Virus record (IMG/VR): IMGVR_UViG_3300045972_000138
Coordinates: 62,001-126,000 of that record
Direction: 5' to 3' (one strand)
Length of the DNA stretch: 64,000 nt
Shown: in pieces, positions 1-64,000 of the stretch
How the letters are laid out: the number at the start of each line of letters is the position of its first letter
Numbering within the stretch: the stretch's first letter is position 1
Position numbers and translations under genes: made by a program
Notes under the pieces: model-generated
Databases searched by the model: none
What the model saw: only the letters and a program-made list of their open reading frames with translations
Told to the model about the DNA's origin: nothing

Positions 1-1
1 C

Positions 2-364
2 AAAGGCCTATGTAATGTAAGTGAAGTATGGGGTACAGAAGTTATGTTGTACTCTAAAGAACTATATGCAGGAACAACTGACTTAGTCGGACTACATAAC
101 GGTGTACCTGCGATTATGGACTTTAAAAATAGCCTAAAAGAGAAGAAAAAAGAGTGGATCGAGGACTATTTTATGCAGCTGGCAGCATACGCATTATCAC
201 ACAACGAAATGTATGGCACACATATACAGAAGGGTGTAATTATGATGGCCTGCCGTACTGGTAAATATCTTGAATTTGTTATCGAAGGTGATGAGTTTAC
301 TCATTACGAAACTATGTGGGCAAATAAGGTCTGCGAATATTATAATAAATTTGGCCTAGAATAA
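2..364 (+). CDS. PD-(D/E)xK (Cas4/RecB-like) exonuclease, 5'-truncated by window edge
   Basis: Frame is open from base 2; YAGTTDLVG...IMDFK...YFMQLAAYA matches the PD-(D/E)xK nuclease core. Confidence 0.7.
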   Translation, partial: KGLCNVSEVWGTEVMLYSKELYAGTTDLVGLHNGVPAIMDFKNSLKEKKKEWIEDYFMQLAAYALSHNEMYGTHIQKGVIMMACRTGKYLEFVIEGDEFTHYETMWANKVCEYYNKFGLE

Positions 365-378
365 TTAGAGAGGTAATT

Positions 379-816
379 ATGAGTTGGAACAACACACCCG
401 ACCACGAGCGTCTTGCTATGTGGAAAAAATTAAGAAAAGACATATCTGACTTGCCGCTAAATGAGAAATTAGAAACAGTGGCAAAGTTTTTCTCAGTCAT
501 GCCATTTGGTTCTCGTACACTCGATTACTATACACCCGAAAATTGGCCAACACCCTGGGAAATTATATTCCACGGCCATCTATGCAAGAGTTCTATTAGC
601 CTATTAATTTTCCAAACATTCAGTCTGTTGCATACCGACGATGTGCTTGAATTAATACTCATTGACGACGGCGAAGATGAATATTTATTACCGGTGGTTT
701 CTAATACGTTTGTACTAAACTATGAACTAGGCAAGGTAAATAACTTGCAAGACATAACAGCTGAATTGCAGATTTTAAACACGTACACACAGAAAGATAT
801 AAAGGCAATCTCGTAA
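379..816 (+). CDS. Hypothetical protein, possibly a degenerate transglutaminase-like (BTLCP/LapG) fold
   Basis: RBS GAGG; WPTPWEII..G.LCK resembles YW.TP.E.L..G.GDC, but the catalytic His is not evident. Confidence 0.55.
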   Translation: MSWNNTPDHERLAMWKKLRKDISDLPLNEKLETVAKFFSVMPFGSRTLDYYTPENWPTPWEIIFHGHLCKSSISLLIFQTFSLLHTDDVLELILIDDGEDEYLLPVVSNTFVLNYELGKVNNLQDITAELQILNTYTQKDIKAIS

Positions 817-909
817 TTTACACCACGTTATGAAAACTACAACCACCTTCAAAATATTTGACATTCGTTAAATATCCCATTCAACTACTATTAGGTAAAC
901 TATACACAT

Positions 910-2808
910 ATGAATAATAACATCTATGAAACATTTATAGCCAAATCGCGCTATGCTCGATACATTGATTCCGAGAAAAGGCGCGAAAATTGGGGCGAAA
1001 CTGTTTCGCGCTATTTTGATTTTATGGCAAAACACCTGCAGACAAAGCAAAATTACACACTATCTGCTGATTTACGTAAAGAATTGCAAGATGCAATAAC
1101 AAATTTTGAAGTAATGCCATCGATGCGTGCGTTAATGACTGCAGGCAAGGCATTAGATCGCGATAATACAGCAGGTTACAACTGTTCATATCTTCCAGTT
1201 GATGATCCTAAGTGTTTCGATGAAGCAATGTTCATTTTACTTAATGGTACAGGTGTTGGATTTTCTGTTGAGCGTCAATATATTGTTAAATTACCAGATG
1301 TGCCTGAAAAGATTTTTGACAGTGAGTCAACAATTGTAGTATCTGATAGCAAGGAAGGATGGTCCAAGGCTGTTAGACAGGTTATCGCAATGTTATATTC
1401 TGGTGAAGCACCTAAGTGGGATGTAAGCAAGGTTCGTCCAGCTGGCGCACGCCTTAAAGTATTTGGCGGCCGAGCATCTGGACCAGCACCGCTTGTTGAT
1501 TTGTTTAAGTTTCTTGTTAAGTTATTCAAGAATGCTCAAGGTCGCAAATTAAACAGTATCGAATGTCACGATATTATGTGTAAAATTGGTGAAGTTGTAG
1601 TTGTTGGTGGTGTTCGCCGTTCTGCTATGATCTCCTTGTCAAACCTGTCTGATGATCGTATGCGTCACGCTAAATCCGGTGCTTGGTGGGAAACACAAGG
1701 ACAACGTGCATTAGCAAATAATAGCGCCTGCTATACAGAGCGTCCAGACGTTGGTATCTTTATGCAAGAATGGCAATCGCTATACGAATCTAAATCTGGC
1801 GAACGCGGCATCTTTAATCGTGAAGCAGCGAAGAACATTGTTAAGCTAAACGGTCGTCGTAATCCAGAATTCGAATTTGGTACTAATCCTTGCTCCGAAA
1901 TTATTCTAAGACCGTTCCAGTTCTGTAATTTGACAGAAATTATTGTCCGTGCAGAAGATACAATTGAAGATATTCAGCGTAAGGCTCGTATTGCATCTAT
2001 TTTAGGTACTATGCAGTCAACGTTGACACATTTTCCATACTTGCGTAAGATTTGGAAGGACAATACAGAAGCAGAACGCCTATTAGGTGTGTCAATGACT
2101 GGTGTATTGGACCACGCATTATTGAATAATGCAGATGATCCTGAATTAGCAGGTAGATTAGAATCTATTAAGAAGGTAGCAGTCGATGTAAATGCAGAGT
2201 TTGCAGAAGCTTTTGGAATCCCAGCGTCTACTGCCATTACATGTAATAAACCATCTGGTACAGTATCTCAACTAACAGATACAGCATCGGGTATTCATCC
2301 TCGTCACGCTGCATATTACTATCGCCGTGTCCGTAGCGATTTGAAAGATCCTCTAACACACGCAATGATTGCAGCAGGTGTTCCTAACGAACCCGATGTT
2401 ACAAAACCAGGTAGTACAGTTGTGTTTACATTCCCGAAGAAGGCCCCTGAAGGTGCGCTTTTACGTGCTAATTTAGACGCAATTTCGCACTTAAAATTAT
2501 GGTTAGCTTATCAGCGCCATTACTGCGAGCACAAGCCATCTGTTACTATCTCTGTAGAAGAAAAAGAGTGGCCAGCAGTAGGTGCATTTGTTTGGGACCA
2601 CTTTGACGAGATGTCTGGTGTGTCATTCCTACCATACGATGGTGGTTCATACAAGCAAGCACCATATGAAGATTGTACAAAGGCACAATACGACGAATTA
2701 TTGGCAAGTATGCCTTTAGAAATTAATTGGGATGCCATTGTAGAGATGGAAGATAATGTAGAAGGTGCTCAAATGTTGGCCTGCACCGCCGGTAACTGTG
2801 AAATTTAA
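910..2808 (+). CDS. nrdJ: Class II (adenosylcobalamin-dependent) ribonucleotide reductase
   Basis: MPSMRALMTAG, YNCS, GTGVGFS, GTNPCSEI, CNLTE, TCNKPSGT motifs; no ATP cone. Confidence 0.9.
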   Translation: MNNNIYETFIAKSRYARYIDSEKRRENWGETVSRYFDFMAKHLQTKQNYTLSADLRKELQDAITNFEVMPSMRALMTAGKALDRDNTAGYNCSYLPVDDPKCFDEAMFILLNGTGVGFSVERQYIVKLPDVPEKIFDSESTIVVSDSKEGWSKAVRQVIAMLYSGEAPKWDVSKVRPAGARLKVFGGRASGPAPLVDLFKFLVKLFKNAQGRKLNSIECHDIMCKIGEVVVVGGVRRSAMISLSNLSDDRMRHAKSGAWWETQGQRALANNSACYTERPDVGIFMQEWQSLYESKSGERGIFNREAAKNIVKLNGRRNPEFEFGTNPCSEIILRPFQFCNLTEIIVRAEDTIEDIQRKARIASILGTMQSTLTHFPYLRKIWKDNTEAERLLGVSMTGVLDHALLNNADDPELAGRLESIKKVAVDVNAEFAEAFGIPASTAITCNKPSGTVSQLTDTASGIHPRHAAYYYRRVRSDLKDPLTHAMIAAGVPNEPDVTKPGSTVVFTFPKKAPEGALLRANLDAISHLKLWLAYQRHYCEHKPSVTISVEEKEWPAVGAFVWDHFDEMSGVSFLPYDGGSYKQAPYEDCTKAQYDELLASMPLEINWDAIVEMEDNVEGAQMLACTAGNCEI

Positions 2809-2816
2809 GGAAATAT

Positions 2817-3080
2817 ATGATAACAATTTATTCGAAACCGAGTTGCACATTTTGCGACCAAGCGAAGGCGCTATTAGATTCAAGAGGTGTTGAATTTAAA
2901 GAATTAATACTCGATGTTGGTCAAGAGCAAGATCCTGCTAAGACATATGTGTCTGTTGCATCGCTAAAAGAAAAAGTACCGACAGCAAGAACAGTGCCGC
3001 AAATATTCAAAGGCGATTATCACATTGGCGGATATACCGAATTAAGACAATTTTTAGAATCACAACTACTAAACGCATAG
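2817..3080 (+). CDS. Glutaredoxin
   Basis: CTFC active site, TVPQIF and IGGY motifs; adjacent to RNR. Confidence 0.88.
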   Translation: MITIYSKPSCTFCDQAKALLDSRGVEFKELILDVGQEQDPAKTYVSVASLKEKVPTARTVPQIFKGDYHIGGYTELRQFLESQLLNA

Positions 3081-3087
3081 GAAAATA

Positions 3088-3393
3088 ATGCTATTACAAA
3101 AACAAGACACAGTACCGTACATTGGTATATTTAAATTAAATAGCGGCGAGGAATTTATTGGTAAAGTTGTGTTAGAATCTGACACAATGTATACTATCTC
3201 TAAGCCGTTATGTATGGTGGGCACAGATAAGGGCTTCCAGTTCGCACCATTTATTATGATGGGAGATATGGATGCCGATGTTAAATTGCCTAAACCTGTA
3301 ATACAGACAAAACCAAATGGTAAGATTTTAGAACAATATGAAGCAGCAACATCGCCTATCGCGATGCCTAAGAAAAGTTCAATCATCGTATAG
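3088..3393 (+). CDS. Hypothetical protein, Sm-like beta fold
   Basis: RBS AGGA; FKLNSGEEFIGKV motif typical of small phage Sm-like proteins. Confidence 0.55.
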   Translation: MLLQKQDTVPYIGIFKLNSGEEFIGKVVLESDTMYTISKPLCMVGTDKGFQFAPFIMMGDMDADVKLPKPVIQTKPNGKILEQYEAATSPIAMPKKSSIIV

Positions 3394-3417
3394 CACAAAT
3401 TACACAAAGGAAATTTA

Positions 3418-3609
3418 ATGAAACCTACAAATAAGACCCCATACGAAATTAGACTAGAATTGCTTCAGCTCTCTCAGACAATTTTGCAGAATAAGCATTT
3501 AGCAGAGTCTGGCGGAAACCGATTAATGTCGGCACCTACATCGGAAGAAATCATTGCAGAGGCTGAAAAGCTTAATGCATTTGTATCTAAGGCTAATCCT
3601 AGCCACTAA
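3418..3609 (+). CDS. Small conserved phage protein (KTPYEIRLELL type)
   Basis: RBS AAGGA; two amphipathic helices, KTPYEIRLELL and PTSEEIIAEAEKLNAFVS. Confidence 0.65.
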   Translation: MKPTNKTPYEIRLELLQLSQTILQNKHLAESGGNRLMSAPTSEEIIAEAEKLNAFVSKANPSH

Positions 3610-3621
3610 TTGTTCGAATAC

Positions 3622-3650
3622 TTGACTCTACATGATACGTAATGTAAACT
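3622..3650 (+). promoter_or_regulatory. sigma70-type promoter inside an 11-bp inverted repeat
   Basis: TTGACT-17-TAAACT; ACTTGACTCTA (3620-3630) / TAGAGTCAAGT (3650-3660). Confidence 0.6.
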
Positions 3651-3699
3651 AGAGTCAAGTTGCAAGAATAAACCTGTAACTTTTCAAATAGGATCTATT

Positions 3700-3939
3700 A
3701 TGGCACAAGCAGCAGTTAAAATCAGTAGTTCGGTAAAGTTTACTCCAGTAAAGAGTACAATGGTTGAATCTTATGCTCGCGCAGCAGGCGATTTGGCCGT
3801 TAAGTATAACAGTGGTAGCACTTATATCTATAAGAATGTTGACGAAGCAACATTCCAGGACTTTTTGAAGGCCCCATCCGTTGGTAAGTTTATTTCCAGC
3901 AAAATCAAGCCTAAGTTCGACGCAGAATTAGCTGAGTAA
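3700..3939 (+). CDS. KTSC-domain protein
   Basis: VKSTMVES...LAVKYNSGSTYIYKNV....F..FLKAPSVGKFI...IK fits KTSC. Confidence 0.8.
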   Translation: MAQAAVKISSSVKFTPVKSTMVESYARAAGDLAVKYNSGSTYIYKNVDEATFQDFLKAPSVGKFISSKIKPKFDAELAE

Positions 3940-3961
3940 TCCGCGAATCCGCTTCATCTAG

Positions 3962-3989
3962 TTGACCTTTAGGTATTTGGTGTTATAAT
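3962..3989 (+). promoter_or_regulatory. sigma70-type promoter, extended -10
   Basis: TTGACC-16-TATAAT with TGn upstream of -10. Confidence 0.65.
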
Positions 3990-4017
3990 AGCATCATATA
4001 ACTTAAAGGTGAACAAA

Positions 4018-4656
4018 ATGAAGCGGATTCTTTTTACATTAGTTGTTGCAGCTTTTGCAGGATGTTCTTCAACACCGTCTGCTCCAGAAAAAACCAGCAA
4101 CGCAACCCAGGACCAGGTCCTTATTTCTACATTTGCTCGTAACAGCATTAAGCTAGAATGGAGTTGCAAATTTTTAACAGGATTTAGTGATGCAACATGC
4201 ATCAAGGGCAATATTGTTGCTATCGAAGCAACAGGCTATGCACCATCCTACGGAAATACAGAAGCATTGCGTGAGACAGCATTTAGTGTCGCACACGATG
4301 TAGCAGTTGATAAAATTGTACGCTTCATTAAGCAAGACCTTACATCCTCTCGTGTAACACATACTCTCACAAAGAATGTCGAAAAGGCAAACGACCTTAT
4401 CGCACATAATAGTAAGTCGACTGCTACCGAATCCGAAGAAGCAGCAAACGAAGATAGCTCAGACACCAATCGATCAAATGTTAACGAAACTGTAAGAACA
4501 GTTGTCGAAAATATTAGAACACAGGCATCCGGTATTGTGCGTGGTGCTCAAATCACCGACGAAAAGGTTGTCGACGCAAAAACAGTTGCAGTTACAGTAC
4601 GCTGGTCTGTAAAAAATACAGAGCAATCAACCAATCTCCAAAACTACTTTAAGTAA
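4018..4656 (+). CDS. Lipoprotein, LPP20-like domain
   Basis: MKRILFTLVVAAFAG-C lipobox; GYAP...ALRETAF..A...A..KIV.FI...L.S and TVAVTVRW fit LPP20-like fold. Confidence 0.65.
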   Translation: MKRILFTLVVAAFAGCSSTPSAPEKTSNATQDQVLISTFARNSIKLEWSCKFLTGFSDATCIKGNIVAIEATGYAPSYGNTEALRETAFSVAHDVAVDKIVRFIKQDLTSSRVTHTLTKNVEKANDLIAHNSKSTATESEEAANEDSSDTNRSNVNETVRTVVENIRTQASGIVRGAQITDEKVVDAKTVAVTVRWSVKNTEQSTNLQNYFK

Positions 4657-4659
4657 TAT

Positions 4660-5604
4660 ATGTTCTCGAAACTATGGTTAGTGGTATTATTACTAATATC
4701 ACCGATAGTTTATGCTGAAGATTTTATCCGCACAGACGCCTGGGGTAAGACTGAAGCAGAAGCACGTCACGCAGCATTCATTAAGGCAATTGAACTTAAG
4801 GTTGGTGTGCTTATGCTTAGTGATAGAGACACAAAAAATTATGAACAGGTAAAGAATGATATCTATGCTTACAGCAGTGGATATGTTACTGATTATAAGA
4901 CTATTTCCGTAGACACCGAAGGCGACGGTGTGCGTGTTATTGTGGATTCTAAGGTTTCTACAAGCAAAATTAAAAATAGAATATTAATTGGAAATAGTTC
5001 ATCATCTATAAATGGTGAATTAGCATCAGCAAGCTACAATACATATAAGCATACGAAAGATACGGCAGATGACCTCCTGCGTAAGGCATTATCTAGCTAT
5101 CCGACAAATGCGTATACTGTCTTGCTACGAACTTCGAATGTAAAATCTAGTAATAACAGAGAACTTGAACTTGATATCGACTTCTCTATTGAACTAAAGA
5201 CTGAGTTTATACAGAACTTAGTGGAAACATTGAATGTTATCGAAAATCCCAATATAAAAGAGTACGCAAGTAAAATTATTATTGACAACACTGAATTAAT
5301 ACAGTTGTTCAACCACCAAAATAAGTTTTATCTAGATGATAATATAACACAGCAGGTCCTTTATAAATATTTGGTACCAAGTAATGCACGGCTAAAAATA
5401 AGTTTAGAAGGCGATAATGGTGTGTTATATGCAACCTGTAGACCAGTAGCGACATTAGTGAAACTGAGTGGGGTGAATGTAACATTCTATGTTGGGCAGA
5501 AAAAGTATTACGGTACGCAAATACGGGATATACGTGAAATAATGCAAGATGTTACTGATATCAAATTATCAGTAGTTAATGTAAAGGATTGCCAAAATGA
5601 ATGA
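4660..5604 (+). CDS. Exported protein with LPP20/FlgT-N-like N-terminal domain
   Basis: Signal peptide ending VYA; WGKTEAEARHAAFIKAIELKVG...SSGYVTDYKTIS. Confidence 0.55.
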   Translation: MFSKLWLVVLLLISPIVYAEDFIRTDAWGKTEAEARHAAFIKAIELKVGVLMLSDRDTKNYEQVKNDIYAYSSGYVTDYKTISVDTEGDGVRVIVDSKVSTSKIKNRILIGNSSSSINGELASASYNTYKHTKDTADDLLRKALSSYPTNAYTVLLRTSNVKSSNNRELELDIDFSIELKTEFIQNLVETLNVIENPNIKEYASKIIIDNTELIQLFNHQNKFYLDDNITQQVLYKYLVPSNARLKISLEGDNGVLYATCRPVATLVKLSGVNVTFYVGQKKYYGTQIRDIREIMQDVTDIKLSVVNVKDCQNE

Positions 5605-5686
5605 TACACCCACTCAAGTACCGGCAGATTGGACTGAAGAGGAAGAAGAAGCCTGGCACGATTTGGAGGATAAGAAAAAAGGTTGA
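5597..5686 (+). CDS. Small acidic peptide (29 aa), not in supplied ORF track
   Basis: RBS AAGGA; MNDTPTQVPADWTEEEEEAWHDLEDKKKG; overlaps upstream stop. Confidence 0.5.
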   Translation: MNDTPTQVPADWTEEEEEAWHDLEDKKKG

Positions 5687-5711
5687 CCGATTTTAGCCTT
5701 TACATTAAAAT
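5683..5711 (+). promoter_or_regulatory. sigma70-type promoter with 11-bp inverted repeat flanking -10
   Basis: TTGACC-17-TAAAAT; TTTAGCCTTTA (5692-5702) / TAAAGGCTAAA (5711-5721). Confidence 0.65.
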
Positions 5712-5730
5712 AAAGGCTAAATACTTTTAC

Positions 5731-5753
5731 GCAATAGAGATAGACTCAGTTGC
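5731..5753 (+). promoter_or_regulatory. 5'UTR hairpin with AUAGA loop (copy 1)
   Basis: GCAAU-A-GAG-AUAGA-CUC-A-GUUGC; shares TAGAGATAGACT with 8088-8099. Confidence 0.5.
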
Positions 5754-5778
5754 ACTTAACTTTACATAGGATTTATGT

Positions 5779-6150
5779 ATGACAACAAAAACTAAGCAAT
5801 CTGCTCTCGAGCAGTACCGTAACACTTACTCTGGTAAGGCTCTGTTACAAAAACATTCCCTTACAGAAACTGGCCTTTGGCGCATTCGCGGAGAAGATCC
5901 GAATTGCGATTTTGGTGGCCATCACTACCAGCCAGATCTTGGCGTAGTTGAAGGCACATTAAAAGACATTATCGATTACGCTGTGGGCCTCAAGAACTTT
6001 TGGACTTGGGGAGGCGGTGGCGATATTTCGTTGGTTGAAGTCAAGAAGATTGATCCACAAGCCAACAAGCGTATTGCAGAACTTCGCAAGGAATCGGAAG
6101 ATCTGCAAGCTCGTCTCAAAGAAATCAACACTGAATTGAAGGGAGCATAA
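5779..6150 (+). CDS. Hypothetical protein with C-terminal coiled coil
   Basis: RBS AGGA downstream of promoter; ORF track. Confidence 0.7.
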   Translation: MTTKTKQSALEQYRNTYSGKALLQKHSLTETGLWRIRGEDPNCDFGGHHYQPDLGVVEGTLKDIIDYAVGLKNFWTWGGGGDISLVEVKKIDPQANKRIAELRKESEDLQARLKEINTELKGA

Positions 6151-6151
6151 T

Positions 6152-6490
6152 ATGCCTTGCAGAGACTACTACGACGATCATCCCGAAGCATACTTCAAAG
6201 ATATCAAAGAACCCGCGTTGAAGAAGCAAATTGCATTTGCAGAATCCGCACTGTGCCAAACACTTGCTGCATTGGAAATTGCACATACAGATATGGCAAG
6301 TCCCGCAGAATTTTACGACCTAATTAACTTTAAAGAAGCAGGTATTACAAAGGTGGAACTAAAGAAATGGCATAAGGAACATAAGGTACTTGATGCTAAA
6401 CACCGCAAAGAAGAATCTGAAAAGAATCTACGTGCAACTGCACTTGCAAAATTAACAGCCGAAGAACGTAAAGCATTGGGAGTAAAATAA
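6152..6490 (+). CDS. Hypothetical protein
   Basis: RBS GGAG; translationally coupled. Confidence 0.7.
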   Translation: MPCRDYYDDHPEAYFKDIKEPALKKQIAFAESALCQTLAALEIAHTDMASPAEFYDLINFKEAGITKVELKKWHKEHKVLDAKHRKEESEKNLRATALAKLTAEERKALGVK

Positions 6491-7518
6491 TGTCTGATAA
6501 GAAATATGATACACTGGTTTTGATTGGGCGTTTTCAACCATTCCATACTGCTCACTTGTTGTTAGTCCAACGTGCAACCGCACTTGCTAACAAGGTTGTA
6601 TTTATTGTGGGCTCGGCCAATCAGCCGCGCACCTACAAAAATCCATTTACGTTCGAAGAACGCAGAATTATGATTTACGAAGCTACTCGCGGTATGGCTG
6701 GCCCACTTAGCTTTTATATCGAGCCAAATCCGGATAGTTTATACAACGATCAGGCGTGGGCTGTGCGTGTGCAGGCACTTGTAGGAAAACACACTAAACC
6801 CGGCGATAAGGTTGGCATTATTGGGCATAAGAAAGATCCTTCCAGTTTTTACTTGGATATGTTCCCTCAGTGGGGATTCGAGTCTGTGGAACTTCTTGAA
6901 CCATTGGATGCATCTGAGATCCGTGATTTGTACTTCAAGCGCGACATTAATATGAAATTTATTAAGCATGTTGTACCACCAACTACATATGACTTTCTTG
7001 ATGCATTTGCAGACGGTCCAGCACACGAACAAATTATCAAAGAACGCGAATTTGTGGCAAACTACAAGAAGCAATATGCGTCATTGCCGTATCCGCCAAT
7101 CTTTAGCACCGCTGACGCTGTGGTTATTTGCAGTGGTCACGTGTTGATGGTGAAGCGCCGTGCAGAACCCGGCAAGGGGTTGTGGGCATTGCCCGGTGGA
7201 TATGTAAATGCAAACACTGATCGCACCGTAGAGGATGCAATGCTACGCGAACTGCGCGAAGAGACACTAATTAAGGTGCCTGCACCAGTATTACGTGGTA
7301 GCATTGTACGTAGCAAGGTGTTTGATGCAATTGATCGTAGCCCACGTGGTCGTATTATCACTCACGCATTCTTTATTAAGTTACCCGATGGTGAACTGCC
7401 AAAAGTAAAAGGTGCAGACGATGCCGAAAAAGCAAAGTGGGTACCTATTGCAAGCGTAAAGAGTGATGAATGCTTTGAAGATCACTTCGAAATTTTGCAA
7501 CACTTTTTAGGAGCATAA
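6490..7518 (+). CDS. nadM: Bifunctional NMN adenylyltransferase / ADP-ribose Nudix hydrolase (NadM-Nudix, NatV-like)
   Basis: IGRFQPFHTAH (HxxH), GSAN..RT.KNPF, Nudix box GG......AMLRELREET, DRSPRGR, FEDH. Confidence 0.92.
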   Translation: MSDKKYDTLVLIGRFQPFHTAHLLLVQRATALANKVVFIVGSANQPRTYKNPFTFEERRIMIYEATRGMAGPLSFYIEPNPDSLYNDQAWAVRVQALVGKHTKPGDKVGIIGHKKDPSSFYLDMFPQWGFESVELLEPLDASEIRDLYFKRDINMKFIKHVVPPTTYDFLDAFADGPAHEQIIKEREFVANYKKQYASLPYPPIFSTADAVVICSGHVLMVKRRAEPGKGLWALPGGYVNANTDRTVEDAMLRELREETLIKVPAPVLRGSIVRSKVFDAIDRSPRGRIITHAFFIKLPDGELPKVKGADDAEKAKWVPIASVKSDECFEDHFEILQHFLGA

Positions 7519-7519
7519 T

Positions 7520-7819
7520 ATGTTTATTGGACATGGTATTAGCAGGCTTAGCGACTTTGATAAGCATCCGCCAAAGTTTATTGTGGTGCAGGAATACACT
7601 GAAAGCCATATGGGTGCAAATTACGGTCCACCAGATCCACCGCCATCCATGGAAACATCCACTTACATGGGTATTCGTGGATTTAAGACTACGGACGAAG
7701 TTGCTGCGTGGATTAAGCAGGAACGAGAAAGTCCCTACAGCAAAAACAAATCATTCAAAGTATTTGCAATTGATGCAATGACTGTTAAGACTGATATTAC
7801 TGTGTCTTTAGGAGCATAA
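7520..7819 (+). CDS. Hypothetical protein
   Basis: RBS GGAG; operon packing. Confidence 0.6.
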   Translation: MFIGHGISRLSDFDKHPPKFIVVQEYTESHMGANYGPPDPPPSMETSTYMGIRGFKTTDEVAAWIKQERESPYSKNKSFKVFAIDAMTVKTDITVSLGA

Positions 7820-7820
7820 G

Positions 7821-8057
7821 GTGCATTACTATGTACATATCCAACGGTTAAATGGTAAGCACGACTATTGGGAATTGGCATATGATTTACATAACAAAGG
7901 ATTTGGAACTAGTGTGGATTATTTTCCGGGAGACGATATGCTAACGCCTATAGTCTATCCACACTTAAGATTTAACGACGAAGGAGATGCTGTTGCATTT
8001 TGTTTAGCACACGGATGCACCTACAGTACAAAAATACCGGAGAACGTTGACAAGTAA
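7821..8057 (+). CDS. Small protein of FxDxxDAxxF paralog family
   Basis: GTG start, RBS GGAG; C-terminal RFNDEGDAVAFCL. Confidence 0.6.
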   Translation: MHYYVHIQRLNGKHDYWELAYDLHNKGFGTSVDYFPGDDMLTPIVYPHLRFNDEGDAVAFCLAHGCTYSTKIPENVDK

Positions 8058-8075
8058 ATGGTTATTTGTTAAACT
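8047..8075 (+). promoter_or_regulatory. sigma70-type promoter of NAMPT
   Basis: TTGACA-17-TAAACT. Confidence 0.7.
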
Positions 8076-8085
8076 TAAAACAAGT

Positions 8086-8104
8086 CCTAGAGATAGACTT
8101 TAGG
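8086..8104 (+). promoter_or_regulatory. 5'UTR hairpin with AUAGA loop (copy 2)
   Basis: CCUAGAG-AUAGA-CUUUAGG; alternative pairing AAGUC (8082-86) / GACUU (8096-8100). Confidence 0.5.
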
Positions 8105-8129
8105 CAATTAAATTTAAAGGAACTTTAAA

Positions 8130-9560
8130 ATGAAAAACTCAATTATACTCGATACTGACAGCTACAAGGTCAGTATGTGGAAACAATACCCAGCAGGAAC
8201 TGAATATGTCTATTCTTACATCGAATCTCGTGGTGGAAAATACACTACAACAGAATTTCTCGGGGTACAGGCTCTTGCACGGTATCTTGCGACGCCGATC
8301 ACACAAGAACAAATTGATTATGCAGAAAAAATCTGGACTGCTCACGGAGAGCCTTTCAACCGCGAAGGTTGGCAATACATCCTTGATCAACATGAAGGCA
8401 AGCTTCCTCTCCGGATTTGCGCCGCCAAGGAAGGCCTTATTATTCCGACTAAAAACGTCCTCTGCACAATCGAAAATACAGATCCAAAATGCTTCTGGCT
8501 TACAACTTGGGTGGAAACAGCGGCGCTACGTGCAATCTGGTATCCTACCACTGTCGGAACTACTTCGTGGCACATTAAGCAAGAAATTCTGAACTACTTG
8601 GAGAAGAGCGGTGACCCCACTACTATTGGTTTTAAGCTTCACGATTTTGGTGCCCGCGGCGTTTCTAGCCTGGAGAGCGCTGGTATCGGGGGAGCAGCTC
8701 ACCTCGTCAATTTTATGGGTACTGACACTATGTCTGGTGTGCTCCATGTTATTGATGTATATGGCGGCGATGTTTGCGGATTCAGTATCCCAGCCGCAGA
8801 ACACAGCACCATCACAAGTTGGGGCCGAGACAACGAAGTAGACGCTTACCGCAATATGGTTAAGCAGTTTGGCGGCGATGGCAAGATTGTTGCTGTGGTC
8901 TCTGACTCGTACGACATTTACAAAGCCTGCGAAATGTGGGGAACGGAACTAAAAGATGATGTTATCAATTCTGGGGCTACTGTCGTCATCCGCCCTGACT
9001 CTGGCGACCCTGTGGTGGTTGTACCAAAAATGCTTCGCATACTGGCTGAACGTTTTGGGTTCACAGTCAATGCCAAGGGTTACAAGGTCCTTAATAATGT
9101 TCGCGTTATCTGGGGTGATGGTATTAATAGCGTTAGCCTGGGTAGCATTCTTCGGTGTGTTGTTGATGTTGCCGGCTTTTCTGCCGATAACATAGCATTT
9201 GGTATGGGTGGTGGACTGCTTCAACAATGCGATCGTGACACATTGAAGTTTGCTATGAAGTGTTCTTCGGTCGGTGTGCGCGAGATGGTATCAATTCCAG
9301 AATTGTCTACAGACAAGATGGAACTTGTATGGCGCGATGTGTTTAAAGATCCGGCAACTGATCCAGGCAAGGCTTCTAAGAAGGGCCGTGTTACATTGTG
9401 GGAAAGCGGTGGCGAGTATGAGACTGCGGTTTATCCTCTTACCCGTTGGACCGACAAAGGTACTGATGGTTGGAAGGAAGTATTGGAAACATACTTCTTG
9501 GATGGTGAAGTACAATTTACACAGACTTTTGACCAAGTACGAGCAAATAGTATGCTATAA
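8130..9560 (+). CDS. nadV: Nicotinamide phosphoribosyltransferase (NAMPT/NadV)
   Basis: TDSYK, LHDFGARG, NFMGTDT, PAAEHST, VSDSYD, VIRPDSG, FGMGGGLLQ, RDTLKFAMK. Confidence 0.93.
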   Translation: MKNSIILDTDSYKVSMWKQYPAGTEYVYSYIESRGGKYTTTEFLGVQALARYLATPITQEQIDYAEKIWTAHGEPFNREGWQYILDQHEGKLPLRICAAKEGLIIPTKNVLCTIENTDPKCFWLTTWVETAALRAIWYPTTVGTTSWHIKQEILNYLEKSGDPTTIGFKLHDFGARGVSSLESAGIGGAAHLVNFMGTDTMSGVLHVIDVYGGDVCGFSIPAAEHSTITSWGRDNEVDAYRNMVKQFGGDGKIVAVVSDSYDIYKACEMWGTELKDDVINSGATVVIRPDSGDPVVVVPKMLRILAERFGFTVNAKGYKVLNNVRVIWGDGINSVSLGSILRCVVDVAGFSADNIAFGMGGGLLQQCDRDTLKFAMKCSSVGVREMVSIPELSTDKMELVWRDVFKDPATDPGKASKKGRVTLWESGGEYETAVYPLTRWTDKGTDGWKEVLETYFLDGEVQFTQTFDQVRANSML

Positions 9561-9598
9561 AACTGGTATTTAAAAAGGTCGGTTATGTACTCCGTTTT

Positions 9599-9606
9599 GA
9601 TAAATA
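9599..9606 (+). promoter_or_regulatory. Late promoter box GATAAATA
   Basis: T4-late-like (TATAAATA) motif 35 nt upstream of prkA. Confidence 0.65.
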
Positions 9607-9641
9607 ACTGGGTATAGAATAAACAATTAGGAGCGAATTAC

Positions 9642-11582
9642 ATGGCTGACCTTTTTAAAATGCTTGCAGACGAGAAGAAGAATTTACGTCAAGAGACATA
9701 CTCGATTCAAGAGTATCTCGAGGCGTGTAAATCTGATCAACTACTATATGCCAGTTCGGCAGAGAGGATGTTAAAAGCAATTGGTGAGCCTGAGCTTGTC
9801 AATACGCACAAAGACGCACGTCTAAGCAGAATTTTCCACAACAGAACAATTAAGCGTTATCCGGCATTCCACGATTTTTACGGAATGGAAGATGCAGTTG
9901 AACGTATTGTAGGATACTTTACCCACGCTGCACAAGGCCTAGAAGAAAAGAAACAAATTCTTTATCTTTTGGGACCAGTTGGCGGCGGCAAGAGTTCTAT
10001 TGCAGAACGCCTTAAAGAATTAATCCAAAAGTTTCCAATTTATGTGCTTGCAGATAAAGACGGAAATCTTAGTCCTGTTTTTGAATCTCCATTAAACTTA
10101 TTCGGCAAAGACCAGTACGGCGCTGTACTTGAAAAAGAATATGGCATTCACAAACGTTATCTTTCCGATGTATTAAGCCCGTGGGCAATTAAGCGCCTAA
10201 AAGAATACGGTAACGATAAGACTAAATTTAAAGTTGTAAGAGTGTATCCAAGCAAGTTGGAACAAATTGGTGTTATCAAAACCGAACCAGGCGATGATAA
10301 TAATCAAGACATTAGCAACTTAGTTGGTAAAACCAATATTCGTATGTTGGAACACTTTGACCAAAACGATCCAGATAGCTACTCATTCTCCGGTGCTTTG
10401 TGCCGCGGCAATCAGGGTATTATGGAATTCGTGGAAATGTTCAAGGCTCCTATCAAAATGTTACACCCGTTGCTTACAGCAACACAGGAAGGTAACTACG
10501 TTGGTACAGAAGGTATTAGTGCTATTCCTTTCAACGGTACAGTACTTGCTCACAGCAATGAAAGCGAATGGCAGACATTTAAGAATAACAAGAATAATGA
10601 AGCTTTCATTGATCGCGTTTATGTTGTTAAGGTTCCATATTGCTTACGTATTACTGACGAGAAGAATATTTACTCTAAAATGCTAGAATCGTCTAGCTTA
10701 GGCAATGCACCGTGTGCAGCAGAGACATTGGATATTTTGTCCAAATTCTGCGTATTAACACGCCTACAAGAGCATGAGAACTCAAACGCCTTCAGCAAGA
10801 TGCGTGTGTACGATGGTGAAGCGATTAAAGATACAGATCCTAAAGCAAAGAGTCTGCAGGAATATCGTGATGCAGCAGGTGTAGATGAAGGTATGTCAGG
10901 TATTAGTACACGTTTTGCATTTAAGATTCTTTCTAAGACATTTAACTTTGATTCAGCAGAAATTGCAGCCGATCCAGTGCACCTAATGTTTGTATTGGAA
11001 GAAGCAATTAAGCAAGAACAGTTTGGCGAAGAAAAGCAAACAAAGTATATGAACTTTATCAAAGAATACTTAGCACCCAAGTATGCAGAACAGTTAAGTA
11101 ACGAAATTCAGAAAGCGTACTTAGAAAGCTACAGCGATTATGGTCAAAACTTGTTTGATCGTTATGTCGAATACGCCGATGCGTGGATACAGGAAATTGA
11201 TTACAAAGATCCAGATACTGGTAATTTATTTGATCGCGCAGTTCTTAATAAGGAACTTGAAAAGATCGAAAAGCCGGCAGGCATTGCCAATCCTAAGGAC
11301 TTCCGCAACGAAGTTGTTAACTTTGTATTGCGTGCCCGTGCTAAACATCCAGAGGGTGGTGTAAAATGGACATCTTACGAAAAACTACGCGAAGTAATTG
11401 AACGCAAGATGTTTGCAAGCACAGAAGAATTACTTCCTATTATTAGCTTTGGCGCTAAGAGCAAAGAAGATGATCAAAAGAAACACGACGAATTTGTTAA
11501 GAGGATGATGTCCAAAGGATATACTGCTATGCAAGTCAAGCGACTTGTTGAATGGCATATGAGAACTGCAAAGAGTTCCTAA
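9642..11582 (+). CDS. yeaG: PrkA/YeaG-family AAA+ serine kinase
   Basis: GPVGGGKS Walker A, EPGDDNNQDIS, GALCRGNQG..EFVEMFKAPIK, VKVPYCLR. Confidence 0.93.
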   Translation: MADLFKMLADEKKNLRQETYSIQEYLEACKSDQLLYASSAERMLKAIGEPELVNTHKDARLSRIFHNRTIKRYPAFHDFYGMEDAVERIVGYFTHAAQGLEEKKQILYLLGPVGGGKSSIAERLKELIQKFPIYVLADKDGNLSPVFESPLNLFGKDQYGAVLEKEYGIHKRYLSDVLSPWAIKRLKEYGNDKTKFKVVRVYPSKLEQIGVIKTEPGDDNNQDISNLVGKTNIRMLEHFDQNDPDSYSFSGALCRGNQGIMEFVEMFKAPIKMLHPLLTATQEGNYVGTEGISAIPFNGTVLAHSNESEWQTFKNNKNNEAFIDRVYVVKVPYCLRITDEKNIYSKMLESSSLGNAPCAAETLDILSKFCVLTRLQEHENSNAFSKMRVYDGEAIKDTDPKAKSLQEYRDAAGVDEGMSGISTRFAFKILSKTFNFDSAEIAADPVHLMFVLEEAIKQEQFGEEKQTKYMNFIKEYLAPKYAEQLSNEIQKAYLESYSDYGQNLFDRYVEYADAWIQEIDYKDPDTGNLFDRAVLNKELEKIEKPAGIANPKDFRNEVVNFVLRARAKHPEGGVKWTSYEKLREVIERKMFASTEELLPIISFGAKSKEDDQKKHDEFVKRMMSKGYTAMQVKRLVEWHMRTAKSS

Positions 11583-12856
11583 TGTCCGATTATACAATCA
11601 TCGACAGGAGAGTAAATCCTAAGGGTAAAAATCTCTCCAATAGACAACGATTCCTTGAACGTACAAAGCAGTGGGTAAAGCAAAAGGTACGTGAGAAAAG
11701 TGTGAATAGAGATATTACATCTACAGATGGTGAAAATATCTCTATTTCAAAAGATGATATTGCCGAACCACAATTTGACTACGATAGACAAAAGGGTGTA
11801 TGGGATCGTGTTTTACCTGGTAACAAGGAATTTGTCCCTGGCGACAAAATCAAGAGAGAACAGGGCGGCCAGGGTAAGGGTAAGGATGCAAGCGATCAGG
11901 GAGAAGGTACTGACGATTTTGTATTCACTATTTCAAAAGAAGAATATTTAGATATTCTATTTGAGAATTTAGAGTTACCCGATCTTATAAAGCAAAGTGA
12001 AGATGCAGCAGTCGCATTTGCTAGAAAGCGTACAGGTTTTTCAACATCCGGCAGTCCAAACAACCTAGATTTAGTAAGGAGTCTTAAGAACTCTTTAGGG
12101 CGCAGAATTGCATTAGGTCTTCCGTTAGATAAAAGAATAAAAGAAAACGAAGAATTGCTACTCACAGCAACAGAAGATGAAAAAGTTGTATTACTTGAAG
12201 AAATACAACGATTGCGTACACGCCGTGCAGCGGTAGCATATATTGATCAGGTTGATGTAAGATATAAGCGTCATTCGCAAACGCCACTTCCAAATAGTCA
12301 GGCGGTTGTATTCTGTCTCATGGATGTTTCCGGTAGTATGGGCAAAGACGAAAAAGATACAGCGAAACGATTCTTTTTATTATTGTACCTATTCCTACAA
12401 AGAAAATATTTAAAAGTAGATATTGTATTTGTACGACATACAACCGTTGCATCCGAATGTTCTGAACACGAGTTCTTTTATGGACAGGAAAGTGGTGGTA
12501 CAATTGTCAGTACCGGTGTAAAGGAAGTTAACAACATTGTTAGGGAAAGATATCCACTAGATTCCTGGAATGTTTATGTAGTGCAGGCATCTGATGGTGA
12601 TAATGTTGATAGCGATAGCAAGGCACTTACAGAAGAAGTAGAAAACTTATTACCAAAGTGCCAGTATTATGTCTATGATGAAGTATTACAGAAGAATACA
12701 TACCGCAGTGCAGGACATACAACAACTGTTTTAAGTGTTATGAAAGAGTTATCGGACCATAATGAAAATCTTGCAATAACATCAACCGACTCAGTAGAAA
12801 GCGTGCTTACAGCATTTAGAGAGATTTTTACAAAAAAGGCAAATAATGGCAAATAA
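11582..12856 (+). CDS. yeaH: YeaH/YhbH (DUF444) vWA-domain protein
   Basis: IIDRRVNPKGKNLSNRQRF, MDVSGSM MIDAS, ESGGTIVS, WNVYVVQASDGDN; start coupled to yeaG stop. Confidence 0.92.
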   Translation: MSDYTIIDRRVNPKGKNLSNRQRFLERTKQWVKQKVREKSVNRDITSTDGENISISKDDIAEPQFDYDRQKGVWDRVLPGNKEFVPGDKIKREQGGQGKGKDASDQGEGTDDFVFTISKEEYLDILFENLELPDLIKQSEDAAVAFARKRTGFSTSGSPNNLDLVRSLKNSLGRRIALGLPLDKRIKENEELLLTATEDEKVVLLEEIQRLRTRRAAVAYIDQVDVRYKRHSQTPLPNSQAVVFCLMDVSGSMGKDEKDTAKRFFLLLYLFLQRKYLKVDIVFVRHTTVASECSEHEFFYGQESGGTIVSTGVKEVNNIVRERYPLDSWNVYVVQASDGDNVDSDSKALTEEVENLLPKCQYYVYDEVLQKNTYRSAGHTTTVLSVMKELSDHNENLAITSTDSVESVLTAFREIFTKKANNGK

Positions 12857-14315
12857 GCACCTATTCGAAGGTTCGGAGTGGGATTTTAGTTTAGTAGATG
12901 CAGCAATGAAAGAATTTGATCTAATTGCACCAGAATTAAAACTAGACATATACCCTAATCAACTTGAAGTTATAACAAGCGAACAAATGCTTGATGCATA
13001 TGCAAGCGTTGGCCTACCTGTAATGTATAAGCATTGGAGTTTTGGTAAGCAATTCTCTAGAGAAAGCGATAATTACAAAAAGGGTAAATCGGGATTGGCA
13101 TACGAGATGGTGCTTAACACTAATCCTTGTATCAATTTCTTAATGGAAGAAAATACAGCAACTACGCAGGTACTTGTACTTGCACATGCTGCCTACGGAC
13201 ATAATCACGTATTCAAAAATAACTATATGTTCAAGCAATGGACAGATGCAGGTAGCATTGTAGATTATCTTATTTTTGCAAGAAACTTTATAACAGAGTG
13301 CGAAGAGAAGTATGGATTTAAGGAAGTTGAAAAGACTTTAGATGCTGCTCATGCTCTTATGAATTTTGGTGTGGATAGATATAATAGACCAGCCAAGCTT
13401 AGTTTTGCTAAGGAACACGAGAAGTCTGAAGAGCGTAAGAAATATTTGCAAGAGCAAGTAAATGAACTTTGGAGAACAGTTCCTGCAGGAAAGGCTAAAC
13501 CAGAAGAACCTAAGAAGTTTCTTAAAGAACCAGAAGAGAATATACTTTATTTCCTGGAAAAGAAATCTCCAAAGCTAGAAGTATGGCAGCGCGAAATATT
13601 ACGCATTGTCCGTAAGGTAGCACAATACTTCGAACCACAGCGTTGCACTAAAGTTCTTAACGAAGGTTGGGCAAGTTTTACACATTATTATATGATGAAT
13701 AGATTGCACGACAAAGGTTTGTTATCTGATGGCTCTATGTTAGAATTCTTTGCATTGCATAGCAATGTGCTATATCAACCGGAATTTGATAGTAAATACT
13801 ACAGCGGATTTAACCCTTATTACCTAGGATTTAACATCTTCTCTGAGATTAGACGTGTGTGCGAGAAGCCTACAGCAGAAGATGAAGAATATTTCCCGGA
13901 ATTGTGCGGAACTCCCTGGGTAGATGCGTGTATTGATGCTGTAGCTAATTACAGAGATGAAAGTTTTATTAGACAATTCTTGACACCTGCATTATGCAGA
14001 AAGATGGGATTATTCTTATTGAATGATGACAGCAAGAGTGATTACAATGTTGCTGCTATTCACGATGCATCAGGTTTCAAACGAATTAGAAAAGCATTAG
14101 CTGATCAATACCTAACTGAAAACTATATGCCTAAGATTGAAATTGTGGATGTTGATCAACACAATACTCGTAAGCTAACTTTAATGTATTACAAAAATGC
14201 TAACAAGGAACTAATGGGCAAATCTGCAAGTCGTGTATTAAGACACATCGAATATCTTTGGGGATTCACAACCGAAATGGTTGACCAAGACGGCAAACAC
14301 TACAACGTTCTGTAA
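12846..14315 (+). CDS. ycgB: SpoVR/YcgB-family protein
   Basis: GLPVMYKHWSFGKQF, LAYEMVLN, HAAYGHNHVFKNN, TKVLNEGWASFTH. Confidence 0.93.
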   Translation: MANKHLFEGSEWDFSLVDAAMKEFDLIAPELKLDIYPNQLEVITSEQMLDAYASVGLPVMYKHWSFGKQFSRESDNYKKGKSGLAYEMVLNTNPCINFLMEENTATTQVLVLAHAAYGHNHVFKNNYMFKQWTDAGSIVDYLIFARNFITECEEKYGFKEVEKTLDAAHALMNFGVDRYNRPAKLSFAKEHEKSEERKKYLQEQVNELWRTVPAGKAKPEEPKKFLKEPEENILYFLEKKSPKLEVWQREILRIVRKVAQYFEPQRCTKVLNEGWASFTHYYMMNRLHDKGLLSDGSMLEFFALHSNVLYQPEFDSKYYSGFNPYYLGFNIFSEIRRVCEKPTAEDEEYFPELCGTPWVDACIDAVANYRDESFIRQFLTPALCRKMGLFLLNDDSKSDYNVAAIHDASGFKRIRKALADQYLTENYMPKIEIVDVDQHNTRKLTLMYYKNANKELMGKSASRVLRHIEYLWGFTTEMVDQDGKHYNVL

Positions 14316-14316
14316 C

Positions 14317-15219
14317 TTATTTCTGTTTAAGTTTATCTAACATTTCTTGTGCCTTTTCAACACTAATTAGATATCTGCCTGTCCTGTTAGGATCGGCAGC
14401 TTTCTGCAAAAATTCTACACTAAGTCCCGACGTCTTTGGTCTTGACTCTGGTGCATCATTAGTTCCTGCAGGTATACCACCCGTTTCACCAGGCAAATAA
14501 TTATTTACGCCACCGCTTTGTTGCTTACGAGATTGTAATGCTGCCATTGCATCGTTTGCACTAATCATAGGCCTAGATACAGAACCATCAACTACACCTT
14601 GCAAATATTGGGTATTCATATTATCACCGGGTGCAGCTTGAGCCCCACCTGCACCTAAAGCACCTAGCCCAACCATTGCTGCACCTGCTAGGTTACTTTT
14701 CCAACCCTCTGCTACCATAGCTGCTAATCTTTCTTCATAACTTTCTGTTGTAGAATGCTTATGTGTTATCTTCATAGCCTTTTCTGCTCTACGATCGACT
14801 TTCTTTTGTGTATGTGGATTAGAATAATACTCGTCGGGCTTAACACCAGATCTATACTTATGCATTGCAGCCGCAACACTCTTTTCTGTACCAGGGCTTA
14901 ATTCGTTTAATTTCTGCTCTGAATGCTTATGTGTTATCTTCATAGCTTTTTCTGCTCTACGATCAACTTTCTTTTGCGTATGCGGATTTGAATAATACTC
15001 ATCTGGTTTAACACCGGATCTGTACTTGTGCATTGCGGCGGCAACATTCTTTTCTGTGCCTGCACTTAATTCGTTAACTTGAACTGTCTGTCCTTTCCAC
15101 TTATCGTGTACATCATTTAAAATATTTTCATAACTAACGTCTTGAGCAGGAGCGCAACGATTAAGTCCACCCATCATACCTTCGACAATTTGTTCTGCTA
15201 AGAGTTTAATGTGGTCCAT
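14317..15219 (-). CDS. Late, putative head-internal protein with internal tandem duplication
   Basis: Start reassigned to ATG 15219 (RBS AAGGA, late box 15243-15250); two ~52-aa repeats. Confidence 0.65.
   Translation of the reverse strand: MDHIKLLAEQIVEGMMGGLNRCAPAQDVSYENILNDVHDKWKGQTVQVNELSAGTEKNVAAAMHKYRSGVKPDEYYSNPHTQKKVDRRAEKAMKITHKHSEQKLNELSPGTEKSVAAAMHKYRSGVKPDEYYSNPHTQKKVDRRAEKAMKITHKHSTTESYEERLAAMVAEGWKSNLAGAAMVGLGALGAGGAQAAPGDNMNTQYLQGVVDGSVSRPMISANDAMAALQSRKQQSGGVNNYLPGETGGIPAGTNDAPESRPKTSGLSVEFLQKAADPNRTGRYLISVEKAQEMLDKLKQK
14753..15075. repeat. Two ~155-bp direct repeats (14753-14907, 14921-15075), period 168 bp
   Basis: Encode NELS(A/P)GTEK(N/S)VAAAMHKYRSGVKPDEYYSNPHTQKKVDRRAEKAMKITHKHS twice; mostly synonymous differences. 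Confidence 0.9.
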
Positions 15220-15242
15220 AATAAATCCTTTAATATTTCTAT

Positions 15243-15250
15243 TATTTATC
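15243..15250 (-). promoter_or_regulatory. Late promoter box GATAAATA
   Basis: TATTTATC on + strand, upstream of 15219 start. Confidence 0.6.
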
Positions 15251-15263
15251 AAAATATTATAGG

Positions 15264-15307
15264 TTGACTTCACAATGTAGTTTATGGTATAATAAAACGG
15301 ATAAATA
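15264..15307 (+). promoter_or_regulatory. Tandem sigma70-type promoter and late box for hydrolase gene
   Basis: TTGACT-18-TATAAT (15264-15293) then GATAAATA (15300-15307). Confidence 0.55.
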
Positions 15308-15350
15308 TATGTCCCGCTGTGAGTTTTAGGCGGGCTTTTAGGAGAGAAAG

Positions 15351-15875
15351 ATGATAACAGCAAAATTATTGCTTGTTTATCTTCTTACTTCAACCGACGT
15401 AAGTGGTTTATCCACAATTGACACATCACAAGTAGATCCGCAAGAAGCCTATTGCTTGGCGGAAAATATTTATTACGAAGCGAGAAGTGAAGATATTCAG
15501 GGACAATTTGCAGTTGCTTCTGTTACCCTTAATCGTGCGAGCAATCCACGATTTCCTAGTACTGTGTGCGGCGTAGTTAAACAGACAGCCAGGTCACGCA
15601 TTACCGACAAACTCGTATGTGCCTTTTCATGGTATTGTGACAACGAGAAGAAGGGGAGAGAAATACCTGTCAATAATAGAGACGGATCTATAAACCAACG
15701 TGTTTATGATCAGTTCCAAAGAGCCAGTATTGTAGCGATTACTATGCTTGCAGGAAACGTCAAAGATATAACCAAGGGTGCCACGCACTTTCATAATCCG
15801 TTTATAAGCGATCCTGCTTGGAAACACGAGATGGTTAAAACGATAAGTGTGGGACACCACGACTTCTATAGATAA
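15351..15875 (+). CDS. Cell wall hydrolase, SleB/Hydrolase_2 family
   Basis: CLAENIYYEARSE, GQFAVASVTLNR, FPSTVCGVV, FSWYCD, GATHFH, GHHDFY. Confidence 0.88.
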   Translation: MITAKLLLVYLLTSTDVSGLSTIDTSQVDPQEAYCLAENIYYEARSEDIQGQFAVASVTLNRASNPRFPSTVCGVVKQTARSRITDKLVCAFSWYCDNEKKGREIPVNNRDGSINQRVYDQFQRASIVAITMLAGNVKDITKGATHFHNPFISDPAWKHEMVKTISVGHHDFYR

Positions 15876-15883
15876 TCTATAGT

Positions 15884-15905
15884 ACGGGGCTTCGGCCCCG
15901 TTTTT
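15884..15905 (+). terminator. Intrinsic terminator
   Basis: ACGGGGC-TTCG-GCCCCGT followed by T tract. Confidence 0.85.
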
Positions 15906-15918
15906 GTTTCGAAGAGTT

Positions 15919-15947
15919 TTGACATTTCTAGAGTTTCGTAGTATACT
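15919..15947 (+). promoter_or_regulatory. sigma70-type promoter of thyX
   Basis: TTGACA-17-TATACT. Confidence 0.75.
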
Positions 15948-15970
15948 TAACAATTAAGTTAAGGAGAGCT

Positions 15971-16657
15971 ATGGAAAATAATTTTAGAAAAGTTTTAGAT
16001 CACGGTCACGTTCGTTTAGTTGAGAGTATGGGCAGTGACCTGTCAATTTCTCGTAATGCACGAGTATCTTATGATGCAGAATGGCGTGCAGGTGAAGATG
16101 AAGGTAAGGATGCAAAGTTACTTAACTATCTTCTTAAGAATAAGCACACAAGCCCATTTGAATCGTGTGTCTTTACATTCGATGTAAAAGCACCAATCTT
16201 TATTTTTAGACAGTGGCATCGTCACCGTACCTGGAGTTTCAACGAAATCTCTGCACGCTACGCCGAATTGCCGGAAGAATTCTATGTCCCCGAACTAGAT
16301 CAAATTACAACGCAATCAGCAACAAATAAGCAGATGCGCACTGATACAATTCACCCCGACGCTGCAAAGCACGCTGAGGCCATCTTTAGGGCAAATTCGG
16401 CATCTTTTGCAGTATATAAACAGATGATTTTAGACGGTGTACCACGCGAGCTTGCACGCTCTGTATTGCCAGTAGGAACATACAGTCATATGTTTGCTAC
16501 AGTAGATTTACACAATCTATTTCACTTCCTTAAGCTTCGTTTGCATTCGCACGCACAATATGAAATCCGTGTTTATGCAGAAGCCATGCTAGAATTAATC
16601 GAGCCTATTGTTCCTGTTTCTACGGCAGCATTTAGAGAACACATCTTAGGAGCGTAA
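15971..16657 (+). CDS. thyX: Flavin-dependent thymidylate synthase
   Basis: HTSPFES, RQWHRHRTWSFNEISARY (RHRx7S motif), HAQYEIR. Confidence 0.93.
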   Translation: MENNFRKVLDHGHVRLVESMGSDLSISRNARVSYDAEWRAGEDEGKDAKLLNYLLKNKHTSPFESCVFTFDVKAPIFIFRQWHRHRTWSFNEISARYAELPEEFYVPELDQITTQSATNKQMRTDTIHPDAAKHAEAIFRANSASFAVYKQMILDGVPRELARSVLPVGTYSHMFATVDLHNLFHFLKLRLHSHAQYEIRVYAEAMLELIEPIVPVSTAAFREHILGA

Positions 16658-16658
16658 T

Positions 16659-16982
16659 ATGCTTAATCTTGTTGACGATATAGAAAAAATTAAAATAATC
16701 GATAAGGCACTAAATGCGCTGACTGTTGATGATGTCAAAGATATGTTTGGCTCGGACATTATCGTCGACAAGCTCAAAGGAGTACAGGATAGAAAAGGTC
16801 CTGTACTCCAGATAGTGGAAGAAATGCAACGAATGGCAAACGAAGAAATGATGCTTCGTACAGAATGTCAAATGTTAAAAGCTGATATTCAGATACTTGT
16901 ACGTTGCCTTAACAAGGGGTTGGGAGACCCATCTATATCTGGCGACTTTAGTAGCCTAAAACAGCGGCATGGCATTTACTAA
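16659..16982 (+). CDS. Hypothetical protein
   Basis: RBS GGAG; ORF track. Confidence 0.6.
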   Translation: MLNLVDDIEKIKIIDKALNALTVDDVKDMFGSDIIVDKLKGVQDRKGPVLQIVEEMQRMANEEMMLRTECQMLKADIQILVRCLNKGLGDPSISGDFSSLKQRHGIY

Positions 16983-16996
16983 ATGCTAAATACTAC

Positions 16997-17047
16997 TGTT
17001 ACACAATGGTAACAAAAATCAAAAACAAACCATCACAAAGGAAGGTT
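16997..17047 (+). promoter_or_regulatory. Two-hairpin folE leader; second hairpin sequesters the RBS
   Basis: UGUUAC-ACAAUG-GUAACA and AACCAUC-ACAAAG-GAAGGUU. Confidence 0.45.
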
Positions 17048-17051
17048 ATCT

Positions 17052-17729
17052 ATGTCATATAATAAGACAAAATGCGACCCAGAATTGGGCAAACAAGTAC
17101 ACAAACATTTATTAGAAATGGGTGTTGAGACTCCAGTATACGAAAGCGGACAAGACCGTAAAGATAAAATCGATGTTATCGAAAAACACTTTGCAGTCAT
17201 TATGGAAACACTTGGATTAGATTTAACAGACGATAGCTTAATGGATACACCAAGACGTGTAGCTAAGATGTATGTCAATGAAATCTTCTGGGGGTTGGAC
17301 TACGAAGCATTTCCAAAATGCACAACAGTAGACAATAAAATGAAATACGACGAAATGGTCGTCGAGAGAGGTGTAAATGTACAATCTAACTGCGAACATC
17401 ACTTTGTTGTCATTGATGGTGTTGCAACGGTCGGTTATATTCCTAAGCAAAAGGTATTGGGCCTTAGTAAGATTAATCGCATCGTAGAATACTTTAGTAA
17501 GCGACCACAAATCCAAGAACGCCTTACAGAACAAATTTATCACGCATTACAATTTATTCTGGAAACAGATAATATTGGTGTTGTTATTCACGCACAGCAT
17601 TACTGTGTTAAGTCGCGTGGTGTTGAAGATACAGGTTCTAATACGGTAACAAGTAAGTTAGGTGGAGTATTTAAAATTGATCCTAATGTTAGAACGGAGT
17701 TTATGCGACTAGTATCTGTGAGTGCATAA
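17052..17729 (+). CDS. folE: GTP cyclohydrolase I
   Basis: TPRRVAKMY, SNCEHHFV, GLSKINRIV, RPQIQERLT, HYCVKSRGV. Confidence 0.95.
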   Translation: MSYNKTKCDPELGKQVHKHLLEMGVETPVYESGQDRKDKIDVIEKHFAVIMETLGLDLTDDSLMDTPRRVAKMYVNEIFWGLDYEAFPKCTTVDNKMKYDEMVVERGVNVQSNCEHHFVVIDGVATVGYIPKQKVLGLSKINRIVEYFSKRPQIQERLTEQIYHALQFILETDNIGVVIHAQHYCVKSRGVEDTGSNTVTSKLGGVFKIDPNVRTEFMRLVSVSA

Positions 17730-18025
17730 TGAGTCAATCAGGATTAACACCATACCAAGACGAATTGCTAGAAATATTAGCAGAAGAATGTGCAGAAGTT
17801 GTGCAAGAAAAATCTAAGATATTTAGATTTGGTTGCGACCAAGAAAGTTGGCACATTAGAGGAAAATCACACGCCGAATGCCTAGAACAGGAACTCGGTG
17901 ATGTCCTCGCAATGATAGACTTATTGTTGTATAGTGGCATAGGTATATCACATGCTGGCTTAGAAGCAGCAAAGGCAAAAAAGACAGAAAAAGTCCTTAA
18001 TTGGATGACACATAAAAAGGATTAA
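17729..18025 (+). CDS. MazG-like NTP pyrophosphohydrolase
   Basis: LAEECAEVVQE...LEQELGDVLAMI. Confidence 0.75.
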   Translation: MSQSGLTPYQDELLEILAEECAEVVQEKSKIFRFGCDQESWHIRGKSHAECLEQELGDVLAMIDLLLYSGIGISHAGLEAAKAKKTEKVLNWMTHKKD

Positions 18026-18026
18026 T

Positions 18027-18524
18027 ATGACACCAGTATCTTATAAATTTACAAGCACAAAAGAGTACATTGACGCATTTCCATGTGCTTACAGACAATG
18101 GCGCAGCGATTCGCATTGTAACCTAATTCACGGTTATTCATTTAGTATGAAGTTTTATTTTGGTACAAATGATTTGGATGTACGTAATTGGGCGGCAGAT
18201 TACGGCGGACTTAAAGAATTGAAGAAGATTTTAGAATCGCAGTTTGATCATTCGTTAATTGTGGCGCAAGATGATCCTGAAATGGAAACGTTCAACTTGC
18301 TAAGTGAAAAGGGCATGGCAAAGATTGTTGTCCTGCCGCGCTTAGGTTGCGAATCACTTGCTGATATGCTATACAAGTATGTTAACGGTGTTTATATTCC
18401 AGAAATGTGGGGCAAAGGCGAAGCAGAGCGTCTGTGGTGCTACAAGGTTGAAGTTCGCGAAACACAAGCAAATATGGCGTATCGTGAAGGTCACCGTGAA
18501 TGGAATGAAGATTTGCTTGCATAA
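18027..18524 (+). CDS. queD: 6-carboxy/pyruvoyl-tetrahydropterin synthase (QueD/PTPS)
   Basis: HCNLIHGYS, DYGGLK, FDHSLIVAQDDP, VEVRET. Confidence 0.85.
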   Translation: MTPVSYKFTSTKEYIDAFPCAYRQWRSDSHCNLIHGYSFSMKFYFGTNDLDVRNWAADYGGLKELKKILESQFDHSLIVAQDDPEMETFNLLSEKGMAKIVVLPRLGCESLADMLYKYVNGVYIPEMWGKGEAERLWCYKVEVRETQANMAYREGHREWNEDLLA

Positions 18525-18697
18525 TGGAACTTGATAATGTCTTAATGGAAAAAGTTCTTACTCCTAGCAAAGAAGAGCAAACTTTCCTTACTTTACAAGG
18601 CAAGTGCCCACACAATGGCGGTTGGCGCCATTTGGGGCACGGTCATAATGATGACTGTTACGAATGTATATTATGCAGAGAAACAAAGTGGTGGTAA
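18524..18697 (+). CDS. Small Cys/His-rich, putative Zn-binding protein (57 aa), not in ORF track
   Basis: TAATG coupling with queD; CPH...GHGHNDDCYECILC. Confidence 0.6.
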   Translation: MELDNVLMEKVLTPSKEEQTFLTLQGKCPHNGGWRHLGHGHNDDCYECILCRETKWW

Positions 18698-18698
18698 T

Positions 18699-18992
18699 AT
18701 GGCAAAACATATGACGGAAAAAGACTGGGCTGCAATTCGACTTAAACATTCAAAAATGACTAAAGAAGAGGCAAAGGCATTTTTGCGCGAAGTAATGGGG
18801 CCTCCTACTAAGGAATTAGAAGGCCAAGATAAGAAAGAGGCAATGCTTATATTATCTTTCTTAGAACCATTCGAGGAGTCGAATAATCAGCATTCTTGGA
18901 CAAGCTCTTATATGGTGGGTGAAACTCGGTATGATGTTACTTCCTGGCCAGGGAGCAATGATCCTACTATAGCTGAATATTTGCCGGAATAA
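18699..18992 (+). CDS. Hypothetical protein
   Basis: Start reassigned to ATG 18699 directly after previous stop. Confidence 0.6.
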   Translation: MAKHMTEKDWAAIRLKHSKMTKEEAKAFLREVMGPPTKELEGQDKKEAMLILSFLEPFEESNNQHSWTSSYMVGETRYDVTSWPGSNDPTIAEYLPE

Positions 18993-18997
18993 AACAC

Positions 18998-19005
18998 GAT
19001 AAATA
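18998..19005 (+). promoter_or_regulatory. Late promoter box GATAAATA
   Basis: 4 nt upstream of ATG 19010 (near-leaderless transcript). Confidence 0.55.
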
Positions 19006-19009
19006 CTAT

Positions 19010-20665
19010 ATGACATTTGCACTATTAACCCTATTGGCATCTCTGGGTGTTGCCGCTGTAACAGAATGGTTTTCTGTTGTTGGTATTATGACTATTTATG
19101 CAGGAGCAGCATATAACTCTGCCCTTATTATGGGTCTTGTATTGGGAGGAGCCAAACTAGTTGTAATTAGTTGGCTATATCGTAACTGGAAATACGCCGG
19201 GTGGACATTAAGATTGCCGCTTATATATTTTACGGTAGCATTAATGACGGCATCGAGTATAGGCGTATACGGATTCTTAACAAAGGCTCACTTAGAACAA
19301 GGTGCAGCAACAGTCGATAACAGTGCTAAGGTAGAAAGACTAGACCAGCAAATTGCTAGAGAAAAGTCTGTTATTGCAGATAATGAAAAGGTAATGGGTC
19401 AACTTGATACAGCTATTAATTCGTATTTAGGTAATGACAAAACAGATAGAGCACTTTCTGTACGTAAAGCACAGGCACCACAACGTAAACAACTTAAAGA
19501 CGAAATAGCGATAGCACAGAAAGCAATCGACGGATTTAGTGATGATAGATTAAAGTTAACATCCGAAGTTAGGGCTATGCAACTCGAAGTTGGACCAATA
19601 AAGTATATAGCCGATCTATTCTACGGGGATGATGTTAACGCAACAACGAAAGTCGAATCAGCGGTTAGGATATTCACGTTACTTATTGTGTCGACATTAG
19701 ATCCACTTGCTGTTATACTGTTAATAGCGGCTAATCATACCTTATTGAGAATTCAGAATGAGAAAAAGCAGAAAGCCGAAGAGAAGGTCGCCGATGGATA
19801 TATTGGAGTATCATCACCCGAAGTTAACGAGGAAGTTGTTGAGGCGGTGGCACAGCCCGGCGAGGTTATCGTTGATACGATCAATATCAAAGAAGATGCT
19901 CCCGACGAAAGCAGGGATGCAAGCAAGGGTAATGTCGTTGTTCAATTCACTAGCGACAGCACCAAGATGGATGAAGAGATACCTGAAGAGGAAATTATTT
20001 CATACGATATCATAGCAAATATAAAACCATCTGACTGGGATTTTAAGGACGAAATACCAGAAGTTCCTAAAGAAGTATTTGAGCCATCAAAATTAGAAGA
20101 ATTACTAACAGCGAAACTTAATTTAGATGAAATAGTAGCAGATTCGACATTACCGGAAATTACAATAAATGAGGAAGAAAGTATCTTTGTGGAAGAAGTC
20201 GTTGACGAGGAGTTCCCCGTCGTCGATACTGAGATTGTACAGGGAGTGGTTGACAACGTGCCACCCGAAGTCGAAGAGAATAGCACCTCCACCGAAGCCG
20301 TTACCGTACAAGAGGTACAAGAGGTTTTTCTAAAGAAACAACCTTGGGCTAATCAACCGGGTGTCTTAAATGAATTTATCGGAAATAGCGCACACTTTAT
20401 ACCACAGGCATTAGATGAAAAAGCGAAAAAAGCAGGATTGGCAAGCGGGCCCGAGAGAACCGAAAACGTTACACAAGGTTCCGAGATTGGGATCGCTGAT
20501 ACGCAAGAGACTACGGAAGAAATTGAAGCGGTGGAAGAAAGCGGACAGGACAGCATTCAAGAAGAAAATGGAACGGAACACGATTCTAAAGAAGAGACTA
20601 CGGCAGCAAGTAATGATAAATACCCAAAAGCCCTAAGCTGGTTAACCGAATTTAAAGGAATCTAA
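19010..20665 (+). CDS. Membrane protein with N-terminal TM helices, coiled coil and acidic low-complexity tail
   Basis: Hydrophobic 1-90, coiled coil 100-190, [15 protein letters not shown]-like TM, E/D-rich C-half. Confidence 0.7.
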
Positions 20666-20666
20666 T

Positions 20667-21890
20667 ATGGATAATAACATTAAGTGTTCGTTTTGTGCTA
20701 AAGATCGTAATCAGGTAGAAAATATGATCGAAGGTCCTGAACAGGACAATAGGTTGTTATACATATGCAATGAATGCGTAGATTTTAGTTTTAATGTATT
20801 ACACGAAGATGATAACAAGGTAATCCCGCTTAAGAAAAAGAAAGAAAAGATTCTTTTCCCAGAGCAAATTAAGGCTCACTTAGACGAATACGTTATTGAA
20901 CAGAATGATGCTAAGATTGCGCTGTCTGTTGCAATCTACAATCACTATAAGCGCATTCATCACAAATCAAAAGATGTTGAAATCGAAAAGTCTAATGTCT
21001 TAATGATAGGCCCTAGTGGATCCGGTAAAACATTAACTGTAAAAACAATAGCAAAGCTATTTGAATTACCATATATTATTGCAGATGCTACATCGTTGAC
21101 AGAAGCAGGATATGTAGGTGAAGATGCATCAAACCTTATAACTCGTCTTATTGATGCAGCAGAAGGTGATATTGATCGTGCTCAGCAAGGAATTGTGTTC
21201 ATCGACGAAATAGATAAGAAGAGTAAGAAGGGTGAATCATCGACCGTCTCACGCGATGTGTCTGGCGAAGGTGTACAGCAAGCATTGTTAAAATTAATCG
21301 AAGGTACAATTGTTAAGATACCAGATGAATATGGCGACGACGATGTTAGCTTTGACACAAAGGATGTATTGTTTATTGTAAGCGGTGCATTTGTTGGATT
21401 AGATGATTTAATTAGAAAGAACCGTGCAAAAACAAGCATAGGCATTGGTGCATCATTATCTACAACAAAGACTACATTCTCTGATACAATTAAATTGGTT
21501 GAGCCAGAAGATTTTGTAAGGTACGGATTAATTCCCGAATTTGTAGGCCGTTGCCCTATAACTGTTGTGTTCAACGATTTAGATGTTAACACAATGGTTC
21601 GTGTATTAAAAGAACCAAAAAACAGTATCGTTAGCCAGTTTAAAGCGTTATTTAAGTATGAAGGTGTTGTTTTAGAGTTTGATGATAAATACCTACAGAA
21701 TGTTGCAGAAACGTGTATTAAACAAAAAGTAGGTGCAAGAGGATTGCGTGCTACAATGGAGAAGAATCTTCAAGCTGTACAATATACATTACCGCGATTG
21801 GCTAAAGAAGGAGTAACCAAGATCATAATCGATGCCCTTGGTGCAGCTAAGTATATTTACAAACCTAAAAGAAAGAAGGCAAATGAATGA
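20667..21890 (+). CDS. clpX: ATP-dependent Clp protease ATPase ClpX
   Basis: CSFC...CNEC Zn finger, [50 protein letters not shown]. Confidence 0.95.
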
Positions 21891-22147
21891 GTAATCGTTT
21901 TAGAGATTCTAGAAAAACTAGAGGATTAACAGTAGAAGTACGTAATGACGACTTTGGTCGCGCACTACGTACATTTAGCAAGAAGATCCAAGACTTGGGT
22001 ACAATGCAAGAAGTTAAAGAACGAATGGGTTACGAAAAGCCTGCTGTAGCAAAACAACGCCTAAAGAAACAAGCCCGCAAACGCTGGGAAAGAAAAGTCG
22101 AAGAGATGATCTCTTTAGGCATGTGGCACAAAGACCACAAATACTAA
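21887..22147 (+). CDS. rpsU: Ribosomal protein bS21
   Basis: [18 protein letters not shown]...[23 protein letters not shown]. Confidence 0.85.
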
Positions 22148-22150
22148 TCT

Positions 22151-23731
22151 TTATTTCTTGTTCTGGGCAATAAATGTAATTAATGTGCTCATTGGTAATG
22201 ATTTAGAATATAACCATCCCTGAGCATATCTTACCTTGTGTGCCTTCAAGTATTCTGCCTGCAACCCTATTTCAACACCTTCAGCAATAAGAGCTAAATC
22301 TAAGGATTTAGCAATACCAATGATGTGGGTGATAACCTTGCTTGTAGCCGAGTCTGTACCAATTGAGTTAACGAATGATTTATCGATTTTTAAATAGTCG
22401 AGGTCAAAGTTTCCAAGATAGGACAAACTAGAATATCCTGTACCGAAGTCATCAATAGCAATTGTGCTACCACTTAGTCTTATATCCTTAAGATATTCAT
22501 TGACAACAATAGAATTAAGTAACTCGCGTTCAGTTGCTTCAATTATAAAATTATTTACATGTACGCCAAGTTTATCTGCAAGATTTCTTATCTTATCTGA
22601 TAATCTTGCAGATAAAATATCTGCAGAAGAAACATTGATAGCTATGTGAAAATCTGGATGATATTTAAATAACATTGGTGCGTCTGCTTCCACTAATTCA
22701 AAAACACGATCTGTTACCTTAGTGATTAATCCGGTTCTCTCTGCTTCCTCGATGAAAATATCAGGAGGTATAAATGTCCCATCTGATGTTCTCCAGCGTA
22801 TTAACGCCTCAGCACCTATGTATTCATGTGTAGTTAGATCTAGCACCGGTTGGTATTCTAAATAAAATTCATTGTTAATAAGTGCTCTTTTAATTCTACT
22901 TTCTAAAGATTTCTGTCTACGTGTATAATAAAATAGCACAGCAGCAAGAGCAACTCCGGTAATCCATCCTAGCGGAAAGAAGTAAGGTAATATTGCTTTT
23001 CTAGATGCAACAAGATATGTCTTAGGAATAGCAGCAACCATTATTGTTTCGAGTTGTTTAGTTTTACGTGTAGAAATTAAATATTCATCATCCTCAAAGT
23101 TATATGTGTCGCCTTGGTGCCTAAATGCCCATAATAACTTAGGATGATTCTTTTCTGATCTATATATGTTTATATCTGATGAAAACGAACCAAGAGCAGT
23201 ATCGCTAGGTATTGTAGAAATATCTACAACCTGATCTGCACTAACAGATATAGCGTATCCGTGTCTCTCTGTTATAATAGATGGTGTTTCTGAAATCTCA
23301 CTTATTACTGCACCTATACGCATTGAATAAGAATCGGTTCTTTTTATAATTGTCGTTTGTATAAGATATCCGTTACCGTGATTTCCTAGTGACGAACAAA
23401 TTAACCTATCATTTATTACATATCCTATTATAATAATCTTTGGATATTTTACTAACACAGATCCCATCTTAGCAATTTTTTCCGGGGAACATGGTGGGCC
23501 ACCTATTTCCTCGACCTCGTTACGAGCACCAGTACTTTGTAGTATATTGTCGTCCAGCCGTTCTTCGAGTATCTTGGTATATTCGGTTGTTTTTTCGTAG
23601 ATTGCTGATCGGGCAGTTTGGTCTGCAAGTTGATATGATGCAAACATGGGCACCACAGATACCAGTGCCATTGCAAGAAATAACTTAGGAGACCCCTTGA
23701 TAAATGCAAGTATTTGAGTAATGTGTTCCAT
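22151..23731 (-). CDS. CSS-motif membrane EAL-domain c-di-GMP phosphodiesterase (PdeC/YjcC-like)
   Basis: TM1, PPCS and LICSSLG, TM2, YQP, GAEALIRW, INVS, IEATE, DDFGTGYSSLSYL, KID, AEGVE, QGWLYS. Confidence 0.92.
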   Translation of the reverse strand: MEHITQILAFIKGSPKLFLAMALVSVVPMFASYQLADQTARSAIYEKTTEYTKILEERLDDNILQSTGARNEVEEIGGPPCSPEKIAKMGSVLVKYPKIIIIGYVINDRLICSSLGNHGNGYLIQTTIIKRTDSYSMRIGAVISEISETPSIITERHGYAISVSADQVVDISTIPSDTALGSFSSDINIYRSEKNHPKLLWAFRHQGDTYNFEDDEYLISTRKTKQLETIMVAAIPKTYLVASRKAILPYFFPLGWITGVALAAVLFYYTRRQKSLESRIKRALINNEFYLEYQPVLDLTTHEYIGAEALIRWRTSDGTFIPPDIFIEEAERTGLITKVTDRVFELVEADAPMLFKYHPDFHIAINVSSADILSARLSDKIRNLADKLGVHVNNFIIEATERELLNSIVVNEYLKDIRLSGSTIAIDDFGTGYSSLSYLGNFDLDYLKIDKSFVNSIGTDSATSKVITHIIGIAKSLDLALIAEGVEIGLQAEYLKAHKVRYAQGWLYSKSLPMSTLITFIAQNKK

Positions 23732-23773
23732 TCTGTATTTACCAATAAAGTACTAGTTTTTAAATGGTAGTAT

Positions 23774-23784
23774 TTGCATTGCAA
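23774..23784. promoter_or_regulatory. TTGC-N3-GCAA palindrome (PhaR-like, weak)
   Basis: TTGCATTGCAA between divergent EAL and hsp20 genes. Confidence 0.3.
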
Positions 23785-23824
23785 TAAATTCTATTATAAA
23801 ATATTATAATCACTATTTTACAGT

Positions 23825-23832
23825 GATAAATA
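23825..23832 (+). promoter_or_regulatory. Late promoter box GATAAATA
   Basis: Upstream of structured hsp20 leader. Confidence 0.6.
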
Positions 23833-23914
23833 AAATTGTAAGATGCTCATAGGGAGGTTTTACAACAGTATCCACTGGATACAAAATTTAGACTTGCTAT
23901 TAAAGGAGTTAATT

Positions 23915-24328
23915 ATGTCTATAAATCAAGAGTTTGATCGTTTATTCAACCACCTCAACCAGGTAGCTGTAGGATTTGGTCCCATTTTCCGTGACTTCCA
24001 ACACACAAGCAGCAACTATCCTCCACACAACATTGTTACTATTTCCGATAACGAGTTCAATCTAGAACTTGCTGTTGCCGGATTTAAGAAAAGTGAAGTT
24101 GTGATCCAGGAAGAAAATGGTATGTTGACCATCAAGGCAGATAAGGACACACAGAATGAATTACAACAATACCAGTACAAAGGTATTGCTAACCGTTCTT
24201 TCTCTAAATCTTTCCGCATTGCCGAATCCTTCGAGATTCAAGGTGCTAATTTAGAAGATGGAATCTTAACAATTAAGTTTGTTAAAAATGTTCCTGTGAC
24301 TAAACCTAAGTTGATTGCAATCAGCTAA
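23915..24328 (+). CDS. Small heat-shock protein Hsp20 (IbpA-like)
   Basis: NYPPHNIV, ELAVAGF, YKGIANRSF, ANLEDGILTI; start reassigned using AAGGAG. Confidence 0.92.
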   Translation: MSINQEFDRLFNHLNQVAVGFGPIFRDFQHTSSNYPPHNIVTISDNEFNLELAVAGFKKSEVVIQEENGMLTIKADKDTQNELQQYQYKGIANRSFSKSFRIAESFEIQGANLEDGILTIKFVKNVPVTKPKLIAIS

Positions 24329-24337
24329 CAACATAGG

Positions 24338-24366
24338 TTGACCTGCGCCCCGGGAATACGTATAAT
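24338..24366 (+). promoter_or_regulatory. sigma70-type promoter of clpS with inverted repeat around -10
   Basis: TTGACC-17-TATAAT; CCCCGGGAATAC / GTATTACCTGGGG. Confidence 0.75.
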
Positions 24367-24392
24367 AAGGTATTACCTGGGGTCTAACTATT

Positions 24393-24701
24393 ATGTCACA
24401 AGATATTGAAGTCATTGAAAAAATAGATGAGCAAATCAAGGTGCATATTCCAAATATGTACAAAGTGATTTTGCACAACGATGACACCACGACTGTGGAT
24501 TTTGTAATCCACGTGCTAACACGCATCTTTCACAAGCAAATGGAAGACGCACTGGTGTTGACACAAACAATTCACGAAGAAGGCCAAGGCATTGCAGGCG
24601 GCCCGTATACACGCGAAATAGCAGAAGAAAAAACACTCGAAACAATTGGATCAGCTAGGGCTAACAATTTCCCACTTGTCGCAACGTTCGAAGAAGTATA
24701 A
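24393..24701 (+). CDS. clpS: N-degron adaptor ClpS
   Basis: MYKVILHNDDTTTVDFVIHVL..IF, IHEEGQGI, YTREIAEEK, FPL. Confidence 0.9.
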   Translation: MSQDIEVIEKIDEQIKVHIPNMYKVILHNDDTTTVDFVIHVLTRIFHKQMEDALVLTQTIHEEGQGIAGGPYTREIAEEKTLETIGSARANNFPLVATFEEV

Positions 24702-24727
24702 ATATCTCGTAAGGATACGAGAAAATA

Positions 24728-25762
24728 ATGACACAAAATTTAATTCAAATTAAAGCATTCCTGGGAAAATATTATCAAGAGTTAGCATATTCTGTTCAGC
24801 AGGAAAAATATGCCAAAGCTAACCTGCTCAAGTTCTTTGAGCAACGGTTTGTTATTCAAAGTAATAAAGTGCAAATGATTGTAGACCCGTCCCTTAAGGG
24901 ATTGGTTGCAGTTGTAAACGGAAATGAGCTACTTGTAAGCCAAGAATTGCACGACCACGAATATATTAACATAACAAATTCTGCAGATTCTGGTAATTTA
25001 GGTAATAATCCTAAGAGTCTATATACACCTGAAATATTTTCGTCTATGGCATATTTGATTTGCCAAAATCATACAATGCTAACAATAGTAGGCGAAATCG
25101 AAGAACCAATCTACATACGTTATAAGTGTGAATTTGAAACATTTCAGAATTCTGTAGTTATAGTAAATGTGTCAGAAGGCATAGATGTAGAGATTGTTGA
25201 AGAATATGAAAGCTTTTGTGCTATAAATTCTGTAATAAACTACATTATCCAAGAAGGTGCTAGAGTAAACGTATCTACGTTCTACCAGAATCATTTATCT
25301 GCATTGTCATTCTGTCTACGGAATGTAATTGTGCAAGACAACGCAAAGTACAGTCATATATTGTTTGGTAAAGGTTCATCTAACGTATTAGATGAAACCA
25401 GAGTACAGCCAAACAATAGATCATCGGTTGAACTGCTAGGATGTATGAATCCGGGGCAGCAGGAATTCCACACAATTGTAGGTGTGCTTCCCGGTGCACA
25501 AGATTATAACTTTTTCTTAGATCATAGGCATATGGTGTCCGGTAAAGGAAGAACTACCTTCACTCCTCTTATCATAGGTCACTTACCGCCTACTGCACAT
25601 ACGAACGTAAGCTCGTTAGTGTTAGATCATTACGCAAGAGGCTTTTGGCCTGAAAAATCGGAGGAATTTTTATCACCTATATTAGACCGTGCTACATTAG
25701 AGAGGACTGTAGGTGTTACCCGTTTTTACAGTAACAAATCTAAGTTCTTGCAATTTCAATAA
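24728..25762 (+). CDS. SufD/SufB-like beta-helix protein, divergent
   Basis: IVNVSEGIDVEIVEEY, YIIQEGARVNV, VIVQDNAKYSH repeats resemble the SufBD beta-helix. Confidence 0.5.
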   Translation: MTQNLIQIKAFLGKYYQELAYSVQQEKYAKANLLKFFEQRFVIQSNKVQMIVDPSLKGLVAVVNGNELLVSQELHDHEYINITNSADSGNLGNNPKSLYTPEIFSSMAYLICQNHTMLTIVGEIEEPIYIRYKCEFETFQNSVVIVNVSEGIDVEIVEEYESFCAINSVINYIIQEGARVNVSTFYQNHLSALSFCLRNVIVQDNAKYSHILFGKGSSNVLDETRVQPNNRSSVELLGCMNPGQQEFHTIVGVLPGAQDYNFFLDHRHMVSGKGRTTFTPLIIGHLPPTAHTNVSSLVLDHYARGFWPEKSEEFLSPILDRATLERTVGVTRFYSNKSKFLQFQ

Positions 25763-25799
25763 ATAGCTTGTGTGTAAATTAATTTTTGAGGGTAAAAAT

Positions 25800-26129
25800 A
25801 TGTATAAAATAACAAATATAGAGACATTGGGTACAGACTATACAGTTGCAAACCAAGATGGTAAAATCATCAAGCACGTACAAATTATACCTCACACAGA
25901 GATTTTAAATGCTGCACTGGGTCCATATACAGACGCATTTGACAGCATTGAAGCTTATTTAGAAAAATCAGTATCAGTATTAGAGGGCAATGAAGATATT
26001 GATCCTAATAGGGTATATTGGTATGCAACAGAAGATAACGATGTGCCAATTGGCGATGTTATCGAGTATGCTGTTAAACACGGATACGACATTATCATTA
26101 TGGAACATATAGATCCAATGGCAATTTAA
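25800..26129 (+). CDS. Hypothetical protein
   Basis: Start reassigned to ATG 25800 (RBS GAGG). Confidence 0.6.
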   Translation: MYKITNIETLGTDYTVANQDGKIIKHVQIIPHTEILNAALGPYTDAFDSIEAYLEKSVSVLEGNEDIDPNRVYWYATEDNDVPIGDVIEYAVKHGYDIIIMEHIDPMAI

Positions 26130-26130
26130 T

Positions 26131-26328
26131 ATGACAGTGTTTAGAACAGTTGTATGCGAATGGATTGGGGACGATGAAGGTTGTCGACATCCTAAAATGT
26201 ATGGAAAATCATATTGCGAAACACATTATGATCGAATATACGAATCGTATTTGCCAGAAATGGCAGATTATATTATAAACAAAGAACTAAATGAAAACAG
26301 GTCAATGGCTCAACATAAATCGAAATAA
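26131..26328 (+). CDS. Small Cys/His protein resembling the GcrA C-terminal domain
   Basis: VCEWIGDDEGC...GKSYCETH versus GcrA CxWPxGDP...CG....GxPYCxxH. Confidence 0.45.
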   Translation: MTVFRTVVCEWIGDDEGCRHPKMYGKSYCETHYDRIYESYLPEMADYIINKELNENRSMAQHKSK

Positions 26329-26437
26329 CACATTAACCACAGAAATACTAGGATTAACCATAGTATGTGCGGTCGCTATTCCTATGCTGACACTAACGCT
26401 TACGGGCGCAATTATACATCAACTATTTAAAAATTAA
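26291..26437 (+). CDS. Putative 48-aa single-TM protein, not in ORF track
   Basis: ILGLTIVCAVAIPMLTLTLTGAII hydrophobic stretch; ends just before terminator. Confidence 0.4.
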   Translation: MKTGQWLNINRNNTLTTEILGLTIVCAVAIPMLTLTLTGAIIHQLFKN

Positions 26438-26456
26438 TAAAAACAATAACAAATTC

Positions 26457-26482
26457 AATAGCACGCCCAGCGTGCTATTTTT
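26457..26482 (+). terminator. Intrinsic terminator
   Basis: AATAGCACGC-CCA-GCGTGCTATT-TTT. Confidence 0.75.
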
Positions 26483-26506
26483 ATGGCCGAATTATCAGCA
26501 TACATT

Positions 26507-26514
26507 GATAAATA
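26507..26514 (+). promoter_or_regulatory. Late promoter box GATAAATA
   Basis: Upstream of 26547 with RBS AGGAG. Confidence 0.65.
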
Positions 26515-26546
26515 CAATATTATTAAAAACAGTGTAGGAGCCAGCA

Positions 26547-29381
26547 ATGGATCAAAAAAGCGAGTTTAGCAAATGGATGAAGACTATAGAATCTGCCTTA
26601 TCGGGAGAAACTAAAGTCGATGAAGAGATTCTTGAACAAGGGTCGTGCGGATGCGGAGCGTGGAATTGTCCAGATTGTTTCCCAGATGATAACAACGAAT
26701 TAGGTGGCCTAGAAGGTAAGCAGATCAAGGCTACTATTGTTATTCAGCCAGAAGAAGGTGAGTTCGGTGAAGAAATGTTGCAACAGCAAGGCGACGAAAT
26801 GCAGCAGCAGCAACAACAAGCACCGCAACAACAAGGTGTTGGTATGGCAGGAACACATCCTGTCGGTCAAGGCACATTCGATCATGACGAAGAAGATGAC
26901 TTAGATGTTTCTATGCCATTGTATGGCGAAGAAGGTATCGAGGAAGAAGGCGACGATACTGATGTAGAATTAACACAACAAAAATTACCACGTGCAGAAG
27001 GTGGCGGTGTTAAGTTAGGTGACATTGTTCAGAAGTATGTTCCGTTAGATAATGAAGACGGTGAAGAATCTACATTAAGCGATGGCAGCGAGCTAGACGA
27101 AGAAGGTGAAGAAGGCAACGAATTTGCACAAGATTCTAGCGATGATGCATCCGATGTAGCTACTATGCAAAATAATAACAGCACAGGCCCTGATTTTTCG
27201 CAGGAAGATAAAGATACTCAAATCCAGCAAATTATGAATATGCAGAGTATGGGTTTCAGTAATGCCAATGCAAGATACACACCAGAACAACTCGAGATGA
27301 TGGATGATACACAATTTAAATCTGTTCATCAACAAGTTTGCGGTGGTGTTCAAGAAGCTACAATGACAGCAGCCGATGACGAAGATAGACCAAAGCCTAC
27401 AAAAACAAGAACAAAGCGCCGTGATGACTTGGATGCATTCGATGATATATTAGGTGGGGGAAATGATCAGCCACTTGATCAATATAAAGAACCAGGTCAG
27501 CAACCAGGTGCCGATGCTCCAGCAGCAGGCCGTTTACCTAATATGCGTACAGCATCCGCACATGCAACACGTAGAGCAACAGGTAATATTGGTGTAGACC
27601 AAGAAATGATGGGATGGATGAATCGCATTAATCCAAATGCAGGCGCAGGCGAACAAGATATTCCGCAAGAACCAGTAGAACCAACACAAGATGTTACTGT
27701 TCGTAATGCACAAGATGTTCCTAGTATTATTAGCAATGCTATGCAGGCAGCAGGCACAGCATCGCCAGAATGGCACACAATAAACAACTTACCAGGTTAC
27801 AATCACCGCAATGTTCGTGGTATGGGTCGTAATGTGTTTGGTATGTTTACATCTACTCCGCTAGAACAAATTAAAACTATTGCCAATGTAAATGGACAAG
27901 GCCCGAATACGGATGCAGAAATTCGCGCTGTAGCTTCTTTCCTCATTAACAATGCAGACGACTTAGGTGAAGTACATTTAAGCCACGGTGAAGCTATTCC
28001 AGGCTATGAGCCAGATGTTAAAGAATATAGTATCGACGGTGTACGTTTCCACGTTGTTAGAGACCCAATGGGGCAGTACATCTACGCATATCCAGATGCA
28101 GATGCACGCATAAATACAAACAGAGCAAGATTAGGCGGGCAAGGTGGGGAACCACAGGCCCAAGGAAGATTACCGGGCGGTCGCCCACAAATACAACGCG
28201 AAGGATCGGAAATGAAATTTAAATTATCTATAACAGAAGCAATTAAACTTGACGACATTATAAGAGAAGGTTTAAGCGATATAGCGAGAAATGTTCTTAC
28301 TGAATCAGAAATTGACGAAGCAAAAACAGGTGCTGAATATCGTGCTCACCAAGGAGATAAAAAGAAAGCAGCAATGGCAGCACGCGGCGCCGGTATGCCA
28401 CAAGGTAATTATCCTCTATCACGCAGACTAGGCACTAAGCCAGGCGGCAAAGCATTGATTACTTGGATGCACAAAGGTCACAAGTTGTCAAATGAAGCAG
28501 AGTTAGAACCTGTACCATTTGATAAAGAAATTATGAATAAGCAATTTAAGTCACACCCTGATGACTTTGTAATTGTTTCTGCATCTAACGGTGTTGCAGG
28601 TATTAAGCCTTCTAAAGAACACTATGATCAGAAGAGAAAGACACAGCCAAGTTATAGCGGTGCAAACGACTCTACTTTGCCTTACCAAATTGTTGCGTTT
28701 AAAGACAACGGTGAGCAAGTTGATCCAACATTGTTACAGCCAAGACAGCGTGGCGAAGTTGAAAAGATTAAGCAACGTATGGGTAAACTACGTGGCGCAG
28801 ATATGCAAAACGAAGATAACATTTTCAAATTGCTACAAGATCAGATCGGTACATTGCAAACTGTATGGATTTCTGGTTTTGGCGGTTTCCGCGGTGATCC
28901 AGATTCGGTAAGAGAACCAACCGGTTCTGTTGAACGTGATAAAATGGCTAAACGTGCAGACATGAAGAAAGGTCCTGCAGACTTAGATCAGAACCAAGCA
29001 TTGAAAACTGTATTTAAACGTGTACGCCCTGTTATGAAGAAATTGGCTGCTGAAGCTATGTCTATGTTAACTCGTAGCGCACAACGCAGCATGAATGGCG
29101 GCGATATGGAAACAGCACAAAAGTTAATGACTCGTGCTACAAAACTAAAACAATTTGGTGCCATATTAGATACAACAGCTGATATTAATTTAGATGGTAA
29201 CTACGGTAGCAATACACGCGACTTTACAAATCAACTTCAAAATGCATTAGCAAAATCTGCAAATACTCGAGTAGGTACACCAGAGTACAAGGAATTCTTA
29301 AATGCAGCAGCCCAAGGTAACGCAATGGCCCTTAAGCCAGTACTTGATGCACTTAGAGATAATCTTGTAGAGTTGCAATAA
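26547..29381 (+). CDS. Large acidic late protein, putative head-internal polyprotein
   Basis: 944 aa, E/D/Q-rich, CGCGAWNCPDC motif, internal RBS+ATG at 28212. Confidence 0.75.
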   Translation: MDQKSEFSKWMKTIESALSGETKVDEEILEQGSCGCGAWNCPDCFPDDNNELGGLEGKQIKATIVIQPEEGEFGEEMLQQQGDEMQQQQQQAPQQQGVGMAGTHPVGQGTFDHDEEDDLDVSMPLYGEEGIEEEGDDTDVELTQQKLPRAEGGGVKLGDIVQKYVPLDNEDGEESTLSDGSELDEEGEEGNEFAQDSSDDASDVATMQNNNSTGPDFSQEDKDTQIQQIMNMQSMGFSNANARYTPEQLEMMDDTQFKSVHQQVCGGVQEATMTAADDEDRPKPTKTRTKRRDDLDAFDDILGGGNDQPLDQYKEPGQQPGADAPAAGRLPNMRTASAHATRRATGNIGVDQEMMGWMNRINPNAGAGEQDIPQEPVEPTQDVTVRNAQDVPSIISNAMQAAGTASPEWHTINNLPGYNHRNVRGMGRNVFGMFTSTPLEQIKTIANVNGQGPNTDAEIRAVASFLINNADDLGEVHLSHGEAIPGYEPDVKEYSIDGVRFHVVRDPMGQYIYAYPDADARINTNRARLGGQGGEPQAQGRLPGGRPQIQREGSEMKFKLSITEAIKLDDIIREGLSDIARNVLTESEIDEAKTGAEYRAHQGDKKKAAMAARGAGMPQGNYPLSRRLGTKPGGKALITWMHKGHKLSNEAELEPVPFDKEIMNKQFKSHPDDFVIVSASNGVAGIKPSKEHYDQKRKTQPSYSGANDSTLPYQIVAFKDNGEQVDPTLLQPRQRGEVEKIKQRMGKLRGADMQNEDNIFKLLQDQIGTLQTVWISGFGGFRGDPDSVREPTGSVERDKMAKRADMKKGPADLDQNQALKTVFKRVRPVMKKLAAEAMSMLTRSAQRSMNGGDMETAQKLMTRATKLKQFGAILDTTADINLDGNYGSNTRDFTNQLQNALAKSANTRVGTPEYKEFLNAAAQGNAMALKPVLDALRDNLVELQ

Positions 29382-31439
29382 ATGAATTTAGCAAGAAAAT
29401 TAATTGAAGCATTCTTAACGGAAGCTGCCTTAACAAAAGGTAGTCAACGTGTAATGGCTGATAAGAAATTAGTTGCAGAACTTGCTGCAACAATACGCGA
29501 CGATGTAATGACAAATCCATCGGCCTTCCCGCCCGGATCAAAGATGACATTTAAAAAGTCAACCGATCAGCAGTTAGCCGAGTGGTTCTTAGAAAGTATT
29601 GATAAAATCGAGGCCGAAGGTTACGAAGGCGTAAGATACTCACGCGATGGTGTAAACAACGACTGGATCGTTAGAAAATACATTGCCGGCGGCCATAGCT
29701 GGGAAGACATTACAGGTGTTATGAATATGAATCTTCGTGATTGGTATATTCTTAAAAATCGTAATATGCTGAATGCTAATCATACTAATGTTCCGGCATT
29801 TAAGGGTGTTAGAGATATTGGTTATTATATGACAGGCCACTACGGTGACAAATTAGAAGATTTGCGTAAGGCCGCTAAATTTGCTGCACAAGATAAAATG
29901 GCAAAGACAGTTAAACTTGTCGATAACGACGATTATAGAATTTTTACCGTATTAAATCGCTGGGGCGGTGTAGTTGTTGGTCGCGGAACACAATGGTGTA
30001 CAGCTAATTCAAACTACGATGGTAACTTCTTTCAATATGCTAATCGCGGAATGTTGTTTCAGATTTTTCCTTACAAGGAAGAGAAGAATGACGAATCGGG
30101 AGAAATGGAATTAGTTCGTAATAAGGCTGAAGCATATCAATTCGATGCCGGTGGTCCAAACATTAAGAACATAACAGACATTGATCCGAACAAAGAACAG
30201 TTCAAGAAAACATATCCGTATGTATACAGCGATGTGAAAGCAGCGTTAGAAGCTAACGCAGGCAAGATTGAAGAAGAAATAGCAAAAATGGCAGAAAATC
30301 CAATGTATGCCAATGATAAAGCTTTCGCACCAGTACCGTATGTAGTTTCGGATGAAGTTACAAAATTGCACAAATTAGTAGATCGTGGTTGGTTTACTGA
30401 AGATACACGTAAACGCCAACGTGCTCAGGCCGAAGAGCCAGCACAAGGCAACCCAACTATCGAACCAGCGCAAGGCGAGCAACCTGCACTACCGCCACCA
30501 CAGGAGCCACAAATGGAAAGTATTAAAGAACTAGCACAAAAGATGTTAGAAGATGTAACAATCGGACACATTACAAGACAATTCAAACCCGCTGGTACAG
30601 AGTTGTCTGATGCCGGTATGGATGCAGAGCAACCATATGATGAAGGCAAAATAAATCAATTAATGCAAACAAATGGCCTATCATGGGAAGAAGCATTCAG
30701 TACATTGTATGGCGAAGAATCTCAAGATTTAGAATTTGCTGAAGAAGTAGTAGACGAATGCCCACAGCTAGATGCAGCAAAAAGCAGATTAGCGCAGGCG
30801 TTAGGCGGAAATTCAGCAATGGAAGAAGATACACCACTACCTGCACCAGAAGCAGGATCAGTAGACGCTGGCGCAGTTCAGGCAGCAACAGGTGGCGGAC
30901 AAATGGCAGGTGGCGGAGGTGGCGGAGGTGGACAATATCCGCCCGGAACAGCACCATCAATGCCAGAATCAATACAACAAAAGGAAGTAGCAATGGAAAA
31001 AGTAGACAAAGACGTGGCAGCAATGCTTAACTCACTTAAAAAATATGACAAGCTAAACGAAAGCGTCTTAGGAATGGTAACATTGTCTATGGCTAAACCA
31101 AAGCTAGTCAGCGAAGAAAAAGATTTCTTCCACAACCCTAATGTGCCTGCAAATAAGCAGCTTAAGGCGCCACCAAAGGAAGTTAATCTTGATGAAGATA
31201 ACTTACCCGACGAGGAAGAGCTAGAAGAATCCGGTCCAGATAAGAGCAAGGTCCCTGCATTCTTACGCAAGGAAAAGGGCGGAGATTGGAAAACATCTAA
31301 GGATGATCTAGATAAAGAAGAAAATAAGAGCCCAACTACAAAGAAAGGCTTAGAAGATCTTAAGGCTAAGAAAGACATTAAGGAAGAAGCTGATCCAGAA
31401 GTAATGGAATGGATGAAGCGTTTTGCTAAGTTAGGTTAA
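29382..31439 (+). CDS. Late protein with GRGTQWCTA domain and acidic C-terminal modules
   Basis: 685 aa; internal RBS+ATG at 30513 and 30993. Confidence 0.75.
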   Translation: MNLARKLIEAFLTEAALTKGSQRVMADKKLVAELAATIRDDVMTNPSAFPPGSKMTFKKSTDQQLAEWFLESIDKIEAEGYEGVRYSRDGVNNDWIVRKYIAGGHSWEDITGVMNMNLRDWYILKNRNMLNANHTNVPAFKGVRDIGYYMTGHYGDKLEDLRKAAKFAAQDKMAKTVKLVDNDDYRIFTVLNRWGGVVVGRGTQWCTANSNYDGNFFQYANRGMLFQIFPYKEEKNDESGEMELVRNKAEAYQFDAGGPNIKNITDIDPNKEQFKKTYPYVYSDVKAALEANAGKIEEEIAKMAENPMYANDKAFAPVPYVVSDEVTKLHKLVDRGWFTEDTRKRQRAQAEEPAQGNPTIEPAQGEQPALPPPQEPQMESIKELAQKMLEDVTIGHITRQFKPAGTELSDAGMDAEQPYDEGKINQLMQTNGLSWEEAFSTLYGEESQDLEFAEEVVDECPQLDAAKSRLAQALGGNSAMEEDTPLPAPEAGSVDAGAVQAATGGGQMAGGGGGGGGQYPPGTAPSMPESIQQKEVAMEKVDKDVAAMLNSLKKYDKLNESVLGMVTLSMAKPKLVSEEKDFFHNPNVPANKQLKAPPKEVNLDEDNLPDEEELEESGPDKSKVPAFLRKEKGGDWKTSKDDLDKEENKSPTTKKGLEDLKAKKDIKEEADPEVMEWMKRFAKLG

Positions 31440-31443
31440 TACT

Positions 31444-31866
31444 ATGAAACTTGATGATATCAAAGAATCTGGTGATCCAAAAAAATCAAGCACAGGTGGT
31501 TCAGTAAAAAAGACTGATACCGGTACTGTTCATAAGGCCGGTGATAACTATTCTGGTAAATCTGCACCACGTAGCATATATAACGACGGAAAGCAAAGTT
31601 CTAAAATTTCCTTACCCGATGGCGGCAAAGGTAAGCACTTTAATGAAGCTACAGGTGATGCTAAGTTTGATGGAATGATGGGCAAAATTGCAGGTAATAC
31701 TGAGCCAGTCACACCACCAAGTGCAGCAGGCGATAGAGTACAAGATGCCGATCAAAATGGTCCAGATATGGAGACTATTAACGCACTAAATAAGATGATG
31801 TACGATATGCATACAACAATGCAGACTGCTAATCAATTAATGCAAAAGTTAATGAGAGGCAGATAA
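31444..31866 (+). CDS. Putative head-internal protein
   Basis: MKLDDIKES N-terminus; low complexity. Confidence 0.65.
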   Translation: MKLDDIKESGDPKKSSTGGSVKKTDTGTVHKAGDNYSGKSAPRSIYNDGKQSSKISLPDGGKGKHFNEATGDAKFDGMMGKIAGNTEPVTPPSAAGDRVQDADQNGPDMETINALNKMMYDMHTTMQTANQLMQKLMRGR

Positions 31867-31887
31867 TACATAATTTGTATTAAAAAG

Positions 31888-31910
31888 AAAAGGCACTCCG
31901 GTGCTTTTTT
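31888..31910 (+). terminator. Intrinsic terminator
   Basis: AAAGGCAC-TCCG-GTGCTTTTTT. Confidence 0.75.
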
Positions 31911-31911
31911 C

Positions 31912-31940
31912 TTGACTTTCGTTAAATTTAACTTTATAAT
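31912..31940 (+). promoter_or_regulatory. sigma70-type promoter
   Basis: TTGACT-17-TATAAT; spacer contains palindrome GTTAAATTTAAC. Confidence 0.75.
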
Positions 31941-31958
31941 ATATCAACGGAGGACTAT

Positions 31959-32735
31959 ATGTCACATAAAGAAGATTTCCTACAAAGTTGCCTTATCCTA
32001 GATACAGAAACAACTGGTAAAGATTATAAGACAGCAGAAATTATTGAAGCAGGGTTTGTTATTCGTGAAAGCGGTAGCTGGACTATTTTTCAAGAGTTGC
32101 ACAAACCTACAACAGGTAGTGTGCCACCAATGGTGCAATCTATTTGTTACATTACAAATGCAATGGTAGATGACAAGCCTACATTCATTAGTGCTAAAGA
32201 TACATTCCAGGCGGTAGTAGATGGCTATAGCAACGGTTATTTACTTGCACATAATCATTTCTATGATATGCGTGTATTGCAAAATCACGGTGTTGATACA
32301 TCACATCACAATTGGATTTGCACATGGCGTATGGCTAAGAAGCTATTTAACGGTGTCGAATCAATTGAAAGTACAAGTCTGCCATATCTTAGATTTGCGC
32401 TAGAGTTAGATGTTCCTATTGAAATGTACTGCCACCGTGCAGGTAACGATTCGTATATGACTGCAAAATTGCTGGAAGTTATGGTTGATTTGATGGAAGA
32501 GTCTAATCTACTAGATTTAGACAAACCGTACGGTCCACAAATTGCGTCATGGTCCAATGAACCTATTATCTACGAACGTATGCCATTTGGTAAGCACAAA
32601 GGCGAGTTAATGACAGATGTTCCTAAGAGCTACTGGATGTGGTGTGTCAAGAATATGGACTCTCTAAATGAAGAAGCCGATAACTTTGATCCAGATTTGG
32701 CAGCAAGCATTGAGAAAGCACTAGGCATCGAATAA
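31959..32735 (+). CDS. DEDDh 3'-5' exonuclease (ExoX/DnaQ family) with C-terminal MPFGKHKG module
   Basis: LDTETTG, AHNHFYD, HRAGNDSY, MPFGKHKG. Confidence 0.85.
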   Translation: MSHKEDFLQSCLILDTETTGKDYKTAEIIEAGFVIRESGSWTIFQELHKPTTGSVPPMVQSICYITNAMVDDKPTFISAKDTFQAVVDGYSNGYLLAHNHFYDMRVLQNHGVDTSHHNWICTWRMAKKLFNGVESIESTSLPYLRFALELDVPIEMYCHRAGNDSYMTAKLLEVMVDLMEESNLLDLDKPYGPQIASWSNEPIIYERMPFGKHKGELMTDVPKSYWMWCVKNMDSLNEEADNFDPDLAASIEKALGIE

Positions 32736-32986
32736 TGTTTGCAATACAACGCGAAGATGGCAAATATCTTTGCTATCACGATCCAAGAAAAGGACCTAGC
32801 GGATTTAGGAAGCAGGAAGAATGTGTTAACCTTTGGATAAACATATATCCTGCTTATCTAAATCGTAAGCGTGACCAAATGCGTAAGATTTATAAAACAC
32901 GCAAGATAAAGGTAGTTGAGTTAACACCTACTCAACTAGAGTACTTTACTTTTGTAAAATTACGTGGAATTACTGGCCGTTGTTAG
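32735..32986 (+). CDS. Hypothetical protein
   Basis: TAATG coupling. Confidence 0.55.
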   Translation: MFAIQREDGKYLCYHDPRKGPSGFRKQEECVNLWINIYPAYLNRKRDQMRKIYKTRKIKVVELTPTQLEYFTFVKLRGITGRC

Positions 32987-33359
32987 CGCGGCAAGAATCC
33001 ATTGCAGCAGCAGCCACAATAGCTTGTGCGTTAGGTTTATACTTTTGCACGTTAGAATTATATGGTAATCCAGCAGCAGCTAATGCATATTGTAAACCAC
33101 GATAGCCAGGGCTTTGTATTTCTTCACCAGTTGGTTTAGATGTATATGGTTTTTGAGGCTTACCGATGGGTGTTGTAAATACAGGAACTATATCTTCGTT
33201 GAACCATTGCTTAAAATGCTCATCGTAATATTCTTTATTTTTATCTTTGTACTTGACATCTTCAAGATTATAAAATTTATCCGAATCCGCACTTGCTTCT
33301 TTGTAAAAACGTGCTACAATATCTGTTGCGCTCTCATTGAGTATATCTTTAATCTTCAT
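32970..33359 (-). CDS. Late putative head-internal protein
   Basis: Start reassigned to MKIKDILNES, 5 nt after late box at 33365-33372. Confidence 0.65.
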   Translation of the reverse strand: MKIKDILNESATDIVARFYKEASADSDKFYNLEDVKYKDKNKEYYDEHFKQWFNEDIVPVFTTPIGKPQKPYTSKPTGEEIQSPGYRGLQYALAAAGLPYNSNVQKYKPNAQAIVAAAAMDSCRANNGQ

Positions 33360-33364
33360 AATAC

Positions 33365-33372
33365 TATTTATC
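33365..33372 (-). promoter_or_regulatory. Late promoter box GATAAATA
   Basis: TATTTATC on + strand. Confidence 0.6.
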
Positions 33373-33388
33373 TTATAGGAAACACAAA

Positions 33389-33985
33389 ATGCAAAATAGT
33401 CTAATCCCAATGGTTGTAGAACAAACTTCGCGTGGCGAACGTTCATACGATCTTTATTCACGCTTAATGAAGGAGCGTATTGTTTTCTTCCACGGCGAAG
33501 TAGAAAGCAATATGTGTAACGTGATCGTAGCACAGTTGCTATTCCTTGAAGCTGAAAATTCAGAACTTCCTATCAGTATGTATGTAAACAGCCCTGGCGG
33601 ATCTGTTTATGACGGATTGGCCGTATATGACGTTATGCAATACATCAAATGTCCAGTGCACACCTATGTAACTGGTATGGCAGCAAGTATGGGGTCGTTT
33701 ATTGCACAAGCAGGCGAACCAGGTCACCGCTATCTTATGCCACGTGCCATTACAATGATTCACCAGCCATCAAGTGGTACACGTGGTAAAGTGTCAGATA
33801 TGGAAATTGATTTGTACGAAAGTCTACGTATCAAGAAAGAGATGACAGAGCTATATGTTCAACACAATTCTAAAGGTGTAACATACGAGCAATTCCAGCA
33901 ATATATGGACCGTGATAAGTGGTTGACAGCACCAATGGCCTTAGATTTAGGTCTTGCTGATCAGATTGTTTCCAAGCGCGTCTAA
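33389..33985 (+). CDS. clpP: Clp protease proteolytic subunit
   Basis: [28 protein letters not shown] (Ser), MIHQP (His), MDRDKW (Asp). Confidence 0.95.
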
Positions 33986-34005
33986 ACTTTAACAACCGCT
34001 AAAAT

Positions 34006-34036
34006 AAAAAGCTAGTGAGGAATCACTAGCTTTTTT
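34006..34036 (+). terminator. Intrinsic (bidirectional-type) terminator
   Basis: AAAAAGCTAGTGA-GGAA-TCACTAGCTTTTTT. Confidence 0.85.
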
Positions 34037-34037
34037 G

Positions 34038-34066
34038 TTGACTTTTTTGCTGCGTTGCAATATAAT
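34038..34066 (+). promoter_or_regulatory. sigma70-type promoter overlapped by PhaR-like box
   Basis: TTGACT-17-TATAAT; CTGC-GTT-GCAA at 34050-34060 in the spacer. Confidence 0.7.
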
Positions 34067-34118
34067 TTGCTAAATACATACTCAGTAGAAACACTGAGAG
34101 AAACCAAGGAAACACACA

Positions 34119-34289
34119 ATGTTACAAAAATTTATTGATCATCTTTTACAAAAAGATACAAAAGTACCAGAAGATTACGCACGTATGGTACGCGCAGAAT
34201 ATCGTAATGTCCCATTCGATTATGTTGAATACTTTTTAGAAACCAACAAACGCTTGCCAACACCATCGGAGTTACAAAATGCTTTATAA
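34119..34289 (+). CDS. Small hypothetical protein (56 aa), not in ORF track
   Basis: RBS AAGGA; MLQKFIDHLL...YARMVRAEYRNVP...PTPSELQNAL. Confidence 0.6.
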   Translation: MLQKFIDHLLQKDTKVPEDYARMVRAEYRNVPFDYVEYFLETNKRLPTPSELQNAL

Positions 34290-34464
34290 TATTATCGAAA
34301 AATTAAAACAGATATTTTCAGAGCCATCTGAGCAAAGTAAGTTAGATGCATTCATTGCACAGCAGCAGCCAACATCTGTAGGCGATGTAGAATATTGGAT
34401 TAATGTCTACGACCGTAGACAATATCTTGATCGCTCTTCTAGTTTTAGCTATCACATACGCTAA
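34279..34464 (+). CDS. Small protein, possibly DUF3563-like
   Basis: QSKLDAFIAQQQPTSVGDVEYWINVYDRR. Confidence 0.55.
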   Translation: MLYNIIEKLKQIFSEPSEQSKLDAFIAQQQPTSVGDVEYWINVYDRRQYLDRSSSFSYHIR

Positions 34465-34465
34465 T

Positions 34466-34585
34466 ATGAAGAATACATTATCTAAGGTAGTTCATACCAT
34501 AAAAGATATTAGCGGATTCCTACGCTATCTAAGCGTACAGAGATTACAAAACGCCAGGAAGAACAGCTTTCCTCGCTGGTTCTAA
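34466..34585 (+). CDS. Small basic peptide (39 aa)
   Basis: ATG immediately after previous stop. Confidence 0.4.
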   Translation: MKNTLSKVVHTIKDISGFLRYLSVQRLQNARKNSFPRWF

Positions 34586-34632
34586 TAAAACTACTGTTTA
34601 ATATAAATAGCATATAAAGCAAGGGAATAACT

Positions 34633-35361
34633 ATGACGCCACCATCTAAATTACTGTTAATAGCTGAAGCCATTAGATCACTAGTTGAATATGCTCAGAG
34701 TATTTTACTGAGTATTCCGCTTCAGTATATTTCAGCAAAAGGTGATGGCCATCCGGTTGTTATTTTTCCAGGGCTCGGAACATCCGATGGTTCAACACAT
34801 TATATTAGAAGCTTTCTAACAGGGTTAGGATATAACGTATATCCGTGGGGATTAGGTAGAAACTTAGGACCACGTGGGGGCATCAACAAACTAACATCTG
34901 TAGTTGTTGAGCGCATACGTGAAATATCTCTAGAAAACGGTGGGGCCAAAGTTAGTTTAATTGGTTGGTCGTTAGGTGGAATTTATGTTCGCGAAATTGC
35001 TAAGGCTGAGCCCGATTTGGTCAGACAGGTAATCACGCTAGGTACGCCATTTAAGGGTGCGCCAAATGCAACAAATGTTACAATGTTGTACGAACTATTA
35101 AGTAAAGATAAGAGTCATTTAGATCCAGATATTATTGAAGCTATTGCTAAAAAGCCCAATGTACCATTTACATCTATATACAGCAAAACAGACGGAGTGG
35201 TATCGTGGGAATGTTGCATAGAAGAACCATCTGATATCTCCGAAAATGTAGAAATACCGGGTGCAAGTCACTTAGGATTAGGACATAATACTATGTCTAT
35301 GCATATTATAGCCAACAGGCTAGCTCAACCACTCGGGAAGTGGCAGCACTATAACAAATAA
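34633..35361 (+). CDS. Alpha/beta hydrolase (esterase/lipase, PGAP1-like)
   Basis: FPGL oxyanion, GWSLGG nucleophile, TDGVV, SHLG; preceded by TATAAATA at 34602. Confidence 0.88.
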   Translation: MTPPSKLLLIAEAIRSLVEYAQSILLSIPLQYISAKGDGHPVVIFPGLGTSDGSTHYIRSFLTGLGYNVYPWGLGRNLGPRGGINKLTSVVVERIREISLENGGAKVSLIGWSLGGIYVREIAKAEPDLVRQVITLGTPFKGAPNATNVTMLYELLSKDKSHLDPDIIEAIAKKPNVPFTSIYSKTDGVVSWECCIEEPSDISENVEIPGASHLGLGHNTMSMHIIANRLAQPLGKWQHYNK

Positions 35362-35375
35362 TTGGTAATGCATAT

Positions 35376-35397
35376 AAAGGCGCAGTAATGCGCCTTT
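35376..35397 (+). terminator. Intrinsic terminator
   Basis: AAAGGCGCA-GTAA-TGCGCCTTT. Confidence 0.75.
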
Positions 35398-35417
35398 CGT
35401 TGTTTGTCAACCGAATT

Positions 35418-35446
35418 TTGACATATAAACAACATTATGTTAAACT
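35418..35446 (+). promoter_or_regulatory. sigma70-type promoter
   Basis: TTGACA-17-TAAACT. Confidence 0.65.
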
Positions 35447-35471
35447 GTAATATATAATATTTGGGAGAACT

Positions 35472-35708
35472 ATGGATAATAAAGACTTGTATGTACCTAT
35501 GAATGAATTAATAATGGATAAGGAGACACACTGGACTTTCACCACACTTCCTGCAACTTTTCCCAGGATAGCCCAACAGGGTATCATTATGTGGTGCGTA
35601 GATAATCTAGAAGGTCGTTGGACAATGCTTGGTGGTAACAAATTCGGATTCGAAGATGGCCAAGATGCGACAATTTTTAAAATGCAATTTGGTTACAATA
35701 ATGCTTAA
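35472..35708 (+). CDS. Small protein of FxDxxDAxxF paralog family
   Basis: WCVDNLEGRW...FGFEDGQDATIFKMQF. Confidence 0.7.
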   Translation: MDNKDLYVPMNELIMDKETHWTFTTLPATFPRIAQQGIIMWCVDNLEGRWTMLGGNKFGFEDGQDATIFKMQFGYNNA

Positions 35709-36861
35709 TATTTCAAAACAAATTCATGCAGGGTGGGATAATACAAAGGTAATACCAGAAGCTCAAGTTTTATACGAAGCGGAGATTATCCCGGAAGGTG
35801 CAACAGCATCAGAGTTAAAGAAATTTGTAAAGTTTTCAAGTAAACACAATACAATTCATACAATAGATAACGTACCGATGCCGGGATTTACATTGTATGA
35901 TGTCGATAAGAAAAATTATTCAGCAACCGATTCAACTTGGTTAGTTATTGATCCACGCGGATTTATAACAAGAATTACAAATAAGAATTTAATTAAGATT
36001 CTAAGGGTATCAGGAATTACAGAAGGATTGATACAGCAAAAATGTGTATGGGCCCGGGAAGATTCCGACACTACATTAACACTGGTACCACTATCGTCTA
36101 CTGAATATAATCTAGCTGTAGGAAACACAGAATTAATGGAAGCAAAAGTTTCTATGGATTCAGTAGATATTGGCGATACTGTGTTATTGCAGAATGGTCT
36201 CACTGGCAAGTATATGGGCGTATTATCGTTATACGGTAGAATGGATAGATCGTACAATAACGTATTAAAGGCTCCATCTTTCTTACGCAAACAAATCATA
36301 GAAGTATTCCCGGGTAAGTTTCATTACAATACAGATATTAAAATACTGAAGGTGCTAGGTAAGTCTCCATTACCGATGTCACGAGAAGATTCAATGACAT
36401 ATATAAATGGTGAAATTAATCATAATGTTAATTGTTATTTTTCGCAGGATACTAAATTTACTAACTCTTTTCAGCCAAGTTTTAGATATATCGGGTGTGT
36501 ATCTGTACACGCCGAACCTAAAGTAAAATATGTTCTAGAGGAAATAGAAAAAGAAGAAGCAGAAGAACTGTTTTACAAGTTTCGTGATACAACATATTAC
36601 GGCGGTCTTGTTTTAGAAAATTTACAAGATAAAAAAAGCATAATCGACTTTCCTTGGTGGGGAAGTCAGCAAACCGTAAATACCACATCATTTCCTATAC
36701 AGGATGTTGCTGCTATAGACGACTCAAAGATAACATTACATAAGCCGGTAGCTGGCGCAATGGCATATGTTACAGGAGCAAAACCGAAACTATACTCGCT
36801 TGACAATTTTAAGAAATTCTATAAAATAGTCAAACAAGTTAGAGCTATTAAATATATTTAA
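35701..36861 (+). CDS. Hypothetical protein
   Basis: Start reassigned to MLNISKQI overlapping upstream stop; WLVIDPRGF motif. Confidence 0.65.
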   Translation: MLNISKQIHAGWDNTKVIPEAQVLYEAEIIPEGATASELKKFVKFSSKHNTIHTIDNVPMPGFTLYDVDKKNYSATDSTWLVIDPRGFITRITNKNLIKILRVSGITEGLIQQKCVWAREDSDTTLTLVPLSSTEYNLAVGNTELMEAKVSMDSVDIGDTVLLQNGLTGKYMGVLSLYGRMDRSYNNVLKAPSFLRKQIIEVFPGKFHYNTDIKILKVLGKSPLPMSREDSMTYINGEINHNVNCYFSQDTKFTNSFQPSFRYIGCVSVHAEPKVKYVLEEIEKEEAEELFYKFRDTTYYGGLVLENLQDKKSIIDFPWWGSQQTVNTTSFPIQDVAAIDDSKITLHKPVAGAMAYVTGAKPKLYSLDNFKKFYKIVKQVRAIKYI

Positions 36862-36869
36862 GGAACAAA

Positions 36870-37241
36870 ATGGATAATACACAATATTTAGAATTAAGCG
36901 ACCGCACCTGCAAGCACATTGACGGACCTGATACAATCACGCCCGAGCGTTATGATTTACTGCACGCTACCCTCGGAATTGCCGGCGAATCAGGCGAAAT
37001 TGTAGATGCTGTTAAGAAGCACATAATCTACAACAAGCCGCTAGACATTGCAAATATGCGCGAAGAAATCGGCGATATTATGTGGTACATTGCGTTAGCT
37101 TGCCGCACACTTGATTTTGATCTTGGCGAAATCTTGGAAGAAAATATTGCCAAGTTGCAAAAGCGTTATCCGGACAAGTACAGCGATTTTCACGCAACAG
37201 CACGTCTAGATAAAGCAGAAGAAAACTATATTGAGCCGTAA
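36870..37241 (+). CDS. MazG-like NTP pyrophosphohydrolase
   Basis: LGIAGESGEIVDAVKKH, REEIGDIMWY, ENIAKLQKRYP. Confidence 0.88.
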   Translation: MDNTQYLELSDRTCKHIDGPDTITPERYDLLHATLGIAGESGEIVDAVKKHIIYNKPLDIANMREEIGDIMWYIALACRTLDFDLGEILEENIAKLQKRYPDKYSDFHATARLDKAEENYIEP

Positions 37242-37501
37242 TGAATGTAGTAGTGCATCATTGGAGATACGAGGACGGCCTTACATCTCCAAACCTTGGA
37301 TCAAAATTTCCACTTGATCCACCACCACGCGGATGGTATTGCTGGGCATATCCATCCGACGATAGGGATTTTGAAAAATGGATGAAAACAAATTGCCCTA
37401 AATCTGATTGCACGCATAGATTTAATAGTGGTGACCCTATGTATACTGTGCATATAAAAGACGACCAGGAAGCGGTATCATTTAAACTACAATGGATGTA
37501 A
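37241..37501 (+). CDS. Small protein of FxDxxDAxxF paralog family
   Basis: C-terminal IKDDQEAVSFKLQW. Confidence 0.7.
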   Translation: MNVVVHHWRYEDGLTSPNLGSKFPLDPPPRGWYCWAYPSDDRDFEKWMKTNCPKSDCTHRFNSGDPMYTVHIKDDQEAVSFKLQWM

Positions 37502-37502
37502 T

Positions 37503-37826
37503 ATGAAATTTATACGAAGATCAATTTTAAAATTAATAAAATGGGCGGCCGCTGTTGATCAGGTTACTGAACCAAATAAGTACGACGATAGAAAAGCGCA
37601 AGGTACTGCTATCGGACTTGCAAAATCTTCCATGTCTGAGATAAACGATATGGGTAATGGAATGAATTTTACAATGTACAATGCAACTGGTGGTAAAGTA
37701 GTTCAAATTCGATCATATAATCCTAGCACAGATCGTTCGAAATCAGCATTGTATGTTATTACAGATACAGAAGATTTGGGTACAGAGTTAGCTCAGATTA
37801 TTACAATGGAACGACTATCCTCCTAA
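37503..37826 (+). CDS. Hypothetical protein
   Basis: YNATGGKVVQ...LYVITDTEDLG. Confidence 0.7.
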   Translation: MKFIRRSILKLIKWAAAVDQVTEPNKYDDRKAQGTAIGLAKSSMSEINDMGNGMNFTMYNATGGKVVQIRSYNPSTDRSKSALYVITDTEDLGTELAQIITMERLSS

Positions 37827-37855
37827 TTGACGTATGCAGTAATATGCATTATAAT
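37827..37855 (+). promoter_or_regulatory. sigma70-type promoter
   Basis: TTGACG-17-TATAAT. Confidence 0.7.
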
Positions 37856-37875
37856 TTAATTTTAGAAAGCGTAAT

Positions 37876-38142
37876 ATGACTAAACAAACCGAAAAGGCAC
37901 AACCAGTTAACCTTAAGGAACAAAATGCAGTCCATACCTTCCGCGTTACGATCCGCGATCGTGAACATTTCTATAGGCTTGTAAAGTGGCTAAACGAAAA
38001 CGTAGGTAAGGGCGAAGATAAGTGGACCATGGAAGGCCGCGTTCTTAAGCGTTTGAAGCAAGGTACCACTATCAACCCAAACATCTATATTTTCCGTCAG
38101 GATTTTGATCCATCATCGGCACTGTATCTTAGCTTGATTTGA
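37876..38142 (+). CDS. Hypothetical protein
   Basis: ORF track; follows promoter. Confidence 0.7.
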   Translation: MTKQTEKAQPVNLKEQNAVHTFRVTIRDREHFYRLVKWLNENVGKGEDKWTMEGRVLKRLKQGTTINPNIYIFRQDFDPSSALYLSLI

Positions 38143-38143
38143 T

Positions 38144-38428
38144 ATGGCTAATGCCTTCCGACCCAATGCCTTAATTGCCAACGATGGTACAATTGTTGCA
38201 TTGGTTCACATTGAAAGCATAAGCCAGGTTAGTAAAGAAGAGGATGCTACAGTAGATAAACTAAGAGATGATTTAACGTTCATAGTTACTACTGTATCAG
38301 GTTTTAAACATACTATTTCTATTAAGCGACTCATAAAAGCACACAGGGCAGATTGTGTGTTTGATAATGATATGCACGAAACATATTTGTCGATATTAGA
38401 CAGATGGATACATTTACTAGGGGCATGA
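38144..38428 (+). CDS. Hypothetical protein
   Basis: Operon packing. Confidence 0.6.
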   Translation: MANAFRPNALIANDGTIVALVHIESISQVSKEEDATVDKLRDDLTFIVTTVSGFKHTISIKRLIKAHRADCVFDNDMHETYLSILDRWIHLLGA

Positions 38429-38429
38429 T

Positions 38430-38684
38430 ATGGTAACTTTACCTAAAGATTTTGTTGCTACAAAGCACGACGGCTATTTCTGGAATTTAAAAGAACAAAA
38501 ACTTTATTCAATTAAAGTTAGCGGATTCTTGCGACCACTTGCTGGCCCACGCAAGCCAAATCCGTTTAACCACTACATAGAAGGTTATCAGGTGTCAGTA
38601 AATGGCAGGAGAAGAATTCTTGCACTAGAAACACTTCAGAAACTTAAAGCAGCCAATTCTATTATTAAAGTGGAGAAATCATGA
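38430..38684 (+). CDS. Hypothetical protein
   Basis: GYFWNLKEQKLYSIKVSG. Confidence 0.65.
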   Translation: MVTLPKDFVATKHDGYFWNLKEQKLYSIKVSGFLRPLAGPRKPNPFNHYIEGYQVSVNGRRRILALETLQKLKAANSIIKVEKS

Positions 38685-38923
38685 TACAAAAAGGTAATGA
38701 ACTTACAGGCAATGATATTAGTGTTGATAGCTACACTACTCATTGGCCACAGATACGAGTACATCCTCTTGTATTCTATCGTCGTTATGATAAATTCGTT
38801 GAAGGATTTAAGCAGGTAAAAGGCTTGTTTGCCGAATTAGATCAGGGACAGTTTGTATCTATTAGATTTTCCAATAAAGATGATTTAACTACATTTCATC
38901 GTATCCACAACGAGTACATATGA
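38681..38923 (+). CDS. Small protein, weak FxDxxDAxxF family member
   Basis: SIRFSNKDDLTTF. Confidence 0.6.
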   Translation: MIQKGNELTGNDISVDSYTTHWPQIRVHPLVFYRRYDKFVEGFKQVKGLFAELDQGQFVSIRFSNKDDLTTFHRIHNEYI

Positions 38924-39309
38924 AACAGAAGTTGCACGTACTAACAAGGATGTTTTTAAAAGATCCCTATATCGTACGGATAACTCATACTGGCTGTCAA
39001 ATGCCTAATCTGGATTTAGCAGAATTTAGAAAATTGTTAAAGACTGCTAAATCCATGATTACCGAAACGTGGGGTTATTCAAATCCTGATTACTTTATAG
39101 TGCGAACAACTGAAGTAAATTTAATATCAATAAACGGTGTAGGTAGCTTTCCAACTACAGTTCCAGAATACGAATGTTACTCTTATTGGGCATTCACAAA
39201 TGATATGGATGCCACACAATTTAGATTGACTGTTGGAGATAGTGCAAGAAGAATGCAAATTTGGCCAACCAGAGTTAAATTCACTATAACAGAATATATC
39301 GAAGATTAA
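38920..39309 (+). CDS. Protein of FxDxxDAxxF paralog family
   Basis: YWAFTNDMDATQFRL. Confidence 0.65.
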   Translation: MKQKLHVLTRMFLKDPYIVRITHTGCQMPNLDLAEFRKLLKTAKSMITETWGYSNPDYFIVRTTEVNLISINGVGSFPTTVPEYECYSYWAFTNDMDATQFRLTVGDSARRMQIWPTRVKFTITEYIED

Positions 39310-39353
39310 TGATGCGCGTAAAATTGTTGCATAAATATAACAAGTGAGGGCCT

Positions 39354-39635
39354 ATGCATCCATTTTTAAACACATCAAAACTAACGCTAGAAGAAATTGT
39401 AGAAAAAATTAACAAAGCGAATCTTTATTTAAACCAGCAAGCTTCTTTGGGACACAATCCTACAGTATTAAGCATACAAGAAGTAATAAAATATTTGGAA
39501 GAAGAAAAAAACACACGTATGCAAAAATTGATAGATGATGAAATGAAGAAGAAGGCCCCCGATGCTCATGCACCGTTAGAGGTAGGCAGTGTTGATAAAG
39601 TCGACATTGAAAAGTTTATAAGGAACGCTCTATGA
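39354..39635 (+). CDS. Hypothetical protein
   Basis: CATAAATA late-like box at 39330; RBS GAGG. Confidence 0.65.
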   Translation: MHPFLNTSKLTLEEIVEKINKANLYLNQQASLGHNPTVLSIQEVIKYLEEEKNTRMQKLIDDEMKKKAPDAHAPLEVGSVDKVDIEKFIRNAL

Positions 39636-40351
39636 TGCAAATTGGTAGACACAAAATAAAAAATCATATGTCGTTAGAATATGATTTTGCCGGCATTAGA
39701 ATTTTAAACGGATGCTTGGTACCAGTTGATTGGCACATTTCGGCCGACTTGGTTGCTATGGATAAAAAAGGCAAACTATCGGTGGAAGAATTGGAATACA
39801 ATGCAACTGTTGCGTATCAAAAATTATTCTTTTGGCTAGATACAAATTTGCCAAACATAATAATAGTAGATGTCAACAATCCCGAAGATTTATATATTGC
39901 TAATTTATCTGCCAACATAATGATGTATTGCCCGGCTGCACCATATGATGATGTAATTGTGCAGTTGTTACATTCAAAATTAACTGTACTAGCAGATAAT
40001 TCGTTATATGTTGGCGATGTAAGAATAAAAGCAAGCGATATGACTGTCAAGTACACATACTCGTTGGCAGACACTGGTTATTCGATGCCAAAGTCAACAG
40101 AAGAATATTACCCCGAAGGTAAGACAAGAGATACAGTGCCGTGGTGGAGTCGCAATGATGGGTTTAGCTTCGAGTTTGTAAAACCTGATGAGACTGAGTT
40201 ATCGGATGAAGAATTGTACGGCGGCATTATTGATCCACTTACTGAATTCTATAAAATAATCGACGATGCTACTGCTGATAATACATTAGGTACTAAAGAA
40301 CCTGCAAGAATTGTTCAAGTAGAAAAATGGAAACCAAAAAAGGTTGAGTAA
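39632..40351 (+). CDS. Conserved phage hypothetical protein
   Basis: ATGA overlap; 239 aa. Confidence 0.65.
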   Translation: MMQIGRHKIKNHMSLEYDFAGIRILNGCLVPVDWHISADLVAMDKKGKLSVEELEYNATVAYQKLFFWLDTNLPNIIIVDVNNPEDLYIANLSANIMMYCPAAPYDDVIVQLLHSKLTVLADNSLYVGDVRIKASDMTVKYTYSLADTGYSMPKSTEEYYPEGKTRDTVPWWSRNDGFSFEFVKPDETELSDEELYGGIIDPLTEFYKIIDDATADNTLGTKEPARIVQVEKWKPKKVE

Positions 40352-40866
40352 TGAAAATAAATATGTATGGTCAAGCCATACTATCTAGTAGTAATGTAAG
40401 GGAATTAATACTTCAAGGTAAGAACATTGGTCACTTGACAGTAATAAAAGACGATGAGGTTGAGTTATTTGAAAAGTATCAAAATTCGTTATTAAACAAT
40501 AAAGTAGCGTTCGATGATATTCCGGAAGAAGTTTTATCTTTTGATGATTTTCATTTAAAGGCTGCTGATGAGTGGTTGTTCCCTAAAGAGTATCAACAAA
40601 TTGATGTGCATACATGGCTCATTAATAAATGTAACACACAAGTAGAAGTCGATAGAATAAACGAAGAATATGCATTATACGAAGAGCGTGATTTAATTAT
40701 GCTTCTTAGATTGTTTATATTCTTAGTCGATTATATGCGTAAGAATAAATTTATATGGGGTGTCGGGCGTGGATCATCTGTTTCATCGTATATCTTGTAT
40801 AAGATAGGCATACATCGCGTAGATAGTTTAAAGTTTGGATTTAGTATAAAGGATTATTTAAAATGA
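40351..40866 (+). CDS. Small DNA polymerase III alpha (DnaE) catalytic-domain-like protein
   Basis: WGVGRGSSVSSYILYKIGIHRVDSLKF matches DnaE GxGRGSxxGSLVxYxLGITxVDPLKY; only 171 aa. Confidence 0.7.
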   Translation: MKINMYGQAILSSSNVRELILQGKNIGHLTVIKDDEVELFEKYQNSLLNNKVAFDDIPEEVLSFDDFHLKAADEWLFPKEYQQIDVHTWLINKCNTQVEVDRINEEYALYEERDLIMLLRLFIFLVDYMRKNKFIWGVGRGSSVSSYILYKIGIHRVDSLKFGFSIKDYLK

Positions 40867-41189
40867 GCAGACATACAAGTTATAGAGGCGTAACCATTGA
40901 TATGGATACAATGCGTCGTGAAAATGAAAAGGTAACAGCGTTAGGCAACATGAAGGTTAACGCCAAAGGCGACGAACTTGGCCGAGGTGGTACAATTGTT
41001 AAGCAAGCGGATAAAATTGCAAGAGACAATCATCAATCGCAATCATCTGTAATTAAAACGGGTCTGAAAGGTGCAATGCCTGATTCCCCTGCAATTGTAG
41101 AACAAAAGAAAACAACACCTGTGAAGGCTACAGTAAAGAAAGTAGAAAAAGAATTGCCAAATGGTGATATCGAGGTACAAGATGAATAA
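40863..41189 (+). CDS. Hypothetical protein
   Basis: GNMKVNAKGDELGRGG. Confidence 0.65.
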   Translation: MSRHTSYRGVTIDMDTMRRENEKVTALGNMKVNAKGDELGRGGTIVKQADKIARDNHQSQSSVIKTGLKGAMPDSPAIVEQKKTTPVKATVKKVEKELPNGDIEVQDE

Positions 41190-41340
41190 GGCCGAGGGCG
41201 AAGTTGATGGCATCAAGTATTCGGTTGACGAAAGCATTGTAAAACGATTAAAAGAATCGCATAATATAGATGCTATTCAAGAGATACAGGATGCTCTTAA
41301 AAAATTTAAAGAAAGCGAAAGGCTTAAAAATGCAAGTTAA
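41182..41340 (+). CDS. Small hypothetical protein (52 aa), not in ORF track
   Basis: RBS GAGG; fills gap, overlaps both neighbours. Confidence 0.5.
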   Translation: MNKAEGEVDGIKYSVDESIVKRLKESHNIDAIQEIQDALKKFKESERLKNAS

Positions 41341-41674
41341 GGCAATGCCAAAGAAAGTGTTAGTTACAGACTTAGAGCGTGGGTCGCGTATTGTTAAGGG
41401 AATTATTATTCCGGATGACAATGGTAAGAGTGAAGGTATTCGCCCACGCTGGGGTCGCGTATTCTCCATTGGCGAAGGCGTAATGGATATTCAAGAAGGT
41501 CAATGGATTCTTATTGAGAATGGCCGTTGGACTCGTATGCTTAAAGTACGACAAGAAGACGGATCTTACATTCAGTTGTGGGGCGTGGAATATCCTCAAT
41601 CTGTTATGTTAGTATCCGATACAGATCCGGAAACAGAAATTTTCTCAGAACATACAACAACACACGCATTCTAA
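41330..41674 (+). CDS. GroES-like co-chaperonin (Cpn10)
   Basis: KVLVTD...GIIIPDD.GK..GIRPRWGRVFSIGEG..DIQEGQWIL. Confidence 0.75.
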   Translation: MQVKAMPKKVLVTDLERGSRIVKGIIIPDDNGKSEGIRPRWGRVFSIGEGVMDIQEGQWILIENGRWTRMLKVRQEDGSYIQLWGVEYPQSVMLVSDTDPETEIFSEHTTTHAF

Positions 41675-41686
41675 GAAAGAATTATA

Positions 41687-42628
41687 ATGAAGCAACTCTG
41701 GACTGAAAAGTACAGGCCTAAGGGCATTGACGGTTATGTATTTAAAGATACAAAACAACGTAAGCAAATTGATCAGTGGATTACCCAAAAGGCATTACCG
41801 CATATGTTGTTATCGGGTGCGCCTGGAACAGGAAAGTCAACACTAATTAAAGTCCTACTACACGAACTTGGTATTGATCCATTTGACGTGTTAGAAGTAA
41901 ATGCATCAAGGGATAACGGTGTCGACTTTATTCGCGACACTGTTACTAAGTTTTCGGAAACTATGGGTGTAGGCGATATGCGCTATATCTTCTTAGACGA
42001 AGCAGACGGGTTGTCCCCTGCAGCACAAGGAGTATTGCGCGGGACGATGGAAAAATACGCGAATTCCGTGCGATTTTTGCTCACTTGCAACTACCCGCAC
42101 AAAGTTATACCTGCTATTAAGTCACGCTGCGAAACCGGCAGAATGCACATCGAAAAGCTAGATACTAGCGAATTCTATATGCGTTTAATTGATATCTTAA
42201 CCAAAGAAAGTGTAGAGATTGATGCGGATGCATTAGAATCTATTGTTGGTTCAACATATCCGGATTTACGCAGAGGGATTAGCATGATCCAAGCTAATTC
42301 GTTTGGTGGCAAGTTATCATTGCCTGACGAAGGAAGTGAAGTAGTAGCAGACTATAAGATTGATATGGTCGCACTTTTTAGATCTAAAAAGTATACTGAG
42401 GCTAGAAAGCTAATTTGCACACAAGTACAACAAGACGAGTATGAAGACATATTCCGCTTTATGTATCAGAATTTAGAAATCTGGGCAGATGGTGATCAGA
42501 ATAAAGAAGACCAGGCAATTATTGTTATCAGGGACGGCCTTGTTAATGATAACCAATGCTCTGATAGAGAAATAAATCTCAGTGCGACATTTGTAGAATT
42601 AGAACAAGTAGCGAAAGGTATTAATTAA
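41687..42628 (+). CDS. Sliding clamp loader AAA+ subunit (RFC/T4 gp44-like)
   Basis: LWTEKYRP, GAPGTGKS, NASRDNG, LDEAD, LRGTME, SRC motif, DLRR. Confidence 0.92.
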   Translation: MKQLWTEKYRPKGIDGYVFKDTKQRKQIDQWITQKALPHMLLSGAPGTGKSTLIKVLLHELGIDPFDVLEVNASRDNGVDFIRDTVTKFSETMGVGDMRYIFLDEADGLSPAAQGVLRGTMEKYANSVRFLLTCNYPHKVIPAIKSRCETGRMHIEKLDTSEFYMRLIDILTKESVEIDADALESIVGSTYPDLRRGISMIQANSFGGKLSLPDEGSEVVADYKIDMVALFRSKKYTEARKLICTQVQQDEYEDIFRFMYQNLEIWADGDQNKEDQAIIVIRDGLVNDNQCSDREINLSATFVELEQVAKGIN

Positions 42629-43015
42629 ATGAAAAAAGAAACTGTATACATTGTCTTGACGCATAAACACGTTTTGAAGACTCCTGGCAAAAAAAATATT
42701 AAGCCAGTGTGGGATATTTCGGAAAAGGTTGAGTTTGTAAATCAACTACGTAATCGACATCTTACCGAATCTACAGCTATTGCGGATTATACCAATAGAA
42801 AGCTAATTAGTGGATCACGTATTAAAATGGAATCGTATGAGCAATTTGATTCGTATGTTCGTAAGAAATATGAAAAAGAAATGCGCGAATTGGATAGTGC
42901 ATACGTTGGATTACAAGTCACAGAACCTGTTGTCGTAAATGACACCGAAGTGTTTGCTGACCAATTTGGTAATGTGCGTGCAAGAACAGTATTTGATAAA
43001 CCAGAAACGGTATGA
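42629..43015 (+). CDS. Hypothetical protein
   Basis: Operon packing. Confidence 0.6.
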   Translation: MKKETVYIVLTHKHVLKTPGKKNIKPVWDISEKVEFVNQLRNRHLTESTAIADYTNRKLISGSRIKMESYEQFDSYVRKKYEKEMRELDSAYVGLQVTEPVVVNDTEVFADQFGNVRARTVFDKPETV

Positions 43016-43599
43016 AAAAATTAAAGAACATTATCCTATCAGACGCCGATGGCGTCTTGTTAGATTGGGAATGGGCATTTAGTGTATGGATGCAACAGCG
43101 CGGATTTACACACGCCGAAGGCCATAAGAAGACCTATATGTTGCATCATCACTACAACGACCTAACGCCAGGCGAAGCAAAACGCTCCATTAAACTATTC
43201 AACGAATCTGCTGCAATTGGTTTCTTACCTGCATTGCGCGATAGTATGTTTTATGTTAAGCGCCTGTACGAAGAACATGGATACAGAATTCGTGTTATCA
43301 CTAGTTTGTCGCTAGATGAAAATGCCGGTAAGTTACGCGAAATGAACTTACATAAGTTATTCGGCGATGCTATCGAAAAAGTTATCTGTCTTGAAACAGG
43401 TGCAGACAAAGATGAAGCACTAGCACCGTATAAAAACACAGGAATGTGGTGGATAGAAGACAAGCCAGAAAACGCCGATGCAGGACATAATATAGGGTTA
43501 AATAGTATATTAGTTGAGCACGGTCATAACATGGATCACGAAGCATCGTATCCAATTGTTAAGAACTGGAAAGAAATCTACGATATTATAACAAAATGA
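43012..43599 (+). CDS. HAD-superfamily 5'(3')-deoxyribonucleotidase-like
   Basis: DADGVLLDW, VITS, WIEDKPENA. Confidence 0.8.
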   Translation: MKKLKNIILSDADGVLLDWEWAFSVWMQQRGFTHAEGHKKTYMLHHHYNDLTPGEAKRSIKLFNESAAIGFLPALRDSMFYVKRLYEEHGYRIRVITSLSLDENAGKLREMNLHKLFGDAIEKVICLETGADKDEALAPYKNTGMWWIEDKPENADAGHNIGLNSILVEHGHNMDHEASYPIVKNWKEIYDIITK

Positions 43600-44222
43600 C
43601 AAAACGGATACTTGTATTAGGATTACCCGGGTCGGGCAAAACAACGTTCAGTCAAGAATTAGTCAAACGGCTAATGCTTAAACACACGATTGCGTGGTAT
43701 AATGCTGATGCTGTACGCAAAGAACACGATGATTGGGATTTCAGTCCCGAAGGTCGGATGCGTCAAGTTAAACGTATGCGCGATATGGCTGATTCTGCAG
43801 GTACCGATTTTGCTATATGCGACTTTGTATGCCCTACCGATGAATACAGAGCAGTGTTTGATGCAGATATAACAATCTGGATGAATACAATCGAAGAGGG
43901 TCGGTTTGCAGATACAAATAAAGCATTTGTACCACCTACTAAATTTGATTATGCTGTAACAAAGTGGGCGTATAACGATATTGTACTTACCGCGGTAATA
44001 AAAGATCACAGTTTCAGTAAAAAAGAATCGCATTTACGAAGCATCGTAAAAGCATTAAGCTGGCGTGTGTGTGGTACACTAGATACAATTGTTATAAGTT
44101 TCTTTATAACAGGTCAAATTCATACTGCTATCGCAATTGGTGGTTTAGAAGTTATTACCAAGATTGCGTGGTATTGGTTGCACGAGCGACTTTGGCAAAA
44201 AATTAAATGGGGCACTAAGTAG
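43596..44222 (+). CDS. APS-kinase-like P-loop kinase fused to DUF2061 membrane domain
   Basis: GLPGSGKTT, NADAVR, DWDFSPEGRMRQ, DFVCP; C-terminal RSIVKALSWRVCG...WLHERLW. Confidence 0.75.
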   Translation: MTKRILVLGLPGSGKTTFSQELVKRLMLKHTIAWYNADAVRKEHDDWDFSPEGRMRQVKRMRDMADSAGTDFAICDFVCPTDEYRAVFDADITIWMNTIEEGRFADTNKAFVPPTKFDYAVTKWAYNDIVLTAVIKDHSFSKKESHLRSIVKALSWRVCGTLDTIVISFFITGQIHTAIAIGGLEVITKIAWYWLHERLWQKIKWGTK

Positions 44223-44239
44223 TCCTACAATAAGAAGAT

Positions 44240-44690
44240 AAAGGTTGGTGCGCCAAGTTAATATTGCACTGAGACAAACTGCCTGATAGCAGTCAATACT
44301 CAAGCCGGCTAAAAAGTCGGTAATCCTGTGAGCTTCCATGGGGCCTGATGTTCCCGGTAGACATATTACCGATAAATCGTGCATTCTAGAATCTAGAAAA
44401 GACGTAGCATCATAAAAAATTATTAAGTTGCTGTCGGTAAGTGAATGTAAGGTATGCCCGACAGGCTGCGCTATAAGTGGTTGAAGACGAGTAGCATTAT
44501 GCAGTGACCGTAAAGAAGGCCCTACTATGACATCCGCAAGGATACAGTTGACATAATCAATCCGACACTGTTTAAAGTTATATTTCATCCTATATTGACG
44601 CTGTCAGTAAAAGTATGTGTTTAAATTCTGAGTCCCGAAACTCAGGTGTTAAACACATACCCTTTCTATATCTCTACCGTCAGTCTATGA
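44240..44690 (+). ncRNA. Candidate large structured non-coding RNA (family unknown)
   Basis: ORF-poor ~600-nt gap, ~44% GC over 44281-44520, at least 8 local hairpins including a GCAA tetraloop, long-range 8-bp helix, 12-bp terminal stem. Confidence 0.45.
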
Positions 44691-44761
44691 TTCTAGTCAA
44701 AAATATTATCTCAACTTATATCGCATATTCTGACACAATTTTACTATATTCTCTTAGATCA

Positions 44762-44796
44762 TAAAAAAAGCTTACTTACATCTCTGCAAGTAAGCT
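44762..44796 (-). terminator. Intrinsic terminator for phoH
   Basis: AGCTTACTT / AAGTAAGCT stem; A7 on + strand is the U tract on - strand. Confidence 0.6.
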
Positions 44797-44830
44797 CTAC
44801 AATATCTCTAAGAGATATTACATACTCTCT

Positions 44831-45577
44831 TTAATCTTCTTCTCCATAGATCTCTAAGACATCTGCAACTAATGGATCACGTTCGATATGTTCTCTGCCA
44901 AATTTGCATACTTGCATAGAATCTTTGCGATATCCCACTAATCTCTCTAAGAAGTCTTTAAGACCATTCTGCGAGAATCCACGATCATGTTGCTTTAAGT
45001 CTCCGGTTAAAACCATAGAGCTATTCTCGCCGATACGTGTCAATAACATCTTCATCTGATCAGGTGTAGCATTCTGCATTTCATCAGCAATGATGTAAGC
45101 ATTCTTGAATGTACGACCGCGCATGAAGCCTAACGGTGCAATTTCAATTGTACCATCTTCTAGCATTCGTGCGGTTTCTTGTAATCCATAATATTCTTCG
45201 AATACGTCAAATATAGGGCGAGTCCACGGCTCCATTTTTTCATTCAAAGTGCCTGGCAAAAATCCGTGTTTTTCGTCAACACTTACTGCCGGGCGGGTTA
45301 AAATAATCTTCGTAACCTCTTGCGAGCGAAGGGCTTGTATAGCTCTTAATACAGCTAAAAGTGTCTTACCGGTACCTGCAGGTCCGACTGCGAATACCAT
45401 GCGTTTTTCCAATAGTGCTTCTACATACGTCTCCTGGGCCGTATTACGTGGAAGTAATTCTACTTTTTTGTGATGTCTATTACCTAATCTAACTACAATG
45501 TCAGCTTTTGGTGCAGTTTGATTATGTGGTGTGGAACGGACTGGCGATACTTTGGCCATTTTACGATTTTTGCTCAA
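44831..45577 (-). CDS. phoH: PhoH-family ATPase
   Basis: GPAGTGKT, LTRPAV, GFLPG, EIAPLGFMRGRTF, DEMQN, TRIGE, TGDLKQ; TTG start 7 nt after AAGGAG. Confidence 0.93.
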   Translation of the reverse strand: MSKNRKMAKVSPVRSTPHNQTAPKADIVVRLGNRHHKKVELLPRNTAQETYVEALLEKRMVFAVGPAGTGKTLLAVLRAIQALRSQEVTKIILTRPAVSVDEKHGFLPGTLNEKMEPWTRPIFDVFEEYYGLQETARMLEDGTIEIAPLGFMRGRTFKNAYIIADEMQNATPDQMKMLLTRIGENSSMVLTGDLKQHDRGFSQNGLKDFLERLVGYRKDSMQVCKFGREHIERDPLVADVLEIYGEED

Positions 45578-45686
45578 GGTTGTGCTCCTTAGTGTGATTA
45601 AATTTTCTGACGAGGGGGTACTTAGTGGAGCGAGTCCACTAACAGGAACTTCGATTGTTTTATCGAATGTATTTTGCATACAAGGA

Positions 45687-45694
45687 TATTTATC
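45687..45694 (-). promoter_or_regulatory. Late promoter box GATAAATA
   Basis: ~110 nt upstream of phoH start; leader contains two hairpins. Confidence 0.55.
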
Positions 45695-45761
45695 GTATTA
45701 TCGGCCAATGTTCATATTTTAACACCTAAAATCCGAAACAAAGTAAATCTTCATTTACATT

Positions 45762-45769
45762 GATAAATA
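45762..45769 (+). promoter_or_regulatory. Late promoter box GATAAATA
   Basis: Heads the 45788-50435 operon. Confidence 0.65.
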
Positions 45770-45787
45770 CTAAAAACGAGGATAACA

Positions 45788-46396
45788 ATGTCGACAGATC
45801 TTGATAGTATTAAAAAGACTTTAGTGAGTATTTCTAAGGGTAACAATATCCTTGATACTTTGCTTGAGTTTGAGCGCACATTAGACAATGCAGAGATTTT
45901 TGCATACAAGAACTGGATTCTTGGCGAATTAGTGGAAGGTCCTATTATCAGTAGGTACTGGTATAAGACTGTATGGATGTATCCATATGCTATGATGCCC
46001 GATCCTGATGCAGGATTACGCCTAACTAAACTTGGTGCTAAAGTTAACTTTAGAAAAGGCACATTCAAGAAGCCTGTTAAAGTACACGGCCCCGAAGATT
46101 GGCAAAATCCAGAGTCTAAAAAAGCCAAAATGGCAGAACACGAAATATGGTTGGTTACTATTGACATGCCGTTAAAGTATATCAATCACGGTTTAGACGA
46201 ACTTGATGATATCATTGCACAAGACATTGAAGAAACTAATGCTGCACTTGCCGATGCGTATGAAGAAATGCCAGAGCAAGATATGGGCATGGACCAAACT
46301 GGTATGGATCAAGGCGGAATGGGCGGTGACATGGGTAGTATGGATATGTCTGGTGGAGCAGGTGGTCAAGATATGCAACAAGGTGGACCACAATGA
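45788..46396 (+). CDS. Conserved phage hypothetical protein
   Basis: LLEFERTLD...YAYKNW-like, GELVEGP, MPDPDAG; G/M/Q-rich tail. Confidence 0.75.
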   Translation: MSTDLDSIKKTLVSISKGNNILDTLLEFERTLDNAEIFAYKNWILGELVEGPIISRYWYKTVWMYPYAMMPDPDAGLRLTKLGAKVNFRKGTFKKPVKVHGPEDWQNPESKKAKMAEHEIWLVTIDMPLKYINHGLDELDDIIAQDIEETNAALADAYEEMPEQDMGMDQTGMDQGGMGGDMGSMDMSGGAGGQDMQQGGPQ

Positions 46397-47145
46397 GCCT
46401 AAAGAACGAAGATCTTAAAGGTACTATATTACCTGCTGTATCTATAGACGAATTCGAGCCAAAATCCGGCGACAATGACAGCATTATTGTTGTTGCATTT
46501 TACCTTACAGACAAAGACCCCGCAGATGATCTTAATACGTTTATTCAACGTGGCGTAGTAGATGTACTTGATACCGAAGTAAGTCCAAATACAGACGACG
46601 ATGGCAGATATCTTGTATTCGTTGAAATGTCAAGGGATGAGTCATTCCCGGAAAAATTCAAGGCCTTGTTACGTGATGTAAAAAATGTGGCAGGCAAGAC
46701 AGATTGGAAGGTAAGAACATATCTATCCGACGGTAATGAATTTTCTCCAGAAGATCCAGAATTATATAGTCACGTTATTGTTGACCCAGAAGAAAATATT
46801 ACCAAGGATGAGTTTATGAAAGAATCGTTAGAAGAAAATGTAAAATCATTCTTAAAAGATGCACATATTATGTACTGGAATTTTGAAGGCAATAATATGA
46901 CATTGGGTACAGGTTCGAGGAAGATTATTGCAGAAGTTATCGACGTCGGCGATTACGATACAGTTATTGGTCGTAACCTATTAGGCGAATCCGCATTCAA
47001 ATTGACAAACCGCCCAATAGAAGCTACAGTACTTACAGGCATGTTAGGTGTTTATGATGTTATGCCAATTGACAATTATCTATGCGTTGGTAAAGACGAT
47101 AAAGTTATGTTGTTAAAGAACACCGAAATTAAATACAGAGGATAA
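46393..47145 (+). CDS. Conserved phage hypothetical protein
   Basis: SIDEFEPKSG, ADDLNTFIQRG, YLVFVEM. Confidence 0.75.
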   Translation: MSLKNEDLKGTILPAVSIDEFEPKSGDNDSIIVVAFYLTDKDPADDLNTFIQRGVVDVLDTEVSPNTDDDGRYLVFVEMSRDESFPEKFKALLRDVKNVAGKTDWKVRTYLSDGNEFSPEDPELYSHVIVDPEENITKDEFMKESLEENVKSFLKDAHIMYWNFEGNNMTLGTGSRKIIAEVIDVGDYDTVIGRNLLGESAFKLTNRPIEATVLTGMLGVYDVMPIDNYLCVGKDDKVMLLKNTEIKYRG

Positions 47146-47148
47146 AAC

Positions 47149-47364
47149 TTGGCTAAAGATGATGTGATAGTTACAAGAGGACGCATTACTGATGCAAGTC
47201 CTGGTGCCCGATTCAAAGTTACACTAGATAATGGGCATATTATGAATGCAGTAGTAAGCGGCAAAATCCGCAAAAACAATATTCAAATCATTTTGGATGA
47301 CGTAGTAGAAATTGAAATGAGCCCATATGATATGAATCTGGGCCGAATTATTTACAGATTGTAA
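47149..47364 (+). CDS. infA: Translation initiation factor IF-1
   Basis: MAKDDVI...FKVTLDNGH...VSGKIRKNNIQI..DDVV.IEMSPYD...GRIIYR; TTG start. Confidence 0.92.
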   Translation: MAKDDVIVTRGRITDASPGARFKVTLDNGHIMNAVVSGKIRKNNIQIILDDVVEIEMSPYDMNLGRIIYRL

Positions 47365-47376
47365 AGAAAGCTTAAC

Positions 47377-48210
47377 ATGAGCAAACGGGATTACTACGAG
47401 ATTCTCGGCGTTGCTAAAGGTGCATCCGAAGATGACATCAAAAAAGCCTATCGTAAACTTGCGATGAAATTTCACCCAGACCGAGTTGCTGAAGGTGATA
47501 AGGCTGCTGCCGAGCTGCAATTCAAGGAAGCAAAAGAAGCATATGAGTGTTTAAGTGAACCTCAGAAACGTGCTGCATACGACCAACATGGTCACGCATC
47601 TACTGATCCAAACTTTGGTAGAGGTGGGTTTAATCCGGGCGGCGCAGGTGGTCAGTTCCATCATACAGTCGACATCAATGAAATATTTGGTAGTATGTTT
47701 GGCGGAAATCACCCGTTTGGTAATATGTTCAATCAAACACGGGCACAACAACAGCGCCACGCAATTAATATATCTTTAGAAGATGCATATATTGGCAAAC
47801 AATTAAAATTGCCAGGCGGTGCAACTATTAATATTCCAGCAGGTGTGCGCCATGGAACAAGATTTATTCACGATAATGCAATATACGATATAAATATTTT
47901 ACAGCACCCTAAATTTAAAAGATCAAATGACGATTTATTAGTTGATATCGAGATAACTGCAATTGAGGCAATGCTGAGTATTGATGTACAACTTGACCAT
48001 TTAGATAATGCTGTGTTACAATTTACTGTACCTGCCGGTATACAGACTGGTCAGGTTGTTAGATTGGGCAGCAAAGGTATGAAAAATCCCGAAACCGATA
48101 GGTCAGGTGATTTGATGATTAGAATTACCGTTACTACACCAAAAAATCTAACACCTGAACAAATTGCATTCTTAAAAACAATGCAGCCTCGTAGTATGTT
48201 GACAATTTAA
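47377..48210 (+). CDS. Class B J-domain chaperone (DnaJ/CbpA-like, no Zn finger)
   Basis: [18 protein letters not shown]-rich linker, C-terminal substrate domain; no CxxCxGxG. Confidence 0.9.
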
Positions 48211-48218
48211 GGAATAAA

Positions 48219-50435
48219 ATGAGTACCAAAAGAGTTGAGAAGATGATTGAACGTGCAGTTAGTATTGCAAATGATAACAATCACGAATATATAACACTAG
48301 AGCATATTCTGCTTTCGTTAATGCACGAAAAAGAAGTTAACGAACTTATTATCGGTATTGGTAGCACACCTGCTAAAGTAAAGACCGAAGTTATTACATT
48401 TCTAGGTGACCCTGCACTTAAGAAGCCCGACGCACTAAAAGATGTTCCCGCTAAACGCACTACAGTTCTTCAACGAACAATGCAGCGGGCGCTAACTCAG
48501 CTTGTGTTTAGTGGGCGCAATGAATTAACTTCCGAAGCCGTATTGCTTAGTATCCTTAGTGAAGAAACAAGTCACGCATATTACTTCCTTGCTAAGAATG
48601 GTATTAGCCGTGAAAAGATTATTGCATTCTTGCGTAAGAATGATGAAAAAGCAGCGTCTGCTGAAGAAAGTCCGCTTGATTTGTATGCAAGAAACCTAAA
48701 CAAAGAGGCAGCAGATGGTACTATTGATCCTGTTATTGGCCGTGTTAAAGAAGTAAGAGACACAATTGAAATCTTAGCACGTCGTAAGAAAAACAATGTA
48801 GTTTATGTAGGTGAACCGGGGGTTGGTAAAACAGCTCTTGCGGAAGGCCTAGCTCTAAAGATTGTTGAAAAAGATGTGCCAAAAGCATTGCAAGACAAAG
48901 TTGTTTACAGCTTGGACATTGGTGCACTAATTGCTGGTACTAAATTCCGCGGTGACTTTGAAGAGCGCCTTAAAGGTGTGCTTGACGAAGTTAAGAAGTT
49001 GGGTAACGTCATTATGTTTATTGACGAAATTCATATGGTACTTGGTGCTGGTTCATCGACCGGTAGTACAATGGATGCAGGTAACTTACTCAAGCCTATG
49101 TTGGCCAAAGGCCAGCTTATGTGCGTTGGCGCTACCACATACGATGAATTTCACGAACACTTCGAAAAAGACAAGGCATTGCTGCGTCGTTTCCAGAAGT
49201 ACGATATTGTGCAACCGACAGTTGCAGAAACAAAGCAAATACTTGCTGGCGTACAAAAATACTACGAAAAATTCCACGGTGTTACATACGAACCCGGAAC
49301 AACAGATCAATGTGTTGATTTGGCCGATCGTTATATGAAGAACAAATTCTTCCCAGACAAAGCACTGGACATTATGGATGCTGCTGGTGCAGTAGCTAAA
49401 CTAGAAGAAAAACTCACTGTTACAGTGCAACAGGTGCTTGAACAAGCATCTAAGATTGCTAAGATCCCAATGGATATGATGGACATTAAGGCAAATGATG
49501 CACTTGCTAACTTAGAACCACGTTTGAAGAACAAGGTATATGGTCAAGACGAAGCTATTGTATCGCTAGTAGAAGCAATCTATATGGCTAAGTCTGGATT
49601 GCGTAATCCTGTTAAACCAATTGGTAATTTCTTGTTTACAGGTACTACTGGTTCTGGTAAGACTTACACAGCCAAGAAGCTTGCAGAATTGCTTGGCGTA
49701 AAACTTGTACGTTTTGATATGTCCGAGTATATGGAAAAGCATTCTATCTCCAAACTTATTGGTGCTCCTCCGGGATATGTTGGACACGGCGAAGGTAAGA
49801 TGGGTGAAGGTCAACTTATTGCCGAAGTAGATGCTAATCCAAACTGTGTATTGTTGCTTGACGAAATTGAAAAAGCTGCACCAGAAGTGTTTACAGTTCT
49901 ATTGCAAGTTATGGATGATGGCCGCTTAACTTCCAGCAAGGGTAAGACTGTTGACTTCTCCAATATTATTCTTATTATGTCTGCCAATGCAGGTGCAGCA
50001 GATGCAGAACGTAAGCGCATTGGTTTTGGAAATCAAGATAATAGCAGCGCAGTTGATGCGGAATTAAAGCGTCTGTTTACTCCTGAATTCCGCAATCGTT
50101 TAGATGCTACTATTAAGTTCAACAAACTTGGCTTAGAAGAAATGCGTATGATTGTTAATGCAGAAATCGAAAAGACAGAACTAATGTTGGAACCAAAGAA
50201 CATTACATTGACTGTTACATCAGCTGCACGCGACTGGTTATCTACAAACGGATTAGATCCGCTTATGGGTGCAAGACCATTCGAACGCTTGTTTGAAACA
50301 AAGGTTAAGAAGCCATTGTCTAAGGAAATCCTATTTGGTACACTTAAAGATGGTGGCCGTATTGTAGTAGATCAAGGTGGTGACGAACTTCGCATCGAAA
50401 CGCACCCACATATGCCTACAGTAACAATAGTTTAA
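48219..50435 (+). CDS. clpA: ATP-dependent Clp protease ATPase ClpA
   Basis: HEYITLEHILL, GEPGVGKT, GTKFRGDFEERL, GTTGSGKT, RFDMSEYME, GAPPGYVG, IGF loop, GARP. Confidence 0.93.
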   Translation: MSTKRVEKMIERAVSIANDNNHEYITLEHILLSLMHEKEVNELIIGIGSTPAKVKTEVITFLGDPALKKPDALKDVPAKRTTVLQRTMQRALTQLVFSGRNELTSEAVLLSILSEETSHAYYFLAKNGISREKIIAFLRKNDEKAASAEESPLDLYARNLNKEAADGTIDPVIGRVKEVRDTIEILARRKKNNVVYVGEPGVGKTALAEGLALKIVEKDVPKALQDKVVYSLDIGALIAGTKFRGDFEERLKGVLDEVKKLGNVIMFIDEIHMVLGAGSSTGSTMDAGNLLKPMLAKGQLMCVGATTYDEFHEHFEKDKALLRRFQKYDIVQPTVAETKQILAGVQKYYEKFHGVTYEPGTTDQCVDLADRYMKNKFFPDKALDIMDAAGAVAKLEEKLTVTVQQVLEQASKIAKIPMDMMDIKANDALANLEPRLKNKVYGQDEAIVSLVEAIYMAKSGLRNPVKPIGNFLFTGTTGSGKTYTAKKLAELLGVKLVRFDMSEYMEKHSISKLIGAPPGYVGHGEGKMGEGQLIAEVDANPNCVLLLDEIEKAAPEVFTVLLQVMDDGRLTSSKGKTVDFSNIILIMSANAGAADAERKRIGFGNQDNSSAVDAELKRLFTPEFRNRLDATIKFNKLGLEEMRMIVNAEIEKTELMLEPKNITLTVTSAARDWLSTNGLDPLMGARPFERLFETKVKKPLSKEILFGTLKDGGRIVVDQGGDELRIETHPHMPTVTIV

Positions 50436-50452
50436 ATTAAAACCAGGTAGAT

Positions 50453-50478
50453 AAAAAAGCCCCGCAAGGGGCTTTTTT
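50453..50478 (+). terminator. Intrinsic terminator
   Basis: AAAAAAGCCCC-GCAA-GGGGCTTTTTT. Confidence 0.9.
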
Positions 50479-50504
50479 ACGGGCGTTAATTATTATCCTT
50501 TTCT

Positions 50505-50512
50505 GATAAATA
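50505..50512 (+). promoter_or_regulatory. Late promoter box GATAAATA
   Basis: Heads structural block. Confidence 0.7.
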
Positions 50513-50530
50513 ACAGTAAAGAGGAATACT

Positions 50531-50968
50531 ATGGCAATTAGAAAATCAGTTTATATGCTCACAAACACAGGAACCAAATGGAATGCGTTCGGTGAGCCTA
50601 TCAGAGCCGATGCTTACTATGGCTATACTGACGGTATTCACACCGTACAAGTAATATATCAGAATTTTGTAGGCGGATTTGGTTTACAAGGCACACTAGC
50701 ATTAGACCCTCAACCAGAAGATTGGTTTTATATTAAAATGAATCTTTGGGGCGATGTGAATACACCATTTATGACTTTCCCAGTTGATCCAATGGCACCT
50801 ACCGGTTCAAATGGCGGCGATACTGGCTCTATGGCAACAACGTTTATGGGTAACTTCGTTTACCTAAGAGCAGTATTGACACGAGATTATATAGCGCCTA
50901 TCACAGTAGATCAGGCGTGGCAAGATTGGCAATGGGGCCAAATTGATTCAGTATTATTGAGCTTATAA
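50531..50968 (+). CDS. Putative virion structural protein
   Basis: Late box; YYGYTDGIHTV...F.G..GLQGTLA..P...DWF, F.GNFVYLRA. Confidence 0.65.
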   Translation: MAIRKSVYMLTNTGTKWNAFGEPIRADAYYGYTDGIHTVQVIYQNFVGGFGLQGTLALDPQPEDWFYIKMNLWGDVNTPFMTFPVDPMAPTGSNGGDTGSMATTFMGNFVYLRAVLTRDYIAPITVDQAWQDWQWGQIDSVLLSL

Positions 50969-50978
50969 GGAATAGAAT

Positions 50979-53957
50979 ATGATAGTTGGTCAAAATGCTC
51001 TGTTAAATCAATATGTCCCAACATTTTATATTAAGAATATTGTTGACGGCCAAGGGCTTCGTTACGATGCTGTAAGAAAAGCATACGTTAACGCAGACGT
51101 TGGTGGGTCAGGCACGGCACAAAAATTAGGTGACTTATTAAATGTTACACCTACAGTAGATAGTCCTAATCCTACCCTTGCAGATGGGCAGGCATTAGTA
51201 TATAACGCATTAACTAGTCTATGGCAAAACCAGTTCGTAGACTATAATACTCTGCTAAACAAACCGGTCATTCCAACAAATAGCAGTTTTAGTTTCATTG
51301 GGTTAAGTGATACTGCCAAACCTTCGCTTCCGAGCGGTTATGTAAAATGGAATTCAGCTGGAACACAGCTGGTCTACTCTACCACTATACCAGCTTCGAA
51401 TATTTCAGGTCTTGCTACTGTGGCTACTACCGGTGATTATAATGACCTTATAAACAAGCCGACTACATTAGGTACGGTTACAACAGTTTCTGTTGTATCG
51501 GCTAATGGCGTTAGTGGCTCTGTTGCTAACCCAACATCCACACCGGCCATAACATTAACTTTAGGTAATATTACGCCAACCAGCGTAACAGCAACTGGCA
51601 CAATTTCGGGTAGCAATTTTAGTGGATCTAGCACTGGTACAAATACAGGTGATCAAACTATTACGTTAACCGGTGATGTAACTGGTTCAGGTAAAACAAG
51701 TTTCCCAACTACATTAGCGACGGTAAATAGCTCGCCAGTAACTAATTCCTTTCAAAAGGTAACAGTTAACGGTAAAGGTTTAGTAACTGCTACTTCTTTA
51801 GTATTAGCAGCAGATATTACAACTACTCTTGGTTATACTCCGTATAACTCTACAAATCCAGCAGGTTACACAAGTAACTTAGGTACAGTAACGAGCGTAG
51901 GTGCAACAGGTTCTGCAGCAATATTAGTTAGCGGTAGTCCAATTACTACATCAGGTTCATTTGCAATTGATTTAGCAAATACTACAGTAATTGCTGGTTC
52001 ATATACTAATGCAAACATAACAATCGATTCTAAAGGTCGTATTACTTCTGCAGTTAACGGAGTATCTGGTGGTGTAACATCGTTCAACACACGAACAGGT
52101 GCTATTACATTAACTAATAATGACGTTACAACAGCATTAGGTTATACTCCATATAATTCAACTAACCCTGCAGGTTATATTTCTAGCGCAGTTACTTCTG
52201 TAACTGGCCAAGGTAATGTAAGCGGATTAACATTATCGGGTACCGTTACTTCTACAGGTGCATTAACTCTTGGTGGTTCTTTAGTATTAACTAGCGCACA
52301 AATTACAACAGGATTAGGTTATGTCCCTTACAATTCTACTAATCCTGCTGGTTATACGAGTAATACTGGTACTGTCACGTCGGTAGGATTAACTGGCTCT
52401 GTTGATGTTACAGTCACAGGTACTTCACCTATAACTACTACGGGTTCCTTTGGTCTTGCACTTTCTAATACAACAGTTGCACCAGGTACATACGGATCTA
52501 GCGCAAGTGTTCCACAATTTACTGTTGACGTAAAAGGTCGTGTAACAAATGTTACAAACATCCCAATTAGCGGCGCAGCAGGTGGCACAGTTACAAGTGT
52601 TAGTGGTACTGGTACAGTAAGTGGCTTAACCTTATCAGGGACTGTAACAAGTTCGGGTAATTTAGTTCTTGGCGGTTCTTTAGTATTAACTAGCACACAG
52701 ATTACAACAGGTCTCGGATTTACGCCATATAACGCAACAAATCCAGCAGGATATACAAGCAACACAGGTACTGTTACATCCGTAACAGGATCAGGCGGAA
52801 CTACAGGCTTAACATTAGCCGGTGGCCCAATTACTACAGCAGGAACGCTAACACTTGGTGGAACGCTTTCTATTGCAAACGGTGGTACAGGTGCAACAAC
52901 AGCGGTAAATGCTATAAATGCGTTGTTACCTGCTCAAACAGGTAATGCAGGCAAATATTTAACAACAGACGGAACTACTGTTTCTTGGACAGCAGAAGCA
53001 GCAGAAGTGTTAAGCTTTAATGGTCGCACAGGAAATGTTACATTGGTAAGTTCGGATGTTACAACAGCGTTAGGATATACTCCTGGCACAGGTAGCGTAA
53101 CATCTGTAGGCGGTACAGGAACAGTAAGCGGTTTAACACTAACTGGATCAGTTACAACATCTGGTAATTTAACACTTGGCGGCACACTAGTATTAACAAG
53201 TGGCCAAGTAACAACAGCTTTAGGTTATACTCCTGGTACTGGTAATGGTTCGGTTACTTCTGTAACAGTAAATGGTACCGCAGGTAGAATAACAAGCACA
53301 GGTTCGCCAATCACAAATAGTGGATCTATTACGGTAGACTTAGCAACATCAGGCGCAACAGCAGGTACATATGGTAGTTCAACTACTGTACCACAAATTG
53401 TTGTCGATACATATGGTCGTATTACTTCTGTAAATAACATAGGTATTCCACTAACAACAGGTACTGTCACTTCTGTAGCGGCCGCAGGCGCACAAGGTGT
53501 AACAGTTTCCGGATCGCCTATTACAGGCGCAGGCACATTAAATATTGGATTAGGTGCAATTACTCCTACAAGCGTAGCAGCAACAGGCACAGTTACTGGT
53601 TCAAATTTAAGTGGAACAAACACAGGTGACCAAACAATTACAGCATCGGGTGATGCTACTGGTGTGTCTACAGGCACAGGAAATTCAACTGCATTACCGC
53701 TAACATTAGCAACAGTAAACGCCACACCAGGTACTTACGGAGATTCATCTAATATCTCCGTAGTAACGGTAAATAACAAAGGATTGGTAACTTCGGTAGT
53801 AACAACACCAGTTGATATAACAGTAAGTGATTTACTGCCAGCTGATGGTTCAACTACAGAAACATTTACCATAGCCACAAGGCATCAATATATTGTAACG
53901 GGAAGACTTGAAATAGTTGGTCACGTTATTAACAACGGGAGAATTGCAATTCTATGA
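50979..53957 (+). CDS. Repeat-rich tail fibre-like protein
   Basis: Thr/Gly/Ser-rich; repeated GTVTSV, YTxANITVDxxGRIT, LGYTPYN modules. Confidence 0.7.
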   Translation: MIVGQNALLNQYVPTFYIKNIVDGQGLRYDAVRKAYVNADVGGSGTAQKLGDLLNVTPTVDSPNPTLADGQALVYNALTSLWQNQFVDYNTLLNKPVIPTNSSFSFIGLSDTAKPSLPSGYVKWNSAGTQLVYSTTIPASNISGLATVATTGDYNDLINKPTTLGTVTTVSVVSANGVSGSVANPTSTPAITLTLGNITPTSVTATGTISGSNFSGSSTGTNTGDQTITLTGDVTGSGKTSFPTTLATVNSSPVTNSFQKVTVNGKGLVTATSLVLAADITTTLGYTPYNSTNPAGYTSNLGTVTSVGATGSAAILVSGSPITTSGSFAIDLANTTVIAGSYTNANITIDSKGRITSAVNGVSGGVTSFNTRTGAITLTNNDVTTALGYTPYNSTNPAGYISSAVTSVTGQGNVSGLTLSGTVTSTGALTLGGSLVLTSAQITTGLGYVPYNSTNPAGYTSNTGTVTSVGLTGSVDVTVTGTSPITTTGSFGLALSNTTVAPGTYGSSASVPQFTVDVKGRVTNVTNIPISGAAGGTVTSVSGTGTVSGLTLSGTVTSSGNLVLGGSLVLTSTQITTGLGFTPYNATNPAGYTSNTGTVTSVTGSGGTTGLTLAGGPITTAGTLTLGGTLSIANGGTGATTAVNAINALLPAQTGNAGKYLTTDGTTVSWTAEAAEVLSFNGRTGNVTLVSSDVTTALGYTPGTGSVTSVGGTGTVSGLTLTGSVTTSGNLTLGGTLVLTSGQVTTALGYTPGTGNGSVTSVTVNGTAGRITSTGSPITNSGSITVDLATSGATAGTYGSSTTVPQIVVDTYGRITSVNNIGIPLTTGTVTSVAAAGAQGVTVSGSPITGAGTLNIGLGAITPTSVAATGTVTGSNLSGTNTGDQTITASGDATGVSTGTGNSTALPLTLATVNATPGTYGDSSNISVVTVNNKGLVTSVVTTPVDITVSDLLPADGSTTETFTIATRHQYIVTGRLEIVGHVINNGRIAIL

Positions 53958-56900
53958 CATTTCCATCAGATCTTATGCTTGTTCAAGGTGATACAACACC
54001 TTATTCATTGCCAACAGCAGGCAAGATTTTACTATACGCAAAAACAGACGGTACTTTTTACTCACTAAACTCCGTAGGTGTTGAAACACCTATCGGTGGT
54101 GGAGGTGGTGGATCTGGTACAGTTACATCTGTTAGCGTCATTGCAAACCCTTCACGTATTACAGCAACAGGCAATCCAATTACATCGAGTGGTTCAATTA
54201 CACTTGATCTAGCAACAACAGCAGTAACAGCAGGTAGTTATACAAACGCAAATATCACTGTTGATGCATACGGGCGTATCACCGCCGCAGCAAATGGCAC
54301 AGCAGGCACTGGTACCGTTACTTCGGTGGCAGGTACAGGTACTGTTAGCGGCTTAACGCTTTCTGGCACAGTTACTACGAGTGGCAGTTTAACACTCGGT
54401 GGTGCATTGACACTTACAAGTGATCAAATTACTACTGGCTTAGGTTTTACTCCTTATAATGCAACTAACCCAAATAACTATCAATCAGGTACGGTTACAT
54501 CAGTTGGTTTAACTGGTACTACTGATGTCACAGTTACAGGTACTTCGCCAATTACAACATCCGGAACATATGCATTAGCATTATCTAACACAGCGGTAAC
54601 GGCAGGCACATACGGTAGTGCTACTCAAGTTCCTGTGTTTACTGTAGATGGCAAGGGACGTATTACTGGTGTAACAAACACAGCAATTACTGGTGGCGGC
54701 ACAGTTACTAGCGTTTCTGTTGCAGGTGGTACAACAGGCTTAACATTTACAGGTTCCCCTATTACAACATCCGGCACTATTACGATGGCCGGTACTCTTG
54801 CTGTAGCAAATGGTGGTACAGGTGCAACTACTCAGGCTGGTGCAGCAAACGCAATATTACCTGCACAAACTGGAAATACTGGTAAGTTCTTAACAACAGA
54901 CGGAACTAATGTTTCTTGGACTGCCAATGGTAATGGTTCTGTTACTTCTGTTGGATTAACTTCTACAACATTAACAGCAACAGGTGGCCCTGTTACTACA
55001 TCAGGTACATTAAATATTGAATTACCAACAACAGCGGTAACGGCTGGCACATATACAGCAGCAAATATCACTGTTGATGCATATGGTCGTATCACGGCAG
55101 CAGCAAACGGTTCAGGTGGCGGTGGCGGCACAGTTACTTCGGTAGCAGGTACAGGCACAGTTAGTGGTTTGACATTAACAGGTACGGTTACTACAGCTGG
55201 AAGCTTAACACTAGGTGGTGCATTGACACTTACAAGTGGTCAAATTACTACTGGCTTAGGTTTTACTCCATATAACGCAACTAACCCATCCGGTTATACA
55301 AGTAATACAGGTACAGTCACTTCGGTTGCAGCCCTTACATTGGGAACAACCGGTACTGACGTAAGTTCTTCTGTTGCTACAGGCACAACAACACCAGTTA
55401 TCACATTAAACATTCCTACTGCTTCTGCAACAAACCGCGGTGCATTAAGCGCAGCAGATTGGACAACTTTCAACAGCAAAGGTAGCGGTACAGTTACTTC
55501 AGTCGGTGGAACAGGCACAGTAAGTGGGTTGACACTAAGCGGAACTGTTACAAGCACAGGTAATTTGACACTAGGTGGTGCATTGACGCTTACAAGTGGC
55601 CAAATTACTACTGGTCTTGGATACACTCCGTATAACGGAACAACCAACCCAAATAACTACCAATCAGGTACAGTTACAAGCGTAACAGGTTCTGGTGGAA
55701 CAACAGGTTTAACACTTGCTGGTGGTCCAATAACCACTTCCGGTACATTAACTCTTGGTGGTACACTTGCGGTAGCAAACGGCGGCACCGGTGCAACAAC
55801 AGCGGCAGCAGCATTAACCGCGTTAGGCGCATATCCTGCTACTAACCCAAATAGCTATGCTTCCGGTACAGTTACATCAATTGCAGTTTCTACAACACCG
55901 GCGCGTATTACAGTGTCTGGATCTCCGGTTACAACAACAGGTACCATTGCACTTGATTTAGCAACAACAGCGGTAACAGCCGGAACATATACGGCAGCTA
56001 ATATTACAGTTGATGCATATGGTCGTATTACAGCAGCAGCAAATGGTTCAGGCGGCGGAAGTGGTACTGTTACATCTATTGTAGCAGGTACAGGATTAAG
56101 TGGTGGCACAATAACAACTACTGGTACAATTGCATTAGCAAATACAGCAGTAACAGCAGGTAGCTATACGTTGGCAAGCATCACTGTTGATGCACAGGGT
56201 CGTATTACAGCAGCAAGCAATGGCACCGCAGGTGCAGGCACAGTTACATCAGTTGGTTTAACAGGTACCTCCGATATTACGGTAACTGGTGCATCTCCTA
56301 TTACTTCATCTGGTACTTTTGCACTTGCTCTTGCACCTACAGCAGTAACAGCAGGTTCGTATACTAACGCAAATATTACTGTTGATGCAAACGGTAGAAT
56401 TACAAGCGCAGCAAATGGCTCAGGTGGCGGTGGATCAGGTACAGTTACATCAGTTGGTGTAACTACTACATCTTCACGCTTAACAGTTTCTGGTTCTCCA
56501 GTAACAACAAGTGGTAACATTGCACTTGATTTAGCAACCACAGCAGTAACACCTGCTACCTACGGTAGTGCTACACAAGTTCCTGTAATGACAGTTGATG
56601 CGTATGGTCGTGTTACAGGTGTTACTAATACAACAATCACTGGTGGCGGTGGATCTAGTTCGCCTGAAATTGTAATATGGCAATATGATACTGGTTCAGG
56701 CGGCGCTATGACTGGTGCTGGCGGTTCTTGTTTTGTTTCACAGACATCGGGTGTTACAGCAACTATTACAAGTGGTGCAGCATGTACAACAACATACGCA
56801 TTTACTGGTAAATCAAATCCACCTAAATCTATTATGACTTATGCACAAAATACTTCTTCTAATAATTTCTTCTCGAAGGATATTACAGCATATAGTACAA

Positions 56901-57055
56901 ATGCATTTGTAGGTGGCGGCACAGTAGCATCGCCTGCAATTTTAACAAGCTTTACAGCAACCAACGTGCTTACATTAATACTTACACAAGGTGCAACCGG
57001 CGCTGTCGGCGGCCTTGGCTTAAGAGCATACTTGATGGTAGTATTCGGATTCTAA
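53954..57055 (+). CDS. Repeat-rich tail fibre-like protein, paralog of upstream gene
   Basis: About 13 G(T/S)VTS(V/I) and 7 TVDxxGR(I/V)T modules. Confidence 0.7.
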   Translation: MTFPSDLMLVQGDTTPYSLPTAGKILLYAKTDGTFYSLNSVGVETPIGGGGGGSGTVTSVSVIANPSRITATGNPITSSGSITLDLATTAVTAGSYTNANITVDAYGRITAAANGTAGTGTVTSVAGTGTVSGLTLSGTVTTSGSLTLGGALTLTSDQITTGLGFTPYNATNPNNYQSGTVTSVGLTGTTDVTVTGTSPITTSGTYALALSNTAVTAGTYGSATQVPVFTVDGKGRITGVTNTAITGGGTVTSVSVAGGTTGLTFTGSPITTSGTITMAGTLAVANGGTGATTQAGAANAILPAQTGNTGKFLTTDGTNVSWTANGNGSVTSVGLTSTTLTATGGPVTTSGTLNIELPTTAVTAGTYTAANITVDAYGRITAAANGSGGGGGTVTSVAGTGTVSGLTLTGTVTTAGSLTLGGALTLTSGQITTGLGFTPYNATNPSGYTSNTGTVTSVAALTLGTTGTDVSSSVATGTTTPVITLNIPTASATNRGALSAADWTTFNSKGSGTVTSVGGTGTVSGLTLSGTVTSTGNLTLGGALTLTSGQITTGLGYTPYNGTTNPNNYQSGTVTSVTGSGGTTGLTLAGGPITTSGTLTLGGTLAVANGGTGATTAAAALTALGAYPATNPNSYASGTVTSIAVSTTPARITVSGSPVTTTGTIALDLATTAVTAGTYTAANITVDAYGRITAAANGSGGGSGTVTSIVAGTGLSGGTITTTGTIALANTAVTAGSYTLASITVDAQGRITAASNGTAGAGTVTSVGLTGTSDITVTGASPITSSGTFALALAPTAVTAGSYTNANITVDANGRITSAANGSGGGGSGTVTSVGVTTTSSRLTVSGSPVTTSGNIALDLATTAVTPATYGSATQVPVMTVDAYGRVTGVTNTTITGGGGSSSPEIVIWQYDTGSGGAMTGAGGSCFVSQTSGVTATITSGAACTTTYAFTGKSNPPKSIMTYAQNTSSNNFFSKDITAYSTNAFVGGGTVASPAILTSFTATNVLTLILTQGATGAVGGLGLRAYLMVVFGF

Positions 57056-57056
57056 T

Positions 57057-59090
57057 ATGTCGTTTTTAAATATTCCACTGAAGTCTATAGAACTTAGCAT
57101 CACGCTTATAACACCGGTGGCTAATATGCCGTGGTATAATCCTAGTTTATTCCCAGTACCGCCTGGGAATCCTACACCAGATCCACAACAAAACCCATAT
57201 AGATGGTCTGTTACCTGCGATGTATCGCAGCAATTACAGAGTTCATATCAAACAAGACAACCGGGTGCATATAACGGGCAAGATATTTCTGTTGGTCAAT
57301 GGATTGCTAATACAGCAACAGGCGGCGCATGGCAAATTATAAGTGTGACAGCTAAAACAACAAATAGTATAACATTTATAGTACAAGATATTTACAGATA
57401 TAACACATTTAGAGATGTTACTCAACAAGGTGACGGATCTCCTCCATTGGGATATTATGTTGCATTCAATGTAAGTGATTCCGGTGTACCTGAAATTGAC
57501 CCTGTACCACCATCAGGTGTTTCAGCTAATTTCTTTACTAACTTGTTAAGCAGATTTGAATATATTAATCTTCAGTACGATTTCCCATTATATCAAACTG
57601 GTAATTTATTCCAACTTAACGATGTAGTGGGCACCAGCGCCGCAACCCACAGTTTTGTATTAGCATCTAATTCGTCAACAATACCAATTGGTAGAATAAC
57701 ATCTATATCAGATACTATAGGCGGTTGGTTTACATTTAATCCTGTACAGAAAATTACCGACTTTTTAGATACATTACCCGGCGACATCGGTGATATAATC
57801 TATACTGATCCTGCAAACCCTGGTGGGTTAACAACTACACCGGGTGGATCGCAGATTTATCTAAAAATTAGAAACAATACTCACTCTGTATCGGTTAGCA
57901 CTGTACCAGATGGTACAACTACTCCCGGTAATGTAGTTCAAATTAATGAACAAAATGCAACAATAGGCGGAACTGGCTCGCTAGATGACCTTGTATCTGC
58001 GGCATCGGCGGTTAGTTCTTTATCTGGAGTAACTGCAACTAAAGTATTACAGCCATCATCGGTATCTACTAACATATCATTAATATCACCTACATATGGT
58101 GAACCAGTGCTGAATATTACTATGCCATATGCTACAGCATATATTAACGGTACACTGGTAACATTTAATATTGGCTCAACAGATGCGGGATATGCAGGAT
58201 ATGCTAGAACCGACAATATGGCAACATCTATCAATAATGCGGCTATACCCAATATTATTGCTACAAGTACATCGAGTGTACTAACGTTAACAAATAGTGC
58301 CGGTACAGCAATTACAATAGTTAACGGACAGGCCGATATTAATAGCGTATATTTTGCAGGCACTGCATCGGGCTCAGGCTTAGCAAATAGTACATCGGCA
58401 TCTACGCAGTATATAGCTAGATTCGAAGCAGTTGACTCACGTCCGATTGACTTCTTAGATGTAACAGGATCGCCGTCTGGTGATTATGGATTAATATCCG
58501 TTGAAAACGGAGTAAAAGCCTGCGGTATGTATATTGCCGAAGGTATAAGAACAACAACATCGGTTGTAGTAGCAAATCTTGCAGCGTTGGCAGGACTTAC
58601 ACCGTATGTTGGAGATCAGGCATATGTTATCGATAGCGCAGATGCTAACGGTAATAATGTCGGAGAATGGAGTATGTGGTTATATAATGGTTCTGTCTGG
58701 CAAGAAACAAGCAACCAAGATAGTGCAACTACAGACGCAAAGTCGTTGGAATATACCCTTACAACGGCCAGCTCAGCGTCGATAAATATTGGGCAGATAA
58801 GCACAGGACGTAGAGTAACATTGATAACAGTGGAAGTAACAGTACCATTTAATATGGCATCATTATTAGAAATTGGTTACCAAGTGTACAACCCGTCTAG
58901 TCCGCCACCGGTGTCCTCAGGTTTGATGACAACAGATCTTATTGATCTGACAGTAGCAGGAACTTACACAACAACGACAGACATACTATTTGGTACAGAT
59001 ACATTGCAAGGGGACGTAGAAATCACAGCGTCATTTACGAAGGCATCAGCATCGGTTGGGTCAGCGCAAATCATTGTATCTTATGTGTGA
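57057..59090 (+). CDS. Putative virion structural protein
   Basis: Late block; beta-rich, T/S/G-rich. Confidence 0.6.
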   Translation: MSFLNIPLKSIELSITLITPVANMPWYNPSLFPVPPGNPTPDPQQNPYRWSVTCDVSQQLQSSYQTRQPGAYNGQDISVGQWIANTATGGAWQIISVTAKTTNSITFIVQDIYRYNTFRDVTQQGDGSPPLGYYVAFNVSDSGVPEIDPVPPSGVSANFFTNLLSRFEYINLQYDFPLYQTGNLFQLNDVVGTSAATHSFVLASNSSTIPIGRITSISDTIGGWFTFNPVQKITDFLDTLPGDIGDIIYTDPANPGGLTTTPGGSQIYLKIRNNTHSVSVSTVPDGTTTPGNVVQINEQNATIGGTGSLDDLVSAASAVSSLSGVTATKVLQPSSVSTNISLISPTYGEPVLNITMPYATAYINGTLVTFNIGSTDAGYAGYARTDNMATSINNAAIPNIIATSTSSVLTLTNSAGTAITIVNGQADINSVYFAGTASGSGLANSTSASTQYIARFEAVDSRPIDFLDVTGSPSGDYGLISVENGVKACGMYIAEGIRTTTSVVVANLAALAGLTPYVGDQAYVIDSADANGNNVGEWSMWLYNGSVWQETSNQDSATTDAKSLEYTLTTASSASINIGQISTGRRVTLITVEVTVPFNMASLLEIGYQVYNPSSPPPVSSGLMTTDLIDLTVAGTYTTTTDILFGTDTLQGDVEITASFTKASASVGSAQIIVSYV

Positions 59091-59104
59091 TAAATGATAA
59101 GTTA

Positions 59105-59112
59105 GATAAATA
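59105..59112 (+). promoter_or_regulatory. Late promoter box GATAAATA
   Basis: Followed by AAGCC-ACAAU-GGCUU hairpin and AGGAG. Confidence 0.65.
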
Positions 59113-59158
59113 ACAGGTAAGAAAGCCACAATGGCTTCACAACTAGGAGATTCTTAAA

Positions 59159-62100
59159 ATGGCAGACGTAAAAAATTTCGGTCTTATTGGCGTAGGTAGT
59201 TCGCTACAGTTCAGTAAAGGCGGAGCAAAGCTTGTAAACAATGCAGGCACATTCAATTTCAAGGCAGCTAACGGTACAACAGATTCGGCGGCAACAGCTT
59301 CGGCTCTTACAGCTACAACTGGCGACCTTACAGCTACGCTTGGTAATTTAGCATTATCGGCAACTGGCGCTACAATTAGCGTTGCTGGCGATACAACATT
59401 AAGCCGTCAAGGCGCTGGTGTATTCCAGTTCGACGGTTCCGGTGCATTTATTGCTCCAGTAGGCGGTTCCGGTTCACGCCCAACAGGCGCAACAGGTATG
59501 GTCCGTGTTAATAACGACACACCAGCAACATCTATCGTTGAATACTTCAACGGTACAGTTTGGATGCCTTTAGCAACAGGCGGTTCTGCATCAACATTGC
59601 AAGCCGAAGTTGACGCTATCGAAGCATCGTTAGGTGCAGCGGTTAATGCTGATGGTACATACAACATGGCTGGTTTCACAAACGTTACTGGTGTATTAAT
59701 TGACCCAACAAGCTTTACAAACGCAATTCAACAAATTGCTGACGTTGTAAGCACAGATAACAACCTTAATGAAATTTTCCCTTCCACAGCAGCTGGAAAC
59801 GTAATCTTTTCAAATGGTTCTAACGTATGGGCACAGGCAGCACCTGGTGCAACTTCTGGCGTTCAAGCATATGATGCTGGTTTAACAGCTTTAGCAGCTA
59901 AGACATCAACAGGTTATATGGTTCAGACTGGTGCTGATACATATACTTCTGTAGAACTTGCAGTTTCCGGTGGTTTAACAGTTTCCGACCCGTTCGGTCT
60001 TGCTGGTACAACAACATTCGGTACAACAGGTAACCTTGCACAACTTAATGCATTCGCTGGTACAGGTATTGTTTCTCGCGCAACAGACGGTACATTAGCT
60101 GGTCGTACAATTACTTCCACGGCAACAGGTATTTCGTTTACAAATGGCGATGGCGTAGCTGGTGCTCCAACACTTAATGTTACTGGTAACATGCTACAAC
60201 TTGATGGCTTGTCCACAGTTGGTTTCGTAGTTCGCCACACAGATGGTACATTGTCTACAGAATCTATTACAGGTACAACAGGTAATATCGTTGTAACAAA
60301 TGGTGATGGCGACACAACATCGGCAACAATCGACCTTGCAGCAGTTACACAAGCAGCTACAGGTTCTTTTGTTAAGGTTACACTTGATGGTTTCGGTCGT
60401 GTTACAGGTAACACAGCAGTAACAACATCTGACATCACAACTCTTGTTGATGGTACATATGTAAACACAACTGGCGATACAATGTCCGGTAACTTGACAA
60501 TGTCCAGTGGTGCAACAGTAACTGGTCTTCCAGATCCAGTTAATGCTTCTGATGCGGCAAACAAGGCGTATGTTGACAATGCAGTTTCTGGCTTATCTTG
60601 GAAAGATGCAGTTGAAGTTTTATCTCCAACAAACGTTGTTCTTGCTGGTAACTCTAGCTTAGTCGATGGTGTAACACTTGTTACAGGTAATCGCGTATTG
60701 TTAACAGGTCAAACAAATCCAGCTGAAAACGGTATCTACGTTGCAACAGTATCTGGCGTAACAGCAACATTTGCTCGTTCAGCTGATGCATCAACACCTG
60801 CATCACTTTCTGGTGCAGCAGTATTCGTTACAGAAGGTACAGTAGCTAATACAGGTTGGACACAAACAGTTGATCCACTTACAAGCTTTGCTACACAGAC
60901 TTGGGCTCAGTTCTCTGGTTCTGGTGCTTATAGCGGTGCTGGTGCAGTTAGTGTTTCTGGTACAACAATTTCTGTCGTATCTGGCGATGGTTTATCACAA
61001 GCTGGTGGTACATTAGCCGTTACAACAACATCTGGTAATGCAGTTCAGTTACAAGGTACATCACCAAACAAGACAGTTGGTTTGTTACTTGATACAGGTT
61101 CTGGTTTAGCACAATCTGCTACAGGTCTTACAATTGCTCCAGCTGGTGTTACAAATGCAATGCTTGCAAACAGCACATTAACATTGGATGGCGATACAGG
61201 TACTGGTACAGCTACATTAGGTGGTACACTTGACGTTAAGGGTACATCCGGCCAAGGCATTATCACTTCTGTCACTGGTTCTTCGTACACAATTACTGCT
61301 GCCGACGCTTCTGCTAGCCAGAGGGGTGTTGCAACATTCAACGCTGCAAGTTTCGCAACTACAGCTGGTGATGTTACAATTAAGGCAGCTGGTGTTACAA
61401 ATACACAACTTGTAAACAGTACACTTACATTGGCTGCTAACAGCGGTACAGGTACAGTTGCACTTGGTTCGACATTAACAATCAGCAGCGCAGACAGCGC
61501 AATTACAGCTACAGCTTCCGCTGGTGCAGTTTCGTTACAACTTAACACAGTTGACGTAGCACACGGTGGAACTGGTGCTACAAGCTTTGTTGCTAACGAA
61601 TTGATTTTCGGTAACGGTACTGGTGCTCTTGCACAAGACTCGAACTTATCATATGCATTAGTTGGCGCTGGCCTTGTTCCTACATTAACAGTTGGTTCAA
61701 CAACAATTGGTAACTCCGATCCGTTCGGTAACTCCATGATTTCCGCTACAGCTACAAACGGCGATTTAGTGCTTATGCCTAACGGTACAGGTTCTGTTGT
61801 TGTTGGCCCAGTTGGTGCTGGCTTAATCCAGTCCGACGCAGGTACAGCGTTAACAGTTCGTGGTAACCTTGGTTTAACATTAAGCGGTGGTTCTACAGGC
61901 GGCGTTGGTCAATACGGTATTTCCGTAGTTATCCCAGCTGGTACAAGCTCGGCAACAAAGGTAAGCATCTCTGGCCCAACAGCTACTGATTATGCTACAA
62001 ACCTTGGTGCTAATGACTTAACCAACAAGCAATATGTTGATCAAGCTATTGCTTCTGGTGCTTCTGCTGGTGCTATCAAGGCGTTCCAGGTAGTAGTTCC

Positions 62101-62410
62101 GTTGAATGCTAACGGTACAACAAACATTCCTATGCCAACTGGTTCTATGCCAGCTGGTGCAACAGTTCTTTCTGTTAAGGTTAATGTTACAACAATTGAC
62201 TCGGGTGCTACAATGTCCGTTGGTAAGACAGGCGCAGTTGCAGCTTACATGACAACAACAGAAAACGATCCACAAACACAAGGTTTGTATGTTTCTGAAT
62301 GCTTCGTAACAGAAGCTACAGCTACACAGTTGACAGCCACAGTTGCTGCATCTTCTGGTATTGGTTCTGGTTCTGCAGTTGTTATTGTTCAGTATCAAGT
62401 AGCTCAGTAA
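59159..62410 (+). CDS. Putative virion structural/fibre protein
   Basis: 1083 aa; DAANKAYVD fibre motif, GLSWKDAVEV, RVLLTGQTNPAENGIYV; MADVKNFGL start. Confidence 0.7.
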   Translation: MADVKNFGLIGVGSSLQFSKGGAKLVNNAGTFNFKAANGTTDSAATASALTATTGDLTATLGNLALSATGATISVAGDTTLSRQGAGVFQFDGSGAFIAPVGGSGSRPTGATGMVRVNNDTPATSIVEYFNGTVWMPLATGGSASTLQAEVDAIEASLGAAVNADGTYNMAGFTNVTGVLIDPTSFTNAIQQIADVVSTDNNLNEIFPSTAAGNVIFSNGSNVWAQAAPGATSGVQAYDAGLTALAAKTSTGYMVQTGADTYTSVELAVSGGLTVSDPFGLAGTTTFGTTGNLAQLNAFAGTGIVSRATDGTLAGRTITSTATGISFTNGDGVAGAPTLNVTGNMLQLDGLSTVGFVVRHTDGTLSTESITGTTGNIVVTNGDGDTTSATIDLAAVTQAATGSFVKVTLDGFGRVTGNTAVTTSDITTLVDGTYVNTTGDTMSGNLTMSSGATVTGLPDPVNASDAANKAYVDNAVSGLSWKDAVEVLSPTNVVLAGNSSLVDGVTLVTGNRVLLTGQTNPAENGIYVATVSGVTATFARSADASTPASLSGAAVFVTEGTVANTGWTQTVDPLTSFATQTWAQFSGSGAYSGAGAVSVSGTTISVVSGDGLSQAGGTLAVTTTSGNAVQLQGTSPNKTVGLLLDTGSGLAQSATGLTIAPAGVTNAMLANSTLTLDGDTGTGTATLGGTLDVKGTSGQGIITSVTGSSYTITAADASASQRGVATFNAASFATTAGDVTIKAAGVTNTQLVNSTLTLAANSGTGTVALGSTLTISSADSAITATASAGAVSLQLNTVDVAHGGTGATSFVANELIFGNGTGALAQDSNLSYALVGAGLVPTLTVGSTTIGNSDPFGNSMISATATNGDLVLMPNGTGSVVVGPVGAGLIQSDAGTALTVRGNLGLTLSGGSTGGVGQYGISVVIPAGTSSATKVSISGPTATDYATNLGANDLTNKQYVDQAIASGASAGAIKAFQVVVPLNANGTTNIPMPTGSMPAGATVLSVKVNVTTIDSGATMSVGKTGAVAAYMTTTENDPQTQGLYVSECFVTEATATQLTATVAASSGIGSGSAVVIVQYQVAQ

Positions 62411-62451
62411 GCTAATTAACTAACTTAGAAATAAGTTAGTTTAAAATATGG

Positions 62452-62479
62452 GCCTCTATAGAAATGTAGGGGCTTTTTT
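62452..62479 (+). terminator. Intrinsic terminator
   Basis: GCCTCTATA-GAAA-TGTAGGGGC-TTTTTT. Confidence 0.75.
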
Positions 62480-62492
62480 AATGGCTATTTTT

Positions 62493-62500
62493 GATAAATA
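62493..62500 (+). promoter_or_regulatory. Late promoter box GATAAATA
   Basis: Upstream of AGGAG and ATG 62520. Confidence 0.65.
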
Positions 62501-62519
62501 TTGGAATAGGAGAAATATT

Positions 62520-62870
62520 ATGAATTTTATTAAAAGAGTGATGAATGATTGGTTTACTGGCCCAGATGGTGAAACACACGATCCAGCTAGATTTTTGTGG
62601 TTTCTTGGTGTTCTAGCATTATTGGTATATACTGGTTTTGACATAGCAAGACACGATAAACTTAATTTAGAAGAATTTGCATTTGCATATAGTAGTTTGT
62701 TAGCAGCAGGTGCGGCAGGTGTTAGAATCAAAGAAACATCTGAACCAAAAGGAGTCGTACCACCGATCCCGGTTGTTCCTGCAGTACCTACTAAACCAGC
62801 GTCGGCACCTGCAGTTCCCGTATCGGCAACAGATGACGACGATGATATGCCACGCCCACCAAAAGGTTAA
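62520..62870 (+). CDS. Small two-TM membrane protein, holin candidate
   Basis: Late; two hydrophobic segments and Pro-rich/acidic tail; start reassigned. Confidence 0.5.
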   Translation: MNFIKRVMNDWFTGPDGETHDPARFLWFLGVLALLVYTGFDIARHDKLNLEEFAFAYSSLLAAGAAGVRIKETSEPKGVVPPIPVVPAVPTKPASAPAVPVSATDDDDDMPRPPKG

Positions 62871-62893
62871 TTTTTACCGTATTTAACACGGTT

Positions 62894-62910
62894 ATGTTGC
62901 AATGCAGCAT
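62894..62910. promoter_or_regulatory. PhaR-like palindrome
   Basis: ATGTTGCAATGCAGCAT; 14/17 match to reverse complement of 34047-34063; abuts CATAAATA. Confidence 0.5.
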
Positions 62911-63000
62911 AAATAATATTACAATGCAATTAACACTGTGTTCATGGTGAAACAGTGTTAGCATTATAACAAGTGGCCACAATGGCACAAAGGAAATATT

Positions 63001-63363
63001 ATGACAACATTTACACAACCTATCGATTTTTACAACTACGCAGCAAGCTTCTACAAGTCCTTGCCAAAGACCGTAGCAGAAGGTAAAGAAGTACTTGAAA
63101 AAGTACAAGCAGTAATCACTACTGAATCCAACAACGTACAAGCCACAGTGAAGGCATACACTGCCGCAGCTAAGAGCTCTACTCCTCTTAAGGATTTTGA
63201 TACAGCAAATAAAAAGGCCGCAGAATTAGTTAAGACAGCAACATTTGCATCTATAGTTGCTATGCCTGGCGCTCTTTTTGTTCTTCCTCTTGTAGTTGAA
63301 AAAGCAAAAGAATTCAAAATTGATCTTGTTCCTGCATCTGTTGCAGCACAGTTCAGCATCTAA
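63001..63363 (+). CDS. Ala/Lys-rich helical protein, phasin-like candidate
   Basis: RBS AAGGA; amphipathic helices, hydrophobic IVAMPGALFVLPLVV; long structured leader. Confidence 0.6.
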   Translation: MTTFTQPIDFYNYAASFYKSLPKTVAEGKEVLEKVQAVITTESNNVQATVKAYTAAAKSSTPLKDFDTANKKAAELVKTATFASIVAMPGALFVLPLVVEKAKEFKIDLVPASVAAQFSI

Positions 63364-63402
63364 TTAGTGTGTTGATATAACACAATATTAGTGTGATAGT
63401 AT

Positions 63403-63423
63403 AAGGCCCTTCGGGGCCTTTCT
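63403..63423 (+). terminator. Intrinsic terminator
   Basis: AAGGCCC-TTCG-GGGCCTT-TT. Confidence 0.8.
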
Positions 63424-63426
63424 TGT

Positions 63427-63434
63427 GATAAATA
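63427..63434 (+). promoter_or_regulatory. Late promoter box GATAAATA
   Basis: 5 nt upstream of ATG 63440. Confidence 0.65.
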
Positions 63435-63439
63435 CTTGT

Positions 63440-64000
63440 ATGAAGATACTAGAACTACTATTACCAAAAAATCTTAAAGACAAAGATTTATCCCCGAAGA
63501 CTGTCAAGAAAATTGACAATCTTCAACAAAGAATGAACAAATATGTTGATAAGATTAGTGATCCTACTACATCTAAGCAAGGCAAAGATTTCCTTAAAGC
63601 TAAATTAAAATCTGACTACGAAGAGTTGAAAGGCATTATTGAAGACACCATTAATGAGCACGTAGTCAAGCACGGTAGCGGATATAGACTTGTATCGAAA
63701 AAGGGTAAGAATTTAGGTGATTTTAAATCAAAGAAAGCGGCAGGAAAACACGAAGGCGAAGTAGAATGGTTTAAGGCACATCCTAAGGAAAGTATAAATG
63801 AAGGTGATGTTATTCCGTTTAAGAAACCGACCGCACCAATCTCTGGACAAATTTTCTCCGGCTCTACATATTTTATGGACAAATATGCCATAAAAGCAAT
63901 TCAAAAGGCAGGACTTAAGATATTGAGCGCGGGTGGTCCAAACGACGGAGATACAACGGGTAAAGATATTACGGATTACGGACACGACGAAGATATACGC
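63440..64000 (+). CDS. Putative head-internal protein, runs off window end; not in ORF track
   Basis: Open for 187 codons; MKILELL start, INE motifs, HVVKHGSGYRLVSKKGKNLG module. Confidence 0.7.
   Translation, partial: MKILELLLPKNLKDKDLSPKTVKKIDNLQQRMNKYVDKISDPTTSKQGKDFLKAKLKSDYEELKGIIEDTINEHVVKHGSGYRLVSKKGKNLGDFKSKKAAGKHEGEVEWFKAHPKESINEGDVIPFKKPTAPISGQIFSGSTYFMDKYAIKAIQKAGLKILSAGGPNDGDTTGKDITDYGHDEDIR

Follow-up and report, generated by a model that had tools for sequence, protein, structure and literature searches.

Two NAD-salvage genes of a phage are each preceded by the same short sequence, and the question raised by this locus is whether the repeat is an accident or a control element and, if it is the latter, whether it works as DNA or as RNA. 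Depleting NAD+ is a widespread way of defending against phages, and one known phage answer is NARP2, which consists of NAMPT and NMNAT-Nudix. A leader RNA on both NARP2 cistrons that is common to bacterial nadM-nadV is a 55-nt object bearing on how the pathway is throttled or induced.

The genes and leaders of the phage locus

The window analyzed here is a stretch of 64,000 nucleotides from a 237,609-bp phage record. The exact 12-mer TAGAGATAGACT is present in it at 5735-5746 and 8088-8099, heading the nadM-Nudix operon and nadV, respectively. Both positions had been claimed in an earlier reading made from the sequence alone (hereafter the sequence-only reading) and were confirmed. No third exact copy was found when the entire record was searched, and the one match with a single mismatch lies within a coding region. 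Each 12-mer belongs to a leader composed of a hairpin (H1), an unpaired linker and a second hairpin (H2) that holds the Shine-Dalgarno sequence (SD). The features of the locus are as follows.

5683-5711, plus strand: sigma70-like promoter of the nadM operon (-35 TTGACC at 5683-5688, 17-nt spacer, -10 TAAAAT at 5706-5711)
5731-5753, plus strand: H1 of copy 1, GCAAUAGAG-AUAGA-CUCAGUUGC, with 8 pairs and one A.A mismatch; pentaloop at 5740-5744
5763-5779, plus strand: H2 of copy 1, UACAUA-GGAUU-UAUGUA, with the SD (GGA) in the loop; minimum-free-energy fold; helix 2 covaries
5779-7518, plus strand: copy-1 operon, consisting of ORF 5779-6150 (123 aa, phrog_33851), ORF 6152-6490 (112 aa) and nadM-Nudix 6490-7518
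8047-8075, plus strand: sigma70-like promoter of nadV (-35 TTGACA, 17-nt spacer, extended -10 TGtTAAACT)
8082-8085, plus strand: AAGU 5' tail of the nadV leader; in relatives, the nadV leaders have a conserved AAGUCC immediately past their -10 boxes
8086-8104, plus strand: H1 of copy 2, CCUAGAG-AUAGA-CUUUAGG, with 7 pairs; pentaloop at 8093-8097; minimum-free-energy fold, supported by covariation
8105-8112, plus strand: linker of copy 2, CAAUUAAA, single-stranded and G-poor
8113-8129, plus strand: H2 of copy 2, UUUAAAG-GAA-CUUUAAA, with the SD (AAGGA) at its top; minimum-free-energy fold; helix 2 covaries
8130-9560, plus strand: nadV (NAMPT), 476 aa; Pfam NAMPT_N and NAPRTase; matches to PDB 7YQO and human NAMPT entries

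The identification of the downstream genes as NMNAT-Nudix and NAMPT held when Pfam and the PDB were consulted. ORF 6490-7518 encodes NMNAT plus Nudix, with a full-length match to PDB 2QJO/2QJT in addition to the Pfam matches, and the phage protein aligns end to end with the 341-aa Synechocystis enzyme, leaving no extra domain. NAMPT and a bifunctional NMNAT-Nudix are thus found together in one phage, which is the gene-pair criterion for NARP2, or NAD salvage II, as defined previously (bioRxiv 10.1101/2024.02.11.579819), and the nadM and nadV pair is this counter-defense pathway. NARP2 overproduces NAD+ and consumes PRPP, and the KVP40 operon is toxic in E. coli (bioRxiv 10.1101/2024.02.11.579819); tight control of the pathway is therefore plausible. 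We found no described regulation of NARP2. Neither Pfam nor PHROGs provided a function for the small ORFs that follow some copies of the motif.

Both promoters were identified by a consensus scan, without transcription start data for that of the nadM operon, and each has 10/12 consensus matches, with the TG also present upstream of nadV. The nadV promoters of relatives read TTGACA-17-TATACT and are at an equal distance from AAGUCC. The start of the nadV leader is placed within AAGU at 8082-8085, 6-7 nt past the -10 box; this is inferred and has not been measured. The 12-mer had been put about 10-20 nt past a sigma70 -10 box, which is roughly correct, as the measured distances are 24 nt for copy 1 and 13 nt for copy 2. 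An inverted repeat at 5692-5721 overlaps the nadM-operon promoter.

The sequence-only reading had described G-C-closed stems with an AUAGA loop and outer arms that differ between the copies and still pair, and this description of H1 held. It missed the second hairpin (5763-5779 and 8113-8129) with the SD in its loop. H1 of copy 1 is the minimum-free-energy fold and its columns covary in alignments A1 and A3. In copy 1, the final paired base of H2 is the A of the start codon (5779-5781), and in copy 2 the start codon (8130-8132) follows H2 directly.

The 12-mer repeat by itself is unremarkable. The window contains 436 same-strand repeat pairs of at least 12 nt, compared to 179 in shuffles, and the pattern with up to two mismatches is not enriched (6 observed, 5.1 expected). 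The chance expectation of such a repeat in two given 60-nt leaders is about 2.5e-4. The covariance model built from relatives (R1) has two matches in the whole record, and these are the two leaders, at 40 bits for copy 1 and 75.5 bits for copy 2.

A conserved two-hairpin leader before nadM and nadV

No match emerged when 50,697 phage records were searched for near-identity to the region, and relatives were reached via the NAMPT protein. In most of the 80 related phage contigs, the leader structure precedes nadV, nadM or a small ORF at the head of a nadM operon; the small ORFs downstream of the motif overlap the nadM start. It is also present in Synechococcus phage B23 and Xanthomonas phage RTH11, with exactly two matches each. 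All true copies in eight motif-bearing phage genomes (2.3 Mb), including five relatives of 216-364 kb, are within the NAD cluster. The range of the motif covers Alpha-, Beta- and Gammaproteobacteria, Campylobacterota, Cyanobacteria, a T4-like cyanophage and a Xanthomonas jumbo phage.

A scan of 151 sampled Gammaproteobacteria genomes with model R3, in which 37 candidates per genome were scored, gave two real matches, at nadV and nadM. The short H1 model R2 was lossy on bacterial genomes, missing known sites in 2/5 genomes with 150 candidates scored, and its other matches were coding or terminator-like chance matches. Since both scans scored a limited number of candidates, absence of the motif elsewhere in bacterial genomes is not established. 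In some bacteria, the motif lies inside the operon, between nadM and nadV, so the 5'-terminal position seen in phages is not essential. The sequence-only reading had proposed enrichment upstream of nadV/nadM in other phages and bacteria as a check of its inference, and the motif passed this check, being strongly and specifically associated with that position.

The leader of nadM and nadV consists of H1, an unpaired linker and H2. H1 has 7-9 bp, its stem sequence is free and its pentaloop is A-N-A-G-A, mostly AUAGA, with the second position varying in the order U>C>A>G. In one Burkholderiales clade, GUUGA replaces the ANAGA loop, and the loop class is common to both leaders within a genome. The pair closing the loop is G-C in 100 of 103 distinct hairpins, A-U in 2 and unpaired in 1. 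The linker is unpaired in every fold, measures 7-13 nt in 29/30 leaders and is G-poor in the model alignment. The loop of H2 contains the SD, and the 3' arm of this hairpin either reaches up to the AUG or overlaps it. The closing G of H1 is 36-47 nt upstream of the AUG in 29/30 leaders, and in 30/30 diverse leaders the minimum-free-energy structure is H1-linker-H2 with the SD in the loop. The conserved positions are few, namely the H1 loop, its closing pair and the SD. Conservation limited in this way is typical of protein operators. H2 alone is not specific to the motif, since about 10% of the other gene starts of this AT-rich phage have an H2-like hairpin that presents the SD in its loop, and weak matches of this kind were seen as well.

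Covariation was compared with 500 shuffles and with slid pairing partners, and the observed values were above all of these controls. In 41 distinct phage leaders (A1), 90.8% of cells are paired, compared to 64% in shuffles and at most 49% with slid partners. The covariation score is 0.607, compared to 0.14, and double changes are numerous in both helices (6/7 H1 pairs and 5/6 H2 pairs). For H1 alone, across 103 distinct hairpins of phage and bacterial origin, 75% of cells are paired versus 49%, with a score of 0.62 versus 0.16. When 57 full leaders were aligned, 23 bacterial ones among them (A4), double changes were found at 15/15 pairs. G.U is common in the H1 stem, with 22 cases at pair 11-21 against 5 non-pairs in the 103 hairpins. 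All model matches are on the coding strand (97/97 in one search and 49/49 in another, 146 in total). Compensatory changes and a fixed sense-strand position before orthologous genes are the criteria for a structured cis-regulatory mRNA leader, and both are met.

Further pairings were considered. The sequence-only reading had described a mutually exclusive helix, AAGUC/GACUU, which is present in copy 2 and is not conserved: 44.9% of cells are paired compared to 44.1% in shuffles, and there is no covariation. The constant part is GUC/GAC alone, because GAC is part of the loop and closing pair. An anti-SD pairing between GUCCU of phage nadV leaders and AGGA was dropped on inspection, since it is confined to one phage subclass and absent from nadM leaders and bacteria. 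A loop-loop kiss was rejected as well; the UA of AUAGA is self-complementary, yet any of U, C, A and G can occupy position 2 of the loop. Complementarity of the loop to the linker or to the 3' arm of H2 is scattered (CUAUC in leader L110, UCUAUC in leader L104), with no consistent pattern seen.

A probable translational operator and its rivals

The central inference of the sequence-only reading, a cis-element coordinating both NAD-salvage transcripts, is supported by the enrichment and the stem covariation. Our main reading is that the conserved nadM/nadV leader is a translational operator, which we consider likely (probability of about 0.75), with transcription starts and regulation remaining inferred. 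H2 would gate the SD and AUG. H1, at the 5' edge of the ribosome-binding region, would be a specific dock for a trans-acting factor that reports NAD status, and its occupancy would decide 30S loading, so that the nadM and nadV cistrons would be co-regulated. Feedback may be autogenous, as at the thrS operator of E. coli, and the enzyme ligands NMN, ATP, NAD or ADP-ribose may modulate binding.

The identity of the factor is a separate and weaker claim. A protein encoded by the regulon, most likely NadM-Nudix, is our tentative candidate; there are no binding data, and we would put the odds slightly against it. To our knowledge, no RNA-binding activity has been described for NadM-Nudix or NAMPT. 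A loop that is near-invariant across several phyla would also be expected from an unchanging metabolite ligand, which counts against the protein reading. Of the mechanisms named in the sequence-only reading, an RNA site for the Nudix protein and a compact riboswitch are both still standing. The sequence is present only in DNA runs from pond metagenomes, and hence there is no RNA-seq support. If the binder is NadM-Nudix, this would be a new case of an enzyme doubling as a translational repressor.

The occurrence of the motif was also compared with that of nadM. The motif is present in 40/43 bacterial loci with an adjacent nadM and in 0/34 without nadM. Five genomes with a motif-free nadV yielded no NadM-Nudix, and one of these has only a Nudix-domain match. 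The pnuC and the nadR-like gene in the NAD island of phage G001 have no motif. Phylogenetically independent contrasts on the NAMPT tree gave about 5 in the same direction to 1 opposite (median p 0.22), which is not significant. The association is confounded by shared descent, and its support for NadM as the binder is only correlative.

Sensing of NAD-capped or other 5' ends by the Nudix domain was set aside, as the bacterial motif is also found between cistrons and there are no RNA data. Its appeal was that the apparent first nucleotide of the phage leaders is an A located 4-5 nt ahead of H1.

The main rival to the translational operator is a very small riboswitch, which is possible and for which there are no ligand data. 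H1, perhaps with the H2 loop and linker, would bind an NAD-related metabolite and thereby change the accessibility of the SD and AUG in H2. Candidate ligands are nicotinamide or ADP-ribose as inducers and NAD+ or NMN as feedback signals. A bolder version, which is also possible, is a riboswitch of bacteria and phages that senses nicotinamide, ADP-ribose or NAD+ and would turn on translation of phage NARP2 and of the bacterial salvage II genes during NAD+ destruction, for example by Thoeris, DSR or SIR2-type defenses. In favor of a riboswitch, loop positions A1, A3, G4 and A5 are near-constant across distant phyla and phages of unrelated hosts, the genes whose 5' leaders carry the motif are metabolic and belong to one pathway, and the hosts have no obvious protein factor in common besides the regulon's own enzymes. 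The physiology also fits the NrtR/ADP-ribose logic (PMC2330246). Guanidine-II is a precedent for two-hairpin mini-riboswitches, and N-N-N-G-A loops are reminiscent of T-loop and GNRA-like folds, into which a base can intercalate. However, there are only about 7 specific conserved nucleotides outside the SD, and a core built from a junction or an internal loop is lacking. Neither a conserved alternative pairing nor a pseudoknot was found, and the folds of 30 leaders show no alternative. The existence of two loop classes, ANAGA and GUUGA, also argues against a riboswitch, as does the lack of the motif at nadV without nadM and at the pnuC and nadR-like gene of the same phage NAD island. No Rfam model is similar. 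A small tertiary ligand pocket nevertheless remains possible. If the ligand is a metabolite, the motif would be a third, unusually small class of NAD-related riboswitch.

A passive leader without a specific ligand is unlikely. Here, H1 would serve as a stabilizer or insulator at the 5' end, holding the G-poor linker open so that ribosomes can stand by in front of the structured SD hairpin, and the element would be carried along with the cassette. Three observations fit this explanation: H1 of the phages begins about 4-5 nt from where the transcript is inferred to start, the linker is G-poor and stays unpaired, and H2-like hairpins occur at other genes. On the other hand, a stabilizer or insulator does not need an invariant loop while its stem drifts freely. 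The element is also confined to nadM and nadV among hundreds of genes per genome and is found between cistrons within bacterial operons.

Another option is a DNA operator just past the promoters, bound by an NrtR-like or other NAD-responsive transcription factor; the sequence-only reading had named the NrtR-like form. The motif lies 13-24 bp after the -10 box, and NrtR is known to control nadM-nadV and prs-nadV (PMC2330246). However, neither copy in the window is spanned by GT-N7-AC, and there is no conserved palindrome. The arms covary and are not conserved, G.U is tolerated, and the conserved GAUAGAC block is asymmetric. All matches are on the coding strand, the motif also occurs inside operons, and the spacing is fixed to the start codon and not to the promoter. 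We consider this option very unlikely.

A chance 12-mer repeat or a recent functionless local duplication would agree with the 436 repeat pairs of the window and the unenriched mismatch-tolerant pattern, but it is virtually ruled out by more than 100 distinct homologous hairpins with compensatory changes at the equivalent position before orthologous genes.

Comparison with known systems

A permissive cmscan against Rfam 15 found no match overlapping the motif in window positions 5000-9000 (E<=10) or in 9 bacterial/phage loci (E<=5). The comparison with Rfam NAD+ riboswitches that the sequence-only reading had suggested therefore gave no match to those that Rfam 15 holds. Full-text literature searches did not find a comparable element. 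In bacteria, the known protein regulators NadR, NiaR and NrtR would be joined by one that acts on NAD salvage at the RNA level. It appears to be a portable regulatory cassette, since it moves with its genes between bacteria and phages of unrelated hosts.

The NAD+ riboswitches of class I (nadA motif) and class II (pnuC motif) likewise regulate NAD-metabolism genes in cis as leader RNAs, class II by acting on the SD. Their aptamers are built with bulged stems or pseudoknots, and the genes under their control are nadA or pnuC. The present motif, in contrast, is made of two plain hairpins and goes with nadM and nadV.

Guanidine-II (mini-ykkC) resembles the leader in having two small hairpins with a short linker, conserved small loops, covarying stems and an SD by the second hairpin. 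Both guanidine-II loops are ACGR and kiss each other. In the nadM/nadV leader, the special loop (ANAGA) is in H1 only and the H2 loop is the GGA-containing SD, so the ACGR criterion is not met, and a self-complementary kiss is ruled out because loop position 2 is free.

NrtR operators share the target genes, and the NrtR signal, ADP-ribose, is an NAD breakdown product (PMC2330246). NrtR sites are conserved 21-bp DNA palindromes with a GT-N7-AC core (Rodionov et al. 2008, PMC2330246), whereas covariation and strand mark the present element as an RNA structure.

The thrS leader, which is bound by ThrRS, and the T4 gene 43 and regA operators are autogenous translational operators. Like them, the nadM/nadV leader places a short hairpin, specific in its loop and free in its stem, shortly before the SD, keeps a fixed spacing to the AUG and has a single functional unit as its target. 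Unlike them, it has no shown binder, its SD is within a second conserved hairpin, and it spans several phyla and phages.

The lambdoid boxB pentaloops GAAGA/GAAAA are bound by N. The nadM/nadV leader differs from boxB in having no boxA or N-like protein, in being part of a translation-initiation region rather than an antitermination site, and in occurring in bacterial chromosomes as well. The two are alike in their short stem, in a purine-rich pentaloop ending in G/A-A, through which boxB is recognized, and in their presence in early phage transcripts.

Two hairpins before the NAD-salvage genes

The window covers bases 62,001-126,000 of a 237.6-kb IMG/VR virus record. The record represents a jumbo phage, comes from a pond metagenome and has a CheckV completeness of 62%. 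The 12-mer TAGAGATAGACT occurs exactly at 5735-5746 and 8088-8099, as the sequence-only reading had claimed, and has no further exact copy in the record. The repeat by itself says little: 436 same-strand repeats of at least 12 nt occur in the window, for which a repetitive coding region at 51.4-56.7 kb is mainly responsible. The chance expectation of such sharing between two given 60-nt leaders is about 2.5e-4. The 12-mer starts 24 nt (copy 1) and 13 nt (copy 2) past the respective -10 box.

Promoters, upstream hairpins (H1) and genes at the two copies
5683-5711: strong sigma70-like promoter before copy 1, TTGACC-17-TAAAAT
5731-5753: H1 of copy 1, loop AUAGA, G-C closing pair
5779-6150: first ORF of the copy-1 operon, 123 aa
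6152-6490: second ORF of the copy-1 operon, 112 aa
6490-7518: third ORF of the copy-1 operon, NMNAT plus Nudix (nadM), full-length match to 2QJO and 2QJT (NadM structures, Synechocystis and Francisella)
8047-8075: strong sigma70-like promoter before copy 2, TTGACA-17-TAAACT
8086-8104: H1 of copy 2, loop AUAGA, G-C closing pair
8130-9560: nadV (NAMPT), headed by copy 2

The earlier drawing of H1 held for both copies, but it had overlooked a second hairpin (H2) downstream. Since a DNA-level search of cultured phages found no close relative, relatives were fetched via the NAMPT protein (80 IMG/VR loci, 63-90% amino acid identity). Upstream of nadV in these loci, H1 recurs with stems that are unrelated yet complementary (e.g., CCCGAUG/CAUUGGG, CUAGGGG/CUCCUAG, GUAGGAG/CUUCUAC) around a constant G-AUAGA-C. 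The loop of H2 is the Shine-Dalgarno sequence (SD; AGGA/GGAG), its 3' arm adjoins or overlaps the AUG, and its stem also covaries (UUUAAA/UUUAAA, AUAAA/UUUAU, GUAAA/UUUAC, GAUAA/UUAUC, GUUAA/UUAAC). Across 41 distinct leaders, 90.8% of cells in the two helices are paired, versus 64% in shuffled leaders and at most 49% with slid partners. The covariation score is 0.607 versus 0.14, with double changes in 11 of 13 pairs.

R1, a covariance model built from the phage relatives, matches the whole 237.6-kb record only at the two sites in the window. Across the 80 loci it finds 97 sites, every one on the coding strand, and the ORF starting at the 3' end of the match is nadV, nadM-Nudix or a small ORF of 67-118 aa (phrog_12218, phrog_33851, phrog_37251) whose stop overlaps the nadM start. 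These small ORFs open nadM operons as their first cistrons, which is also the arrangement in the window. The 106-109-aa phrog_12218 proteins (L029:748-1071, L066:1746-2072, L096:1556-1882, L005:2361-2678), often the first cistron past the motif and immediately 5' of nadM, have an N-terminal coiled coil, a conserved WNHTDGCGW(F/H/Y)YE motif and no known function. A distinct 117-118-aa family (MSxxTFTIxKxYxLSAIDKAGKRVYYD...) takes the same slot. Good motif copies also lie about 1 kb 5' of nadV at L009:2906-2960, L022:2928-2981 and L007:2798-2856, with just tiny ORFs (21 and 14 aa) or a 76-aa ORF of HSFI repeats downstream; these could be decayed operon heads or leader peptides.

Gene specificity and bacterial distribution

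In the whole records of five relatives (216-364 kb; four at least 99% complete), true copies occur only before nadV, nadM or small ORFs heading the nadM operon; weak extra matches lack the H1 loop and fit only an H2-like SD hairpin. In a related phage of 353 kb, a complete NAD island (G001:C1:75500-89500) has the order motif, 88-aa ORF, nadM-Nudix, PnuC transporter, Band-7 protein, NadR-like NMNAT/ribosylnicotinamide kinase, motif, nadV. The first copy is 10.6 kb 5' of nadV; neither pnuC nor the nadR-like gene, which stand between the copies, has the motif. Even with the promoters counted in, the two leaders of this phage are almost identical, with one compensatory A-U to G-C difference. Synechococcus phage B23 (Kyanoviridae, 244 kb) and Xanthomonas phage RTH11 (312 kb) each have exactly two matches, before nadM and nadV. 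Scans of the KVP40, Acidovorax phage ACP17 and Ralstonia phage RsoM2USA genomes gave no match. Over eight motif-bearing phage genomes (about 2.3 Mb), all true copies are within the NAD-salvage cluster.

SD-in-loop hairpins adjoining AUG, such as UUUAAAGGAAAUUUAAAAUG, are found at about 29 of 301 gene starts in the window's own record, and in two other AT-rich jumbo phages, including at a probable structural gene, so ribosome-binding sites of this style are not limited to NAD genes.

The leader is not exclusive to phages, and the expectation that it would recur with covariation upstream of nadV and nadM elsewhere held. Among 80 bacterial nadV loci, the same architecture precedes nadM and/or nadV in Alphaproteobacteria (Caulobacter, Rhodospirillales, Acetobacteraceae, Aestuariispira), Betaproteobacteria-type lineages (Methylophilaceae, Tepidiphilus), Gammaproteobacteria (Chromatiales, Methylococcaceae, Thiothrix, Dyella, Oceanobacter, Bacterioplanoides, Thiodiazotropha, Hahellaceae), Campylobacterota (Sulfurovum) and a Xenococcaceae cyanobacterium. 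In a gapless alignment of 103 distinct H1 hairpins, pairing is 75% versus 49% shuffled and the covariation score 0.62 versus 0.16. Of these hairpins, 100 close with G-C and 2 with A-U, and in 1 the closing position is unpaired; pair 12-20 is A-U in 45, G-C in 26 and C-G in 21. Double changes occur in all 15 pairs of both helices in a 57-leader alignment (23 bacterial). The minimum-free-energy fold was H1, linker and H2, with the SD in the H2 loop, in 30 of 30 diverse leaders. In 29 of these the linker, conspicuously G-poor, measures 7-13 nt, and in 29 the closing G of H1 lies 36-47 nt 5' of the start codon (outlier, 61).

The broader model R3 gave 49 matches in 84 loci, all on the plus strand and each immediately 5' of nadM or nadV. 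It revealed loop variants, A-[U>C>A>G]-A-G-A and, in RTH11, GUAGA. A Burkholderiales clade (Comamonadaceae, Rhodoferax, Hylemonella; L108, L111, L115, L121, L122) keeps the architecture with loop GUUGA (GCCGA once) in both its nadM and nadV leaders. Shared by all these loops is the pentaloop form N-N-N-G-A. Two Acidobacteriota loci (L145, L181) have two hairpins with loops that are perhaps GGAUU and AGGRA, though this is uncertain. The differing loops may be lineage-specific recognition variants. Across 151 Gammaproteobacteria genomes, a scan that was unbiased though insensitive returned two real matches, at nadV and nadM. Since bacterial whole-genome scans are lossy, a wider bacterial regulon is not excluded. 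One AT-rich phage-type leader (AAGUCC...AUAGA) was on a 5.6-kb contig binned as Bacillaceae (DAIDKD010000215.1); its NAMPT is 63% identical to that of the window, and it is likely a phage contig wrongly binned in a bacterial MAG.

An RNA element, its mode of action and its partner

Sequence is not conserved in the H1 arms, which covary. G.U pairs are common and A.C are not (pair 11-21: 22 G.U/U.G versus 5 non-pairs), and R1 and R3 matches together are on the coding strand in 146 of 146 cases. Spacing is constant relative to the AUG, not to the promoter, and in several bacteria the motif is within the operon, between nadM and nadV. The sequence-only reading had offered an NrtR-like DNA operator as one option. 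This found no support, since the palindromes of NrtR operators are conserved, 21 bp long and built on a GT-N7-AC core (PMC2330246), unlike the covarying arms here. Covariation, G.U pairs, strand, AUG-fixed spacing and the lack of NrtR fit together make the element a sense-RNA structure. The mutually exclusive alternative helix that the sequence-only reading saw in copy 2 (AAGUC/GACUU) also lacks comparative support, pairing no better than shuffles (44.9% versus 44.1%).

Cmscan of the window and nine carrier loci with all 4,227 Rfam 15 families, the NAD+ riboswitch models included, found nothing at the motif (E up to 5-10). A full-text literature search found no paper on an RNA element of nadV, nadM, NAMPT or NARP2 genes (NARP2 being the phage pathway made of this pair). 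The NARP2 paper (bioRxiv 10.1101/2024.02.11.579819) reports that NAD+ is overproduced, that PRPP is consumed and that the KVP40 operon was toxic in E. coli; it describes no regulation. Because these searches were negative, we class the motif as a new family among structured cis-regulatory mRNA leaders. It resembles thrS-type operators, guanidine-II, boxB and T-loops, which are leads rather than tests.

The anatomy, conservation and gene specificity of the leader are shown; its control of translation initiation is inferred, without transcript data. H2 would hold the SD and AUG, and H1, 7-13 nt upstream, would sit at the 5' edge of the 30S-occupied region. With its invariant loop, one free loop position and free stem, H1 looks like a specific docking site. 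Since no conserved alternative pairing was found in the leaders, a bound factor more likely acts sterically or by stabilisation than through a classical switch from one fold to another.

The factor has to be present in cyanobacteria, proteobacteria and Campylobacterota as well as in cells that unrelated phages infect, and so should be a metabolite, a universal machine or a cassette product. We favour a cassette product, NadM-Nudix in particular, only tentatively (probability about 0.4) and without binding data, because the motif has very few conserved positions, both leaders of one genome have a common loop class, the pnuC and nadR-like genes of the same phage island lack the motif, and the bacterial motif tracks adjacent nadM. 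The motif is present at 40 of 43 bacterial loci having an adjacent nadM versus 0 of 34 with nadV only. The contrast extends to close relatives within Rhodanobacteraceae, where Dyella has the motif and Luteibacter lacks it. In five motif-less genomes no NadM-Nudix was found; one of them shows only a Nudix-domain match. This association is confounded by descent, as independent contrasts number about 5 to 1 (median p 0.22). Phage NadM-Nudix has no extra domain, and the protein is not known to bind RNA.

The most interesting alternative, which is possible and remains fully open, is that H1 is a riboswitch binding an NAD-related metabolite directly. A loop unchanged across phyla is also expected from a metabolite ligand. 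If nicotinamide or ADP-ribose were the inducer, or NAD+ the feedback signal, a riboswitch would tie NARP2 to NAD+ destruction. A purely structural role, as stabiliser or standby-site insulator, is unlikely and leaves the invariant H1 loop unexplained.

Other features near the locus

An 11-bp AU-rich inverted repeat at 5692-5721 (UUUAGCCUUUA...UAAAGGCUAAA) overlaps the -10 box of the nadM operon, and UACUUUUAC comes after it. An operator is one possibility for this repeat; another is a weak terminator for the preceding operon, where a 29-aa ORF ends at 5686. Between nadM and nadV, a 78-aa ORF (7821-8057) has a weak match to NDUS4, the complex I Fe-S protein 4 family (E 6e-4, below the Pfam cut-off). 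Directly 3' of nadV (9642-12856) are a PrkA-type AAA serine kinase (646 aa) and a DUF444/YeaH protein (434 aa), a pair normally in a bacterial stress/sporulation-associated cluster and here on a jumbo phage. A 160-nt unit occurs as two tandem copies, 88% identical, at 14753-15080. The large block of diverged direct repeats within coding sequence at 51400-56700 (units of about 90-230 nt, 60-88% identical, up to 9 copies) is likely a repeat-domain fibre or adhesin gene. Finally, a repeated block, GATAAATAAC...AGAGG...ATG, lies just 5' of start codons at 45762-45792, 50505-50535 and 59105-59135, and may be the phage's late promoter, since it includes a T4-type late-promoter-like TAAATA box.

What the first reader, a model, noticed from the sequence alone, without database searches (positions are those of the whole stretch)
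9599..14315. Intact phage-encoded PrkA/YeaG-YeaH-SpoVR operon under a late promoter
Seen: all three genes are full length and overlap-coupled, with Walker A and vWA MIDAS (DVSGS) intact, and sit downstream of GATAAATA. Established: this triad is a conserved bacterial stress/stationary-phase module (yeaGH-ycgB in E. coli; prkA-yhbH-spoVR in Bacillus) with an AAA+ plus vWA architecture and poorly understood function. Inference: late expression suggests a role in virion assembly chaperoning or in rewiring host dormancy and nitrogen-starvation signalling. A phage copy is a tractable model for the system.
Basis: partly seen in the sequence, partly recalled or inferred. Interest (0 to 1): 0.62.

Follow-up and report, generated by a model that had tools for sequence, protein, structure and literature searches.

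The report
Jumbo-phage PrkA–YeaH–SpoVR late operon
An uncultured jumbo phage of roughly 360 kb carries an intact, strongly conserved copy of the bacterial starvation module PrkA/YeaG–YeaH–SpoVR behind the same promoter motif as its tail and lysis genes, so it may switch on host-type bulk protein recycling late in infection.

Summary
Window 9642-14315 (+) encodes full-length PrkA/YeaG (646 aa), YeaH/DUF444 (424 aa from the likely start at 11582) and SpoVR/YcgB (489 aa). All three pass NCBIfam equivalog cut-offs, keep the Walker A and MIDAS motifs, and overlap by 1 and 11 nt.

GATAAATA at 9599 is a real promoter-like motif. The 237.6-kb record has 49 copies on the + strand and 7 on the - strand, against about 13 expected per strand. 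It precedes the tail sheath, tail tube, adaptor, virion-protein and endolysin-like genes. "Late-type" is therefore supported, but expression was not measured.

The record is a jumbo myophage fragment, not a chimera. The triad's composition matches the phage's own genes, and synteny recurs in two other contigs.

The triad falls in a virus-only clade of 41 sequences, apart from Alpha- and Gammaproteobacteria, and is under strong purifying selection. It is nevertheless accessory: four close relatives with the same gene order lack it.

Phage copies were already annotated in phiYS40 (record dated 2006, from memory) and RsoM2USA (2021).

My best reading uses a 2026 report that E. coli YeaG drives starvation-induced bulk proteolysis. 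On that reading, the phage uncouples this machine from host stress control to feed late virion synthesis.

- A predicted YeaH–SpoVR complex (ipSAE 0.77; best control 0.00).
- A zincin-like SpoVR fold that lacks HExxH.

The parts
9599..9606 (+). GATAAATA, a late-type promoter motif (7 of 8 bases of the T4 late consensus TATAAATA)
   Evidence: Searches give its enrichment, strand bias and position 15-45 nt before start codons. Searches show the same motif before the sheath, tube, adaptor, virion-protein and endolysin-like genes. It is conserved before PrkA in L005 and L275.
9629..9633 (+). AGGAG ribosome-binding site of PrkA
9642..11582 (+). PrkA/YeaG (SpdA) homolog, 646 aa: AAA+ N-domain plus PrkA C-domain
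   Evidence: Pfam. NCBIfam PRK15455, 1156 bits against a cut-off of 576. 68% identical to enterobacterial YeaG. PDB 9xip matches at E 4e-52.
9972..9998 (+). Walker A motif GPVGGGKSS (residues 111-119)
11582..12856 (+). YeaH/YhbH (DUF444), 424 aa: N-terminal arm plus vWA domain. The start overlaps the PrkA stop by 1 nt; an alternative upstream ATG lies at 11552.
   Evidence: Invariant residues are listed.
12323..12337 (+). MIDAS motif DVSGS of the vWA domain (D248, S250 and S252 are invariant in 45 homologs)
12846..14315 (+). SpoVR/YcgB homolog, 489 aa; its start overlaps the YeaH stop by 11 nt
   Evidence: Model; fold matches.
13185..13208 (+). SpoVR motif HAAYGHNH (H114 and H119 invariant). 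Judged from the alignment ranges, it lies on the helix that matches the zincin HExxH helix.
   Evidence: The register is inferred from ranges and was not read residue by residue.
14317..15216 (-). Convergent unknown ORF of about 299 aa with its own GATAAATA at 15243-15250 (-). It ends 1 nt after the SpoVR stop, so it bounds the operon.
8130..9560 (+). NAMPT (NadV-like), the left border of the variable slot that holds the triad
15300..15875 (+). GATAAATA (15300-15307) plus an endolysin-like Hydrolase_2 gene (15351-15875), the right border of the variable slot

Best explanation
This is a functional, phage-adapted copy of the bacterial three-protein module PrkA/YeaG(SpdA)-YeaH-SpoVR(YcgB). It is carried as an accessory cassette by an uncultured jumbo myophage of about 360 kb.

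Shown:
- All three genes are intact and are canonical family members.
- They are translationally coupled.
- They are under strong purifying selection in phages.
- They belong to a virus-specific clade.
- They stand behind the promoter motif that this phage uses for its virion and lysis genes.

Inferred:
- The three proteins act as one ATP-driven machine. PrkA is the AAA+ motor. YeaH clamps SpoVR with its N-terminal arm and leaves its vWA/MIDAS domain free. SpoVR has a zincin-like fold.
- The machine carries out the function recently assigned to E. coli YeaG: broad degradation of stable cytoplasmic proteins, which yields amino acids and ATP.
- By replacing the host's stress-sigma control with a late-type phage promoter, the phage would switch this recycling on when demand for virion protein peaks. 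That would help a large, slow phage in nutrient-poor hosts.

My odds:
- About 0.9 for identity and functionality.
- About 0.75 for late-class transcription.
- About 0.4 for bulk proteolysis as the purpose.
For: Identity:
-, with motifs.

Promoter class:
- Searches give the statistics.
- Searches show the motif before the sheath (phrog_10581, 9e-233), tube, adaptor Ad2, four virion structural proteins, an endolysin-like gene and Hsp20.
- A TAAATA core lies at -80 to -15 of PrkA in 16 of 40 viral-clade loci, against about 3% expected and 3 of 80 bacterial loci.
- The three triad-bearing relatives that are at least 90% complete encode gp55-like sigma, and their sheath genes follow AATAAATA, CATAAATA or GCTAAATA.

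Selection:
- Between the window and L005, synonymous sites are saturated (pS at or above 0.75) while pN is 0.04, 0.15 and 0.105.
- Unsaturated phage pairs give dN/dS of 0.05-0.14.

Viral clade:
- FastTree on 104 rows gives support 99; IQ-TREE on 48 rows gives SH-aLRT 99.

Composition:
- It matches the phage's own genes.

One machine:
- The operon is contiguous in nearly all bacterial and viral loci, and the YeaH/SpoVR overlap has a median of -4 nt.
- yeaG, yeaH and ycgB show cofitness above r 0.7 in six bacteria (bioRxiv 10.1101/072470).
- The predicted YeaH-SpoVR complex scores ipSAE 0.77, with the best of 3 controls at 0.00. That mark was reached by 58 of 80 solved complexes and 2 of 110 mismatched pairs. 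The runs share at least 87% of contacts and partner pLDDT is at least 80.

Function:
- YeaG is required for starvation-induced global proteolysis in E. coli (PMC13684143).
- SpoVR's fold matches are almost all zincin metallopeptidases: DUF885 at Z 11.4/11.1/10.0, M1, M3, M32 and thermolysin.

Context:
- Neighbouring genes cover recycling and proteostasis: RNR, NadV/NatV, ThyX, ClpX-like, Hsp20 and Lon-like.
Against: - No expression data exist.
- No gp55 homolog was found in the held 62% of the genome.
- There is no terminator between NAMPT and PrkA, so read-through from upstream is possible.
- The motif also precedes tRNAs and a homing endonuclease, so it is not purely structural.
- The SPD role is shown only for E. 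coli YeaG. YeaH and YcgB were not examined in that paper.
- It is unknown whether YeaG itself is the protease.
- SpoVR lacks HExxH, and its Z scores of 8-11 lie within the range the tool warns can arise by chance for helical models. Foldseek and a PDB profile search found nothing.
- Close relatives manage without the triad.
- The host is unknown.
Confidence: 0.45

Rival explanations
1. Signalling kinase module. PrkA would act as a Ser/Thr kinase that, with YeaH and SpoVR, reprograms host dormancy or nitrogen-starvation regulation rather than degrading proteins.
For: - YeaG is described as a kinase needed for adaptation to sustained nitrogen starvation (PMC4664914).
- Price et al. propose a conserved signalling pathway on the basis of cofitness.
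- The PrkA C-domain is fully conserved.
Against: - B. subtilis PrkA showed no autophosphorylation or kinase activity. Its C-terminal P-loop is degenerate, and its function depends on the Walker A ATPase/protease activity (PMC9512850).
- The E. coli yeaG deletion phenotype is loss of bulk proteolysis.
- Late timing leaves little time for transcriptional rewiring.
Confidence: 0.2
2. Virion-assembly chaperone. An AAA+/vWA pair would work like MoxR-vWA maturation systems to help fold or assemble capsid or tail parts.
For: - The promoter class is the same as that of the structural genes.
- The AAA+ plus vWA/MIDAS architecture fits.
- Hsp20 and a ClpX-like gene also sit under the motif.
Against: - Four close relatives with 69-72% identical sheaths and identical flanking synteny lack the triad.
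- The proteins remain equivalogs of host proteins, with PrkA 68% identical to enterobacterial YeaG, and show no phage-specific domains.
- PrkA is not a MoxR-family ATPase.
Confidence: 0.1
3. Packaged effectors. The proteins would be made late, loaded into the capsid and ejected into the next host for immediate takeover.
For: Late-type promoter without an obvious structural role. From my own knowledge, late-made packaged enzymes are known in T4 (Alt) and in jumbo phages.
Against: - No targeting signal or processing site was examined.
- The ten most abundant RsoM2USA virion bands did not include ORF28-30, though only the major bands were analysed (PMC8504454).
- Three large proteins, about 1,560 aa in all, would have to be packed.
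Confidence: 0.07
4. Artefact or passenger: host DNA in a chimeric contig, or a recently captured neutral cassette.
For: - The module is typical of Pseudomonadota.
- The record Enterobacter phage LAU1 simply begins with host yeaG-yeaH at a prophage edge.
- The cassette is accessory.
Against: - GC 0.384 and GC3 0.28-0.36 lie within the phage's own range: genome GC 0.408, GC3 interquartile range 0.293-0.378.
- A phage promoter motif and leader are conserved in three contigs.
- The triad sits in a virus-only clade with deep branches.
- Purifying selection is strong.
- The best bacterial identity is only 70%.
Confidence: 0.03

Closest known systems
E. coli YeaG (SpdA)-YeaH and YcgB; the contiguous prkA-yeaH-spoVR operon of most Pseudomonadota
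   Same: - Same three families at equivalog level, same lengths and domain order, and same gene order.
- The tight YeaH/SpoVR overlap is the same.
- PrkA is 66-70% identical to its bacterial counterparts.
   Different: - It is encoded by a jumbo phage.
- It forms a separate virus-only clade.
- A phage late-type GATAAATA motif stands where E. coli has RpoS/NtrC control.
- The genes are packed more tightly: the PrkA-YeaH gap is -1 nt here, against a bacterial median of 33.5 nt.
Bacillus subtilis PrkA-YhbH and SpoVR (sporulation)
   Same: Same families. PrkA's Walker A, which is needed for its ATPase and protease activity, is conserved.
   Different: The relationship is distant: TIGR02877 spore_yhbH scores 199.6 bits against a cut-off of 468. 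Nothing in this genome's context suggests sporulation.
Thermus phage phiYS40 ORFs 56-59, and Ralstonia jumbo phage RsoM2USA ORFs 30-29-28
   Same: Both are phage-borne sets of DUF444, SpoVR and PrkA. RsoM2USA has the same gene order, and phiYS40 was annotated 'SpoVR' and 'serine kinase'.
   Different: - phiYS40 has another order (DUF444-SpoVR-unknown-PrkA) and only 27-28% identity.
- RsoM2USA is 55% identical and sits on a long branch outside the viral clade.
- Neither paper nor record treats the three genes as one system.
T4-type late transcription (TATAAATA, gp55/gp33/gp45)
   Same: - It is an A/T-rich octamer with a TAAATA core, and no -35 element was noted.
- It lies 15-45 nt before start codons of structural genes.
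- gp55-like sigma is present in three triad-bearing relatives that are at least 90% complete.
   Different: - The first base is G. TATAAATA itself is not enriched: 10 on + and 5 on -, against 16 expected.
- gp55 was not found in the held fragment.
MoxR-vWA AAA+ chaperone pairs (RavA-ViaA, CbbQ-CbbO, NorQ-NorD), cited from my own knowledge
   Same: An adjacent AAA+ ATPase and a vWA/MIDAS protein.
   Different: PrkA is its own AAA+ family with a large C-domain. A third partner, SpoVR, is predicted to bind the non-vWA arm of YeaH.

Membership tests
PrkA/YeaG (SpdA) | Full-length AAA_PrkA (PF08298) plus the PrkA C-domain (PF06798) | tested here: met
   residues 21-382 and 385-638, matching the profiles end to end.
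PrkA/YeaG (SpdA) | NCBIfam equivalog PRK15455 above its curated cut-off | tested here: met
   1156.1 bits against 576.
PrkA/YeaG (SpdA) | Walker A lysine (K108 in B. subtilis is needed for ATPase and protease activity) | tested here: met
   GPVGGGKSS at residues 111-119. The requirement comes from PMC9512850.
PrkA/YeaG (SpdA) | ATP-dependent proteolysis, or support of starvation proteolysis | not testable with these tools
   Needs biochemistry or genetics.
YeaH/YhbH (DUF444) | Full-length DUF444, and an equivalog model above its cut-off | tested here: met
   (3e-141). NF003707, 494.5 bits against 396.
YeaH/YhbH (DUF444) | vWA MIDAS motif DxSxS | tested here: met
   DVSGS is present, and D248, S250 and S252 are invariant in 45 sequences.
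SpoVR/YcgB | SpoVR (PF04293) plus SpoVR_C (PF24755), and equivalog PRK11767 above its cut-off | tested here: met
   735.1 bits against 679.
prkA-yeaH-spoVR operon | Three genes contiguous on one strand in this order | tested here: met
   The same arrangement holds in most of 160 viral and bacterial loci.
prkA-yeaH-spoVR operon | Control by host stress regulators (RpoS or NtrC in E. coli) | tested here: inconclusive
   A phage GATAAATA motif stands upstream, and the only sigma-70-like site nearby matches 9 of 12 positions. Sigma-54 and sigma-S sites were not scanned.
T4-type late promoter | A/T-rich -10-type octamer close to TATAAATA | tested here: met
   GATAAATA matches 7 of 8 bases and is enriched and strand-biased.
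T4-type late promoter | Precedes virion structural and lysis genes | tested here: met
T4-type late promoter | gp55-type late sigma encoded by the phage | tested here: inconclusive
   Not found in the 62%-complete record. Found in G006, G007 and G009, which are more distant triad-bearing relatives.
Zincin metallopeptidase (considered for SpoVR) | Zincin fold | tested here: inconclusive
   VIA-align top hits are almost all zincins: Z 11.4 (rmsd 4.2, 192 aligned) for the whole model and Z 8.0 for the core alone. These values lie within the tool's chance range for helical models. Foldseek found nothing.
Zincin metallopeptidase (considered for SpoVR) | HExxH zinc-binding and catalytic motif | tested here: not met
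   The matching helix carries HAAYGH: there is no Glu and the spacing differs. SpoVR is therefore not filed as a peptidase.
MoxR-vWA chaperone pair | MoxR-class AAA+ ATPase | tested here: not met
   Only the PrkA-specific AAA model matches.
Known anti-phage defence systems | Match to PADLOC models | tested here: not met
   None of the three proteins gives a hit.

The most novel reading that the evidence does not exclude
The triad is a three-part ATP-dependent protein-degradation machine: a PrkA motor, a YeaH adaptor whose N-terminal arm clamps SpoVR, and SpoVR as a non-canonical zincin-fold subunit. A deep, virus-specific lineage of this machine circulates among jumbo and mega phages of 320-580 kb as a late-expressed cassette. 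The cassette turns the host proteome into amino acids and ATP for virion production. This would be a viral 'autophagy-like' auxiliary function, and the phage versions would be free of host regulation.
Probability: 0.3. Interest if true: 0.8.

Novelty: new member of a known kind. Interest (0 to 1): 0.55.

Why it matters
The YeaG-YeaH-YcgB module is among the most widespread poorly understood bacterial stress systems. Only in October 2026 was YeaG linked to starvation-induced global proteolysis (PMC13684143).

Together these suggest that the three proteins are a self-contained unit that works without host-specific regulators. They also suggest that large, slow phages gain from it.

If the recycling reading holds, it adds a new class of auxiliary function, bulk proteome recycling, to phage biology. 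It would also give a route to dissect the machine through two culturable carriers, RsoM2USA and phiYS40, or by expressing the phage genes in E. coli.

The predicted YeaH-SpoVR interface and the zincin-like SpoVR fold are concrete, testable leads for the bacterial system too.

Tried and rejected
- Megablast of the region against GenBank phages found no match.
- T4 gp55, as a protein and as two PHROG profiles, was not found in the held record. The record is 62% complete, so this is not evidence of absence.
There is therefore no expression or habitat evidence, and read laying was not used.
- PADLOC gave no hits for the triad.
- SpoVR gave nothing with Foldseek against the PDB or with a profile search of PDB sequences. 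The atlas search returned only SpoVR clusters.
- Folding the SpoVR core alone lowered Z from 11.4 to 8.0 rather than raising it.
- No paper in the held library links SpoVR to metallopeptidases.
- The idea that the triad is core to this phage group is rejected. Relatives G001-G004, found through the sheath, lack it at the syntenic slot.
- The idea that all 'phage' PrkA hits are truly phage-borne is rejected for Enterobacter phage LAU1, which shows host yeaGH at the record's edge.
- The large representative protein search was not used, because family scans and the word search had settled identity.
- Only table 11 was used.
- Only the YeaH-SpoVR pair was tested by complex prediction, which allows one job. 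PrkA-YeaH is untested.
Full report
**What is there**

Window 9642-14315 (+) holds three tightly packed ORFs. All family checks are consistent.
- Pfam matches each ORF end to end. PrkA has AAA_PrkA plus the PrkA C-domain, YeaH has DUF444, and SpoVR has SpoVR plus SpoVR_C.
- NCBIfam places each above the curated cut-off of an equivalog model: PRK15455 at 1156 vs 576 bits, PRK05325.1-2 at 494.5 vs 396, and PRK11767 at 735 vs 679.
- Walker A (GPVGGGKSS, 9972-9998) and MIDAS (DVSGS, 12323-12337) are intact.

The likely YeaH start is the ATG at 11582, which shares one base with the PrkA stop (TAATG). The ATG at 11552 would add ten residues that the DUF444 profile and the homologs lack. The SpoVR start overlaps the YeaH stop by 11 nt.

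A convergent gene ends 1 nt after the SpoVR stop. No terminator-like site lies on the + strand within the scanned stretch, 9300-15500.

**The promoter motif**

GATAAATA at 9599-9606 lies 35 nt before the PrkA ATG, with AGGAG between them. The motif is not a chance hit.
- The window has 16 copies against 4.6 expected, and 0 of 100 shuffles reach 16.
- The 237.6-kb record has 49 copies on + and 7 on -, against about 13 expected per strand. The canonical T4 octamer TATAAATA is not enriched.
- Most sites sit 15-45 nt before an RBS and ATG.
- 34 of 56 sites are within 80 nt of a crudely called start, where about 5% of positions qualify.

Genes that directly follow the motif include:
- the tail sheath (phrog_10581, 9e-233), tail tube, head-tail adaptor and three virion structural proteins;
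- a further virion structural protein, an endolysin-like hydrolase and Hsp20.

The motif therefore marks the transcription class of the virion and lysis genes. It also precedes a homing endonuclease and some tRNAs.

A T4 gp55-type sigma was not found in the held record, which CheckV rates 62% complete. It is present in all three triad-bearing relatives that are at least 90% complete. Their sheath genes follow AATAAATA, CATAAATA or GCTAAATA.

**What the genome is**

The window is bases 62001-126000 of an IMG/VR virus record. The record carries a myovirus sheath and tube, 17 tRNAs and many host-like genes:
- RNR;
- NadV plus a NatV-like NMNAT-NUDIX protein;
- ThyX;
- FolE and QueD;
- ClpX-like, Lon-like and Hsp20 proteins.

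A 358.5-kb ENA contig encodes a 90% identical PrkA in the same RNR...NatV-NAMPT-PrkA-YeaH-SpoVR order, with the same GATAAATA leader. The phage is therefore a jumbo phage of about 360 kb.

The triad's GC (0.384) and GC3 (0.28-0.36) fall within the phage's own range. A chimera with host DNA is excluded for practical purposes.

**Relatives and evolution**

The spread of relatives is wide.
- The word search found dozens of metagenomic PrkA proteins 75-94% identical, several on contigs of 300-512 kb.
- IMG/VR holds at least 126 relatives.
- The best bacterial genomes reach only 70% identity, in Gamma- and Alphaproteobacteria.
- The three genes are contiguous in nearly every locus, viral or bacterial. 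The exception is the Enterobacteriaceae, where SpoVR lies elsewhere.

On a concatenated tree of the three proteins, the window and 40 IMG/VR sequences form one group with support 99 (FastTree, 104 rows). The same group appears as one side of a branch with SH-aLRT 99 in IQ-TREE on 48 rows. It stands apart from the Gamma and Alpha clades. RsoM2USA sits elsewhere on a long branch. The trees are unrooted, and bacterial sampling was limited to the 80 best matches.

Large members of this group are genuine related myophages. Records of 322, 342, 415 and 578 kb carry sheaths 43-46% identical to the window's, and the 578-kb record has terminal repeats.

Selection is strongly purifying.
- Between the window and L005, synonymous sites are saturated while pN is 0.04, 0.15 and 0.105.
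- Unsaturated phage pairs give dN/dS of 0.05-0.14.

The triad is nevertheless accessory.
- Four contigs with 69-72% identical sheaths share the order NatV-NAMPT-[1.7-3.1 kb]-endolysin-like-...-ClpX.
- They have no PrkA. The slot holds other cargo, such as a saccharopine-dehydrogenase-like gene.

The triad thus moves, or is lost, as a unit among jumbo phages.

**How it probably works**

The literature held here gives four points.
[quoted passage not shown] - E. coli YeaG, renamed SpdA, is required for RpoS-controlled, largely non-specific degradation of stable cytoplasmic proteins. This degradation supplies amino acids and ATP during carbon starvation (PMC13684143).
- A PrkA-family structure exists in the PDB: 9xip, matching at E 4e-52.

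*First lead: a predicted YeaH-SpoVR complex.*
- It scores ipSAE 0.77, with the best of 3 controls at 0.00.
- That mark was reached by 58 of 80 solved complexes and 2 of 110 mismatched pairs.
- The runs share at least 87% of contacts, and partner pLDDT is at least 80.
- I supplied my own alignments, so the calibration counts hold only roughly.
- The interface joins the conserved N-terminal 116 residues of YeaH to SpoVR, including a SpoVR stretch that is poorly modelled on its own.
- The vWA/MIDAS domain of YeaH is left free.

*Second lead: the SpoVR fold.*
- The SpoVR model has pLDDT 78.6.
- In a Foldseek-independent search, its matches are almost exclusively zincin metallopeptidase folds: DUF885 at Z 11.4, 11.1 and 10.0, followed by M1, M3, M32, thermolysin and LasB.
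- The core domain folded alone gives the same families at a top Z of 8.0.
- Judged from the aligned ranges, the invariant HAAYGH helix falls on the HExxH helix of thermolysin and LasB.
- The catalytic Glu is missing, the spacing differs, and these Z values can arise by chance for helical proteins.
- SpoVR is therefore zincin-like at best and is not filed as a peptidase.

My reading is that the phage carries the complete starvation-proteolysis unit and has replaced host stress control with its own late-class promoter. That would release amino acids and ATP when virion synthesis peaks. The purpose is an inference. The rivals are a signalling kinase, an assembly chaperone and packaged effectors. 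They are weighed in their own sections.

**Novelty**

Phage-borne copies were already on record.
- phiYS40 carries DUF444, SpoVR, an unknown protein and a 'serine kinase'.
- RsoM2USA ORFs 30 and 28 are listed as PrkA and SpoVR in its paper's table.
- spoVR was noted as the most abundant 'sporulation' auxiliary gene in oxygen-minimum-zone viromes (PMC8940887).

None of these treats the three genes as one system. This is a new member of a known kind. The added observations are the virus-specific clade, the accessory slot, the late-type promoter and the two structural leads.

Only table 11 was used.

Noticed in passing
window 15243-15250 (-) and 15300-15307 (+): Two GATAAATA motifs stand back to back about 50 nt apart. 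They drive an unknown 299-aa gene (14317-15216, -) and the endolysin-like gene (15351-15875, +), so this looks like a divergent late-type promoter pair.
   Followed up: partly
window 9607-9641; L005 about 5951-6000; L275 9957-10000: A GGTATAGAAT element 4-8 nt downstream of the PrkA GATAAATA is conserved in all three related contigs, although synonymous sites in the genes are saturated. It was not seen after other GATAAATA sites. It may be a leader or a regulatory element.
   Followed up: no
window 9561-15350, against L264 6024-8240, L265 6320-7980, L266 4756-7842 and L267 6464-9541: The slot between NAMPT and the endolysin-like gene is a cargo hot spot. Relatives carry a saccharopine-dehydrogenase-like gene (363-370 aa) and unknown 590-617-aa genes there instead of the triad.
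   Followed up: partly
window 6490-7518 and 8130-9560: A NatV-like NMN adenylyltransferase-NUDIX fusion and NAMPT (NadV) together form a complete phage NAD+ salvage pair.
   Followed up: no
window 17052-17729 and 18027-18524: A GTP cyclohydrolase (FolE-like) and a QueD-like 6-pyruvoyl-tetrahydropterin synthase suggest 7-deazaguanine synthesis, and possibly DNA modification.
   Followed up: no
window 20667-21890, 23843-24328 and 48219-50435: A ClpX-like AAA+ protein with a zinc finger and Hsp20 each have GATAAATA upstream. A 738-aa Lon-like ATP-dependent protease is also present. The phage therefore carries an unusually rich proteostasis set.
   Followed up: partly
L006, L007 and L008, between PrkA and YeaH (about 7940-8900): In the next-closest viral group a 730-970 bp insert separates PrkA from YeaH. 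In L007 and L008 it matches G000 ORFs, one of which (190587-191282) is a homing endonuclease. A mobile endonuclease may have invaded the operon.
   Followed up: partly
L106 (record titled Nocardioides marinus) and L115 (Leisingera sp.): The triad of the Actinomycetota-labelled assembly is nearly identical to that of a Roseobacteraceae genome, with end branches of 0.016 and 0.02. The cause is probably contamination or mislabelling of that assembly, or else a very recent transfer.
   Followed up: no
L002 (Enterobacter phage LAU1, MN688132.1, 1-3308): The record starts with yeaG-yeaH, which are 68% identical to the window's PrkA, next to tail genes. This looks like host flank at a prophage edge rather than phage cargo.
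   Followed up: no
L082 9482-11080 and L124 7035-8330: There is one in-frame stop each, in a viral SpoVR (L082) and a Vibrio YeaH (L124), as extracted. The cause may be a pseudogene, a sequencing error or my ORF boundaries.
   Followed up: no
G000 1-20000 and 175000-180000 (L165, L171): 17 tRNA genes lie in two clusters, and several are directly preceded by GATAAATA, for example tRNA-Arg at G000 17505.
   Followed up: no
G010 (IMG/VR record of 278,859 bp, rated 100% complete; L070): It carries the triad within the viral clade but gives no match to this phage's sheath. It may be a different morphotype or a very divergent tail.
   Followed up: no

What the first reader, a model, noticed from the sequence alone, without database searches (positions are those of the whole stretch)
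20667..50435. Complete phage-encoded Clp proteostasis network including the N-degron adaptor
Seen: clpX (20667), clpS (24393), clpP (33389, Ser-His-Asp intact), clpA (48219, IGF loop), plus Hsp20, a class B J-protein and a GroES-like protein. They are dispersed in separate transcription units, unlike bacterial clpS-clpA and clpP-clpX operons. clpS has a host-type promoter, whereas the hsp20 and dnaJ-clpA units have late boxes. ClpX has IGI in place of the IGF loop. Inference: a self-contained ClpXP/ClpAPS machine that could redirect degradation to host defence proteins, antitoxins or sigma factors, or clear cleaved head propeptides.
Basis: partly seen in the sequence, partly recalled or inferred. 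Interest (0 to 1): 0.6.

Follow-up and report, generated by a model that had tools for sequence, protein, structure and literature searches.

The report
Jumbo-phage Clp protease set, known kind
This pond jumbo phage carries intact genes for a whole Clp protein-degradation machine (ClpX, ClpA, ClpP and the adaptor ClpS) plus chaperones; the same conserved set is already annotated in Pseudomonas phage PA5oct and described for Agrobacterium phage Atu_ph07, so it is a real but not new kind of feature.

Summary
clpX, clpS, clpP and clpA are intact at the stated coordinates, alongside Hsp20, a class B J-protein and a weak GroES-like ORF. The window is part of a 237.6 kb IMG/VR phage record from a pond metagenome.

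About 30 genes are colinear with Pseudomonas phage PA5oct, where all these genes are already annotated. All five near-complete relatives (347-385 kb) carry the four genes in the same order. The genes fall in phage-dominated clades and are under strong purifying selection. They are an old, vertically inherited module, not a recent host capture. The full set was described for Atu_ph07 in 2018, so this is a new member of a known kind.

The most likely reading is a working phage ClpXP and ClpAPS. The ClpS-ClpA N-domain model scored 0.88 against a best control of 0.00. ClpP is not the head protease, because relatives have a separate S77 prohead protease.

- ClpX lacks the RKH loop across the clade.
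- The ClpS gatekeeper Met is Phe or Val.
- An overlooked IF-1 gene precedes dnaJ-clpA.

Interest is moderate to low.

The parts
19010..20665 (+). 551-aa gene of unknown function, immediately upstream of clpX (1-nt gap) and probably co-transcribed with it. GATAAATA motifs lie at 18998 and 20615.
   Evidence: ORF list; no Pfam or PHROG hit; motif positions.
20667..21890 (+). clpX: AAA+ unfoldase with C4 zinc finger (C7, C10, C34, C37), Walker A/B, GYVG (148-151) and an IGI tripeptide (258-260). The RKH loop is replaced by a shorter acidic loop.
21887..22147 (+). Ribosomal protein S21 homologue, overlapping the clpX stop. PA5oct has the same pairing.
   Evidence: Pfam 49.7 bits, TIGR00030 44.9 bits; PA5oct EST35_0256; S21 follows ClpX in 8 of 20 phage loci.
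23915..24328 (+). Hsp20 small heat-shock protein. The ORF opens at 23843, but an AAGGAG ribosome-binding site favours the ATG at 23915. GATAAATA lies at 23825.
   Evidence: Pfam HSP20 61.4 bits, phrog_432; start context; homologue of the PA5oct 'heat shock protein'.
24338..24366 (+). Near-consensus sigma-70-type promoter, TTGACC-17 nt-TATAAT, 26 nt upstream of clpS.
   Evidence: 11 of 12 matches. It is one of 19 such sites in the record, 16 of which lie within 80 nt of a same-strand start.
24393..24701 (+). clpS N-degron adaptor. The pocket residues N29/D30/D31/T33/H61 are kept, the gatekeeper is Val35 (Met in bacteria), and the ClpA-binding residues E75/E78/K80 are kept.
   Evidence: complex model.
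24728..25762 (+). SufD/SUFBD-core-like protein, a conserved downstream neighbour of clpS in the clade. Role unknown.
   Evidence: Pfam SUFBD_core 35.3 bits; homologues in 28 related loci, checked as lying next to clpS in several.
33389..33985 (+). clpP peptidase. Catalytic Ser100/His125/Asp176 and the N-terminal gating segment are conserved. There is no long propeptide. Pocket residues are Tyr/Thr where E. coli has I90/M92.
34006..34035 (+). Intrinsic terminator after clpP, followed directly by another consensus sigma-70 promoter (34038-34066).
41270..41674 (+). Weak GroES/Cpn10-like ORF, homologue of the PA5oct 'chaperonin' EST35_0290, upstream of a clamp-loader-like AAA+ gene.
   Evidence: Cpn10 23.1 bits against a cut-off of 21.1; PDB GroES E = 0.047; 39% identity to the PA5oct gene.
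45762..45769 (+). GATAAATA motif 18 nt upstream of the first gene (45788) of the tightly packed run 45788 / 46393 / IF-1 / dnaJ / clpA.
47149..47364 (+). Translation initiation factor IF-1 homologue (TTG start), directly upstream of dnaJ.
   Evidence: Pfam eIF-1a 63.3 bits; present upstream of DnaJ-ClpA in 33 of 34 close-clade loci.
47377..48210 (+). Class B J-protein: J-domain with HPD at residue 33, Gly/Phe-rich linker, C-terminal domain, no zinc finger.
   Evidence: directly upstream of ClpA in 34 of 34 close-clade and 25 of 30 mid-distance loci, and also in Atu_ph07 and Phosso.
48219..50435 (+). clpA: N-domain, D1 (Walker A at 198, KFR loop at 242), D2 (Walker A at 475, GYVG at 519) and an IGF tripeptide (601-603). 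There is no ClpB middle domain.
50453..50478 (+). Hairpin plus T-run (AAAAAAGCCCC-GCAA-GGGGCTTTTTT) after clpA, a likely intrinsic terminator.
   Evidence: Read directly from the sequence. The scanner did not list it, probably because the T-run pairs into the stem.

Best explanation
The window holds a conserved, vertically inherited proteostasis module of a lineage of jumbo phages of roughly 290-385 kb related to Pseudomonas phage PA5oct.

The phage makes its own ClpP peptidase, two unfoldases that dock on it (ClpX through IGI loops, ClpA through IGF loops) and the adaptor ClpS. ClpS binds the ClpA N-domain and hands over proteins by their N-terminal residue. Beside these sit holdase and co-chaperone genes (Hsp20, a class B J-protein that would recruit host DnaK, a GroES-like protein) and translation genes (S21, IF-1).

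The most likely use is to add protein quality-control and turnover capacity under phage control during a large infection.

Shown here: the genes are intact, conserved, co-inherited and under purifying selection; ClpS is modelled to bind ClpA as in E. coli; ClpP is not the head protease.

Inferred: the parts assemble into phage ClpXP and ClpAPS. Loss of the ClpX RKH loop and the changed ClpS gatekeeper may give a substrate range different from the host's.

Not shown: which proteins are degraded, and when the genes are expressed.
For: - Family assignments and intact motifs.
- Thirty colinear shared genes with PA5oct, where ClpX, S21, Hsp, ClpS, ClpP, 'chaperonin', DnaJ and ClpA are annotated in the same order.
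- All four genes present in the same order in 5 of 5 relatives that are at least 94% complete.
- Trees. ClpA lies in an all-phage clade with PA5oct (SH-aLRT 98, quick method). ClpX from phages and from proteobacteria are split by one branch (99/98). ClpP lies in a clade of 14 phage and 1 bacterial sequence (100/99). The ClpS close clade has 97/90 support.
- Synonymous sites are saturated, pN is 0.10-0.24, and dN/dS is about 0.12 or less.
- ClpS-ClpA N-domain model: score 0.88, best of 3 controls 0.00. The mark was reached by 51 of 78 solved complexes and 2 of 108 mismatched pairs. Runs agree in at least 95% of contacts and the partner's pLDDT is at least 88. The interface includes the residues that align with E. 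coli ClpS E79 and E82.
- A dedicated S77 prohead protease in 5 of 5 complete relatives.
- DnaJ directly upstream of ClpA in 34 of 34 close-clade loci, and IF-1 in 33 of 34.
Against: - There is no expression or biochemical evidence. The source is a pond metagenome with no RNA runs.
- The complex model may pass from memory of the solved E. coli ClpS-ClpA structure, so it shows likeness, not binding.
- ClpX-ClpP and ClpA-ClpP docking were not modelled.
- ClpA, ClpS and the ClpP equivalog model score below NCBIfam's curated cut-offs, so these are divergent members.
- The bacterial sample in the trees is Proteobacteria only, so a closer donor in another phylum is not excluded.
- One bacterial ClpP (L229, locus title Marinobacterium sp.) nests inside the phage ClpP clade, and one phage ClpP (G008) sits outside it on a long branch.
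- The window's own record is only 62% complete and lacks the head module, so the argument about the head protease rests on relatives.
Confidence: 0.72

Rival explanations
1. Mixed machines. The phage parts work mainly by plugging into the host Clp system rather than as a closed phage-only set. For example, phage ClpS would redirect host ClpAP, or phage ClpX and ClpA would dock on host ClpP.
For: - Docking elements are conserved with bacteria: the hydrophobic tripeptides, the ClpP N-terminal gating segment, and ClpS E75/E78/K80.
- Iyer et al. propose that phage ClpS brings targets to host ClpAP, and many jumbo phages carry only one or two of the parts (PMC7824862).
Against: - All four genes co-occur in 5 of 5 near-complete relatives.
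- ClpP has clade-specific pocket residues, Tyr and Thr where E. coli has I90 and M92.
- Phage ClpS is modelled to bind phage ClpA.
- This rival does not exclude the best explanation; both could hold.
Confidence: 0.3
2. Targeted takeover. The machine exists chiefly to destroy particular host proteins such as defence systems, antitoxins, sigma factors or restriction subunits.
For: - ClpX lacks the RKH loop that reads ssrA-type degrons in all phage-clade members examined, while it is invariant in 13 of 13 bacterial ClpX (function of the loop from PMC7652416).
- The ClpS gatekeeper is Phe, Val, Ala or Ile in 21 of 24 phage sequences and Met in 59 of 59 bacterial ones (role of the gatekeeper from PMC7966870).
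- Both fit a different substrate range.
Against: - No substrate is identified.
- No anti-defence gene linkage was seen. The neighbours are chaperones, translation factors and nucleotide-metabolism genes, which fits general proteostasis better.
- The temporal class is unknown.
Confidence: 0.25
3. ClpP is the prohead maturation protease. PHROGs labels ClpP-like proteins this way.
For: The best PHROG hit is phrog_94, 'head maturation protease'. PA5oct ClpP carries an ESI-MS/MS note.
Against: - It aligns over its full length with E. coli ClpP, including the gating N-terminus.
- It scores 104.8 against a cut-off of 120 on the ClpP-related head-maturation model, but passes the ClpP subfamily model.
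- It is 198 aa with no scaffold fusion, and it is not near structural genes.
- Five of 5 complete relatives have a T4 gp21-type S77 prohead protease more than 100 kb away.
- The ESI-MS/MS note in PA5oct also marks enzymes such as ribonucleotide reductase, so it does not single out structural proteins.
Confidence: 0.03
4. Recent host-derived passenger genes, or an assembly chimera with bacterial DNA.
For: The genes are bacterial-type families. Some small 'viral' contigs with clpS-clpA are really bacterial fragments; L100-L103 carry a ClpS that matches E. coli ClpS in the aligned region shown.
Against: - The best bacterial ClpA matches are only 44-47% identical, spread across many orders, with no close donor.
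- The genes fall in phage clades.
- Gene order is colinear with PA5oct and with records that have terminal repeats.
- Selection is purifying.
Confidence: 0.02

Closest known systems
Clp/chaperone module of Pseudomonas phage PA5oct and its close relatives (MIJ3, Callisto, Paride and others; Arenbergviridae, Wroclawvirus)
   Same: - Same genes in the same order: ClpX-S21 ... Hsp20-ClpS ... exonuclease-ClpP ... GroES-like-clamp loader ... PhoH(-) ... DnaJ-ClpA-structural genes.
- Thirty colinear homologues at 25-64% identity.
- ClpX also lacks RKH.
- Sigma-70-type TTGAC/TATAAT promoters (PMC7318152).
   Different: - PA5oct has FtsH and a ligase between ClpS and ClpP. Here two large ORFs of unknown function sit there, and no FtsH is found in the held record.
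- This phage adds IF-1 before DnaJ and a CSS-EAL gene after S21.
- The PA5oct ClpX loop is of normal length and its tripeptide is MGF. Its ClpS gatekeeper is Met.
- Relatives of this phage have genomes of 347-385 kb against 287 kb for PA5oct.
Clp protein set of Agrobacterium phage Atu_ph07 (PMC6102473) and Sinorhizobium phage Phosso
   Same: - ClpX, ClpA, ClpP and ClpS are all present and dispersed.
- DnaJ sits next to ClpA (in Phosso with a peptide deformylase gene between), and in Phosso an sHsp sits near ClpS.
- A translation gene follows ClpX (IF-3 there, S21 here).
   Different: - Their ClpX keeps a bacterial-length GGRKNP loop and groups on the bacterial side of the tree.
- The Atu_ph07 paper also lists ClpB and further Clp-like genes for that phage.
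- The gene order is not colinear with this window.
Bacterial ClpXP and ClpAPS (E. coli paradigm)
   Same: Same domain architectures and catalytic, ATPase, pore-loop and docking motifs. The ClpS pocket (N34, D35, D36, T38, H66) and its ClpA-binding residues are kept.
   Different: - The genes are not in clpP-clpX and clpS-clpA operons.
- ClpX has no RKH loop, IGI instead of IGF, and a 5-7-residue insert in the zinc-binding domain.
- The ClpS gatekeeper Met40 is Val.
- ClpP has no long propeptide, and has Tyr and Thr at the I90 and M92 pocket positions.

Membership tests
ClpX | Score over the curated equivalog cut-off | tested here: met
   NF003745 479.8 bits against 359; TIGR00382 442.7 against 370.75.
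ClpX | N-terminal C4 zinc-binding domain | tested here: met
   zf-C4_ClpX 43.4 bits against 27. C7, C10, C34 and C37 are present. There is a 5-7-residue insert relative to bacteria.
ClpX | AAA+ module with Walker A/B, GYVG pore-1 loop, pore-2 loop, Arg finger and sensor-II | tested here: met
   Alignment to E. coli ClpX chain 8e91_A. The residue aligned with Thr199 is Ser.
ClpX | IGF tripeptide loop for docking on ClpP | tested here: inconclusive
   A hydrophobic tripeptide is present but reads IGI. Of the 14 close-clade sequences, 12 have IGI, 1 IGF and 1 IGL; the two distant relatives have MGL (G005) and MGF (PA5oct). Docking was not tested.
ClpX | RKH loop at the pore entrance (recognition of ssrA-type degrons) | tested here: not met
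   It is replaced by a loop 5-7 residues shorter and rich in Asp/Glu, while 13 of 13 bacterial ClpX have GGRKHP. Function of the loop from PMC7652416.
ClpP (peptidase S14) | Ser-His-Asp triad in conserved contexts | tested here: met
   S100, H125 and D176 are invariant across all aligned phage and bacterial sequences.
ClpP (peptidase S14) | Curated family score | tested here: inconclusive
   Passes the subfamily model NF001368 (254.8 against 249) but not the equivalog TIGR00493 (228.6 against 308.6).
ClpP (peptidase S14) | N-terminal gating segment and hydrophobic docking pockets | tested here: met
   The N-terminus [17 protein letters not shown] is conserved. Pocket positions stay hydrophobic or aromatic, with clade-specific Tyr and Thr at the I90 and M92 positions.
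ClpP (peptidase S14) | Tetradecamer assembly and activation by an unfoldase | not testable with these tools
   Needs biochemistry.
ClpA | Architecture of N-domain, D1 and D2 without the ClpB middle domain | tested here: met
   One end-to-end alignment to E. coli ClpA chain 1ksf_X, residues 5-718 against 5-734. Matches to ClpB are split in two.
ClpA | Curated equivalog score | tested here: not met
   TIGR02639 842.1 against 993.15. ClpA is still the best-scoring model (ClpB 684).
ClpA | ClpP-docking tripeptide in D2 | tested here: met
   IGF at 601-603, the majority state in bacteria (61 of 80).
ClpS | ClpS fold and family score | tested here: met
   Pfam PF02617 84.2 bits against 23. It is below all NCBIfam ClpS equivalog cut-offs (best 77.6 against 149).
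ClpS | N-degron pocket residues (E. coli N34, D35, D36, T38, H66) | tested here: met
   N29, D30, D31, T33 and H61.
ClpS | Met gatekeeper at the pocket entrance (E. coli M40) | tested here: not met
   Val35 here. Across the phage clade: Phe 16, Val 3, Met 3, Ala 1, Ile 1. Bacteria: Met in 59 of 59.
ClpS | Binds the ClpA N-domain | tested here: met
   Residues aligned with E. coli E79, E82 and K84 are kept. Model score 0.88, best of 3 controls 0.00 (mark reached by 51 of 78 solved complexes and 2 of 108 mismatched pairs); at least 95% contact agreement, partner pLDDT at least 88. A similar complex is solved, so the pass shows likeness only.
Class B (type II) J-protein | J-domain with HPD, Gly/Phe-rich linker, C-terminal domain, no CxxCxGxG zinc finger | tested here: met
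   DnaJ 87.5 bits, DnaJ_C 78.2 bits, HPD at residue 33, linker 33% Gly+Phe, one Cys in total.
GroES / Cpn10 | Cpn10 family score and full-length match | tested here: inconclusive
   23.1 bits against 21.1, covering only profile positions 2-50 of 93. PDB GroES E = 0.047.

The most novel reading that the evidence does not exclude
The phage Clp machine has a changed substrate range rather than duplicating the host's.
- ClpX has a short acidic loop in place of the basic RKH loop. It would then no longer read ssrA-type C-terminal tags and would favour a different, perhaps basic, class of substrates.
- ClpS, with a Phe or Val gatekeeper, would read a shifted N-degron code.
- The clade-specific ClpP pocket residues would bias docking towards phage partners.

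Together these would give the phage a degradation channel that runs alongside host quality control without competing with it.
Probability: 0.3. Interest if true: 0.6.

Novelty: new member of a known kind. Interest (0 to 1): 0.35.

Why it matters
Phage-encoded Clp sets are known from annotation, but I found no experimental study of them in the searchable library. Their purpose is therefore an open, modest question.

This window shows that the set is an old, syntenic and strongly constrained module of a widespread environmental jumbo-phage lineage, and that lineage has a cultured relative, PA5oct. The question can therefore be tested at the bench.

The clade-wide loss of the ClpX RKH loop and the changed ClpS gatekeeper give concrete predictions about altered degron specificity. 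If these hold, they would also provide natural variants for work on targeted protein degradation.

Tried and rejected
- Megablast of 14 kb against GenBank phages found nothing; relatives appear only at the protein level.
- The search for a Peptidase_S77 prohead protease in the window's own record was blank and its control did not ring, so it was uninformative. tblastn with PA5oct head genes showed that the record lacks the head module. The question was settled in complete relatives instead.
- No FtsH and no further Clp/Hsp100 ATPase in the held 237 kb. The record is 62% complete, so absence is not shown.
- T4-type late promoter TATAAATA: 4 matches against 7.6 expected, not enriched.
- The generic sigma-70 scan is not enriched overall (53 against 52.7). 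Only the 11-of-12 sites stand out.
- No tmRNA was found by ARAGORN in the record.
- No RNA runs hold the sequence.
- Expression timing of the PA5oct orthologues could not be retrieved. No supplements are held, and the 2018 preprint uses different gene numbers.
- Protein-atlas look-ups of the two large unknown ORFs gave no usable hit.
- Covariation between the ClpX tripeptide and the ClpP pocket was considered. The pocket Tyr/Thr is invariant in the close clade, whichever of IGI, IGF or IGL is present, so no signal could be drawn.
- The family scans left none of the key proteins open.

Full report
**What the sequence is.** The window is bases 62001-126000 of a 237,609-bp IMG/VR virus record that CheckV rates 62% complete. 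The DNA occurs in pond metagenomes, and no RNA run holds it. It has no near-identical GenBank phage. At the protein level, about 30 genes between window positions 17 and 51 kb are colinear with 168-196 kb of Pseudomonas phage PA5oct, at 25-64% identity. Close relatives in IMG/VR include four records of 363-385 kb with direct terminal repeats and a fifth of 347 kb that is 94% complete. This is a jumbo phage from an environmental lineage related to PA5oct.

**Checking the observation.**
- ClpX (20667-21890) passes both NCBIfam ClpX equivalog cut-offs. It aligns with E. coli ClpX with the four zinc-finger Cys, Walker A/B, GYVG, pore-2 loop, Arg finger and sensor-II intact.
- ClpP (33389-33985) aligns end to end with E. 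coli ClpP. The Ser-His-Asp contexts and the N-terminal gating segment are conserved, and only three residues precede the mature start.
- ClpA (48219-50435) aligns as a single stretch with E. coli ClpA. It has the N-domain, both AAA+ modules and no ClpB middle domain.
- ClpS (24393-24701) is a clear Pfam ClpS and aligns with the E. coli and Caulobacter structures.
- Hsp20 is confirmed. The J-protein is class B. The GroES-like ORF at 41270-41674 is only just over the Pfam cut-off.
- ClpX does carry IGI where bacteria have IGF.
- ClpA's IGF is simply the common state in bacteria and phages; E. coli's IGL is the minority form.

**Transcription units.** The four genes lie in four separate units.
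- clpX abuts a 551-aa upstream gene and overlaps S21 downstream.
- clpS has an 11-of-12 sigma-70 consensus promoter at 24338-24366. The record has 19 such near-consensus sites, and 16 lie within 80 nt upstream of a same-strand start. This matches PA5oct, which depends on host RNA polymerase and uses TTGAC/TATAATA promoters (PMC7318152).
- clpP is followed by a strong terminator at 34006-34035. Its own promoter was not identified.
dnaJ-clpA is therefore the tail of a tightly packed five-gene run that starts at 45788 and ends at a hairpin with a T-run at 50453-50478.
- The octamer GATAAATA is enriched: 16 in the window against 4.6 expected, with 0 of 100 shuffles reaching 16. In the whole record there are 56, and 36 lie within 80 nt upstream of a same-strand start. 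It precedes hsp20, the 45788 run, structural-gene homologues, and also clpX and PhoH.
- GATAAATA is a plausible phage promoter element, but nothing here shows that it marks late genes. The T4 late motif TATAAATA is not enriched.

**How widespread and how old.** Scans of IMG/VR found 222 stretches that encode ClpA relatives, and 20 contigs with close ClpS relatives.
- All five near-complete relatives carry ClpX, ClpS, ClpP and ClpA in the order X, S, P, A.
- DnaJ sits directly upstream of ClpA in 34 of 34 close-clade loci and 25 of 30 mid-distance loci. The same pairing occurs in Atu_ph07, and in Phosso with a peptide deformylase gene between them.
- IF-1 is present in 33 of 34 close-clade loci.
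- The best bacterial ClpA matches are only 44-47% identical and are spread over many alpha- and gammaproteobacterial groups.
- In trees, ClpA falls in an all-phage clade with PA5oct (SH-aLRT 98, quick method). Phage and proteobacterial ClpX are split by one branch (99/98).
- Most phage ClpP form one clade (100/99). One bacterial sequence (L229, locus title Marinobacterium sp.) nests inside it, and one long-branch phage sequence sits outside.
- The short ClpS alignment gives only weak separation of phage from bacteria (88/0), but its close clade is well supported (97/90).
- Between the window and three relatives, synonymous sites are saturated (pS 0.64-0.85) while pN is 0.10-0.24.
- The set is therefore old in this phage lineage, inherited vertically and strongly constrained. 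One caveat: the bacteria sampled are all Proteobacteria.

**What it most likely does.** The simplest reading is a working phage ClpXP and ClpAPS.
ClpS against ClpA residues 1-145 scored 0.88, and the best of 3 controls scored 0.00. In calibration, 51 of 78 solved complexes and 2 of 108 mismatched pairs reached the mark.
- The runs agree in at least 95% of contacts and the partner's pLDDT is at least 88. The interface includes the residues that align with E. coli ClpS E79 and E82. Because the E. coli complex is solved, this shows likeness, not proof of binding.
- ClpP is not the head-maturation protease, despite the PHROG label. It fails the ClpP-related head-maturation model, and 5 of 5 complete relatives encode a T4 gp21-type S77 prohead protease elsewhere.
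- The neighbours are chaperones (Hsp20, J-protein, GroES-like) and translation genes (S21, IF-1; IF-3 next to ClpX in Atu_ph07 and Phosso). This points to support of protein synthesis, folding and turnover during a large infection, more than to a dedicated anti-defence weapon. The latter cannot be excluded.

**Differences from the bacterial machines.**
- Every phage-clade ClpX lacks the RKH loop, which is invariant (GGRKHPQQEF) in 13 of 13 sampled bacterial ClpX. In the close clade the loop is 5-7 residues shorter and rich in Asp/Glu. PA5oct and G005 have loops of near-normal length without RKH. Atu_ph07 and Phosso keep GGRKNP.
- RKH residues Arg228 and His230 contact the ssrA degron. R228A shifts specificity away from ssrA. 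[quoted passage not shown] A testable inference is that this ClpX reads ssrA-type tags poorly.
- The ClpS gatekeeper, Met in 59 of 59 bacterial sequences, is Val here and mostly Phe in the clade. This residue is known to tune N-degron selectivity (PMC7966870).
- ClpP has clade-specific Tyr and Thr at two docking-pocket positions.
- I saw none of these points in the two papers that discuss phage Clp genes. I cannot exclude that they are noted elsewhere.

**Novelty.** The complete set (ClpX, ClpA, ClpP, ClpS, plus ClpB and DnaJ) was listed and discussed for Atu_ph07 in 2018 (PMC6102473). Iyer et al. surveyed ClpP, ClpS, ClpA, ClpX, Hsp20, DnaJ and Hsp10 across jumbo phages (PMC7824862). GenBank records of PA5oct and its relatives annotate all of the genes. 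PHROGs has families for each. No experimental study of a phage Clp machine turned up in the library. The finding is real, but it is a new member of a known kind.

**Limits.**
- There are no expression data.
- Docking of either unfoldase on ClpP was not modelled.
- The host is unknown.
- The window's record is incomplete.
- Taxon sampling for the trees is narrow.

Noticed in passing
window 47149-47364 (+): A translation initiation factor IF-1 homologue (TTG start, Pfam 63 bits) lies directly upstream of dnaJ-clpA. It is present in 33 of 34 close-clade loci and is absent from PA5oct. With S21 after clpX here, and IF-3 after clpX in Atu_ph07 and Phosso, translation genes sit next to Clp or chaperone genes repeatedly.
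   Followed up: partly
window 22151-23731 (-): A CSS-motif EAL-domain (c-di-GMP phosphodiesterase-type) gene on the opposite strand is inserted between S21 and hsp20. It has a homologue in only one other fetched locus, so it looks like an accessory gene that might alter host c-di-GMP signalling.
   Followed up: partly
window 26547-29381 and 29382-31439 (+): Two large ORFs (944 and 685 aa) have no Pfam, PHROG or usable protein-atlas match. They occupy the position where PA5oct has FtsH and a DNA ligase.
   Followed up: partly
window 24728-25762 (+): A SufD/SUFBD-core-like protein immediately follows clpS. It has homologues in 28 related loci, next to clpS where checked. Its function in a phage is unclear.
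   Followed up: partly
whole record (G000); in the window at 9599, 15300, 18998, 20615, 23825, 26507, 45687(-), 45762, 50505 and 59105: The octamer GATAAATA is about 3.5-fold enriched and mostly lies 4-56 nt upstream of same-strand start codons. It is a candidate phage-specific promoter element, distinct from the sigma-70 consensus sites.
   Followed up: partly
window 24338-24380: The clpS promoter overlaps an imperfect inverted repeat (CCCCGGGAATAC ... GTATTACCTGGGG) that spans the -10 hexamer. It could be an operator or an RNA hairpin.
   Followed up: no
window 12846-14315, 15971-16657, 17052-17729, 18027-18524: Upstream of the finding lie a SpoVR-like protein (524 bits), ThyX, GTP cyclohydrolase I and a QueD/PTPS-like gene. 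The last two match the queuosine/folate-type genes at the same place in PA5oct.
   Followed up: no
loci L100-L103 (IMG/VR contigs of 4-7 kb): These small 'viral' contigs carry adjacent clpS-clpA. Their ClpS matches E. coli ClpS in the aligned region shown, and one of them (L100) groups with bacterial ClpA in the tree. They look like bacterial fragments filed as viral.
   Followed up: partly
locus L229 (genome G025, title Marinobacterium sp.), ClpP at 2768-3436 (-): A bacterial ClpP next to an ordinary bacterial clpX groups inside the otherwise phage-only ClpP clade. This could be a phage-to-bacterium or bacterium-to-phage exchange, or a short-alignment artefact.
   Followed up: no
genome G004 (IMG/VR 3300037466_002980), positions 205165-205371: This complete relative has a second, weaker ClpS-family hit (44.7 bits) far from the main clpS.
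   Followed up: no
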